In this document: positions 1 through 32,000 of the stretch, piece by piece
Position numbering within the stretch: position 1 is the first letter of the stretch
How the letters are laid out: each line of letters starts with the position of its first letter
NCBI GenBank assembly: GCA_001761425.1
Contig: CP012986.1
Span: 120,001-152,000 of the forward strand
Source of the DNA: Candidatus Saccharimonadota bacterium
GTDB taxonomy: Archaea; Nanohalarchaeota; Nanosalinia; Nanosalinales; Nanosalinaceae
Reading direction: 5' to 3'
DNA: 32,000 bases
Notes under the pieces: model-generated
What the model saw: the letters and a program-made list of their open reading frames with translations, nothing else
Database searches by the model: none
Told to the model about the DNA's origin: nothing
Translations under genes and position numbers: made by a program

Positions 1-55
1 GGCCGATCACGGATGCAGATTCAAGGCAGTTAAAGAGCCTCTTACTGTAATTAAT

Positions 56-358
56 ATGGAAATTGGGTCTTTCTCCTCAAAATCTGAGACCTCTACCCCT
101 GGAAAGGACAAACTTACCGAAGAGTTCAGAGACGAACTAGAATCTGATAACAGGATTGCCTCGCAATATTACCTAAGTAGGGGAAAGGAACACCTGAAGT
201 TCAAGAACTTTGATAAATCCGAGGAAATGTTGAGAAAGGCCTTGAAACACGACAAGGCGAACCATCAGGCCTATATTTTCCTGCTCTCAGGTAAGATTGA
301 GAGAACAACAGGCCTGAATATGGTAGATCCCCTGGTAAAGATCAAGCACATGTTCTAG
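56..358 (+). CDS. hypothetical protein with one TPR-like helical repeat
   Basis: 100-aa ORF from the track. The segment ASQYYLSRGKEHLKFKNFDKSEEMLRKALKHDKANHQAYIFL has TPR-like hydrophobic spacing. No other motif seen. 4-nt tail-to-tail overlap with the next gene. Confidence 0.35.
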   Translation: MEIGSFSSKSETSTPGKDKLTEEFRDELESDNRIASQYYLSRGKEHLKFKNFDKSEEMLRKALKHDKANHQAYIFLLSGKIERTTGLNMVDPLVKIKHMF

Positions 359-1185
359 GTTACCTCAAGCCATGGTACAGTATACTGCTTTGGATTATCG
401 CTTTCTTCCTGGTGTCCCCAGTCGTTGTGTTCGCCCAAGGCCTCTCCATGGTCTGCAGTCACTACTACTTTGCCGTCCAGTTCTTCAACGAGGCGGGCTA
501 CTTGTTCCAAAGCCATCCTGAGGTCTTGTTCGTAGTGTTTGCGGACTTTTTCTTCTCCTATGTCCTGTACTAGTGCTCCCCAGTGAGGATTTTCGAGGCC
601 TAATGCGTCTTTGATTTTCCACCGTGTTCTGTAAGGTAGTTTCCAGAAGAATTTGCTCCAGTAAGGCCTTGTCATCTCGATCATCTTTCTCTTCGTACTG
701 GATTTCTCTGTTTCCTGGTCCTCTACTATCTGTTCCTGAAGGTTCCAGACTTTTTCTTCCTGTGGACAGCTAATGTAAGGCCTGTGTGGCTGGATATAAT
801 GTATTATTGTTTTTCTACCGTCCGATTCTTCTATTACTTTATCTGTCAGGTCTTCTGGTAGTACAGTGTTTTGTTCTTTGTTCCAGTCTGTTGCCCAGAC
901 GTCTTCGATCTCTCTGAAGGCCTTTGCCGGGTCCCAGTCCTCATGTGCTTTTCCGAGGCTGTTGATGTACGGATTTGCTGCGAAGTATCTGTAATTGTAT
1001 CTTGAGGTGAATGTTTTCGGCAGCCATTCCGGCGTCGAGGTTCCACGAGTTTTCACAGGCCTTAGATCGCCTTCGAGAAAGTCCTGATAGTTATCTCTGA
1101 AGTAATCGTACCGACATGCGTCTAAAACGATGAGGTAGTCCCAGTCGGATTCATGAATAGGCTGAATCTCAAGTTCCTCACTCAT
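355..1185 (-). CDS. alkaline-phosphatase-superfamily (sulfatase/NPP/PglZ-like metalloenzyme core) protein, paralog 1
   Basis: 276-aa ORF with an ATG start. Motifs: N-terminal metal-ligand strand DYLIVLDACRYD, candidate nucleophile region RGTSTPEWL, C-terminal VVVTADHGEALGEHNDWGH (ADHG...H pattern of the AP fold). Collinear end to end with the adjacent 283-aa paralog. Confidence 0.75.
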   Translation of the reverse strand: MSEELEIQPIHESDWDYLIVLDACRYDYFRDNYQDFLEGDLRPVKTRGTSTPEWLPKTFTSRYNYRYFAANPYINSLGKAHEDWDPAKAFREIEDVWATDWNKEQNTVLPEDLTDKVIEESDGRKTIIHYIQPHRPYISCPQEEKVWNLQEQIVEDQETEKSSTKRKMIEMTRPYWSKFFWKLPYRTRWKIKDALGLENPHWGALVQDIGEEKVRKHYEQDLRMALEQVARLVEELDGKVVVTADHGEALGEHNDWGHQEESDNPKQYTVPWLEVT

Positions 1186-1188
1186 TTT

Positions 1189-2040
1189 CTAGGCCTCCTT
1201 CTCTCTTACTTCCAGCCATGGAACGTTCAGTAGTTCGTCTTCATTTCCACCGATATAGTGGCCCCAGCCGCCCTCGCCGAGAAGTTCGCCGTGGTCCGCA
1301 GTCACTACTACTTTGCCATCAAGGCCTTCTATTAGTCTCTTTACTTCTTCTAATGCGAGTCTAAGGTCTTTCCTGTAGTATTCCTTGACTTTTTCCTCTC
1401 CTTTTTCTCTCGCTAGCTTCTCATAGTCGTTTCCAAGGCCCAATGCTCCTTTAATTTTTGCCTGGAATGTATAAGGTATGGACGAGAACACTGGGTCCCA
1501 GACAGGTCTTGTCGCATCCAGTGCTTTTCTCAAAACAGTTTCTTCTTCGTCTTCAAGCTTGTTTTTCGGCGCCCACTCAAAATTTTTCTCATTCATTGAG
1601 ATGAAAGGTCTGTGTGGCTGGATATAATGTATTACTGTTTTTGAGTATTCGAGGTTTTCCAGTGCTGTATCTGTCAGGTCTTCAGGCCTTACAGTGTTTA
1701 ATTCGTCGTCCCAGTCTTTTATCCAGGAGTCAACGACGTTCTGGAACTGTTCAGGCGCTTTCCAGCTCCAGTCTTCTCCGCTGACCAAGTCTCCAAGTGT
1801 GAGGCCTTCTCCGTTGATATATGGGTTCGCAGAGATGTAGTTGTAGCTGTATCTCCCTGTGAATGTATTTTTCAGCCACTCTGGTGTCGCAGATCCTCTT
1901 GACCTAACCTTCTTTAACTCGCCTTCTAGAAAGTCTTCGTACTCTTGTTCAAAAATGTCGTATCTGCATGCGTCCAGAACGATCAGGTAGTCCCAGTCTG
2001 CTTCGTTTACCGGTTGCATCTCGAGGCCTTCACTTGTCAT
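1189..2040 (-). CDS. alkaline-phosphatase-superfamily (sulfatase/NPP/PglZ-like metalloenzyme core) protein, paralog 2
   Basis: 283-aa ORF. Same motif set as paralog 1: DYLIVLDACRYD, RGSATPEWL, IHYIQPHRPF, VVVTADHGELLGEGGWGH. Only 3 nt separate it from paralog 1, and it overlaps the upstream glycosyltransferase gene by 11 nt. Confidence 0.75.
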   Translation of the reverse strand: MTSEGLEMQPVNEADWDYLIVLDACRYDIFEQEYEDFLEGELKKVRSRGSATPEWLKNTFTGRYSYNYISANPYINGEGLTLGDLVSGEDWSWKAPEQFQNVVDSWIKDWDDELNTVRPEDLTDTALENLEYSKTVIHYIQPHRPFISMNEKNFEWAPKNKLEDEEETVLRKALDATRPVWDPVFSSIPYTFQAKIKGALGLGNDYEKLAREKGEEKVKEYYRKDLRLALEEVKRLIEGLDGKVVVTADHGELLGEGGWGHYIGGNEDELLNVPWLEVREKEA

Positions 2041-2863
2041 CTCTTTTCTCCTCGTATTCTTCTACTAGCTGTTCGAAGCTTTTATCCTGTACTACTTCCA
2101 CGTTCTCGTATTCTTTTTCCAGCCATTCCGCAAAGTTTTTTTGATGGCCTCCAGCATGAGTTGAAGGCCTTACAACTACTTTTCCTGCTAGATTAGCTGC
2201 CTCATAGGAAGTCATTCCCCCGCGAGTTACTACTGTTTCCGTTCTCCCCATTAACTCAAGGAACTCTTCGTGTGATACGTCTTTCCAGTACTTTTCCTGT
2301 AACTCAGGATCATTGCTGGAGGGAATTATCAGTAACTCATTATCCTTCTCCTCACTTTTGTGTTCGGAGAAATCTCTGTACTGTATAATTTCTTTATTCT
2401 CCACTTCTTCCGTATCGTATTTGTCCAGGAGTTCGTCCTGGGAGACCCATACGCGCGTACTTGATAACTTGGAAAGTATCTTCGGTGTCAAACTCGGCTG
2501 TTTCGTCCGGTTTTCCGCCTCTACAGCGGTGACTTCTATGCCTTTCAATCCTGCCAGAAGTCCGATTGGGAAAGAAGTGTTCGCGCCGTACACTACTACT
2601 TTTTCAGGCCTTTCTTTTCTCAGTATCTTCCAGCTCCTGTAGAAGTTTTTCAGTGTCCTTAGAGGCCTATACATTTTTCCGCCTGTAGGCCTGAAACTCG
2701 GTACCTTATAGACTTTTTCTGCGAAGCTGTAGTCGTACTCGTCCTCGTGGTCTGTTACGACTATGTATTCCTGTTCTTCTACTTCCTCTTCCAAGCGAGC
2801 TTTGACTGCCGGTGTGGCTGTTGCGTGGCCCGAGTGTCTGGATCCTAGTATTATTTTGGTCAT
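2030..2863 (-). CDS. fused Alg14-like / Alg13-like (GT28 C-terminal domain) glycosyltransferase
   Basis: 277-aa ORF. The N-half (KVVVYGANTSFPIGLLAGLKGIEVTAVEAENRTKQPSLTPKIL) resembles the Alg14/EpsE-type half. The C-half (VVTRGGMTSYEAANLAGKVVVRPSTHAGGHQKNFAEWL) resembles the MurG/Alg13 Glyco_tran_28_C nucleotide-sugar-binding half. 4-nt ATGA-type overlap with the upstream gene. Confidence 0.75.
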   Translation of the reverse strand: MTKIILGSRHSGHATATPAVKARLEEEVEEQEYIVVTDHEDEYDYSFAEKVYKVPSFRPTGGKMYRPLRTLKNFYRSWKILRKERPEKVVVYGANTSFPIGLLAGLKGIEVTAVEAENRTKQPSLTPKILSKLSSTRVWVSQDELLDKYDTEEVENKEIIQYRDFSEHKSEEKDNELLIIPSSNDPELQEKYWKDVSHEEFLELMGRTETVVTRGGMTSYEAANLAGKVVVRPSTHAGGHQKNFAEWLEKEYENVEVVQDKSFEQLVEEYEEKRDDK

Positions 2864-3603
2864 GGCTTCAACTTCTTGATGTAGTTTTTCGCCAGGTTTA
2901 TGGCTGAAGATCCTGCTGCCTGTTCGATGTGGTAGATGTAGGCATCCGCTACTTTTTCATCGTTCCATTCCAGTACATGGTCTTTTTTCTCCATCTCGTG
3001 GATCTTGAGGTCAGAGACTGCGAGTGCGAGTGCGTACTGTTCGTGGTGGTTGACCTTTCCTTTCTGGAAATCCAGATCCTGTGAAACGTATTTTGACCAG
3101 TCATCCTGTATTTTTTTGTGGGCTTTCTGCTTGAAGACTAGGAAGCCGGCGTTTGGCATCCAGTCCAGGTAAGGCCTGTCTCTTTCCTCGAACAGTTTTT
3201 TCCAACCTTTTTGATCGTTGAAGCGGTGAGCTGGCCTCGCTTTGAACTCGAAGTCTCCTTCCAAGACTTCCCATATATTATTACCTACAATGGTATCGCA
3301 GTCGAGGAACACCACGTTCTCCGAGTCTATGTTACATAGATTGATTTTTTCGCCGTAATGACTTTCAGGTAGAGATCTTGATACGTTGAAGGCCTCTGTC
3401 TGGTTTTCCTTCTTAATCAGTTCTGCTCCTGTTTCTCTCAAGGCCTCTTCGTCTTCTTCGTTGTATGGTGGTGTGTAGAATATCTTGATTTTTTTTGCGT
3501 CTACATAATGTTTGAGTGTCGCGATCGATCGAAGGCATTGCTGGATCATTCCTTTTCTACTGCTGAGTGTATATGCGAACACTGTGTTTTCCTCTAGCGA
3601 CAC
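2860..3603 (-). CDS. GT-A fold nucleotide-diphospho-sugar transferase (GT8-like, DxD motif)
   Basis: 247-aa ORF with a GTG start at 3603. VVFLDCDTIV is a DxD motif in the context typical of GT8-like transferases. First large gene of the four-gene minus-strand operon. Confidence 0.7.
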   Translation of the reverse strand: MSLEENTVFAYTLSSRKGMIQQCLRSIATLKHYVDAKKIKIFYTPPYNEEDEEALRETGAELIKKENQTEAFNVSRSLPESHYGEKINLCNIDSENVVFLDCDTIVGNNIWEVLEGDFEFKARPAHRFNDQKGWKKLFEERDRPYLDWMPNAGFLVFKQKAHKKIQDDWSKYVSQDLDFQKGKVNHHEQYALALAVSDLKIHEMEKKDHVLEWNDEKVADAYIYHIEQAAGSSAINLAKNYIKKLKP

Positions 3604-3673
3604 GTTTCCACCTAAAGAAAAAATTGTCTCTCTGTTTTTATTAGTCTGTCAGAATATTTCCAGAAACGGAAGT

Positions 3674-3856
3674 TTAGAGGACTCCTACCAGTGCGGAAAG
3701 AAAGTTGAATATCATTCGGAAGATAGCGAACACGAAGCGTGCGACAGCTATTATAGAACCTGCTACGAAGTTCGCAGCCATTTTCTTCCGGTTACTAGGT
3801 GCATACTCGGATTCTCCGCTGTGCCCGTGTCCACTCACTACCTGGAATGTATGCAT
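3674..3856 (-). CDS. possible small membrane protein
   Basis: 60-aa ATG ORF with a hydrophobic C-terminal helix (FVAGSIIAVARFVFAIFRMIFNFLSALVGVL). Lies between the origin and the glycosylation operon. No homology recognised. Confidence 0.3.
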   Translation of the reverse strand: MHTFQVVSGHGHSGESEYAPSNRKKMAANFVAGSIIAVARFVFAIFRMIFNFLSALVGVL

Positions 3857-3918
3857 CAGGATTTATACAACTGATTATGAGAGGCCTTGTTGTCACTGAG
3901 GCAGGGATGTTAACTGAT

Positions 3919-3942
3919 TCTCCACATGAAATCAGGGGGTCC
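3919..3942 (+). repeat. origin recognition box (ORB) copy a
   Basis: Sequence tctccacatgaaatcagggggtcc. Matches the other two copies and the archaeal ORB pattern (TTCCA..GAAA....GGGGG). Confidence 0.7.
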
Positions 3943-4187
3943 AGAAGGATTTTCATGGAGACCTGAGTTCGGAAACGAGAGCTAAGAAGTCCGTGGAAAA
4001 AACAGGAATTTCTGAAAAGGTTATAGCAAAACATATTCACTAGACTTCTGCAATCTCTGAACTCGACGAAATATAACGGTGTAATATACAAAGGCCTTCT
4101 AGCGGAATCAGCCTCTTACCAAGAAGGATTAGGGCGTTAGTGGAATTTGGCTAGTTCCGTGATCTTGATTTACGAGGTAGATATCCG

Positions 4188-4211
4188 CCCACCCCCTCGT
4201 TTCAAGTGGAA
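4188..4211 (-). repeat. origin recognition box (ORB) copy b, inverted
   Basis: The reverse complement reads ttccacttgaaacgagggggtggg. Its TTCCAC end faces the AT-rich element. Confidence 0.7.
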
Positions 4212-4228
4212 GAAAGTTTCTGGGCCGG

Positions 4229-4300
4229 AAATTCTGATATAACACTGCTATCTGATATAACAACGTTATTATTATATTACACTGTTATACTGTGTAACTT
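4229..4300. other. AT-rich candidate duplex unwinding element
   Basis: Visibly AT-rich run (ttctgatataacactgctatctgatataacaacgttattattatattacactgttatactgtgtaac). Contains the direct repeat ctgatataaca at 4234-4244 and 4252-4262. Flanked by inverted ORBs b and c. Confidence 0.55.
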
Positions 4301-4314
4301 TCGGCAATCTCATT

Positions 4315-4343
4315 TTCCACACGAAATCAGGGGGTGGGGGTCC
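4315..4343 (+). repeat. origin recognition box (ORB) copy c
   Basis: Sequence ttccacacgaaatcagggggtgggggtcc. Its TTCCAC end faces the AT-rich element, mirroring copy b. Confidence 0.75.
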
Positions 4344-4447
4344 CTCTTACCTTGGCTTCGGATGGAAGGGATTATAAACCTTAGTTTCAAGTAGAAAACA
4401 CACGGGGAAAAAATGAGTTTTATTTCTGATTTCACGGAGGGGGTTCG

Positions 4448-5656
4448 ATGAGTCAGAGTAATCTTAAGTCGATGTTTTCAAATTACATCGACAAGGATTC
4501 GGTCTTCAAGAATAAGGATGCTCTGACCACTAGCTATAAACCAGACAATATTCTGCATAGAGAGGAGCAGATCAATGACTTAGCGTCTATCCTGGCGCCT
4601 TCGCTCAAGGGAAATGATCCTAGCAACGTCTTTCTCTACGGCTCTGTTGGGACAGGTAAGACACTGGTCGTCCAGCATGTTACGGACGAGTTGAGAAGTG
4701 TTGCCAGCGAACAGGAAATAGATCTAAACATACTATACATTAACTGCAAGATGAAGAAGGTCGCGGACACTGAATACCGTCTTCTTGCCAAACTTGCTAG
4801 ACAGCTTGGAGAGGAAGTACCTTCTACAGGCCTTCCTACGGACGAGATCTACAACCGTTTCTTCGAGGCTCTAAAAGATCAGGGAGGCGTGGTTGTCATC
4901 GCACTGGACGAGATCGACGCGCTTGTGAAGAAGGTCGGCGACGAGTTCCTTTACAACCTTACAAGGATCAACGATGATCTTGAGGATACGAAGGTCTCGA
5001 TCCTGGGTATCTCAAACGACCTGAATTTCACAGATTATATGGATTCAAGGGTAAAGTCGTCTCTTTCGGAGGAGGAGATTATCTTCGCGCCTTATAATGC
5101 GATAGAGCTGAGAGAGATTTTACGTGACAGGACAGAGAAGGCCTTTGTCGAGGGATCTCTCCAGGACGGTGTTATCTCGAAATGTTCGGCTCTGGCTGCC
5201 CAGGAGCACGGTGACGCAAGAAGAGCTCTTGATCTTTTGCGTGTCGCAGGAGAGCTTGCGGAAAGATCCGAGGTTGAGAAGATCGAGAAAGAACATGTTA
5301 ACAAGGCCCAGAGCAAGATTGAGCGTGACAGAGTGGTTGAAACTGTTAGAAGTCAGCCGAAGCACTCGAAGCTGGTCCTGTATACTATACTTGATATGAC
5401 AGAGGATAAAGATGAGATCGCGACAGGTGACGTGTACAGCGAGTACAAGGAACTCTGTCAGGGCGTTGATGTCTCTGAACTGACCCAGAGACGTGTTTCA
5501 GGCCTTATATCTGAGCTGGATATGCTTGGAGTTGTAAACGCTAAAGTGATCAGCAAGGGTCGTTACGGTCGTACAAGGCAGATCAGTGTTGATCTGTCGG
5601 AGAACATCAGATCCAGGCTTGAAGAGATGGTAGAGGAGAAATTCTACATCGAGTAA
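4448..5656 (+). CDS. orc1: Orc1/Cdc6 replication initiator (AAA+ plus C-terminal winged helix)
   Basis: 402 aa. Walker A GSVGTGKT, Walker B VVVIALDEID, sensor region GDARRALDLLR, and the typical N-terminal YKPDNILHREEQI motif. Confidence 0.95.
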   Translation: MSQSNLKSMFSNYIDKDSVFKNKDALTTSYKPDNILHREEQINDLASILAPSLKGNDPSNVFLYGSVGTGKTLVVQHVTDELRSVASEQEIDLNILYINCKMKKVADTEYRLLAKLARQLGEEVPSTGLPTDEIYNRFFEALKDQGGVVVIALDEIDALVKKVGDEFLYNLTRINDDLEDTKVSILGISNDLNFTDYMDSRVKSSLSEEEIIFAPYNAIELREILRDRTEKAFVEGSLQDGVISKCSALAAQEHGDARRALDLLRVAGELAERSEVEKIEKEHVNKAQSKIERDRVVETVRSQPKHSKLVLYTILDMTEDKDEIATGDVYSEYKELCQGVDVSELTQRRVSGLISELDMLGVVNAKVISKGRYGRTRQISVDLSENIRSRLEEMVEEKFYIE

Positions 5657-5688
5657 GGCCTTTCAGACAGAGAGGGGGATTTTTGGTA

Positions 5689-7455
5689 ATGAAAGAGAAC
5701 GCTGTAAAAGAACTGACTAAACAGGGATGTATGGTTGGAAGAGAAGCTGCAGATATGCTGACGGAAGAAGACGTAGAGTTGATCCGCCAGCTTGATACCA
5801 CACCCATGTATATCTCTAAGAATATGATTTCCAACCTCCGCAGCAAGATGTCCCAGCAGGCCTCTAAAAAGAAACAGGTTGTCAAGGCGACCGCTGATGG
5901 AGGTACTGAGGTAGAGCAGGAGACTTCTTCTGTGCCTGGCGATTCTTCTCCTGAGGCTGTTTCCGAGACTGATATAAGTGAAGGACAAACTACTGAACAG
6001 GAGGGGAAGATGGACGACAGTGTAATAGTTTCAGAAACTTCTGAGGAGGAAAAGGCCTCTGAAGACGAAGTAGAGGAAAATTCTGAAGATTCCTCAGGAG
6101 ATAAGGCCTTGGATGAAGAAGTCGATGAGAGTAAACTGAATAATGACATTGATGATGGTCAGGATGAGATCTACGAGAGGAAGAGTTCCCATTTCTCGAA
6201 GGATAAAACTGTAGAACTGCGTGATTCCGGCGATAGGGATGGGATGCGTACGAAGGTCGAGGTCATGGACGAGTACGATATCAATAAAGAGGAGAAAGAT
6301 GTCCCGGAGTTTCTTTCTTACTATAACGACCGATATGACAGGATGAGAAAGCTGTTAACGCGCAGGACCCAGCTCCAGTCTGCTACAACTATCAAACGGC
6401 TGAAGAACAGGGATGAAGGCGAGCAGGCGACTACTGTAGGCCTTGTAAATGACAAGTACTCCACTTCCTCAGGTAAATACATAGTTGAGATAGAAGATAA
6501 GACCGGAACGTTCAAGGCCCTGGTCGATGAGAGAGAAGGTGATATGATTGTTCCGGATGAGATGATAGGTTTACAGGGGAATATGGGCGGTGATATTATC
6601 TATGCTAATAATGTTGTGAGGCCTGATCTTCCTATTCCTCAGGGACAGACTGCTACGACTGAGGAAGACGTTAAGGCTGCTTATATCTCTGATCTGCATA
6701 TTGGTTCGGAGGATACTCTTCATGAGCGTATGAACCGTTTTGCTGACTGGCTCAGCACTGATGCAGCTTCTGATATCGGTTACCTCGTAATTGCCGGTGA
6801 CCTGGTGGAAGGTGTCGGCATCTATCCTGGCCAGGAGGAGGAACTGGAGGTTGCAGATATCTATGACCAGTACGAGATGTTTGAGGACTGGGTTGACAGG
6901 ATTCCAGAAGATATACAGATTATAGCTGGTCCTGGAAACCACGATATCACACGCCTGTCTGAGCCCCAGCCCAGGATACAGGAAGATGTCTTCCCACGTA
7001 TAAAGGACTACGATAACTTCCACAGGGTTCAGAATCCGCAGACTGTCCGCTTACATGGAATCGAGAGCAAAGGCCTCAAGCACCTGATGTATCACGGCTA
7101 CAGCTTCGATGACCATGTGGACAGGATCCAGGAGCTGCGTGAAAACGCGTACGATGAGCCTGAAAGAGTTATGATCGACCTTCTGAAGAGGAGGCATCTA
7201 GCTCCTACATATGGTTCCAATCAACTGTCCCCAGAAGCTGTAGACCACATGGTGGTTGAGGAAGAACCTGATGTGATGGTCTCCGGACATTTCCACAGCC
7301 ACGCAGTAAGCAGTTACAAAGGAGTAAACGTGGTATGTTCAAGTACTTTCCAGGCCCAGACGGATTTCCAGAAACGCGTAGGCCACGAACCAGATCCTGG
7401 AAAAGTGACACTCATGAATTTCAAGAACAGGAAGACAGAGGTAAAACAGTTCTAA
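5689..7455 (+). CDS. polD1: DNA polymerase II (PolD) small subunit DP1
   Basis: C-terminal calcineurin-like phosphoesterase motifs (YISDLHIGS, VIAGDLVEG, GPGNHD, VSGHFH) and an OB-fold region. ATG at 5689 is preferred over the track's TTG at 5683 because a gaggggga Shine-Dalgarno-like box lies about 9 nt upstream. An acidic low-complexity insertion follows the N-terminal helical domain. Confidence 0.9.
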   Translation: MKENAVKELTKQGCMVGREAADMLTEEDVELIRQLDTTPMYISKNMISNLRSKMSQQASKKKQVVKATADGGTEVEQETSSVPGDSSPEAVSETDISEGQTTEQEGKMDDSVIVSETSEEEKASEDEVEENSEDSSGDKALDEEVDESKLNNDIDDGQDEIYERKSSHFSKDKTVELRDSGDRDGMRTKVEVMDEYDINKEEKDVPEFLSYYNDRYDRMRKLLTRRTQLQSATTIKRLKNRDEGEQATTVGLVNDKYSTSSGKYIVEIEDKTGTFKALVDEREGDMIVPDEMIGLQGNMGGDIIYANNVVRPDLPIPQGQTATTEEDVKAAYISDLHIGSEDTLHERMNRFADWLSTDAASDIGYLVIAGDLVEGVGIYPGQEEELEVADIYDQYEMFEDWVDRIPEDIQIIAGPGNHDITRLSEPQPRIQEDVFPRIKDYDNFHRVQNPQTVRLHGIESKGLKHLMYHGYSFDDHVDRIQELRENAYDEPERVMIDLLKRRHLAPTYGSNQLSPEAVDHMVVEEEPDVMVSGHFHSHAVSSYKGVNVVCSSTFQAQTDFQKRVGHEPDPGKVTLMNFKNRKTEVKQF

Positions 7456-8252
7456 TGACAGAAATAGATGTACTATCCGGAAAAGATGATTTCGAAAAAC
7501 TTGAAAACGAAAAAGTAGTTTTAGTAGATGTAGAGGGAACTGTAACACCTGGAGGAAGGCATGTGCCAAAAAATCCAAGGCCTGAACATGTCTATCAAGT
7601 CTTTGAGGGAGAGACCTTTGAAGTAAAGACCGATCTCGGTTACTGGAGCGGACTGCACCTTTTAGCCGGAGAAAGACCATCAGAGTACTTCCAGAGAGTA
7701 GACAAATGGTGGAACGGCCAGATAACTCGTGAAGAGTTCGAGGAGAAAAACGTCAACCAGTTGAACCAGCTTCTGGACCGGAGCGACCACGAAACCGCCC
7801 AGGACCTTGTGGAATGGTACAACCGGTCTTTCCTGAATCTCAGGGAGAAAAGCCCGGAGCTAGTAAAGGCCTTCCACTCGGAAGAATTTTCTGTAGGTGT
7901 TCTTTCACATACTTCGGAAAGCCTGTCTATTACAGCAGCTGAACAGCTTGATGCAGACTTCGTCGTTCCTTCATGGACTTTTCAGTTCGAGGAAGGCCGT
8001 TTCGAATTCATAGAGAAAGAAATATATGCAGACGACAAGAGCGAGGTCGTCGATGAGATGAAAGAAGCAGGAGTAGAAGAAATTTACTTTGTAGGTAACG
8101 GAGAGAACGATATAGATATCTGTGAAAGAGCTGACCAGGCCTTCATGATAGAGAACAAGGAACAGATTAACTACGAACAGCTTGACGCAGATTCAGGAGA
8201 ATTTAAAGAGGTAGTTAAGAAGGTCAGGGAACGTCTGGGAGGTAATAACTGA
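7455..8252 (+). CDS. HAD-superfamily hydrolase-like protein
   Basis: Start taken at ATG 7455, sharing one base with the polD1 TAA stop (taATG). Motif I-like VLVDVEGTVT (D-x-E instead of D-x-D), motif II VGVLSHTS, motif IV FVGNGENDIDI. The stop overlaps the polD2 start (ATGA). Confidence 0.8.
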   Translation: MTEIDVLSGKDDFEKLENEKVVLVDVEGTVTPGGRHVPKNPRPEHVYQVFEGETFEVKTDLGYWSGLHLLAGERPSEYFQRVDKWWNGQITREEFEEKNVNQLNQLLDRSDHETAQDLVEWYNRSFLNLREKSPELVKAFHSEEFSVGVLSHTSESLSITAAEQLDADFVVPSWTFQFEEGRFEFIEKEIYADDKSEVVDEMKEAGVEEIYFVGNGENDIDICERADQAFMIENKEQINYEQLDADSGEFKEVVKKVRERLGGNN

Positions 8253-11200
8253 TGGAGACGGAAGAATACTTTGAGAAGATATCTGAAAAAACTGATAAGG
8301 CCTATGATGTAGCGGATAAAGCAAGAGATCAGTCAAAGGATCCTGAGGATAAAGTTGATATCCCGGTCGCTACAGATCTTCCTGAGAAGGCCTCGAGCCT
8401 TGTTATCGCAGCGATGTTCCCGGAGCTGGAGGATCAGGGCGTCGCCGGAAGGATCAGAGAGCTTGAAGATGAATACGGAAAAAACGATGAGCGTGTATCG
8501 TTCCAGATCGCCCGTGAGATCGCAAAAGGCCGTTTCTACGATTTTGATGACGTGGAGAAGGCCTGTAATGCCGGTATCCGTGTAGGAGTCTCTTACATGA
8601 CCGGAGGTATCACGACGGCTCCTCTTGAAGGCATCGGAGATGTGAAAGTGCGTACGAATGATGATGGAACTGATTACCTGGCGATGTATTACTCAGGGCC
8701 TATTAGATCGGCAGGAGGCACTGCCTCCGCTATGAGCGTTCTGCTTGCGGATTATGTACGTCTGGGAGTAGGCCTTGATCGTTTCAAGCCTTCGGATACT
8801 GTTTTGAAACGTTATTCGACTGAGGTGGATGATTATATTAACAGGGTTACTGCGAAGCAGTATAGCCCTGAGAGAGAAGAGACCGAGATGATCGCGGAGA
8901 ATGTTCCAGTGGAAGTCACGGGGTCGCCGACTGAAGAACTTGATGTTTCAAACTACAAGGATCTGGACAGAGTAGATACTAACAAGATCCGTGGAGGCCT
9001 CTGTCTCGTATACCTGGATGGATTGCCTTTGAAGGCTCCGAAGATCAAGAAGAGGATAGAGAAATGGGGTGAGGAGTTCGGCCTGGAGCACTGGAACTGG
9101 ATCAAGGATTATCTTGACCTCCAGAAAGAACTGCATTCTTCAGGAGATGATGACGAGGAAGAGGATGAACAAGATGAAGAAAAGAAAAAATACACACCTA
9201 GCGACAAGTATCTCGGATCTCTAACGGCTGGAAGGCCTATATTTGGGCATCCAGGTAGAAAAGGAGGTTTCCGCCTCAGGTATGGTCATACACGTACGAA
9301 CGGCCTGGCTGCGACCAGCTTCCATCCTGCTACTCTGGAGATCACTGAGAGGTTTCTGGCTATCGGGACCCAGATGAAAATCGAGTACCCTGGAAAAGCC
9401 ACAGTCGGAACACCGTGCGATGCTATTCATCCGCCCGTGGTCCGTCTGAACAACGGGGACGTGGTCAAAGTAGATACTAGGGAAAAAGCGAAAGAACTGG
9501 AAAGAAGGATAGATGAGATACTGTTCCTGGGAGATGTTCTCGTTCCTTACGGCGAGTTCGTGGAAAACGGGAAGAAACTACTGCCTTCACCGTACGTCAG
9601 CGAATGGTGGGACAAAGAACTGGAAAAAGCCCTGGAAGAACAGGACGTTAAACTTGGCAAAAGCTTCGAAGACCGTGAACCCTCACCGGAGGAGGCCTTC
9701 AAGATTTCAGAAGCCCTCGGAATCCCTCTACATCCCAAATGGACATACCACTGGCAAGAAACTTCTCCTGAAAAATTCAAGGCCTTATACAGCTCCCTTA
9801 GAGAACAGAAATGGACTGCAAAGGCGAAAAGAGCGCTGGAAGACATACTCGTACAACACGAAAATAAAGAGGAGGGAGGCATAGAACTCAGACAGGAAGA
9901 CGTTAAAGTCTTCCAGAGGCTTCTGGACCTCGAAAATGACCATATGGTTAAAGTAGAGGAAATAGGGAAGCCCTCAGATATACCAGAGTTTATAGAGGAT
10001 GTTTCCGGTATCGAGGTCCGTGAACAGGCACCTCATTACCTCGGCGGAAGGATGGGAAGGCCTGAAAAAGCGCAGAGAAGAACTCTGAACGGCGATCCAC
10101 AGCTTCTGTTCCCCTGCGGCAAGGAAGAGGGAGGAAGAATGAGAAACCTGACGATGAGCTACAAGAACGGCACGGTAAAGGAGCAGATCATCCACAACCG
10201 GTGTACGGAGTGCGGTGAGATCACGCATTACAGTTTCTGCCGTGAATGCGACGCACCGGCCGAGGAACTCTGGATCTGCAGTGACTGCGGTGAGGAATAC
10301 ACCGAGGAACAGGATAAATGCGATGACTGCGGCGGAGAATGGCTCAACAGATACAGGGAGACAGAGATCGATGTAGAAAAGATGATGGAGGACTCTCTAG
10401 AGAACCTGGATATGAGGCATCCGCCAGAACTCCTGAAATCCTTCAGAGGCATGACATCGAAGCATAAACACGTTGAACCTATCGAAAAAGGCCTTCTGCG
10501 CGAGAAACATAATCTATACGTTAACAAGGACGCCACCGTACGTTATGATGCTATAGATCTCCCTATGACTCATTTCAAGCCAAAGGAGATCAATGTATCT
10601 GTCGAAAAACTGAACGAGATCGGTTACACCGAGGATAAGAACGGCAGGCCTCTGGAGAGCGAGGATCAGATCGTTGAAATGAAGCCTCAGGATCTTGTCA
10701 TTCCTGACAGCGATAACACGCTTGCAGCCTCCGATTACTTTATGAGGGTCGCGAACTACGTCGATGACCTTCTTGAAGAGTTTTACGGCCTGGATACGTA
10801 CTACAATGTTGAGGATAAACAGGATCTTGTCGGCGAACTGATCATAGGCCTCGCACCGCATACCTCAGGAGGGACAGTAGGACGTATCATAGGTTTCACG
10901 GACGCGAAGGGAATCTACTCGCATCCTTACTGGCATGCAGCGAAAAGAAGGAACTGTGACGGAGATGAGGACGCCATTCTTTTGATGATGGACGGCCTTC
11001 TGAACTTCTCCAGGAAATACCTGCCTGATATGACAGGTGCAAGGACTATGGACGCACCTCTGATTCTTTCTACAGTTTTGAACGCCGACGAGATCGATGA
11101 TGAGGCCTGGGCGATTGAGACTGTGGACGAGTACCCGCTGAGCTTCTATGAGGAGTCACAAAAGTATGTGAAGCCGTGGGAGATGGAGACAGATATCCAG

Positions 11201-11740
11201 ATTGGTGAAGATATTGTCCACAGCGATGAACCGTACAGGCACGGCTATACTCATGAAACCACTGATGTTGAGGATGGTCCTAACCAGTCCGAATACGTTA
11301 CGCTGGACGAGATGAGTGAAAAGACTTCTGCGCAGCTAGGCCTTGGTGAGAAACTTAAAGCGGTTGACGAGGACGCGGTTGCAGAGCTATTATTACAGAA
11401 GCATTTCCTGCCAGACATCAGAGGTAATCTCCGGGCTTTTTCGGGCCAGGAGATGCGCTGTGTCGACTGTAACACGAAGTTCCGGCGTGTTCCCATGACA
11501 GAACAGACTATCGCAGCTTCAGGTAAGACGACCGCTACATGTCCTGAGTGCGGAGGTAAAGTCCTGCTAACGATTTCAGAGGGCACTATCAAGAAGTATA
11601 TGCAGCCCTCAAAAGAGATAATAGAGGAGTACGAGATCACTCCGTATCTGAGACAGCAGGTCCTGATGCTTAACAGCACCCTTCAAAGCCTGTTCGGAAA
11701 AGATCAGAGGCAGACAGGCCTGGGCCAGTTCTCAGGATAG
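8252..11740 (+). CDS. polD2: DNA polymerase II (PolD) large subunit DP2
   Basis: 1162 aa. Characteristic DP2 blocks: GRPIFGHPGRKGGFRLRYG, LGGRMGRPEKA, GLAPHTSGG, KRRNCDGDEDA. Several Cys4 zinc modules. Length is consistent with no intein. Confidence 0.95.
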   Translation: METEEYFEKISEKTDKAYDVADKARDQSKDPEDKVDIPVATDLPEKASSLVIAAMFPELEDQGVAGRIRELEDEYGKNDERVSFQIAREIAKGRFYDFDDVEKACNAGIRVGVSYMTGGITTAPLEGIGDVKVRTNDDGTDYLAMYYSGPIRSAGGTASAMSVLLADYVRLGVGLDRFKPSDTVLKRYSTEVDDYINRVTAKQYSPEREETEMIAENVPVEVTGSPTEELDVSNYKDLDRVDTNKIRGGLCLVYLDGLPLKAPKIKKRIEKWGEEFGLEHWNWIKDYLDLQKELHSSGDDDEEEDEQDEEKKKYTPSDKYLGSLTAGRPIFGHPGRKGGFRLRYGHTRTNGLAATSFHPATLEITERFLAIGTQMKIEYPGKATVGTPCDAIHPPVVRLNNGDVVKVDTREKAKELERRIDEILFLGDVLVPYGEFVENGKKLLPSPYVSEWWDKELEKALEEQDVKLGKSFEDREPSPEEAFKISEALGIPLHPKWTYHWQETSPEKFKALYSSLREQKWTAKAKRALEDILVQHENKEEGGIELRQEDVKVFQRLLDLENDHMVKVEEIGKPSDIPEFIEDVSGIEVREQAPHYLGGRMGRPEKAQRRTLNGDPQLLFPCGKEEGGRMRNLTMSYKNGTVKEQIIHNRCTECGEITHYSFCRECDAPAEELWICSDCGEEYTEEQDKCDDCGGEWLNRYRETEIDVEKMMEDSLENLDMRHPPELLKSFRGMTSKHKHVEPIEKGLLREKHNLYVNKDATVRYDAIDLPMTHFKPKEINVSVEKLNEIGYTEDKNGRPLESEDQIVEMKPQDLVIPDSDNTLAASDYFMRVANYVDDLLEEFYGLDTYYNVEDKQDLVGELIIGLAPHTSGGTVGRIIGFTDAKGIYSHPYWHAAKRRNCDGDEDAILLMMDGLLNFSRKYLPDMTGARTMDAPLILSTVLNADEIDDEAWAIETVDEYPLSFYEESQKYVKPWEMETDIQIGEDIVHSDEPYRHGYTHETTDVEDGPNQSEYVTLDEMSEKTSAQLGLGEKLKAVDEDAVAELLLQKHFLPDIRGNLRAFSGQEMRCVDCNTKFRRVPMTEQTIAASGKTTATCPECGGKVLLTISEGTIKKYMQPSKEIIEEYEITPYLRQQVLMLNSTLQSLFGKDQRQTGLGQFSG

Positions 11741-11966
11741 GCCTCCAGCTTCTCCCCTGCTTTTAGTAGATCTCAAAGCTCAGGAAAATAGAGAATAAAA
11801 TTTTCCATCAAGGTCTTTCTGAAACTGATACAGCAGAAGCTTTTGAGGCCTGAATTAAGGTTCGGTAGCTGACACGAAATGCATCAGGCCTGGCTAGAAC
11901 TTTTTTCAGGATCTTCTCTGCGGAGGGCGTAAGGTTAATTAGTTTCGAGCCCTCCTTTCTTCTATT

Positions 11967-12497
11967 ATGAAAAAGAACGTTGAGATTTCAGAAGTCATGA
12001 CGGACGGCGTTATCGCCGTTGAACAGGAGAAACCGGTTACGAGGGCAGCTAACCTTTTGAAAGAAGAGGGGATTAGAGGCCTTATTGTTGTAGATGACGG
12101 TGAGGCTGTAGGAGTTGTTGTATGCCGTGATATAGTCTATCAGGTTACAGCTGAAGGCCTTGATCCTACAGAGGTTGCTGTCGAGGATATAATGAGCACT
12201 GACTTGATCGTTGCCGAGGAAGACGAGTACCTGAACGAGGTTGCGATGGCGATGGTCAGGAATAATGTTTCCCGTGTGCCTGTAGTCAGGGAGAATATGC
12301 TTGTAGGTATTGTAACTCAGAGTGACATCCTCAGGGCCTGGCCTGGTTTCGCCGAGATCATGGGCGAGGAAGAGGAGATGGAGGCAGAGGCTACTCCAAG
12401 GCCTGAATCCGAGAGCGGTAACTGCGAGTCCTGTGAGAACTACTCGGAGGATCTGAAGAACGTCAACGGCATGTGGGTCTGTCCGAAGTGTCGTTAG
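11967..12497 (+). CDS. CBS-domain pair protein with C-terminal zinc ribbon
   Basis: 176 aa. Two CBS repeats (EVMTDGVIAVE...GLIVVDDGEAVGVV and DIMSTDLIVAE...VSRVPVVRENMLVGIVTQSDIL), then CESCEN-x14-CPKC. Confidence 0.85.
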   Translation: MKKNVEISEVMTDGVIAVEQEKPVTRAANLLKEEGIRGLIVVDDGEAVGVVVCRDIVYQVTAEGLDPTEVAVEDIMSTDLIVAEEDEYLNEVAMAMVRNNVSRVPVVRENMLVGIVTQSDILRAWPGFAEIMGEEEEMEAEATPRPESESGNCESCENYSEDLKNVNGMWVCPKCR

Positions 12498-12498
12498 A

Positions 12499-12524
12499 TT
12501 TTTTTCTTTGTTATTTTTCTTTTC
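12499..12524 (+). terminator. oligo-T rich tract after the CBS gene
   Basis: tttttttctttgttatttttcttttc begins immediately after the TAG stop. Archaeal termination typically uses oligo-T tracts. Confidence 0.35.
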
Positions 12525-12570
12525 TGGAATGGAGGGCTTTTTTACAGAGGCCTGATAAGTAGTTACTTAT

Positions 12571-13017
12571 ATGGAGATAATTGAGGAAGCGGTCCGCCGT
12601 CGACAGACCCTTGAACTTGAGTACCCGCGTGAGGCCTACGACGAGATAAAGGACCTGCTGGAAAACAGGATGGGCTTTGACCATGTCCACGAGGAGAAAT
12701 ACTACAACGACGTGGACGGGGACATGATCCGTGTAAAGATCGAGACTGTAGAAGCCCTTGACGGAGAGACCAGGGAGGAGCTGGAGATTTTCTTCAAGAT
12801 TAACAAGGCGACCGGCGAAGTTGATATCCAGGTCAAGGGCAAACTAGTGACCGAGTACCCTGATGAGAAGATGTGGCAGGACACTCTGTGGTACTACGCT
12901 TACCGCTCGCTTTACGACAAGTTCCTGTACGGCAGTGTCAGAGAGGGTTATGAACCAGCGGTAGAGGAAAAAGTAGATAGTCTCATGACAAGGATGAGGG
13001 ATACCCTGGAGGCCTGA
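12571..13017 (+). CDS. hypothetical protein, member 1 of a three-gene paralog cluster
   Basis: 148-aa acidic ORF. Collinear with the next gene: AYDEIKDLLENRMGFD vs IYRGLKDLLVDEFDMD, KLVTEYP vs EVLTVYP, and an aromatic-rich C-terminal helix (WYYAYRSLYDKFLY vs ILVGIWYNKFYS). Confidence 0.7.
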   Translation: MEIIEEAVRRRQTLELEYPREAYDEIKDLLENRMGFDHVHEEKYYNDVDGDMIRVKIETVEALDGETREELEIFFKINKATGEVDIQVKGKLVTEYPDEKMWQDTLWYYAYRSLYDKFLYGSVREGYEPAVEEKVDSLMTRMRDTLEA

Positions 13018-13025
13018 AAAAATAT

Positions 13026-13643
13026 ATGGTAAAATACTCAGATCACTACTTCAGGAAATCCGACCACTTCTTCGTGGACGAGGACCCGGCCAGGATCTAC
13101 AGAGGCCTCAAAGACCTTCTTGTGGACGAGTTCGATATGGACAGAATCGAGGAAGGGAAGATGGAGTTTAACGTAGAGAAGCCAAAGGACAGGGTCCGCA
13201 TGCACGCGTTTAAAGAAAAGTCTCCGCATACTGTAATCCATTACAGTCTGTCGTTCAAGGCGAAGACACCTAAAGATATTTATGCGAAGGAGAGGCGTGA
13301 AGGCCTTTTCAAGGCCCGTGTCCAGACTTCTGCGGAGGTCTTAACTGTTTATCCTGGATGGAATCCTACTTCGTGGGAGCCTCAGGGCCCTTCGTATTAC
13401 AAGCAGGAGAGGATGCCTGATGCACCTGTTGCAGAGGAGAAAACGCGTTTCCAGCGTTCCAAATTATACAAGATCCTGGTAGGTATCTGGTACAACAAAT
13501 TTTATTCCAAAGAGATTCACAGGTATGGTGAGGAGGCAGAAGAGTCTGTGATACGTATTCAAAACCTTATGAGAGAGAAGTTCGGAGTCCAGGAATCTAT
13601 CGGCAGGACCGGAGCTTCTCACTACGATGCACCGTGGAAGTAA
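13026..13643 (+). CDS. hypothetical protein, member 2 of a three-gene paralog cluster
   Basis: 205-aa ORF, 8 nt after member 1. Shares the block order of member 1, with an inserted loop (GWNPTSWEPQGPSYYKQERMPDAPVAEE). Confidence 0.7.
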   Translation: MVKYSDHYFRKSDHFFVDEDPARIYRGLKDLLVDEFDMDRIEEGKMEFNVEKPKDRVRMHAFKEKSPHTVIHYSLSFKAKTPKDIYAKERREGLFKARVQTSAEVLTVYPGWNPTSWEPQGPSYYKQERMPDAPVAEEKTRFQRSKLYKILVGIWYNKFYSKEIHRYGEEAEESVIRIQNLMREKFGVQESIGRTGASHYDAPWK

Positions 13644-13656
13644 GGCCTGATGAGAC

Positions 13657-14313
13657 ATGAGTGATGACGAACAAGGTTTTCTGGACGGGGTAGCTTACTG
13701 GTTTCGGACACCGGATCCGGGTAAAGTAGATGAGGATAATATCTGGCATGATTTCCATATTTTCGACGGTGGATGGGTCGAACTTGTAAACAGGCTGGAA
13801 TGGTACGAGTCACCGAACGTTACGTCGATCTACGAACAGCACAAGTACATGATGAAGGAAAACATGGACATGACCAGGCCTTTCGAGAACTACTTCTACC
13901 AGAACGTGGACAGCGGTGAATTCGAGTCCAAGATGGAATGTGAGATGCCCTTGCCCAGTGGTAGAGGGAATTACAGGATAAGGCCTCGTATCAGGACGAA
14001 GGCTCCGCCTTCAGGGGAAAACGACTTTGGCCTGGTCGAGTACTGGAGTAGGTTAGAGATTTCGTATGATATGCCCCAGGGAGTGGATTTCCTTCCGCGT
14101 TTCGTGGCGAGGCCTCTTAACAGGTTTTTCAAGTGGGCTTTCCTGAAATATATCGGGGAAGAGATGATAGAGTATGACGGCGAATACGCGAGGGAAAAAC
14201 TGATGGAGTACATCCGTTATGTGAGAAAATACCACGGCGAGGAGCCGACACAGACCAAGACAAGACAGGCAGTATTCGAACCTGATCCTGAGGAAGGCAC
14301 TTTCTTCCAGTAG
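13657..14313 (+). CDS. hypothetical protein, member 3 (more divergent) of the cluster
   Basis: 218-aa ORF, 13 nt after member 2. Its C-terminal amphipathic aromatic helix (RFFKWAFLKYIGEEMIEYDGEYAREKLMEYIRYVRKY) resembles those of members 1 and 2. Confidence 0.7.
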   Translation: MSDDEQGFLDGVAYWFRTPDPGKVDEDNIWHDFHIFDGGWVELVNRLEWYESPNVTSIYEQHKYMMKENMDMTRPFENYFYQNVDSGEFESKMECEMPLPSGRGNYRIRPRIRTKAPPSGENDFGLVEYWSRLEISYDMPQGVDFLPRFVARPLNRFFKWAFLKYIGEEMIEYDGEYAREKLMEYIRYVRKYHGEEPTQTKTRQAVFEPDPEEGTFFQ

Positions 14314-14315
14314 AC

Positions 14316-14684
14316 GTGAATCCGAATCAAGTTAAGTTTAACCCGACAAAACTTGACTGTAGTCTTTTTTTGGCTGCCCTTTGGTCAGCACGAATGACCG
14401 GAAAAGGGACCCGGGATGATTGCGTGTGTTACCGGGCAGCCAAATCTACTTTTCAACCTTCAACTGGCGAACGAATGCCTGAGATCTATTTCAAGGTCAA
14501 ATCCTGTAAAGAGTTCGATATAGAGATAAAGACCTATCCAGTTATAGGCCTTGAGTCCGAAACCAGGAATGGGAGAGCTAACTCAAAGATTTTGAACAGG
14601 TCTCAGGTGAAAGACCTGCGATCTTATCAGGTTATACTTCCCGCAGGAGAAAACTGGAAAAATTCAACAGAAAAAATAAGCTAA
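14316..14684 (+). CDS. doubtful hypothetical protein (basic, Cys-containing); alternative ATG starts at 14394 or 14475
   Basis: 122-aa GTG-start ORF from the track. It reads through the hairpin and T7 tract, and its composition (K/R/C-rich) contrasts with the acidic proteins around it. The C-terminal part (EIYFKVKSCKEFDIEIKTYPVIGLE) looks protein-like. Confidence 0.3.
   Translation: MNPNQVKFNPTKLDCSLFLAALWSARMTGKGTRDDCVCYRAAKSTFQPSTGERMPEIYFKVKSCKEFDIEIKTYPVIGLESETRNGRANSKILNRSQVKDLRSYQVILPAGENWKNSTEKIS
14327..14371 (+). terminator. hairpin plus T7 tract downstream of the three-gene cluster
   Basis: The 7-bp stem tcaagtt (14327-14333) pairs with aacttga (14350-14356). A run of seven T follows at 14365-14371. 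Confidence 0.4.
14372..14650 (+). ncRNA. candidate structured RNA of unknown class (mutually exclusive with the ORF below)
   Basis: Closed 5' domain: ggctgccc 14372-14379 pairs with gggcagcc 14434-14441 and encloses hairpin ggtca/tgacc 14383-14399. Four nested long-range helices follow (coordinates in findings). A GGAA-capped hairpin lies at 14551-14586. No SRP or RNase P signature could be confirmed. Confidence 0.3.
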
Positions 14685-14706
14685 GGGAAAAAATCGAGGG
14701 ATTACA

Positions 14707-15852
14707 ATGGGTAAGGTAGCACAGGATCAGGCGAAATATGTAGTAGAAGCAAAACTTGAAGCAGGCGGAATAATAGAGAAATCAGATATCGTAGGCGCGA
14801 TATTCGGACAGACAGAAGGCCTTCTAGGGGAGGAACTTGACCTGAGAGAGCTGAAGGAGAAAGGAAAAGTCGGGCGTATGGATCTGGAGATCCAGAGAAG
14901 AGACGGTAAGACAGAGGCCTCTATAGAGCTTCCTACATCTCTTGACGCGACAGACACAGCTCTTCTAGGTGCTTCTCTGGAGACCATTGAGCGTGCAGGG
15001 CCTACAGGTGCCAGCATCAAGGTGGAAAAGATCAGGGACGACAGAAATTCGAAGAGAGATTATATCATTAAGCGTGCGAAGCAGTTGATGGAAGATATCG
15101 AAGAGGAAAAACCTTCGAAGCAGGAGATCACGGACGAGATCAAGGGAGAGGTCCGTGAGAAACAGGTCACAGATTTCAGAGGCTTTACAGCTGGCCCTGA
15201 TGCAGAGAGAAATGAAGAAGTCGTAGTCGTAGAGGGGAAAGCAGATGTCACCAATCTCCTCAAGCACGGGGTTAAAAACGCCGTAGCGATCGGCGGAACA
15301 GATGTACCCTCCGGCATTTCAAAGATCGCAGATGATAAAGATCTAACAGCTTTCCTAGACGGAGACCGCGGAGGAGACCTTATACTTGAAGAAGTTAAGG
15401 AAAAAGCTGAGCCAAGGTTCGTTGCCAGAGCCCCTGAAGGAAAAGAAGTCGAGGAGCTATCAAAACAGGAACTGCATGAAGCTCTGCGCGACAAAAGACC
15501 TGTGAAATACGCAGGTTCTACAGACGCCGAAGATGACATCGATGAAGAACTGAGAGAAGGCCTTCTCCAGTCCCTGGATGATCTTGTGGCTACACGTGCT
15601 GCCAATGTTTTAAACGAGGATCTGGAGGTCGAGGAACGTGCTCCTGTAGATAAAGTTGAGAATGCTCTGCGGAAAGCGGATGAGGCCTCGGCATTGGTTC
15701 TTGACGGCGAGGTTGATAACAGCCTGGTATCTATGGCTGAGGCCTACGATGTAGAGTATTTGGGCGGTATGTCTCGTTCTGATACTGCTTCATCCAGTGA
15801 TCTGGAGATCTTGACCCGTGAGGGGCTTGCTGAGGTTATTTCTTCTCAATAG
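14707..15852 (+). CDS. dnaG: archaeal DnaG-type primase / TOPRIM protein
   Basis: 381 aa. Conserved N-terminal YVVEAKLEAGGIIEKSDIVGAIFGQTEGLLG. TOPRIM motifs VVVVEGKADV and FLDGDRGGDLI. Confidence 0.9.
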   Translation: MGKVAQDQAKYVVEAKLEAGGIIEKSDIVGAIFGQTEGLLGEELDLRELKEKGKVGRMDLEIQRRDGKTEASIELPTSLDATDTALLGASLETIERAGPTGASIKVEKIRDDRNSKRDYIIKRAKQLMEDIEEEKPSKQEITDEIKGEVREKQVTDFRGFTAGPDAERNEEVVVVEGKADVTNLLKHGVKNAVAIGGTDVPSGISKIADDKDLTAFLDGDRGGDLILEEVKEKAEPRFVARAPEGKEVEELSKQELHEALRDKRPVKYAGSTDAEDDIDEELREGLLQSLDDLVATRAANVLNEDLEVEERAPVDKVENALRKADEASALVLDGEVDNSLVSMAEAYDVEYLGGMSRSDTASSSDLEILTREGLAEVISSQ

Positions 15853-16369
15853 AGTCCATCACAATAGTAGCAGGTACCAGGAGGCGTGGATCTACGTCTC
15901 CGCACAGTTTTATTTTGTAAAAGTCCCGGAACATGAACTTTCCGTCGATATCAGCCAGTTTTTCGCCTTCTATCGATACCACGTCGTATTTGAAAGGCAA
16001 CAATGTGGTTATGTATCTTCTTGTAAGTGAGAGAGGTAAGAGATCTTCCTTTATAGTTCCTACAACCTGGTTATCCCTGTCGATCAGCTTCCACTGATGG
16101 AATACAAGACCCCATTCTCGTCTTAGGCCTCCTATGACCTCATCTTCCTCCTCATCTATTATACTGTAAGAGGCCGGTACATCAAGTTCCGGGTTGGTCG
16201 TCACCGTCAGTTTTCTCTCATCTTCTTTGTCAACGAATACCAGGTCTTCTCTTATCTCCGAGTCATCTATCTTCGAGTAAAGAAAAAGATCCCCGTTCTC
16301 ATAGATCTTGTGCTGATCCCCGTCCGAGAAAGACTTTTCCCTTACCTGATAATTATCGGAGTCAAACAT
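15836..16369 (-). CDS. hypothetical protein, possibly tubby C-terminal-like / LURP-one-related (DUF567-like) fold
   Basis: 177-aa ORF. Repetitive beta-strand pattern (WKLIDRDNQVVGTIKEDLL, YDVVSIEGEKLADIDGKF). 17-nt convergent overlap with dnaG. The family assignment is tentative. Confidence 0.55.
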   Translation of the reverse strand: MFDSDNYQVREKSFSDGDQHKIYENGDLFLYSKIDDSEIREDLVFVDKEDERKLTVTTNPELDVPASYSIIDEEEDEVIGGLRREWGLVFHQWKLIDRDNQVVGTIKEDLLPLSLTRRYITTLLPFKYDVVSIEGEKLADIDGKFMFRDFYKIKLCGDVDPRLLVPATIVMDSIEKK

Positions 16370-16447
16370 TCTCTCAGGAAAACGCTTGAAACCTTTTCTT
16401 TATAAGACTGAACTGCCTCGCTCCAGAAAAGGAGAATAAAAATTTTT

Positions 16448-16909
16448 TTATCTCAGGCCTGAAAGATCCAGAGGCCTTCCTTCGACCCTGGATTCGAGAA
16501 CTACGTTTGTCTTGGTATCTGTTATCCCTTCAAGCTGGTTCAGGTCATCTGTCAGGTTTTCTCGCATCTTTTCCCGGCTGATAAACTTGCAGATCGCGAT
16601 GATATCCGTATCTCCAGTCACCTGGTACAGCGAGTGGATATAGCTTTTTTCTGATAGAGTTTTCGAGACTTCTTTCTGTTTACCCGCCTCAGTCTTGATC
16701 TGGGTTATACAGGTAAAACTGAAGCCCAGCTTCCCGTAATCCAGCTGAGGCCTGAAACCTTTGATAACCTCCTTATCATGCAGTTCCTGGAAATGGTTGC
16801 TGACTGTGGAAGGAGAATAATCCAGTCTATCCGCAATTTTCCTGAGCGAGAGCCTCCCATCCTCATTCAACTGTTCAATTATTCGAACGTCCTTGATATT
16901 AGCCGACAT
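16448..16909 (-). CDS. lrp: Lrp/AsnC family transcriptional regulator
   Basis: HTH region DVRIIEQLNEDGRLSLRKIADRLDYSPSTVSNHFQELHDKEVIKGF, followed by a RAM/AsnC_trans_reg-like C-terminal domain. ATG at 16909 is preferred over the track's TTG at 16918. Confidence 0.9.
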   Translation of the reverse strand: MSANIKDVRIIEQLNEDGRLSLRKIADRLDYSPSTVSNHFQELHDKEVIKGFRPQLDYGKLGFSFTCITQIKTEAGKQKEVSKTLSEKSYIHSLYQVTGDTDIIAICKFISREKMRENLTDDLNQLEGITDTKTNVVLESRVEGRPLDLSGLR

Positions 16910-16996
16910 ATAACACAAACAAAGGCCTCAACCTTTAAAAACTGGATGTATGTTCGAAGATAATTATATAACTCTGGCAAACGTATAAATATTCAT

Positions 16997-17098
16997 ATGA
17001 TAGAAGACGAATGCGTCGTCTGCGGTCACGAAATTGAAAAAGAAGGTATCGAGATAACAGAGGGCAGAGCCCACGAATTCTGCCTCGGAAACATCTAG
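16997..17098 (+). CDS. possible 33-aa TRASH/YHS-like zinc-binding micro-protein
   Basis: ORF MIEDECVVCGHEIEKEGIEITEGRAHEFCLGNI, read by me and below the track cutoff. It has C-x2-C ... H-x2-C spacing like TRASH domains. Divergently placed next to the lrp gene. Confidence 0.3.
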   Translation: MIEDECVVCGHEIEKEGIEITEGRAHEFCLGNI

Positions 17099-17157
17099 AA
17101 CCAGCTACATTTTTCCTCCACACAATTAAAGAGAAAGGCCTTCCAAAAACATACTTT

Positions 17158-17628
17158 ATGGAACTGGTAAAGGCCTCAGAGGGCGACGAAAAAGCTCTGG
17201 CCAAAATGTGGTTCAAGCTCGCAAAAGAAATGGAACAGTACCCGAAATTTAACCAGTTAACCCATAGCTCGCCTGAAGAAGCCGAAAAAAGCTTTAGAAA
17301 ACAGATCGAGGGAGAAGAAAAGATAAACTTCCTGATGAGAGACGAAGACCTTACCAAAGGGTTTCTAACCCTGAAACAGGGCGAGCATCCTTCGAGAAAA
17401 TACGAGAAATACACGCAGATCGTCAACCTCTTCGTAAAAGAAGGATACAGGAATGAAGGCCTTGGAACAGAAGCTATCGAACACGTCAGAGAATTCGCCG
17501 CGGAGAACGGCTCCGACCATTTGAAAGTAACTTCCGAGATCAAAAACACTGAAGCTATAGACTTCTACAGCAAAAACGGCTTTGAGAAGAAACAGGTCAA
17601 CATGGTCCAGAGCCTGGAAGACGAATAA
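17158..17628 (+). CDS. GNAT family N-acetyltransferase
   Basis: 156 aa. Motif A region VKEGYRNEGLGTEAIEHVREFAAENG, and a C-terminal NTEAIDFYSKNGFE typical of GNAT. Confidence 0.85.
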   Translation: MELVKASEGDEKALAKMWFKLAKEMEQYPKFNQLTHSSPEEAEKSFRKQIEGEEKINFLMRDEDLTKGFLTLKQGEHPSRKYEKYTQIVNLFVKEGYRNEGLGTEAIEHVREFAAENGSDHLKVTSEIKNTEAIDFYSKNGFEKKQVNMVQSLEDE

Positions 17629-17649
17629 AGGCCTTGAAAGCAAAAAATC

Positions 17650-17662
17650 AGCCCCGTCCGGG
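17650..17662. repeat. att site copy distal to the tRNA (displaced tRNA 3' fragment)
   Basis: agccccgtccggg is identical to 24567-24579. Located 22 nt after the GNAT stop codon. Confidence 0.75.
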
Positions 17663-17757
17663 CAAGCTCTTTTCTATGAACTTACTGGGTTAAATATGGG
17701 TATTAACAGTCTTCAACTCGGTTGTTATAAGTTCTTTGTTTAATTGAGTTATTAATC

Positions 17758-17901
17758 ATGGTTAAACTCCAAGAAGGATCTAATGGGCAGAAGTTCGTGA
17801 CAGTTCCAAAAGAATTGGCAAAGGCGATGGGGTGGGATAAGAGAGAGAATTTAGATTTTTCCGTTAAAAATGAAAACACTTTAGAGATTAAGAAAGACTA
17901 A
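17758..17901 (+). CDS. AbrB/SpoVT (MazE-like) domain small protein
   Basis: 47-aa ORF read by me: MVKLQEGSNGQKFVTVPKELAKAMGWDKRENLDFSVKNENTLEIKKD. It carries the FVTVPKELAKAMGW swapped-hairpin signature. It ends 7 nt before the next gene. Confidence 0.55.
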   Translation: MVKLQEGSNGQKFVTVPKELAKAMGWDKRENLDFSVKNENTLEIKKD

Positions 17902-17908
17902 TCCATTT

Positions 17909-19240
17909 ATGGACAAGGAGAAGTTGCAAGAGATAATAGAGACTGGTGAAGATCAGACAACTGAGTTTAAACGATCTCTTAGAGATGTGGCCGAGGTTGT
18001 AACTTCTTTCGCAAATGCGGAAGGAGGTAAACTAATTATTGGCTTGGAAGATAATGGTGAGAAAGTGCAAGCTCTGGATCAATGGGATTTGAATGATAAG
18101 AGGGCTAAAGTCCAAGACTCTATAAATTCAGTAGAGGGTATACTGGAAACGGACATAGAAGTTGTTGATGGCTTAATAGTCGTTGATGTTGAGTCAAATA
18201 AAGATTCTGTCAATAAAGCGCCTTCAGATTACTTTATAAGACAAGATACGATCGATAAGTCAATGGAGCATGATCAAATCCGTGCTTTGATGGAAGAAAG
18301 TGGTGATATTAGCTTTGAGCAAGTTAAATGTAGGAGGTTCCATTTTCCAGATGATATAGATCAGAAGGCAATAAATAAGTTCTTAGATCGCTCCGATATA
18401 TCTCAAGATAAAGTTGACATTGACTCAATGTTGATGTATTTGGGAGCCGCCCATAGAAAAAATAAGTCTATTGCAGTTAACAACGCCGGAGCCATATTAT
18501 TTGGGAGTCATCCTGAGCGGTTTGTTCCTAACTCAGGAATCCAATGTGTAGCTTATGAATCAGAGGGAGAAAGTATCGAGTGGGTTGATAAGGCGGAACT
18601 TAATTCTCCTGCAGTTCTAGCTGTTTTTGAGGCTATAGAGTTTATACACAAGAATACAAAGTCAAAGAAAAGAGTTAAGGATACAGCAAGGGAGACAGTA
18701 AATCAATATCCAACAGATGCTTTAAGAGAGGCTTTAGTTAACGCTGTTGTTCATAGAGATTACCATAATCAGAGAGAAAAGACCCAAGTAAAAGTATATC
18801 CAAATAGAGTTGAAATAAGGAATCCGGGCGGCTTAATAGGGAATATGTCAATAGATGATTTATGGACTGATGAATCTGTTCAAAGAAATCCTACTATAGC
18901 GAGCGTCATGCAGAGAATGGAGCTGGCTGAAGAGATGGGTACGGGAATTCAGAGAATTACTGAGGAAATGAAAAGTAAAAATTATCCTGAGCCCGATTTT
19001 AAAGATAATGGCAAGTTTGTAGTCAATCTAATAGGTAAGGAAATTCCTCAAGATTTAAACGAGAGACAAAAAGAGTTTTTGAGTAAGAGCAAATTTAGCG
19101 GGACATATACAAACTCTCAGTACCAGGATTTAATGGATGTTTCGAGAAATACTGCTTGGAGCGACCTTAAAGAGTTTACTGAGAGAGATATTATGGATAA
19201 AAAAGGGAAGAAAAGAGGAACAAAATATGAGTTTAAATAA
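17909..19240 (+). CDS. AlbA_2 (Schlafen-like) domain / HATPase_c_4 (RecG-C-like) / C-terminal wHTH protein
   Basis: 443 aa. N-terminal GEDQTTEFKRSL...VTSFANAEGGKLIIGLEDNG (AlbA_2 signature). Central LREALVNAVVHRDY...VKVYPNRVEIRNPGGL (HATPase_c_4 signature). C-terminal helical DNA-binding-like tail. Confidence 0.85.
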   Translation: MDKEKLQEIIETGEDQTTEFKRSLRDVAEVVTSFANAEGGKLIIGLEDNGEKVQALDQWDLNDKRAKVQDSINSVEGILETDIEVVDGLIVVDVESNKDSVNKAPSDYFIRQDTIDKSMEHDQIRALMEESGDISFEQVKCRRFHFPDDIDQKAINKFLDRSDISQDKVDIDSMLMYLGAAHRKNKSIAVNNAGAILFGSHPERFVPNSGIQCVAYESEGESIEWVDKAELNSPAVLAVFEAIEFIHKNTKSKKRVKDTARETVNQYPTDALREALVNAVVHRDYHNQREKTQVKVYPNRVEIRNPGGLIGNMSIDDLWTDESVQRNPTIASVMQRMELAEEMGTGIQRITEEMKSKNYPEPDFKDNGKFVVNLIGKEIPQDLNERQKEFLSKSKFSGTYTNSQYQDLMDVSRNTAWSDLKEFTERDIMDKKGKKRGTKYEFK

Positions 19241-19465
19241 CGTGAAATTATGTTAGGTGAGTTTGTGCAAAAATTTCCTCTAGATAGAGCCTAATGACCC
19301 TCTAATTAAGAGCAGGAAATTTATGTTAAGTGAAAGATGACATAAATTTCTCTTAGTTAACGCTTTTACTGCCGGTTTTCCGGGTTAATTCATATATAAG
19401 TCTTTCCCAAAACAAAATTAGTCTTATTAGATTCTAAAAGTTGCTGAGATCACGAGAATAGAATA

Positions 19466-19654
19466 TTAATTACTTTCCAATACCCACTTATCTTCTAGTT
19501 TTTCAATCACACCATCTTCCTCTAATTCCTCAAGCCTTTTCTCAGCAGTATTATAATGGCAGTTGACATATCTAGATACTCCATGAGTTGTCATAGGAAA
19601 CTTCTCAAGGCCTTCTACGATCTCTTCTTTTAGTTTAACCTTGCTTCTACCCAA
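19466..19654 (-). CDS. small winged-helix DNA-binding protein
   Basis: 62-aa ORF downstream of mcm on the same strand. MTTHGVSRYVNCHYNTAEKRLEELEEDGVIEK resembles an HTH followed by a wing. Confidence 0.5.
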   Translation of the reverse strand: MGRSKVKLKEEIVEGLEKFPMTTHGVSRYVNCHYNTAEKRLEELEEDGVIEKLEDKWVLESN

Positions 19655-19747
19655 GGGCTACCACCTGGGATAAGGCAAACTGATGTATCGTGAGGTTTTC
19701 TTGAGTCTTTCTTGAGTGTAAAGCTAGTCTGTTCTGAGTTAGTTGAT

Positions 19748-21775
19748 TCACGCTTTCACCTTCTGAGATCGTTGATCGGTATCTCCATCGTAGAGGCCTA
19801 GAGAGTTCCTACATCTCATGAACAGCTTTACTGCTCGTTCAGCATCCTCTTCGTTGGTTTTAGAGCTTAGCCGAGATTTGGCAAACATGGTTGTAAGAAG
19901 GCCTAATGCCATTAGATGCCTATTAGAATCTGTTTTAAAGGAGGAATTTCCTTTAGAATCGGCTATCTCTTTCTGGCCTCTAAGCCATTTCTTCAGCAAT
20001 TCAACAGATTCATCCGTGAGCTCTGGATCTTTGGATGCTGCAAGTTCCCGATACAGTACCAATTCCTCTTCATCAAAGTCTGTAGAGGCCTTTTCCTGAG
20101 AGGAATTGTTGAAGCTGTCGAAAATAGCATCCTGCACCTTTTCCTGATTGTCTGGACTTCTCATTGCATAAATCAGGTGGAAACGATCTAAGAGGGATTC
20201 GGCATGGTCAGGAATTGAGTCCTTTACGAATTCCATGTCGTCCACGTAATCCTCGAAATTTCCTGTAGCCACTACTGTAGCATTTCCTGGTAATTCGGCA
20301 TTGATAGAGGCCTTATCTATAGGAAATGTCTTACTAGTCATTGCCGTGTTCAGTCTACTGCTATCATTCTTGTTCATCTTATCGAACTCGTCCAGACAAA
20401 GAACACCTTCATCAGCATAGACCAACTTCCCTGCTCTAAGGCGGTAATTACCCTCCTCCTGTTCCACCGTAGCAGTAAGGGCAGGGCCTGTGGCATTACT
20501 ACCATCCGCTAGCTCGACATTCGAAAAAGTCTCCTTCACGAAGTTCTGAATGTCCGACTTTCCCGATCCAGGGTTAGAAAGCAGTAAACTATGAATCCTA
20601 CCGCTACCCCCTTGACCTCCAGTAGCCTTCCCACCTATGAGTGAAGCAGCAACCACCTTCTTAGCAAATTCCTGCTCCACGATACTAGGGGCTATACTAG
20701 TAGCAAAACTCTGGAAGGGGTTCTCCAGTGTATCTACCTTACCCATGAGTAGGCTAATTTCCTCTTTTTTGTAGTCCTCAAGTACCTTTTGAGAGTCCTG
20801 AGGCTTGAAAGATACTACCTTCAGTATAGGCTCTACCTTACTAGAATCCTTACCTATAGGTTGCCCATGAGCAACTCCTGTCACCCGTAACTCCTGACCG
20901 GGTTTGAAGGCCTCCTGTATATCCGAGGTAATAGAACTGCTCCTGAAATCGGCCTTGATGTACTCATTATGACCTTTCTCGTTGCTAATCCTGAAGCTGA
21001 CTAAATTGATCAAGTTCCTCGAAACCTCACCGAACTTCTTAGAACCGCATTCACACTTGTAAGGAGACTTCAACTTTGCCGAATCCTGCTCCTTCTCGTA
21101 TCTTTCTCCACACTGACTACATTCAAAGACGGCAGAAACCAGTTCTTGGTGGAAGTCAGAGGCTGACTCCACAGTTCCCTGAACTGTAATAAGCTTTTTC
21201 CTATATTCGTTGCTTCTGGCCTTGTAAAGCGGAATTTCCCAGTAGTCAACATCACAGTCTATAGTGTAATCAATACGACTCGAAACATCTAAAACCGTAT
21301 TAAAGGCCTTATCTACTGCATCAAGGAATTTCTCAGGATTATTCTCGAAATAATCTATCAGTTCAGGATTAAACTTGTCGAGCTCAGAAAGCTTCAGCTT
21401 GAAGGCAGTAGAATCAGCGATAGACTGTTTAATTTCCTCTTTTCTTTCATCAAGGAAATCGAGGAGTTGAAGCCTAATTTCCTCTAAATCCTCATTTTCA
21501 GCATCTATCTCTTCTCCTCCAATCAGGTATTCGGCCTTCCTCTTTCCTCTGGTATTAATTCTGTATTTCCCGTGTTCAGGCCTTTCCAGCAGGTTCTTAC
21601 TGCATAACTTGTTAATCAAGTTGTAGAAGGTACTTTCCTTCCCTTCATATTCCTCTTCTTCCTGATATTCCTCATAGATTTTACTGGTTGCGAAATCAGT
21701 GTCAGGATAGTTTTCCTTAATCCAGATCAAGATCTCATTTTGTCGATTCACATATATGCACCCCCCAGACCCCAT
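19748..21775 (-). CDS. mcm: MCM-family replicative helicase (mobile-element type) with N-terminal winged helix
   Basis: Zinc module CSQCGERYE...CECGSKKF. Walker A LLSNPGSGKSD, Walker B VLCLDEFDKM, arginine-finger region SLLDRFHLIY. ATG at 21775 is preferred because the track start (21847) lies inside the 62-bp tandem repeats. Confidence 0.9.
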   Translation of the reverse strand: MGSGGCIYVNRQNEILIWIKENYPDTDFATSKIYEEYQEEEEYEGKESTFYNLINKLCSKNLLERPEHGKYRINTRGKRKAEYLIGGEEIDAENEDLEEIRLQLLDFLDERKEEIKQSIADSTAFKLKLSELDKFNPELIDYFENNPEKFLDAVDKAFNTVLDVSSRIDYTIDCDVDYWEIPLYKARSNEYRKKLITVQGTVESASDFHQELVSAVFECSQCGERYEKEQDSAKLKSPYKCECGSKKFGEVSRNLINLVSFRISNEKGHNEYIKADFRSSSITSDIQEAFKPGQELRVTGVAHGQPIGKDSSKVEPILKVVSFKPQDSQKVLEDYKKEEISLLMGKVDTLENPFQSFATSIAPSIVEQEFAKKVVAASLIGGKATGGQGGSGRIHSLLLSNPGSGKSDIQNFVKETFSNVELADGSNATGPALTATVEQEEGNYRLRAGKLVYADEGVLCLDEFDKMNKNDSSRLNTAMTSKTFPIDKASINAELPGNATVVATGNFEDYVDDMEFVKDSIPDHAESLLDRFHLIYAMRSPDNQEKVQDAIFDSFNNSSQEKASTDFDEEELVLYRELAASKDPELTDESVELLKKWLRGQKEIADSKGNSSFKTDSNRHLMALGLLTTMFAKSRLSSKTNEEDAERAVKLFMRCRNSLGLYDGDTDQRSQKVKA

Positions 21776-21784
21776 AGTAAACCG

Positions 21785-21905
21785 TGTGAGGTATGTGACT
21801 TCAAACCGGATCTCACACAAGTAACACGGTGGAGCATGTGAGACCATGTGAGGTATGTGACTTGGTGTTCAAAGTCACACAAGTCACACGAAATTTGATG
21901 GGGGG
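21785..21905. repeat. two tandem 62-bp repeats (iteron-like) followed by an ORB-like site, upstream of mcm
   Basis: tgtgaggtatgtgactt occurs at 21785-21801 and 21847-21863. cacacaagtNacacg occurs at 21814-21828 and 21876-21890; both pairs are offset by 62 nt. cacacgaaat plus a G6 run lies at 21885-21905. Confidence 0.7.
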
Positions 21906-21929
21906 CAACCCCCATGTAAGAGAAAACAG

Positions 21930-22280
21930 TCATTTTTCCACTTCCCCATGTAAGAAGAGATCGGATTGAATTTTCGCAATCTCTCCTCTACTTGATTCAT
22001 CATCAGCTTGACCAAGAAGGCCTTCCAAGTCCTCATGAACCAGTTCTCTAGCAGGTTTGTAATTCTGAAGACCTATTCTCACTAGTCTTCTAATTGCCTC
22101 TGCTAAAGAGAACCCGTTATTATCAGCTATATCCTCTAGAGTCTCTATCGTTGACTTCTCAAACCTTGCTGTGGTCTGAAGCTTCTGACCTTTCTTGGTC
22201 TTAGACCGATTCGGTGATTTGTTAAGTTCATCTTTCCAACTATTAGTTGGAGTAACCCCAAGCTCCGTTTTTCCCTTCAT
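21930..22280 (-). CDS. ribbon-helix-helix (CopG/Arc-like) domain protein
   Basis: 116 aa. Basic N-terminal tail, then TTARFEKSTIETLEDIADNNGFSLAEAIRRLVRIGL (beta-strand plus two helices typical of RHH). An aggtga Shine-Dalgarno-like box lies about 10 nt upstream. Confidence 0.6.
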   Translation of the reverse strand: MKGKTELGVTPTNSWKDELNKSPNRSKTKKGQKLQTTARFEKSTIETLEDIADNNGFSLAEAIRRLVRIGLQNYKPARELVHEDLEGLLGQADDESSRGEIAKIQSDLFLHGEVEK

Positions 22281-22362
22281 TTTTCTCTGTCACCTGGCTT
22301 TGACGTTTTTCTGTTCAGAAACAACTTCTCTGACGATTTTATCTAGTTTAGAATCAAGATCT

Positions 22363-22509
22363 TCATTCACAGGAAGCCACCTCTTCAAGCTCGTCTACCT
22401 GCTCCAAAATCCCTCTTCTAGCGATTTCAGATTTTGAAAGTCCTGTAGTCTCAGCAACACTTTCAATCCTGTTGTTGAGATTGTCCGGCATCGATATTGT
22501 TAGACGCAT
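22363..22509 (-). CDS. ribbon-helix-helix (CopG family) small protein
   Basis: 48-aa ORF read by me: MRLTISMPDNLNNRIESVAETTGLSKSEIARRGILEQVDELEEVASCE. Classic CopG pattern. An aaggtg box lies about 9 nt upstream. Confidence 0.6.
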   Translation of the reverse strand: MRLTISMPDNLNNRIESVAETTGLSKSEIARRGILEQVDELEEVASCE

Positions 22510-22599
22510 AATATTACACCTTTCACATAGATGAATGGTAGTATATGAAATATTGTGCTAAGTCTTTTAAATATCTTTCATTAAATCCAGTACATCCAG

Positions 22600-23223
22600 A
22601 TGAAAGATACCGAAGTAGAATATGATGATATTTCGACAGAAATCTACGAGTCAAAGTTTGCGGCTAGAATTCTAAAGCATATCTACTCTAGTAATGCAAA
22701 ATACACTTCGGCAATAGCGGAGAATTTGGATTCAAATCCTCAATCAGTAAGTAATTATCTGAAGAAACTAAGAGAGCTAAACTTGATCAAGAAAGGAAAG
22801 AAAGAAGGTCGAGTTCAGCTTTATGAGCCAAATTTGGATGGTTTGCTTGACTATCTTAACAAGTTCGAGCTCTCGATTGAGGAAATTGCTGATAAGGTTC
22901 CTGAAGAGTTTCAGGATGAGGTAGAGGTTAAAGGGAGGGTTTTCATGAGGTCTTACATTTCTATATGTTTAGCTAAAAATCCGCATGAGATAGCAATGTG
23001 TGATTTATTTGTAGATAAGATCCATGATGGAATTCCAAAGATTGCAGAGACCGGCGGTGAAGATATACCTAAATGGTTATATTGGCTCTCTCTGGGTTAT
23101 GTGTTATATGAATATGAGGATTATGAGCTTGGCGAGATGAAAGAAAGAGCGCTGAATCTCGCTGAAGCCTCAGCTGAAGAAAAAGAAATTTTATCTGAGA
23201 TAAGGAAGCTAGTTTCGGAGTAA
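22600..23223 (+). CDS. ArsR-like winged-helix transcriptional regulator with C-terminal extension
   Basis: 207 aa. YTSAIAENLDSNPQSVSNYLKKLRELNLIKKGKKEGRVQLYEP is an HTH plus wing. Divergent from the RHH genes across a short promoter region. Confidence 0.7.
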   Translation: MKDTEVEYDDISTEIYESKFAARILKHIYSSNAKYTSAIAENLDSNPQSVSNYLKKLRELNLIKKGKKEGRVQLYEPNLDGLLDYLNKFELSIEEIADKVPEEFQDEVEVKGRVFMRSYISICLAKNPHEIAMCDLFVDKIHDGIPKIAETGGEDIPKWLYWLSLGYVLYEYEDYELGEMKERALNLAEASAEEKEILSEIRKLVSE

Positions 23224-24432
23224 ATCCTTTGCGGCCTCCCTTATTTCTTCATCTGATTTTCCTATGTCTTCTTCTATCATTTTTGTCTTAAGTTCATCTT
23301 TCATTTCCTCAATCTGAACTTCTGTGAAAAGATCGGAGGTCTTCAGTGTTGCATCACATTCTCTACAGTTTTCTGCCTCGAACTTGTTCAGTTCTTTACA
23401 TTCTTGGCATTTTACGGGGTTGAGGTCTTTTTCTGTTTCATCTTCTCTTTTCTCTATCCCTGAAATCTCTCTGATGCCTTGTTCTACATCGCTTTCGGCC
23501 ATTCTGATGTAAACTGCTACTTCTCCACTACCTTGAACCCATCCTCCAAACTCACATAGCTGAGCTTGATTCATACCTTGAGCAGCCAGATAAGTGGCTC
23601 TACCCTTCCTGAAAGCGTGAGGATTCGTTTTGATCCTATCAGGTATATTTGTTCTTTTTCTGGTCCTCTTCAAGACTTGATTAATTCCGCTGTAAGATAG
23701 CTGTTCGTCCTTCGTAGTGCTTCGGAAGATGAAAGCCTCCATGTTGTCGCTCTTATGATCGGATTCTTTCAGCTCTTTCAGGTATAGATAGCCTGCTCTT
23801 AGAGGAACAGTTCTACTTCCCCCTGTCTTAGTATCTCTAAATCTTACCTTAGCTATATCATTGGTAAACTTGACATCCTTCCATTTAAGGCCTAGAATTT
23901 CTCCTATTCTTCCTGCGGATGCCCATAAGGTCATTATAATTGCTTTATCTCTTAATCTAGTGGCGTGTTTTACCATCTCTTTGACTACATTAGGTGTGGG
24001 TAATCGGTCTGGATCGGTTCTTGAACTCTTTACAGTAGTCGTAAAAAAGTCGGTCAATTGTTTTCCATCTATATTTTCTTTTTTGCTACCTAGAAAATCC
24101 TTGAAAAACTTATTTACTGCTTTTTTATACTCTTTTTCAGTTCCCGGAGCCATTTCTTTCTCTTTGATCTTTCCTTGATTTAGTTTTCCTACCAATCCGA
24201 TCACATCGTCTTTTTCAGGGTTGTATAAATCGAAGTCAATGTGAGGTGCTAGTCTGTACCATGTGTAGAGGTATCTATTGGTTCTACTGTCTGAAAGGCC
24301 CTGAGATAAGAGGAAATTTTTGAAGTCAAGTAGAGTTTCTTTATTTTCATCTGAGATTTTATCTAGGTTTTTGATTCTTTCAACATTGCGTTTTATTCTC
24401 TGGCTGCGCTTGTAAATATCTCCGTCGGACAT
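23209..24432 (-). CDS. tyrosine recombinase / integrase with C-terminal zinc-ribbon extension
   Basis: 407 aa. Catalytic pattern ASAGRIGEILGLKWKDV (Arg), HAFRKGRATYL (His-x-x-Arg), GGW...VAVYIRM (Tyr). Followed by CQECKELNKFEAENCREC. Lies adjacent to the tRNA att site. Confidence 0.9.
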   Translation of the reverse strand: MSDGDIYKRSQRIKRNVERIKNLDKISDENKETLLDFKNFLLSQGLSDSRTNRYLYTWYRLAPHIDFDLYNPEKDDVIGLVGKLNQGKIKEKEMAPGTEKEYKKAVNKFFKDFLGSKKENIDGKQLTDFFTTTVKSSRTDPDRLPTPNVVKEMVKHATRLRDKAIIMTLWASAGRIGEILGLKWKDVKFTNDIAKVRFRDTKTGGSRTVPLRAGYLYLKELKESDHKSDNMEAFIFRSTTKDEQLSYSGINQVLKRTRKRTNIPDRIKTNPHAFRKGRATYLAAQGMNQAQLCEFGGWVQGSGEVAVYIRMAESDVEQGIREISGIEKREDETEKDLNPVKCQECKELNKFEAENCRECDATLKTSDLFTEVQIEEMKDELKTKMIEEDIGKSDEEIREAAKDLLRN

Positions 24433-24566
24433 ACATAGTCATCTCCACCCACATTTACTTTCGACCGAATTAATTCACAGAAAGGAAGTTGCCCTAGAGG
24501 GTAGTAGACCTGTGATCAAATTGTTAGGGCAATGATTATGCCCTAATTTTTTGATGAAAACCGTCT

Positions 24567-24579
24567 AGCCCCGTCCGGG
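24567..24579. repeat. att site copy within the tRNA-Thr 3' end
   Basis: agccccgtccggg corresponds to the discriminator base, the 3' acceptor strand and the 3' T-stem strand of the tRNA on the opposite strand. Confidence 0.75.
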
Positions 24580-24720
24580 ATTTGAACCCGGGATCTGTCC
24601 CTTGCTCTGTGCGGTTATATCCGTCTTCTGCAAGCCATTCTTTGAATGGCTTATTGCGTCCGGCTCGAGCGTAACCACGCCTACGAGGGGACCGCTCTAG
24701 CCAGGCTGAGCCAACGAGGC
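24567..24720 (-). tRNA. tRNA-Thr (anticodon CGU) with a 79-nt intron (24603-24681)
   Basis: Hand fold: acceptor GCCTCGT/ACGGGGC (one G-U pair), D arm GCTC-AGCCTGGCTA-GAGC, anticodon stem GTCCC/GGGAC, loop CTCGTA[intron]A, variable AGATC, T arm CCGGG-TTCAAAT-CCCGG, discriminator T. The anticodon assumes the canonical 37/38 intron position. Confidence 0.85.
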
Positions 24721-24754
24721 TATACAGAAATTTCTTCGCTGAAGTTTTTTGTAG

Positions 24755-25435
24755 TCACCGCTGGTAGTTGAAGGCCTGCTGGAAGTTGATTCTGGAGGCC
24801 TCTCCCTCTATGAGGTAGTTTGAGGCCTGTGATACTTTGTCTACTACTTTTTGTGCGTCCTCTTTGCTGTAACTGGCGACTTCTTCGGCGAATTTCTGGT
24901 ACATGACCGGTGCTTCTTGCTGGAATTTGTAGAAGTCTTTATCTGACATACTGTCTATGCCGCCGTCTTTAAACTCGAAGGCTGAGCTGTCGTAGACGTC
25001 GAAGGCCTTTGCTTCTCCGTTGTAGAATCCTATGTTGTCTCCGGGATCTTCGTAGACTATACCTCTTTCTGTGAATTCGTCGAGGAGGTTTTCTACTGTC
25101 TCCTCTACTACAAAGTCTGTTCCGTATTTTTCTACGGCTTCTCCGACTTTTTCATCGGCCTCGTCCTGGTGTATCACCATTGTCTCTTCCCAGAGGCCTA
25201 TATCGGTGAAATCTCTTTCGTTGACTGTTCCGGGTGCTATGAAATCTGTTTCCCCGAGTTCTTCTCTGTTTTCTTCCGGGAAGTCTTTCCTGGCCACTGG
25301 CTTGACCATTCCGCGGAGGCCTCTGTACACTGTCTTGTTTGTTCCGGTGTTGATGGAGTCTCCGTGCTTTATCGCCGCTTTTTCGGCCTTTTTTCTCTGC
25401 TCTGTATCTTCCTGGATTACTCTGCCAATCGACAT
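24755..25435 (-). CDS. hypothetical acidic protein
   Basis: ORF from the track. ATG at 25435 (MSIGRVIQED...) is preferred over the TTG at 25486 because a TATA-like gttattaac lies about 25-30 nt upstream. No recognised motifs. Confidence 0.6.
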   Translation of the reverse strand: MSIGRVIQEDTEQRKKAEKAAIKHGDSINTGTNKTVYRGLRGMVKPVARKDFPEENREELGETDFIAPGTVNERDFTDIGLWEETMVIHQDEADEKVGEAVEKYGTDFVVEETVENLLDEFTERGIVYEDPGDNIGFYNGEAKAFDVYDSSAFEFKDGGIDSMSDKDFYKFQQEAPVMYQKFAEEVASYSKEDAQKVVDKVSQASNYLIEGEASRINFQQAFNYQR

Positions 25436-25533
25436 AATTGTTGTTATGGCCCGGTAGTTAATAACTTTTGGGTGTGGTTTCGGCAAGGTAATTTAAACCG
25501 GTCCTGAGAATCTTTGGTTATTGGTGATCAATT

Positions 25534-25731
25534 TTGGAAGATACTATCGGTGAAGTTGCGGGAGAAGTCTGGGATTTCCTTGAAGAGAACGGAGAGACGT
25601 CTGTTTCAGGAGTGACGAAAGGAGTCGAGGCTCCGGGCACTAAAGTTTACATGGCGATGGGCTGGCTTGCCAGAGAAGATAAACTGGAGTTTCTCGATAA
25701 GAAAAGAGGCAACGCGGTCAGGCTGAATTAA
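25534..25731 (+). CDS. small winged-helix protein (DUF2582-like)
   Basis: 65 aa, TTG start, with an in-frame TGA just upstream. IGEVAGEVWDFLEENGETSVSGVTKGVEAPGTKVYMAMGWLAREDKLEF matches my recollection of the DUF2582 wHTH pattern. Confidence 0.65.
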   Translation: MEDTIGEVAGEVWDFLEENGETSVSGVTKGVEAPGTKVYMAMGWLAREDKLEFLDKKRGNAVRLN

Positions 25732-25771
25732 AGGCCTCAAGGTTTTATTCTAAGGCCTCCAATAACTTTAC

Positions 25772-26713
25772 ATGACTCTGAGAGAAGGAGCTGAAACTAT
25801 AGTTAAACAGTGTTTAAACGTTCAGAGGGACGAACATGTCCTGGTTCTGAACGATTCTAATGATCAGGAGTTCATTGATGCGTTGATGGATGTGCTTGAA
25901 GAGGAGGCAGGCCTTGCTCTCTTGAAGGAGTACGAGGAGCCGGAGAATCATGGTGATGAACCGCCGGAGGAAGTTGCTCAGGCGATGAAGGATGCTGATG
26001 TGGTTATCGCTCCTACGATGAAGTCTCTTTCCCATACTGATGCTAGGAGGGAGGCCGGTGCCTGTGGATCTCGGATTGCGACGCTTCCGACGATCGACAG
26101 GGAGATATGGAACGGTGCATTACAGGCTGATTATGAGGAAGTCAGGAAAATTTCTGAAAAAGTCTACTCAATGCTTGAAGATACTGAAGTTGTAAGGATT
26201 GAGACTCCGTCAGGCACGGAGCTGGAGCTTAATATCGAGATTGATACTTTTCATACTGATACAGGCCTTATCCATGAGGAAGGGGCTTTCGGCAACCTTC
26301 CTGCGGGAGAATCTGACGGTGCTTCTGTCAATGCGAACGGAACTCTCATGGTTGATCACTTCGTCGTCTCCGGCGAAGGAGCAAGACTTGAGATACAGGA
26401 CAACGAGGTTGTCGCCTACCAGGGTGAGGAGGGAACCGATCTTGAGGAAGGCCTCAGTGAGATTCAGTGTGTGAAGAATGTTGCGGAGTTTGGTTTCGGG
26501 ACTAATCCTGAAGCCTCTCTGATAGGCAATATTCTGGAGGATGAGAAAGTTCTGGGAACTGTGCATATCGCTCTGGGCGATAACTCCTCGTATATGGACG
26601 GTTCACGTGCGGTTAACTGTAAGGTTCACTGGGATGCTGTATGCGAAGAGCCGACGGTCTGGTTCGATGATGAGAAGGTCCTGGATTCGGGGGAACCTGT
26701 TTTCCTTGAGTGA
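25772..26713 (+). CDS. aminopeptidase, M29 (AmpS/aminopeptidase T)-like
   Basis: 313 aa. N-terminal GAETIVKQCLNVQRDEHVLVL and C-terminal GTVHIALGDN resemble COG2309-type aminopeptidases. The assignment is tentative. Confidence 0.6.
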   Translation: MTLREGAETIVKQCLNVQRDEHVLVLNDSNDQEFIDALMDVLEEEAGLALLKEYEEPENHGDEPPEEVAQAMKDADVVIAPTMKSLSHTDARREAGACGSRIATLPTIDREIWNGALQADYEEVRKISEKVYSMLEDTEVVRIETPSGTELELNIEIDTFHTDTGLIHEEGAFGNLPAGESDGASVNANGTLMVDHFVVSGEGARLEIQDNEVVAYQGEEGTDLEEGLSEIQCVKNVAEFGFGTNPEASLIGNILEDEKVLGTVHIALGDNSSYMDGSRAVNCKVHWDAVCEEPTVWFDDEKVLDSGEPVFLE

Positions 26714-26755
26714 GGTTACATTTTAAACCGAGGTCTACGCATAACTTATTATTCC

Positions 26756-28609
26756 ATGGGACTGTTGAACTCTGACGTCGAGGACTCGGTATCTGATGCG
26801 GTCTCCGAGACCAAAAATAATGCTGAGGAGCTTGAAGGCGAGATCAGAGATGAGGAGTCCAAGATCCAGGAGCTTCTGAACCGTGTCAGCAAGATCGAGT
26901 ACCGGCAGAACCAGTTAGAGGCCTCCGACGATGAAGATCTTCGTCAGAGGCAACAGGAGCTAAGTGAGGAAATTAATGAACTCCGCAAGGATTTTTCTGA
27001 TATCAAGATAGACTATAATTCTCTTCCGAAAGATTACGAGTTCCAGGACATGGTAGATGAGTTTGAAGAGAAGAGAGAAAAGGTTGAACAGCTTCTTCCT
27101 GCGATCGAGGCAGCCTTCGACGATATTGAAGAGATCGAGGACCAGTCTATTGTCACAGAAAGAGACGTAGAGGATATACGTGACAGACTGGAACAGTTCC
27201 AGGACAGAGAGGAACAGATCCAGAAACTGAAGGCTCACATCGAAGATATGGACAAGAGCCTTTCAGACATGGGTAGAGAGCTGAAAGACGTCGAGATAGA
27301 GGAAAAAGTCGATAAATCAAGGTTCCAGCAGAAACTTGAAAGCGTCAGAGGAGACCAGCTGGTCGAACTCGCAAGGCTGAGAGACCGGGTGAAAAACCTG
27401 GCTGTCGAAGAGAAAGTCGACAGGTCAGAGCTAGACCGCGAACTGGAACAGATGAGAGATGAGCTCGGTATAAACATGATAGATAAGGTTTACAGGCTGA
27501 GAGAACAGCTTGCCTCCAAATCGGAGGTCAGAAGCCTCTGGGACACGATAGAGCTACTGGAGGAGAGGCACGATGATGCTCTCCAGGAGATCGATGTCGT
27601 GGAAGAGCAGCTCTCTGATGTCATTGAATATGTAGCAGACCTCGATGAAGGCCTTGAAGGCCTGAAAGATACTGTAGAGGAAGTAGACGAAAGAAAAGTT
27701 GACAGGGAGGAGTTTGAACAGCTTGAGTTGGATGACAAGATAGAGATCTCTGAACTGGAGAAAAAGCTGGAGGAGCTGAGAGATGAGTTCGGCATTGATA
27801 TAGAGGAGTCTGAAAAGACTTTACGCGAACAGCTGGCTTCCAAATCTGAAGTTGTTTCGCTCTGGGACAGCCTTGAAGAGGTCCGGGAGAAACAGGATAA
27901 AAAGCTGAGTCGTGAAGAATTCGAGGAAAAGATCTCTGACGTTGAAAGTGTTCTTCCTGCGGTAGAGGAGGCCTATAATGATATTGCGGAGCTTGAGGAG
28001 AAGTTTGATAAGAAGGACAAGCGTATAGAGCAGAAGGTTGATCGGGAAGAGTTTGAGAGGATGGAGATTGAGGACAAGGTTGAGGCCTCTCAGCTGGAGA
28101 GGGAGATCCAGGATGTGATGGAGGAGATCGGTGTAAGTATACTTGAATCCGAGCATAGGCTTCGTGAACAGCTGGCCTCAAAGTCCGAGGTCAGGAATCT
28201 CTGGGATTCGATGGATCTTCTTGAGGACAGGTTTGATGATCATTCCCAGGATATTGACGGCCTGGAAAAAGAGGTAACAGAGAACTTTGAGCACCTGGCC
28301 GAGGTGAAAGAGGACGTAGACAGGGTTGAAGAGAGGCAGGAAGGCCTTGTAACGGAGAATGAATTTGAGGAGAAGACTGCGGATATTGATGCTCTTGAGA
28401 AAGAGGTTACCGAGCTTCTGGCAGATTTCTCCGATCTCAGTGACAGGATAGAGGATTCAGAGCAGACTGCTGAAGGCCTTGAGTCGGATATTGAAGGCGT
28501 CGAGGAACGTGTTCCTGATGAGCCTGTGAGCCGTGAGGAATTTGAGGATCTGCAGGAGAAGGTCCAGAGGCTTTCAGAAGCTTTGGTGAAGGTAGCGAAC
28601 AAGGATTAG
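26756..28609 (+). CDS. highly acidic coiled-coil protein with three long internal repeats
   Basis: 617 aa, rich in E, D, L, K and R throughout. The block LREQLASKSEV(R/V)(S/N)LWD recurs three times, with DNA copies starting near 27499, 27826 and 28164. Confidence 0.8.
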   Translation: MGLLNSDVEDSVSDAVSETKNNAEELEGEIRDEESKIQELLNRVSKIEYRQNQLEASDDEDLRQRQQELSEEINELRKDFSDIKIDYNSLPKDYEFQDMVDEFEEKREKVEQLLPAIEAAFDDIEEIEDQSIVTERDVEDIRDRLEQFQDREEQIQKLKAHIEDMDKSLSDMGRELKDVEIEEKVDKSRFQQKLESVRGDQLVELARLRDRVKNLAVEEKVDRSELDRELEQMRDELGINMIDKVYRLREQLASKSEVRSLWDTIELLEERHDDALQEIDVVEEQLSDVIEYVADLDEGLEGLKDTVEEVDERKVDREEFEQLELDDKIEISELEKKLEELRDEFGIDIEESEKTLREQLASKSEVVSLWDSLEEVREKQDKKLSREEFEEKISDVESVLPAVEEAYNDIAELEEKFDKKDKRIEQKVDREEFERMEIEDKVEASQLEREIQDVMEEIGVSILESEHRLREQLASKSEVRNLWDSMDLLEDRFDDHSQDIDGLEKEVTENFEHLAEVKEDVDRVEERQEGLVTENEFEEKTADIDALEKEVTELLADFSDLSDRIEDSEQTAEGLESDIEGVEERVPDEPVSREEFEDLQEKVQRLSEALVKVANKD

Positions 28610-28615
28610 GGAAGA

Positions 28616-28621
28616 TTTTTT
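28616..28621 (+). terminator. oligo-T tract after the coiled-coil gene
   Basis: Run of six T located 7 nt after the TAG stop. Confidence 0.3.
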
Positions 28622-28803
28622 AATTTCTGGTATCTAATGAGTTTTTGAAATGAGTCCGGCAGCTGTAACTCAGGCTAGAGAAGTTTCTTTTACTGGTACA
28701 GCTGTTGTTATGTGGTTCAGGAATAATTTTTCCATGTCGAAGTCTGGGGCTAATTTTACCTTTAAGTAAGGCTCCGGAACCGCTTTAGAGGTCTTTTTTC
28801 TGT

Positions 28804-29475
28804 ATGGTTCTGGAAAAAATTGATGACGGCGCCCAACGGCTACTGCTCGTTCTCTGCCTCCCGCTAATCGACGGAGTTTTCGCCACACTGCTCGTAACAG
28901 GCGCGGTATCAACTTTTTCAGATATCATAACGGTAGGCCTCACTGTTTTCACGGGTGCAGGAGCTCTTGCAGTCCTGTATTCTGAGTCGGAGAATAGTTC
29001 AGAGGCCTTTTCCCTGGTTAACCAGGTCGCACCTGTACTTTTAGCCGGTGCTTTAATTGTGGCTCTGATCGCTCCTGTCTTCGATCAGATATTCAATATC
29101 TCAAGGTTGAAGTACGCGGCAGGCCTGGCATTATTGACGATACCTGCTAAACTTGTTGATATAGAGCTGGCTGAAAAGTTTTCGGTCCCTGCTATAGTCG
29201 TTACAGGAATGTTTCTATCCTTGAGGTCGGGTGCCACGCTTTCACTGAGCCTGGAATATGTCTTGCCGGCTTTGCTAACTTCTACAGCGGCGATAGGAGG
29301 CCTTTATCTGGCTTCGTATCTTTCGCGGGATAATATTTCTTTAAGGTACATCAGGGGTGGTGGAGCGGTGGTTCTGACTGTTATCTCGGCTTCGCTGTTC
29401 GGATACGATGTTCCTTCGAACCTGGGTCTTGCTCTGTTCATGGTTTCGCTGGCTCTTTCTTATAATAGGGGTTGA
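28804..29475 (+). CDS. integral membrane protein (about 6 predicted helices)
   Basis: 223 aa, made of successive hydrophobic segments (LLLVLCLPLIDGVFATLLVTGAV, ITVGLTVFTGAGALAVLY, VAPVLLAGALIVALIAPVF and others). Confidence 0.7.
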   Translation: MVLEKIDDGAQRLLLVLCLPLIDGVFATLLVTGAVSTFSDIITVGLTVFTGAGALAVLYSESENSSEAFSLVNQVAPVLLAGALIVALIAPVFDQIFNISRLKYAAGLALLTIPAKLVDIELAEKFSVPAIVVTGMFLSLRSGATLSLSLEYVLPALLTSTAAIGGLYLASYLSRDNISLRYIRGGGAVVLTVISASLFGYDVPSNLGLALFMVSLALSYNRG

Positions 29476-29489
29476 GAAACTTTTCCTGG

Positions 29490-29870
29490 TTATATCTGCT
29501 GTATCTCTACCTGGAATCCGCTGTCTCTTTTGTTCATGATGTGAGCGACTATTCTTTCCCGTATAGGCCTTATTACCATGATGAATCCGATTCCGTCGGT
29601 TATAAAGCCTGGGCTGAGGAGGAATAGGCCTGAGAGTACGAGGATTGCTCCTTCGAGGAAGTTTCGGCTTATTTCGCCTCCTGTTACTGAGGTCTGGAGT
29701 TTCATGAAGACGTGTCTTCCTTCTCTGCGGATCAGTTCGGCTCCGATAAGGCCTGTGAGAAGTATTATTGCAAGTGTTTTCCAGAATCCCAGGGTTCCTG
29801 CTACCTGTATCAGCAGGTAGAGGTCTACAAATGGAAGTACTAGGATTCCTATTATCAGGTATCGGAGCAT
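29490..29870 (-). CDS. fxsA: FxsA family membrane protein
   Basis: 126 aa. LPFVDLYLLIQVAGTLGFWKTLAIILLTGLIGAELIRREG and LLLSPGFITDGIGFIMVIRPIR match the FxsA (UPF0716) pattern. Confidence 0.85.
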   Translation of the reverse strand: MLRYLIIGILVLPFVDLYLLIQVAGTLGFWKTLAIILLTGLIGAELIRREGRHVFMKLQTSVTGGEISRNFLEGAILVLSGLFLLSPGFITDGIGFIMVIRPIRERIVAHIMNKRDSGFQVEIQQI

Positions 29871-29920
29871 GTCTAGGCTTTTGTGTTGAAGATTTAAAGA
29901 TTGAATCAGCTTCTTTTTAC

Positions 29921-30958
29921 ATGAAGAGTTTGCTAAAGGAACTCGTTGAGACTCCTGGTGTATCCGGCCAGGAGCATCAGATAAGGGATAAAATCCGTGA
30001 AGAAGTAGAGGATCACGCAGATTCTGTCGAAGAGGACAGGATGGGCAATCTTGTCGCCAGAAAAGGAGATGGTGATGAAACCTTGATGATCGCAGCTCAT
30101 ATGGATCAGATAGGCCTTGCTGTTAAAGATGTGGATGAGAACGGCTTTATCAGGTTTTCAAAGATTGGAGGCATTACGCTTCAGTCCTTGATGAATCAGA
30201 GGGTTACTATCCATACTGAGACTGGCAGAGTTACCGGTGTTTTGGGTATGAAGCCCCCACATCTTATGGATAAGGAAAACAGGGATAAGTTGCCTGAGAA
30301 AGAACAGCTTTTCATCGATATCGGTGCTGAAGACGATGAAGAGGTCGATGAGCTTGGTGTAAACGTCGGTGATACTATAACGTTCGAGAGAGATGCAAAG
30401 GATCTTCAAAACGATTATATTACAGGCCTTGCGCTTGATAACCGTGTTGGAGTAGCTGTAGCGATCAAAGTACTGGAGGAATATGAAGCGGATACAGAGC
30501 TTGCTGTTGTCTTTTCCACACAGGAAGAAGTCGGTTTGAAGGGCGCAAAGACTGCTGCTTTCAATGTCAGTCCGGATGCTGCACTAGCTGTTGATGTCTC
30601 GATCGCGGGGGATGTTCCTGGTATCGAGCCTACTGAGACAAAGCTCGGTACGGGAGAAGGTGTTGACCTCCAGATGGTCCAGAGCTCTGGCAGAGGCCTT
30701 ATCACTCCTGAGACGGTCAGGAACTGGCTTGTCGAGACTGCGGAGGAAGGCGATCATGAGTACATCCGTACAGTTATGGAGGGCGGGGCCACCGATGCAG
30801 CAAAGATAGAGCTAGTTAAGGAAGGAATCCCTACAGGGTCGATCGGAGTGCCTATGAGACACATGCATTCCTCCACGGAAGTCGTTAAAATGTCAGATGT
30901 CAAGGCCACAGCAGAGTTCGTGACCGACGCCGCTGAATCATTCGGCGAAAAATTCTAG
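29921..30958 (+). CDS. M42 family metallopeptidase (TET/FrvX-type aminopeptidase)
   Basis: Start at ATG 29921 (MKSLLKELVETPGVSGQEHQIRDKI). Motifs AAHMDQIGL, LDNRVG, TQEEVGLKGA. The longer track ORF would overlap fxsA. Confidence 0.9.
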   Translation: MKSLLKELVETPGVSGQEHQIRDKIREEVEDHADSVEEDRMGNLVARKGDGDETLMIAAHMDQIGLAVKDVDENGFIRFSKIGGITLQSLMNQRVTIHTETGRVTGVLGMKPPHLMDKENRDKLPEKEQLFIDIGAEDDEEVDELGVNVGDTITFERDAKDLQNDYITGLALDNRVGVAVAIKVLEEYEADTELAVVFSTQEEVGLKGAKTAAFNVSPDAALAVDVSIAGDVPGIEPTETKLGTGEGVDLQMVQSSGRGLITPETVRNWLVETAEEGDHEYIRTVMEGGATDAAKIELVKEGIPTGSIGVPMRHMHSSTEVVKMSDVKATAEFVTDAAESFGEKF

Positions 30959-30982
30959 AGGCCTCACATTTTCCTTTATTTT

Positions 30983-32000
30983 TTATTCGTATCTGAGTGC
31001 TTCTGCTGGTTCAAGGCCTGCTGCTCTTCTCGCCGGTAAAACTCCTGAGATAATCCCTAGTACGAGGGAGAAGACCAGACTGCCCAGTAGAAGGTCGAGG
31101 CCGAGGTAGGGCCTTATTGCGAGGGCTGTGAACTGTGAGGCACCGATTGATGCGGTCCAGGAGAGCGTTACTCCCAGTATGAGGCCTGTTATTCCTCCGA
31201 GGAGGCCTACTGCTCCTGATTCCAGGAGGAAGAGGGCCATTATCTGCCTGTTTTTTGCGCCGATGGCTTTCATGACTCCGATCTCTCTTGTTCTCTGGCT
31301 TACTGAGGTGTACATTGAGTTCATGATGCCTACTGCTCCTACGAAAAGGGATATGGATGCGATTCCTATGACTACTCCTCTTACGACGTCTAGTATGCCC
31401 TGGAATGAGGCGACGAGATCCTCCTGGGTGGATACTGTGAAAGTTTCCTCGCCTTCTTCTGTGCCTCTGCGGTTTCTTATCTGTTTTTCTACGTCTTCTT
31501 TTACTTCTCCTGGTTCGAATCCTTCGTCTGCTTCTCCGAAGAGCCAGTCATAGTTTTCAGGCCTATCCATGAGGTCTCTGGACGAGCTGAGGGTCATTAT
31601 GACTGCTGTATCTATTGAAGGGTCTCCTGTAGGTTCGAGGACTCCGACCGCTCTGTGTTTGACATCATCTACATTGATGTTTGATCTTACACCCAGTTCT
31701 TCATCGAAGACCTGGTCTGCGACTCTGCTTCCCAGGACGATGTTGTACCTGTCGTTTTCACGTATCATCCTTCCTTCTCCAATCTCCATCGCCCAGCTCT
31801 CCATGACAAGGTCTATGTTCTCGTTCGCCGGGATACCTATCACCGGTAAAAATTCGGTCTGCTCTCCGACACTGACACCGGTGTTCATGAAAAGTGCTCC
31901 TTCGGCTCTTGAAATCCCGCGGGTTGAACGCATAGCCTCTAAATCCTGATCTGTCAACGGTTTTGCTTCTTCCCCTCCAGAGGTCAGGCTTCCGCCCGGA
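30983..32000 (-). CDS. ABC transporter permease, FtsX/MacB-type (N-terminus beyond window end)
   Basis: C-terminal FtsX domain (REIGVMKAIGAKNRQIMALFLLESGAVGLLGG ... PARRAAGLEPAEALRYE). The reading frame stays open upstream of the track's TTG start, out to position 32000. Confidence 0.85.
   Translation of the reverse strand, partial: PGGSLTSGGEEAKPLTDQDLEAMRSTRGISRAEGALFMNTGVSVGEQTEFLPVIGIPANENIDLVMESWAMEIGEGRMIRENDRYNIVLGSRVADQVFDEELGVRSNINVDDVKHRAVGVLEPTGDPSIDTAVIMTLSSSRDLMDRPENYDWLFGEADEGFEPGEVKEDVEKQIRNRRGTEEGEETFTVSTQEDLVASFQGILDVVRGVVIGIASISLFVGAVGIMNSMYTSVSQRTREIGVMKAIGAKNRQIMALFLLESGAVGLLGGITGLILGVTLSWTASIGASQFTALAIRPYLGLDLLLGSLVFSLVLGIISGVLPARRAAGLEPAEALRYE

Follow-up and report, generated by a model that had tools for sequence, protein, structure and literature searches.

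The palindromic hexamer AGGCCT is strongly over-represented in a 32,000-bp stretch of DNA (the window, the whole of what was analysed here), which covers oriC, cdc6 and the PolD genes in a Nanohaloarchaeota (DPANN) genome of ~1.1 Mb, and this excess is confirmed as real and specific to the exact hexamer. A sequence-only reading had estimated about 124 sites, with 18 in the first 3 kb and 114 outside an integrated element. Exact counting returned the same three numbers and placed 10 sites inside the element, while the GC content, previously put in the low 40s, was 45.6% and three quoted coordinates had to be shifted by one position (11846, 16923 and 25753, not 11847, 16922 and 25752). Composition models predict 6.3 (order 0), 8.3 (order 1), 23 (order 2) or 52 (order 3) copies, and shuffling of synonymous codons in the window's genes yielded 14.6±3.5 copies (maximum 24) versus 107 observed in coding sequence. 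Other palindromes are much rarer; the next ones reach 17 copies, TGGCCA 3 and CGGCCG 1. AGGCCT accounts for 124 of the 180 GGCC tetramers, and its one-mismatch variants occur 2–20 times each. The pentamer-based Markov expectation, proposed earlier as a check, is 111 against 124 and would on its face reduce the excess to lower-order bias. We consider this test invalid here, because the pentamers AGGCC (137 copies) and GGCCT (146 copies) consist almost wholly of the hexamer itself, which makes the maximal-order test circular. No further signal is gained from words of 7 or 8 bases (observed/expected (O/E) ratio 0.96–1.12; AAGGCCTT at 26/124 sites), and the flanks show weak preferences at ±1 to ±4 with no conservation further out and no longer repeat unit.

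The features of the window are as follows (no strand is assigned unless given):
1..32000, all exact AGGCCT sites, n=124, 3.9 per kb, the commonest hexamer (exact count)
1..17662, left part of the host chromosome, 81 sites, collinear with the relative L004 at 96.6% identity; genes by Pfam: glycosyl/sulfatase-like, oriC, cdc6, PolD DP1/DP2, CBS, Toprim, AsnC, acetyltransferase
3604..4447, origin-like intergenic region with ORB-type repeats upstream of cdc6, only 2 AGGCCT sites
5656..5661, site at the cdc6 stop codon (gagTAAGGCCT); similar sites at 11739, 13643, 17629 and 30959
8252..11740, plus strand, gene for the PolD large subunit (DP2), 15 sites, 15/17 synonymous opportunities filled
11846..11891, two intergenic sites (11846 and 11886) between the DP2 and CBS genes
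3882, 4092, 12548, 16923, 17136, 19608, 25732 and 25753, further intergenic sites
17663..24566, integrated element of 6.9 kb, only 10 sites, missing from a 99% relative
19748..21847, minus strand, element-borne MCM helicase gene, host-like in AGGCCT density and GC (0.44)
24567..32000, right part of the host chromosome, 33 sites

Searches of the window's unannotated proteins against Pfam and NCBIfam gave nothing linked to DNA modification. One protein of 617 aa is a coiled-coil protein that resembles SMC/Rad50. The exact Cdc6 sequence of the window had no match on record. A Thermococcales origin, to which the cdc6-DP1-DP2 synteny seemed to point, was rejected on the names of the homologues and their identities.

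The motif is used in all three frames and on both strands (23 sites as AGG CCT, 37 as nAG GCC Tnn and 48 as nnA GGC CTn), in line with the earlier description, and 87% of the window's sites lie inside genes. Its intergenic occurrence was likewise borne out by 12 fully non-coding sites, and three sites overlap stop codons. Enriched loci (204 genes) have 11 sites that begin at position +2/+3 of the stop codon versus ~1.4 expected. Over 16 enriched loci, the density is 3.02 sites per kb in coding and 3.17 in other DNA. Where synonymous codons could spell AGGCCT, the window fills 79, 72 and 89% of the opportunities in the three frames versus ~10% expected from codon usage; overall, 72–91% of such positions are filled, compared to 0–20% in relatives without the excess (0–22% for their DP2 orthologues). 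Permissive amino-acid contexts number 3.2–4.0 per kb in enriched versus 1.4–3.7 in non-enriched genomes, and some sites arose via non-synonymous changes, which shows that AGGCCT has driven some amino-acid replacements. The near-saturation of opportunities in every frame, the equal non-coding density, the site-creating amino-acid changes and the sister lineages of similar GC without excess together uphold the core of the earlier inference: neither a codon pair nor lower-order bias can account for the excess, and an active process on DNA is needed. The excess thus acts on DNA and not on codons.

The sites are also spaced more evenly than expected by chance. The coefficient of variation (CV) of the gaps was 0.59–0.93 in 10/10 enriched loci versus ~1.0 for controls; in the left part of the window it was 0.67, again versus ~1.0 for control hexamers. 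The longest gap in the window's host DNA is 736 bp. An opportunity is filled in 35–64% of cases if another site lies within 60 bp, compared to 77–79% at distances of 60–240 bp. The intergenic site at 12548 was kept in L004, L006 and L008 and decayed in L007 and L009. It was lost in L011, which carries another site 30 bp away in its place.

To compare lineages, ~45 nanohaloarchaeal contigs were used, covering ~15–32 kb per genome. The distribution is patchy: several clades show a 15–25-fold excess (~25 related contigs, at 3–5 sites per kb), some 6–10-fold and sister lineages ~1-fold, and a DP2 tree of 38 loci likewise shows patchy enrichment with intermediate states. Ca. Nanohalovita BNXNv and Nanosalina VS9-1 are enriched, whereas Nanohalococcus SVXNc is not; complete genomes gave 12-fold (CP107255), 16-fold (CP180230) and 0.9-fold (CP104395), and O/E ratios are ~1–2 in relatives that match the enriched ones in GC and halophily. 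A second contig of the metagenome-assembled genome of L009, carrying ligase, TBP and MCM genes, reached 16.5-fold. The excess is thus not confined to the origin region; it occurs in two separate regions of one assembly and in many independent assemblies. A search of genome contigs with a single DP2 protein returned three loci, with no close relative among them. Orthologous sites are common to enriched lineages 2.7–4 times more often than control hexamers (42–81% versus 14–30%), an excess that is absent in comparison with non-enriched sisters. Such positional conservation can arise from independent saturation of the same permissive positions and is not proof of selection.

Recently imported genes lack AGGCCT and imported DNA differs from that of the host. 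In the integrated element, the AlbA_2, HTH and integrase genes fill only 1/9 opportunities. Eight of the element's sites fall in the MCM gene and a gene for a 116-aa protein (7/7 and 1/2 opportunities filled, respectively), and one is intergenic. The closest homologues of this MCM are at most 49% identical and lie on small contigs, while chromosomal nanohaloarchaeal MCMs are ~30% identical. Its relatives in viral contigs are at most 35% identical, and the tabulated loci show no AGGCCT excess. The element integrase had zero matches in viral contigs, and so did DP1 in a phage collection searched for putative nanohaloarchaeal haloviruses. When viral contigs were scanned for clusters of three AGGCCT sites, the matches listed were mostly tandem repeats or chance occurrences, with no recognisable nanohaloarchaeal contig among them. 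The non-enriched L146 is a mosaic carrying an AGGCCT-rich segment, and L011 has a discordant DP2 history.

Neither methyltransferase or restriction genes nor a recognition protein or uptake gene were identified in any fetched locus (~15–32 kb per genome). All open reading frames of the in-group and related loci and of the AGGCCT-rich viral loci were scanned for motifs of m5C and amino-methyltransferases; the sole match lay in the distant DPANN locus L155. For the enriched and cultured BNXNv, the annotated DNA-modification machinery comprises a type III Mod/Res system only (PMC10266531), and therefore a cognate type II methyltransferase may not exist; the supplementary tables of that study hold no annotation for BNXNv methyltransferase genes. 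The one-mismatch neighbours AGGTCT/AGACCT and AGGCTT/AAGCCT stand at 0.84–0.86 of their level in non-enriched relatives, still above the order-0 expectation, GGGCCT/AGGCCC is 3.4 times higher, and the total neighbour pool is unchanged. No signature of m5C deamination was seen in the neighbour words, as m5C-decay variants are not raised. A Vsr-type repair bias should have depleted the C-to-T variants, which is not the case.

Among known systems, the closest parallel is HIP1 (GCGATCGC) of cyanobacteria with its alternates, which is also a short, exact, GC-rich palindrome and is 15–300-fold over-represented. Both motifs occur in all frames of coding as well as in non-coding DNA, are conserved between orthologues beyond background, are lineage-specific with exceptional genomes without the motif, show one-base deviations biased to the outermost positions (for AGGCCT the GGGCCT/AGGCCC class) and are non-randomly spaced (PMC4390886, PMC5861425). 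Like HIP1-type motifs, AGGCCT exceeds both composition and codon-aware null models more than 10-fold. Unlike HIP1, it is a 6-mer and not an 8-mer, occurs 3–5 times versus ~1 time per kb and is found in archaeal DPANN symbionts with ~1-Mb genomes, where it is much patchier within a family. Cognate methyltransferases are known for HIP1, whereas the fetched nanohaloarchaeal loci revealed none for AGGCCT. Since the motif is AGGCCT in a nanohaloarchaeal host and not GCGATCGC in a cyanobacterium, we regard it as an analogue and not as a member of HIP1.

Next in closeness come the DNA uptake sequences of Pasteurellaceae (USS) and Neisseriaceae (DUS), which resemble AGGCCT in having at least ~1 copy per kb in both orientations with many copies in genes, and their build-up is explained by molecular drive rather than per-site selection. 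Karlin et al. reportedly described them in 1996 as evenly spaced. They are, however, 9–12 nt long and non-palindromic, known competence systems read them, and DUS are concentrated in terminators, while AGGCCT is palindromic, 6 bp long and has no consensus beyond this core. We know of no competence system or sequence-specific receptor in nanohaloarchaea. Environmental DNA uptake has been proposed for this group (PMC10266531), and co-evolution with the proteome is a further common trait of uptake sequences (PMC2817400) and AGGCCT. Chi sites of RecBCD/AddAB are also over-represented short words, which mark self DNA and bias recombinational repair. Unlike AGGCCT, they are asymmetric, skewed with replication direction, in few-fold excess and dependent on RecBCD/AddAB, enzymes that archaea are not known to have. 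Chi-like action has been put forward for HIP1 (bioRxiv 10.1101/2024.09.10.611283), which increases transformation in its methylated form and shows the same syndrome as AGGCCT (PMC4390886, PMC5861425, bioRxiv 10.1101/2024.09.10.611283). REP- or MITE-like repeats, which are conserved beyond a core and mainly intergenic, do not resemble the mostly genic AGGCCT sites.

We propose with moderate confidence that AGGCCT is a highly iterated palindrome that acts as a DNA-level signal genome-wide in certain Nanohaloarchaeota lineages and is favoured through a protein that recognises it, whereby 'genome-wide' is an extrapolation because ~15–32 kb per genome were covered. A lineage-specific, probably dimeric protein would recognise the hexamer, and DNA bearing it would be favoured in a DNA transaction, either same-species recombination or uptake or strand-directed repair; sites would therefore accumulate through drive and weak selection. 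Coding constraints and redundancy between sites less than ~60 bp apart would limit this accumulation, and lineages without the factor would lose the excess or never gain it. The AGGCCT-rich segment in L146 and the DP2 history of L011 are indirect hints on motif-linked uptake or recombination. An interference distance below 60 bp counts against such a signal, as it is far shorter than the kilobase scale expected of uptake or recombination signals.

A more far-reaching and, in our judgement, improbable version sees in AGGCCT a self-DNA tag, which would be the first one known from Archaea and by which a hexamer-specific system would mark conspecific DNA for recombination or retention instead of degradation. 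On this view, DPANN symbionts that depend on a host have to import DNA or nucleotides, and a recognition system, possibly methylation-dependent, could spread its own target by biased recombination. Horizontal gain and loss of this system would leave neighbouring lineages either saturated with or free of the motif.

Alternatively, the sites could be a function-less by-product of biased mutation or repair, for instance of a mismatch repair of the very-short-patch type that is tied to a cytosine methyltransferase and converts near-cognate sequences into AGGCCT. Near-saturation irrespective of frame, equal coding and non-coding density, the tolerated amino-acid changes and the amelioration of foreign genes with residence time are all consistent with this; the patchy phylogeny would fit a mobile gene for such an enzyme that lineages acquire and lose, and Elhai's model for HIP is of the same type (PMC4390886). 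Yet no one-mismatch neighbour class is strongly depleted, under-dispersed sites and less-used nearby opportunities are not predicted by purely local mutation, and the fetched loci did not reveal the methyltransferase. In Escherichia coli, the methyltransferase target CCWGG (Dcm/Vsr) is over-represented via repair biased towards the target. This effect concerns one position only, is well under twofold (~1.5-fold) and depletes the T-containing neighbour, whereas the ~20-fold excess of AGGCCT involves all six positions without depletion of T-for-C neighbours. We consider a by-product of this kind unlikely.

Slightly less probable still is that the sites form a dense array bound by a protein of chromosome architecture or segregation or by a strand-discrimination nuclease of repair, and that selection keeps them since this protein requires one at intervals of a few hundred base pairs. 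Even spacing with few long gaps, interference below ~60 bp, which is the size of a protein footprint, and the replacement of the site at 12548 in L011 argue for such an array, and a role in nucleoid structure was argued for HIP1 by Xu et al. (PMC5861425). On the other hand, per-site selection on ~4,000 sites that fixes 70–90% of opportunities and changes amino acids would be hard to sustain, related lineages thrive without any excess, and no candidate protein was identified.

AGGCCT is the recognition sequence of the type II enzyme StuI, and restriction-modification genes are typically patchy, so that the hexamer might simply be a methylated and thus protected target of a StuI-type system. This is very improbable, since type II targets are typically avoided or at expectation instead of accumulated, protection alone generates no new sites, and restriction-modification genes did not appear in the fetched loci; in Ca. 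Nanohalococcus, the methylated GDGCHC motif occurs only 140 times (PMC10266531). A by-product of codon usage, the amino-acid composition of an acidic halophile proteome or lower-order oligonucleotide bias, for which the pentamer expectation and the commonness of Glu/Lys-Ala and Gly-Leu in acidic proteomes might speak, is refuted by the codon shuffle, the pentamers being made of the hexamer, the non-coding density, the saturation of opportunities and the low counts in equally halophilic relatives.

A literature search found no paper linking AGGCCT to nanohaloarchaea or other archaea, and its hyperabundance in archaea seems not to have been reported previously. To our knowledge, hyperabundant palindromes such as HIP1 have gone 30 years without explanation, and practically all known cases come from one bacterial phylum; AGGCCT appears to be an independent archaeal case. 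As the motif is a standard 6-bp StuI site, its modification can be tested by a simple digest, and the ~1-Mb genomes make comparisons of gene content tractable. Cultured strains with complete genomes exist on both sides (BNXNv and VS9-1 versus SVXNc), and this contrast could identify the responsible protein and separate drive from selection. The density of AGGCCT is moreover a strong signal for binning and host assignment of nanohaloarchaeal contigs, and a residence-time clock for imported DNA that is relevant to work on how genes move between DPANN archaea and their hosts.

An exact count gave 124 copies of AGGCCT in the window (32,000 bp, GC 45.6%), the same number as the approximate one in the sequence-only reading. 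Its sub-counts were also correct (18 sites within the opening 3 kb, 10 within the integrated element and 114 outside), and a few of its coordinates were shifted by one. AGGCCT is the top-ranking hexamer of the window. Markov models predict 6.3 (order 0), 8.3 (order 1), 23 (order 2) or 52 (order 3) copies, and synonymous-codon shuffles that preserved each protein and the overall codon usage yielded 14.6±3.5 copies (maximum 24 in 300 shuffles) compared to 107 observed in coding sequence. The next-best palindromes reach 17 copies each, and TGGCCA and CGGCCG occur three times and once, respectively. A maximal-order Markov model, proposed earlier as a possible refutation, predicts 111 copies versus 124 observed, but this test is circular: AGGCC (137) and GGCCT (146), the pentamers it is built on, come almost entirely from AGGCCT itself.

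The repeated unit is the hexamer itself. It accounts for 124 of the 180 GGCC tetramers in the window, its one-mismatch variants occur 2-20 times each, and longer words are uninformative (observed/expected 0.96-1.12), with AAGGCCTT containing 26 of the sites. Flank preferences are weak, T being disfavoured at -1 and favoured at -3 and -4, likewise in non-coding DNA.

As the sequence-only reading had stated, the motif occurs in all three frames (23, 37 and 48 sites) and in genes of both strands. We defined synonymous opportunities as Arg-Pro, [Lys/Glu/Gln]-Ala-[F/L/S/Y/C/W], or x-Gly-Leu after an A-ending codon. In the window, 79%, 72% and 89% of these, by frame, spell AGGCCT, compared to approximately 10% expected from the codon usage of the genome and 0-20% in relatives without the excess (non-enriched). 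Many sites exist only because amino acids were replaced, for instance DP to RP or DDL to EGL, and the pressure extends to protein sequence; permissive contexts number 3.2-4.0 per kb in enriched genomes versus 1.4-3.7 in non-enriched ones. In 16 enriched loci taken together, long ORFs carry 3.02 sites per kb and the remaining sequence 3.17. The excess is a DNA-level feature, and a strong positive pressure favours the exact hexamer at this level.

It is common in enriched loci for AGGCCT to overlap a stop codon or to come immediately after one (TAAGGCCT, TAGGCCT, or TAA followed by AGGCCT). The cases in the window are:

5656, 11739, 13643, 17629 and 30959: AGGCCT at stop codons

A site starts at +2/+3 of the stop codon in 11 of 204 genes in enriched loci, about eight times the local density, which may be due either to freedom of the sequence there or to a function at the ends of genes.

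Loci of relatives were obtained through homologues of the large subunit of DNA polymerase D (DP2) and by scanning metagenomes with an alignment of DP2. Every DP2 homologue came from Candidatus Nanohaloarchaeota, named matches including Nanohalobium sp., Nanosalina, Nanohalococcus and Nanohalovita. A 15-25x excess was found in the clade of the window (L004-L009, L140, L152), in a second clade (L135-L137, L142, L157) and in L011, L133, L156 and L162. It is intermediate (6-10x) in L144, L149, L145 and L150, and there is none (observed/expected 0-3) in L001, L010, L132, L134, L138, L139, L141, L143, L147, L148, L151, L154, L160 and L164. Segments of three complete genomes gave the following counts:

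CP107255, Ca. Nanohalovita haloferacivicina BNXNv: 39 observed, 3.2 expected, 12x
CP180230, Ca. Nanosalina sp. VS9-1: 58 observed, 3.6 expected, 16x
CP104395, Ca. Nanohalococcus occultus SVXNc: 3 observed, 3.4 expected, 0.9x

These states are interleaved in a DP2 neighbour-joining tree, and multi-gene identities group the enriched L011 and L133 with the non-enriched L010; a minimum of four or five gain or loss events is required. The pressure hinges on some factor in which related lineages differ. A second contig of the metagenome-assembled genome containing L009, with unrelated genes (DNA ligase, TBP, chromosomal MCM), has 46 copies versus 2.8 expected, and the excess therefore extends beyond the origin region.

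A dispersed AGGCCT excess was also seen in three unrelated 'viral' contigs from IMG/VR: L098 (22 sites in 10.8 kb versus 2.8 expected; bacterial-type, with Rep3, ParA, DnaB-primase and integrase), L013 (13 sites in 3.6 kb, GC 36%) and L123 (24 sites in 13.9 kb, GC 65%). Iteration of the motif may extend to other hosts. In some nanohaloarchaeal loci, other palindromes are mildly raised at small counts, namely GATATC (5-6.6x in L001, L006 and L140), TCCGGA (5.6x in L134) and AAGCTT (5.9x in L001).

Any two enriched genomes have 42-81% of their AGGCCT sites in common at orthologous positions, whereas generic hexamers of the same frame are shared at 14-30%; with non-enriched sisters, sharing is 7-9%, at or below this control. 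Such sharing proves neither ancestry nor per-site selection, and it may come from independent convergence because opportunities are near saturation. Between the window and a 98%-identical relative, a handful of sites were lost on each side, mostly via transitions. Turnover is also seen in one intergenic region: L007 and L009 contain decayed copies, and L011 is without the orthologous site but has another, 30 bp away within a 10-bp insertion.

In all ten enriched loci analysed, gaps from one site to the next have a coefficient of variation (CV) of 0.59-0.93; for control hexamer pairs, the 30 commonest in these loci, it is approximately 1.0. Opportunity positions mostly have CVs of 0.9-1.3, and in most loci, enriched or not, they are not under-dispersed, values of 0.66-0.77 occurring in three short non-enriched loci. 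Long gaps between sites are rare. Use of an opportunity rises with distance to the nearest other site, from 35% within 15 bp to 52% at 15-30 bp, 64% at 30-60 bp and 77-79% at 60-240 bp (Mann-Whitney p = 0.006). Sites lying close together thus appear to be redundant or disfavoured when the gap is very short, and the distance to neighbouring sites modulates the pressure.

The phenomenon corresponds to a known class, the highly iterated palindromes, of which HIP1 of cyanobacteria is the closest analogue. It is set apart from the known members by the motif and its length, by its density and patchiness, and by the domain of the host. Full-text literature searches found no paper linking AGGCCT with nanohaloarchaea or other archaea, and the word is absent from all the main genome papers on nanohaloarchaea. 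Here, cultured strains are available for enriched and non-enriched lineages alike.

By analogy with uptake sequences and HIP1, a recombination- or uptake-type drive, possibly methylation-dependent, seems most likely. The hexamer would be recognised by a lineage-specific, probably dimeric protein, and DNA bearing it would be favoured in some DNA transaction. Natural transformation is up to 100-fold higher with methylated HIP1, and T4SS/competence proteins correlate with HIP1 abundance (bioRxiv 10.1101/2024.09.10.611283, 10.64898/2026.06.24.733823). In nanohaloarchaea, import of environmental DNA is thought to occur, and giant proteins with VirB4/TraG-like ATPase domains are described (PMC10266531). 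None of the fetched nanohaloarchaeal loci contains a DNA methyltransferase or restriction gene, and the published annotation of the enriched BNXNv lists a type III Mod/Res system only (PMC10266531). Alternatively, the sites could form a protein-binding array selected for coverage. A component that is functional or depends on distance is favoured by the spacing data. Near-saturation, and the fact that related lineages readily dispense with the motif, favour a drive. A repair bias without function is a further rival. In a comparison of neighbour words in 281 kb of enriched and 178 kb of non-enriched DNA, the cytosine-transition products AGGTCT/AGACCT and AGGCTT/AAGCCT stand at 0.84-0.86 (enriched relative to non-enriched), showing neither the depletion predicted by a Vsr-type bias nor the rise predicted for hypermutable m5C. 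Variants at the outermost position are relatively commoner (GGGCCT/AGGCCC, 3.4x), a likeness to HIP1, for which Elhai described the same pattern (PMC4390886).

Foreign DNA differs in AGGCCT content. The features of the integrated element are:

17,663-24,566: integrated element, 6.9 kb, absent from the 99%-identical relative L004
17650-17662 and 24567-24579: 13-bp direct repeat AGCCCCGTCCGGG bounding the element
24566-24721, minus strand: tRNA gene with a 79-nt intron (ARAGORN with intron option)

The repeat is the 3' end of this intron-containing tRNA gene, which default ARAGORN and Rfam missed. By AGGCCT content the element (17909-24432) is a mosaic: its MCM gene uses seven of seven opportunities at a host-like GC of 0.44, and the AlbA_2/HATPase_c_4, HTH and integrase genes use one of nine at 0.38-0.39. 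This MCM is a member of a divergent, mobile-element-type family distinct from chromosomal nanohaloarchaeal MCMs: its nearest other homologues on record share at most 49% identity, and the chromosomal MCMs approximately 30%. In the otherwise non-enriched L146, eight of nine sites lie in the first 1.5 kb and one in the remaining 8.8 kb, and positions 1-1500 look like an import from an AGGCCT-rich lineage. AGGCCT density is thus a record of where a segment resided. The DP2 of L011 (10001-13528) is 82% identical to that of the window, but the other proteins of L011 share 53-68% and are nearer to L010; the DP2 gene and those around it seem to differ in history. Between the window and L004, two glycosyl/sulfatase-like genes (355-2040) share 52-66% amino acid identity, compared to approximately 97% elsewhere.

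The window also contains a probable replication origin upstream of cdc6, alongside Pfam matches to a Toprim protein, an AsnC regulator and other genes:

3604-4447: candidate replication origin with ORB-type repeats
3914-3940 and 4309-4335: direct copies of the ORB-type repeat TTCCACAyGAAATCAGGGGGT
4188-4211 and 4379-4396: inverted copies
4233-4287: three 18-nt tandem repeats within the candidate origin
4448-5656: Cdc6/Orc1 (Pfam)
5683-7455: PolD small subunit (Pfam)
8252-11740: PolD large subunit (Pfam)

Many nanohaloarchaeal DP2 genes contain one or two inteins with LAGLIDADG domains (P0003, P0006, P0009, P0023 and others), in proteins of 1,335-1,819 aa. The DP2 gene of the window is without an intein, and in L008 (6251-11221) the intein itself bears four AGGCCT sites.

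Follow-up and report, generated by a model that had tools for sequence, protein, structure and literature searches.

Gene content and integration site

The window analysed here is a stretch of 32,000 nucleotides from a nanohaloarchaeon, in agreement with the nanosized halophile considered as host in the first-pass annotation. It contains a compact block of eight genes adjoining a tRNA gene, and all genes named in that annotation (a tyrosine integrase abutting the tRNA, an MCM helicase, two RHH proteins, two wHTH proteins and an AbrB/AlbA_2 pair) were recovered.

Immediately downstream of the tRNA gene lies the gene of a Xer-like tyrosine integrase of 407 aa (23209–24432, minus strand; Pfam Phage_integrase 1.6e-24), which is left intact on integration. 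Its catalytic residues are all present (R175, K202, H272, R275, W298 and Y308), its C-terminal region carries a CxxC...CxxC zinc ribbon at 342–359, and XerA (4a8e; 2.7e-9) is its closest solved structure. It has more than 100 homologues, each named one of them nanohaloarchaeal. Upstream of int the conserved sequence TTCTGTGAATTAATTCGGTCGAAAGTAAATGTGGGTGGAG (24443–24482, minus strand), a leader or attP arm motif, is kept at the related loci L002, L004, L060 and L065. A wHTH (ArsR/MarR-like) protein of 207 aa (22600–23223, plus strand; Pfam HTH_5 7.3e-5) is encoded by a gene that overlaps the 3' end of int and is divergent from the RHH–mcm operon; it is 32–34% identical to the products of int-adjacent genes in L002 and L004. 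At the matching position L065 has a gene for 210 aa.

On the minus strand are found a CopG-type RHH protein of 48 aa (22363–22509; Pfam RHH_1 7.4e-5, above cut-off), about 50% identical to L002 and L004 gene products, and the RHH-like p116 of 116 aa (21930–22280), which has no Pfam match but resembles PHROG 876 and 4738, both transcriptional repressors, at about 8e-5 and shares 38% identity with the gene directly upstream of the repeat array (see below) in L002. The mcm gene (19748–21751, minus strand) is followed downstream by a small wHTH protein of 62 aa (19466–19654, minus strand) with weak Pfam wHTH matches and 52% identity to the gene at the equivalent position in L004. A two-gene operon on the plus strand occupies the far end. 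Its first gene encodes an AbrB/MazE-like protein of 47 aa with SpoVT-AbrB fold (17758–17901; PHROG 661 5.8e-8, MazE_antitoxin E=0.0033 and thus below cut-off), which shares 64% identity with the terminal gene product in L004 and 43% with its counterpart in L003. The second encodes an AlbA_2 (Schlafen-like) plus HATPase_c_4 protein of 443 aa (17909–19240; PF13749 2.6e-24, PF04326 8.3e-11), which matches the N-terminal part of the PADLOC pAgo-fusion model, shares 36% identity with a gene product of the circular L002 and is regarded as cargo with a putative regulatory or defence role.

The block is bounded by the 13-mer AGCCCCGTCCGGG, exact at 17650–17662 (distal att core, attR side) and 24567–24579 (tRNA-proximal core, attL side). 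As had been claimed, this direct repeat is perfect; the window holds no third match even with one mismatch allowed, identity of the two copies stops at 13 nt, and two or more matches occurred in 0 of 100 shuffles. The right copy equals the last 13 nt of a tRNA-Thr(CGU) gene (24567–24720, minus strand), namely 5 nt of the T-stem, 7 nt of the acceptor stem and the discriminator. This assignment, already made in the first-pass annotation, holds after removal of an intron that had been overlooked there: the gene consists of a 5' exon (24682–24720), a 79-nt intron at the canonical 37/38 position (24603–24681) and a 3' exon (24567–24602). Because of the intron no tRNA was found at this locus by default ARAGORN or by Rfam at gathering thresholds. 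ARAGORN with introns allowed proposed Ala(AGC) with the intron at 36/37, which was rejected in favour of Thr(CGU) after comparison of spliced homologues. Under the canonical placement the exons (39 and 36 nt) are 100% identical in the window, L005 and L006, and the introns of these three homologous genes are divergent (79, 79 and 134 nt). The spliced window sequence is called tRNA-Thr(CGU), and the L065 orthologue is called Thr(CGU) by ARAGORN itself. The target tRNA gene stays intact, its 3' end being duplicated by the 13-bp repeat.

The predicted empty site, GNAT followed by tRNA-Thr, is present in the syntenic genome L005, which represents a different species (~77% nucleotide identity) and not a sister strain. 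L005 is collinear with 16533–17641 (77.7% identity) and 24567–27546 (76.9%) of the window and lacks 17642–24566; there the GNAT stop codon is followed without interruption by AGGCCTTGAA, the core and the tRNA. The 6.9-kb element is thus an insertion relative to a syntenic genome, its left boundary being marked by the exact repeat and by the synteny break at 17641/17642. Counting a single core copy it extends from 17663 to 24579 (6,917 bp). Between the cores the GC content is 0.398 versus 0.47 in the flanks, where all windows of 6.9 kb fall into the range 0.457–0.486. Between the shared flank AGGCCTTGAA and the left core the window has 11 extra nt, AGCAAAAAATC (17639–17649), a point against the integrative-element reading.

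MCM helicase and upstream repeat array

The MCM helicase (Pfam MCM 2.8e-36, MCM_OB 5.2e-9) likely starts at the GTG at 21751, which gives 667 aa and the N-terminus MNRQNEILIW, the clade consensus. A Shine-Dalgarno-like GGGGGGTG (21759–21766, minus strand) is found 7 nt upstream of this codon, and GGAGGTG or GGGGGTG equivalents precede the mcm start codon by 9–12 nt in L020, L002 and L004. The protein comprises an N-terminal PadR-like winged helix (about 21521–21751), a helical domain, an OB fold with zinc finger, the AAA+ core and the lid, and it has no C-terminal winged helix. The motif residues K391, D447/E448, N491, R516, R604 and C204/C207/C226/C228 (660-aa numbering) are present. Its AlphaFold2 model (pLDDT 82.9) matches archaeal MCM 8x7t in Foldseek (E 2e-39, TM 0.7).

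That this MCM has its own winged-helix N-terminus had been proposed before, and apart from the probable start at 21751 the proposal needs no change: the domain is modelled with pLDDT 92.6 and its Foldseek neighbours are of PadR/MarR/IclR type at TM 0.65–0.79. Among 1.84 billion representative proteins the domain is almost confined to the N-terminus of MCM-length proteins, and chromosomal, plasmid and viral MCMs align to the element MCM only from about residue 88–116 on. Placed against chromosomal nanohaloarchaeal MCMs (~30% identity) the element MCMs are monophyletic in 100 of 100 NJ bootstraps. They represent a separate mobile-element clade with a clade-specific PadR-like N-terminal winged helix.

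An array of TGTGAC-type units (21784–21888, minus strand) in two tandem modules (21874–21888 with 21837–21861, and 21812–21826 with 21784–21799) separates the upstream operon from the mcm ribosome-binding site. Direct TGTGAC-type copies are followed by inverted GTCACA/TCACA copies, phased at 9–10 nt. By an explicit criterion such a direct-then-inverted array is found directly upstream of mcm in eight of nine elements, with a unit that differs from element to element, and elsewhere only once in about 190 kb scanned. The exposed recognition-helix positions of the MCM winged helix differ among elements with different units and are identical in L020 and L058, which have the same unit; in this comparison of nine elements these close relatives are the sole matching pair.

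Judged from its sequence, the array is likely an origin or an operator, and these two roles are not mutually exclusive. Inverted two-arm layouts around an AT-rich spacer are the classic architecture of origins; on architectural grounds alone the array would be the best candidate origin of the element. It is possible, though not probable, that it acts as a transcriptional operator for the RHH/wHTH proteins in copy-number control of mcm, the MCM winged helix then serving autoregulation, protein–protein contacts or another role. RHH repressors (CopG, omega, MetJ) bind phased short direct and inverted repeats, two RHH genes in the same orientation lie directly upstream, and the position ahead of the mcm ribosome-binding site would suit such regulation. 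Nevertheless, the array is tied to mcm in the elements compared whereas its upstream neighbours vary (RHH-like in the window, L002, L004, L020 and L003, zinc-ribbon-type ORFs in L022), and its two arms around an AT-rich spacer are origin-like. Initiation by the host Orc1/Cdc6 with conventional loading of the element MCM, the established archaeal pathway, is unlikely. It would use the ORB-like sequence GTCACACGAAATTTGATGGGGGG (21883–21905, plus strand), in which the 10-mer CACACGAAAT is followed by a G-run as in the ORB of the host oriC; the window has two exact copies of this 10-mer only. This single match is short, has a different spacer, is not seen in relatives and may be due to chance (with odds of roughly a few percent), and Shine-Dalgarno sequences are the better explanation for the G-runs downstream. 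L002, the closest relative, encodes an Orc1/Cdc6-like AAA+ protein of its own, which speaks for Orc1-dependent initiation and means that self-loading of MCM is not universal in this element family.

Nature of the element and related elements

The circular contig L002 measures about 10,065 bp and has a 30-nt terminal overlap. It has Int, wH207, RHH, p116, MCM and AlbA_2 in common with the window element, and the arm motifs of its AlbA–Int intergenic region agree with those of an attP that was reconstructed from the integrated relatives. In L004 about 9.9 kb lie between copies of a 16-nt repeat at a tRNA 3' exon, the tRNA end being truncated and Thr-like, and in L060 a tRNA-Arg and a 16-nt att repeat bound about 7.6 kb. 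In the separate contig L061 the element has a core copy on either side and another 14 nt beyond each core, as a k=31 graph break would leave it if empty and occupied sites coexist. In L065 the same tRNA-Thr is occupied by a different, non-MCM element with a 68% identical integrase. A circular form of the window element itself was not found: look-ups of the exact proteins give the integrated copy only, and IMG/VR does not contain the attP junction pattern.

We consider 17663–24579 very probably an integrative plasmid-like, cryptic integrated element of a nanohaloarchaeon. The possibility that the 13-mer recurs by chance and that the genes in between form a normal variable region without mobility is practically negligible. 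The repeat is indeed just 13 bp long and the window copy was seen in integrated form only, but shuffled sequences do not reproduce the pair, one copy is exactly a tRNA 3' end, the same tRNA-end geometry recurs in the MCM-carrying L004 and L060 and in the non-MCM L065, and the coincidence of the L005 synteny break with the repeats, together with the empty site, effectively refutes it. Quite unlikely, too, is a decayed provirus or a satellite packaged by a helper nanohaloarchaeal virus, as pSSVi and pSSVx are with fuselloviruses. Such a lifestyle would fit the similar size and integrative nature of pSSVi, the HerA/DUF87-type ATPases of the larger relatives L003 and L059 and two small membrane-type ORFs of L002. 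For nanohaloarchaeal spindle-shaped viruses satellite-like elements of plasmid origin are documented, but these use Rep or primase-helicase and not MCM (bioRxiv 10.1101/2025.02.15.638363). The element MCM has no close relative in IMG/VR. In accordance with the first-pass annotation no capsid or packaging genes were found in the element (Pfam, PHROGs, PADLOC), and searches of it, of L002 and of L004 gave neither a capsid protein nor a morphogenesis ATPase or terminase. That all eight genes are intact speaks against decay. From the earlier alternative of minimal integrative plasmid or remnant provirus the plasmid-like insertion with intact integrase and MCM stands, and nothing positive was found for the provirus.

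From the biology of tyrosine integrases it can be expected that insertion occurred by recombination, at the 13-bp core, between the attP of a circular form and the tRNA 3' end as attB; reversal of this reaction would set free a ~6.9-kb circle. The episome would replicate with its own MCM helicase, and the two RHH and two wHTH proteins would control its copy number as well as the decision to integrate or excise. The distal AbrB-like/AlbA_2 pair would be variable cargo that may serve addiction or defence. Because capsid, packaging and conjugation genes are absent, spread would depend on vertical inheritance, on cell contact or vesicles, or on a helper virus.

Comparison with known systems

Elements of this kind are already familiar in other archaea, and it is the host group that is little studied; no earlier description of MCM–integrase elements at tRNA genes in Nanohaloarchaeota was found in the literature. 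The MCM-encoding cryptic integrated elements of Thaumarchaeota, such as NitGar-E6 or NitEve-E3 (Krupovic et al. 2019, PMC6563490), likewise combine a tyrosine integrase, tRNA 3' ends (including those of intron-containing genes), MCM as replication protein, RHH and wHTH regulators and the lack of recognisable virion genes. Their att repeats measure 8–26 bp (PMC6563490), so that a 13-bp core is short but inside the range. In element size the window element is at the small end of the range. The thaumarchaeal elements differ in host phylum, and the SSV-type integrase of NitEve-E3 is split when the element integrates. The integrase described here remains intact, and the MCM forms its own clade with a PadR-like N-terminal winged helix of ~70 aa.

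The TKV-type elements, pTN3 and TPV1 of Thermococcales (Krupovic et al. 2010; PMC12934983) also have MCM clades specific for mobile elements with an additional N-terminal DNA-binding wHTH, encode no Orc1/Cdc6 and integrate in tRNA genes. [quoted passage not shown] Their extension is Orc1-like with about 200 aa, in contrast with about 70 aa of PadR type in the window MCM; due to these differences in size and type both were probably acquired independently. The window and TPV1 MCMs share 29% identity in tblastn over residues 179–652 only. Many Thermococcales MCM elements are viruses with capsid genes, unlike the window element. Cognate repeat arrays are, to our knowledge, not reported from these Thermococcales systems.

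With pSSVi of Saccharolobus (about 5.7 kb) the element shares its small size, insertion in a tRNA gene and the absence of capsid genes; pSSVi occurs in episomal and integrated forms, as would be expected of the window element. However, pSSVi has an SSV-type integrase, and pSSVi and pSSVx possess plasmid-type replication proteins (primase/helicase-type) in place of MCM and spread as fusellovirus satellites; the window element shows no sign of a helper virus or of a gene shared with viruses.

A functional analogy only is offered by the origins of SV40 and papillomaviruses. Their large T antigen and E1 are SF3 and not MCM helicases and have unrelated DNA-binding domains. Nevertheless, they too are hexameric replicative helicases with their own sequence-specific DNA-binding domain, and their origins present short units in inverted sets on both sides of an AT-rich centre, so that a double hexamer can assemble head to head. 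From architecture alone we put forward the hypothesis that the window element may use a T-antigen/E1-like origin mechanism.

Attachment repeats and target tRNA

The perfect 13-bp direct repeat that the first-pass annotation had reported at the borders of the element was recovered at the same positions. The 13-mer AGCCCCGTCCGGG is found exactly at 17650-17662 and 24567-24579, no further copy with up to one mismatch is present in the whole window, and two matches occurred in none of 100 dinucleotide-preserving shuffles. The identity between both copies stops at 13 nt.

No tRNA is detected in the window by ARAGORN with default settings or by Rfam at gathering thresholds, which for tRNA-Thr is a false negative caused by its 79-nt intron. 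With introns allowed ARAGORN reports a tRNA gene at c[24566..24721], calls it Ala(AGC) and places the 79-nt intron at position 36/37. This identity was rejected, since on that reading each orthologue would have a different anticodon, whereas placement at 37/38 yields identical exons and Thr(CGU). If the intron is placed canonically at 37/38, both exons (39 nt at the 5' side, 36 nt at the 3' side) are 100% identical in the window and in L005 and L006, two related database loci carrying the same tRNA; their introns, of 79, 79 and 134 nt, vary in sequence as well as in length. After splicing the call is tRNA-Thr(CGU), and a fourth orthologue on the related contig L065 is called Thr(CGU) by ARAGORN itself. 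From exon identity and this call it follows that the right repeat comprises the 3' strand of the T-stem, the 3' acceptor strand and the discriminator U73 of tRNA-Thr(CGU), as had been proposed from inspection of the sequence. The tRNA gene (24567-24720, minus strand) and the integrase gene are co-directional, with the integrase start located 135 nt past the tRNA end. The attachment site of the excised circle (attP) is predicted as ...GATGAAAACCGTCT-AGCCCCGTCCGGG-CAAGCTCTTTTCTATG... and the empty chromosomal site (attB) as ...GGCCTTGAAAGCAAAAAATC-AGCCCCGTCCGGG-ATTTGAACCCGGGATC....

The introns of tRNA-Thr(CGU) are long (69-134 nt) and divergent in four nanohaloarchaeal genomes (window 24603-24681; L005 1158-1236; L006 5066-5199; L065 within 6237-6380) but keep a central hairpin. 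In the window and L005 it reads GCCATTCAAAGAATGGC, in L006 and L065 CCATGC...GCATGG. Because such long introns make default finders miss the target tRNA, islands anchored in tRNA genes of such genomes will tend to be under-called by default tRNA finders and Rfam. A further peculiarity of the window is a stretch of about 85 nt (24483-24566) that separates the attachment core from the conserved integrase leader and contains the palindromes TTAGGGCATAATCATTGCCCTAA (24524-24546) and CCCTCTAGGG (24492-24501). It has no counterpart in the related elements of L002, L004, L060 and L065, where the leader lies about 8-20 nt past the core, and could be a small insertion, a tRNA terminator or a site for an accessory factor.

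Insertion, boundaries and host chromosome

A metagenome scan with the 3' exon of the tRNA returned two contigs. One of them, L005 (ERZ1034573 NODE-50), is collinear with window positions 16533-17641 (77.7% identity) and 24567-27546 (76.9%). Where the two stretches meet in L005, the GNAT stop codon is directly followed by AGGCCTTGAA, the 13-mer and the tRNA, and genes for proteins of 226 and 313 aa follow beyond as in the window. The empty site expected by the first-pass annotation, i.e., GNAT directly followed by tRNA-Thr, is thus realized in L005, and synteny breaks at the repeats. The element (17663-24579; 6,917 bp) is an insertion. With about 77% identity to the window L005 does not represent a sister strain. 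Next to the left core, on the side of the shared flank, the window has eleven additional nucleotides (17639-17649, AGCAAAAAATC) that are absent from L005 and may stem from lineage divergence or represent a scar.

The GC content between the cores is 0.398 and amounts to 0.457-0.486 in every 6.9-kb window of the flanks. A wider left boundary was considered because the dip in GC starts near 16000, but this stretch has to be regarded as host DNA since 16533-17641 is syntenic with L005. When GNAT, the integrase, the Toprim protein and the 226-aa neighbour were looked up as exact proteins, the integrated source locus was the sole match, and neither an excised circle of this element nor a near-identical strain with an empty site emerged. 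The predicted attP junction had no match in IMG/VR.

The window is chromosomal and belongs to a 1.125-Mb JGI contig; it encodes Orc1/Cdc6, a DnaG-like Toprim protein and both subunits of PolD (DP1 and DP2). Identity of the Orc1 amounts to 100% with the protein of "Nanohaloarchaea archaeon SW_7_46_7", 96% with that of Ca. Nanohalobium sp. and 89% with that of Ca. Nanohalovita, so the suspected nanosized halophilic host is correct. An identical Orc1 (window 4448-5656) is also present on a second megabase contig of 1,118,574 bp, compared with 1,125,078 bp for the source contig. The region 3900-4340 upstream of this gene is probably the chromosomal replication origin (oriC). It shows repeats of the Orc1/Cdc6-type origin recognition box (ORB) ending in a G-string (TTCCACA[CT]GAAATCAGGGGGT) at 3914-3940 and 4309-4335 with an inverted copy at 4188-4211, which bracket an AT-rich stretch with three tandem 18-nt repeats (4233-4287), and the GC skew changes its sign near 3000-3500.

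Gene content and classification

All genes listed in the first-pass annotation are present. From left to right these are an AbrB/MazE-like protein (47 aa, 17758-17901, plus strand), a protein with AlbA_2 and HATPase_c_4 domains (443 aa, 17909-19240, plus), a small wHTH protein (62 aa, 19466-19654, minus), the MCM helicase (19748-21751, minus), the RHH-like protein p116 (116 aa, 21930-22280, minus), a CopG-type RHH protein (48 aa, 22363-22509, minus), a wHTH protein of 207 aa (22600-23223, plus) and the tyrosine integrase (407 aa, 23209-24432, minus).

The integrase matches PF00589 at 1.6e-24, possesses R175, K202, H272, R275, W298 and Y308, and ends in a CxxC...CxxC zinc ribbon. Among solved structures archaeal XerA (4a8e, E 2.7e-9) comes closest, and with 79 bits the integrase stays far below the cut-off of the XerA equivalog (220). 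The full-length 407-aa reading frame is located inside the element and the attachment site outside the gene. As the gene is intact in the integrated state, the enzyme is not of the SSV type.

As in other tRNA-targeting elements direct repeats flank the element, one of them being the 3' end of an intact tRNA beside the integrase gene. The absence of recognizable capsid and packaging genes noted before was borne out: Pfam, PHROGs and PADLOC revealed no capsid, packaging ATPase or terminase, or morphogenesis genes in the eight proteins, a search that highly divergent archaeal capsids could escape. Capsid and morphogenesis genes were likewise not detected in the relatives L002 and L004. Pfam detected no VirB4/TraG-type conjugation ATPase and no mating-pore set among the eight genes. 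The element shows neither the capsid, packaging or morphogenesis genes of a provirus nor the features of an integrative conjugative element, and in the element, L002 and L004 no AAA+ ATPase or MCP morphogenesis gene shared with a helper virus was detected that would mark a virus satellite.

The MCM helicase

The helicase matches PF00493 with 125 bits (cut-off 23.3) and shows the complete set of catalytic motifs, namely Walker A (K391), Walker B (D447/E448), sensor 1 (N491), arginine finger (R516) and sensor 2 (R604), besides the zinc-finger cysteines C204/C207/C226/C228 and an OB fold (PF17207, 5.2e-9). Catalytic motifs and zinc-finger cysteines are invariant across 40 members of the clade described below. 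The AlphaFold2 model (pLDDT 82.9) aligns in Foldseek with subunits of archaeal MCM hexamers (8x7t, E 2e-39, TM about 0.7). Pfam detects no MCM_N (domain A, PF14551), the NCBIfam MCM model is matched with only 199 bits (cut-off 940), and the structural model ends past the lid helices without a C-terminal winged helix and has an extra one at residues 1-70. For these reasons the protein is a helicase of the MCM family and not a cellular-type orthologue. Translation likely starts with the GTG at 21751, which yields MNRQNEILIW in agreement with the clade consensus MxxQxxILxW and is preceded by GGGGGGTG 7 nt upstream.

Residues 1-70 are predicted by AlphaFold2 to adopt an H-H-H-beta-beta-H topology, followed by a disordered linker. 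Modelled alone this domain reaches a pLDDT of 92.6, and its structural neighbours are winged-helix DNA-binding domains of the PadR, MarR and IclR types (TM 0.65-0.79), which supports the earlier claim that this MCM has its own winged-helix N-terminus. Chromosomal, plasmid-borne and viral MCMs begin to align only near residue 88-116. A profile of the N-terminal domain compared with 1.84 billion representative proteins gave full-length matches almost only at the N-terminus of proteins of MCM length (about 25 clusters at E up to 1e-10).

In neighbor-joining analysis of 91 MCMs, every one of 100 bootstrap replicates recovered the 40 sequences from mobile elements as a monophyletic group, and the nearest sequences outside this clade are nanohaloarchaeal chromosomal MCMs. 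Some distances between the most divergent pairs are undefined, therefore we rely on the monophyly of the mobile-element clade and not on the sister relationship. The proposed placement against the chromosomal enzymes thus resulted in a separate clade with about 30% identity to the nanohaloarchaeal chromosomal MCMs.

Related elements and the tRNA-Thr hotspot

The closest relatives of the helicase share 35-49% identity and are encoded mostly on contigs of 2-20 kb, compared with about 30% for chromosomal nanohaloarchaeal MCMs. One of them is L002, a circular contig of about 10,065 bp with a 30-nt terminal overlap. It shares several proteins with the element (integrase 41%, 207-aa wHTH 32%, RHH 51%, p116 38%, MCM 49%, AlbA_2 36% identity). 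In its AlbA-integrase intergenic region a core resembling a tRNA end is preceded by GCCCAC and followed by TTCGGTC, each at a distance of about 20 nt, which is also the arrangement in the attP rebuilt from integrated relatives. For this putative core (CCTGACCCGGCT) no matching tRNA end occurs among the retrieved loci. The circular form anticipated by the first-pass annotation was not encountered for the element itself, neither as attP in IMG/VR nor by protein look-ups; within the family, L002 is a circular contig with attP-like arms. L002 additionally encodes an AAA+ protein just downstream of mcm (2469-3437) that has a C-terminal winged helix and resembles Orc1/Cdc6 or a helicase loader; this gene is absent from the element in the window.

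Other relatives are integrated. L004 contains an element of about 9.9 kb between 16-nt repeats (AATCCCGGTCGGGGCT). One of the two repeats is the 3' exon of a tRNA gene that has an intron and is truncated by the end of the contig, and the integrase gene and an AbrB-like gene occupy opposite ends of the element. In L060 an element of about 7.6 kb (5266-12941) with 16-nt repeats has its integrase abutting tRNA-Arg(GCG); two tandem integrase genes are found there. The separate 7,647-bp contig L061 from another sample consists of 14 nt, core, element, core and again 14 nt. As 16 + 14 equals k-1 for k=31, these ends correspond to the graph break expected when empty and occupied sites coexist, and we infer that this suggests such coexistence in the L061 sample. 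An element of about 17 kb (L003/L021; L003 4159-21163) resides beside tRNA-Ile in the complete genome CP046106.1.

L065 contains an integrated element without MCM of about 7.9 kb (6237-14270) in the same tRNA-Thr(CGU) with the same neighbourhood on the tRNA side and a 13-nt repeat (TCCCGCCCGGGGC). Its integrase is 68% identical, a 210-aa gene occupies the position of the 207-aa wHTH gene, and Fic and MazE-like genes are present. This tRNA-Thr(CGU) gene is a recombination hotspot occurring in three states: empty, with the element of the window or with a different one. More than 100 members with 37-68% identity make up the integrase family, and all named ones are nanohaloarchaeal.

In collections of viruses and plasmids close relatives of the MCM are missing: IMG/VR contains only MCMs of 23-27% identity, and the matches in PLSDB and INPHARED do not exceed 29% and all lack the N-terminal domain. 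Larger members carry genes for defence or other functions as cargo beside the MCM module, such as an Mrr-type nuclease and a type I restriction-modification system (L058, 4665-13159), AbiTii and a HerA-like ATPase (L003), or a DUF87 ATPase, an HNH nuclease and an OB-fold protein (L059). A genome scan with an alignment of 15 sequences also found nanohaloarchaeal-type MCM genes on contigs of GenBank MAGs named "Colwellia polaris" and "Candidatus Nealsonbacteria" (L033 and L049), which are probably binning contaminants.

A repeat array upstream of mcm

Between p116 and mcm, at 21784-21888, two tandem modules are located that each consist of direct units of the TGTGAC type followed by inverted units (GTCACA/TCACA) in a phase of 9-10 nt. 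The relatives have this arrangement directly upstream of mcm as well, with about three units in direct orientation before an AT-rich spacer and about three in inverted orientation behind it, and the unit itself differs by element. It is TGTGAC in the window, TGGCAA in L004, TGTAG(CA) in L002, TGTGGG in L020 and L058, GGTTAA(T) in L003, TATAGAC in L022, TGTGTAT in L060 and a degenerate GTATGAA type in L059. An array was defined by a 5-mer that has two or more direct copies at a spacing of 8-11 nt and, no more than 70 nt further on, two or more inverted copies with the same spacing. This definition, together with a scan of all loci, replaced a first shuffle null that was too permissive (0.5-9% of shuffles pass per region). 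Eight of the nine regions upstream of mcm contain such an array, and about 190 kb of family loci yielded a single further one, in the non-MCM element of L065 (9688-9758).

Our preferred reading of this layout is that the array is an origin read by the helicase's own winged helix. The main rival is that it would serve as operator for the adjacent RHH proteins, a role that is compatible with an origin at the same place. In the recognition helix the scaffold (S/T-F...L..K/R-L) is conserved and the exposed positions vary between elements with different units; they are identical in L020 and L058, which share the same unit. Since the latter two are close relatives, this agreement between helix and unit is weak evidence. 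G-runs beside the arrays were also considered as ORB G-strings, but they are located 7-12 nt from start codons and are better explained as Shine-Dalgarno sequences. At 21883-21905 the window has an ORB-like sequence in which the 10-mer CACACGAAAT, followed by a G-run, exactly matches an ORB of the host oriC (4318); no further exact copy is present in the window. This single observation may reflect an Orc1-binding site of the element or a chance match, and the pattern was found in none of the relatives' loci.

Going beyond the origin reading, the family may represent independently evolved "self-loading" MCMs that need no Orc1/Cdc6, a proposal drawn from sequence patterns that we consider possible rather than probable. 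The clade-specific PadR-like winged helix would recognize the element-specific repeats directly upstream of its own mcm gene, and origin recognition by this domain together with the arrangement of direct and inverted units would allow head-to-head assembly of the helicase. If true, these enzymes would be an archaeal MCM counterpart to SV40 T antigen and papillomavirus E1, and the 6.9-kb element with its mapped attachment site would be a minimal replicon and integration vector for Nanohaloarchaeota. To our knowledge no genetic tools exist for this group, and an own helicase, a defined attachment site and a candidate origin are a plausible basis for a genetic system in cultivated co-cultures of nanohaloarchaea and haloarchaea. 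We also know of no description of cognate repeat arrays for such MCMs.

Comparison with known systems

The overall interpretation of the first-pass annotation is supported, i.e., the element belongs to a known kind of archaeal mobile element, and it anchors a small family, seen both as integrated copies and as a circular contig, in a host phylum that is poorly sampled. For Nanohaloarchaeota and other DPANN archaea, mobile elements have hardly been surveyed. MCM-encoding elements integrated at tRNA genes are well documented, with Krupovic et al. 2010 being cited for them by later papers. The "cryptic integrated elements" with MCM in Thaumarchaeota are inserted at tRNA 3' ends, also in genes that have an intron, and their attachment sites measure 8-26 bp (PMC6563490). 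For nanohaloarchaea a study of mobile elements has described viruses as well as satellites relying on Rep or primase proteins, and no MCM-plus-integrase elements (bioRxiv 10.1101/2025.02.15.638363), and within the part of the literature covered no earlier description of the latter in Nanohaloarchaeota was found.

[quoted passage not shown] The N-terminal DNA-binding domain and the element-specific arrays provide a directly testable case of this combination of origin recognition with unwinding. In comparison with the Thermococcales enzymes the extension described here is shorter, PadR-like and clade-specific, which suggests that it was acquired independently.
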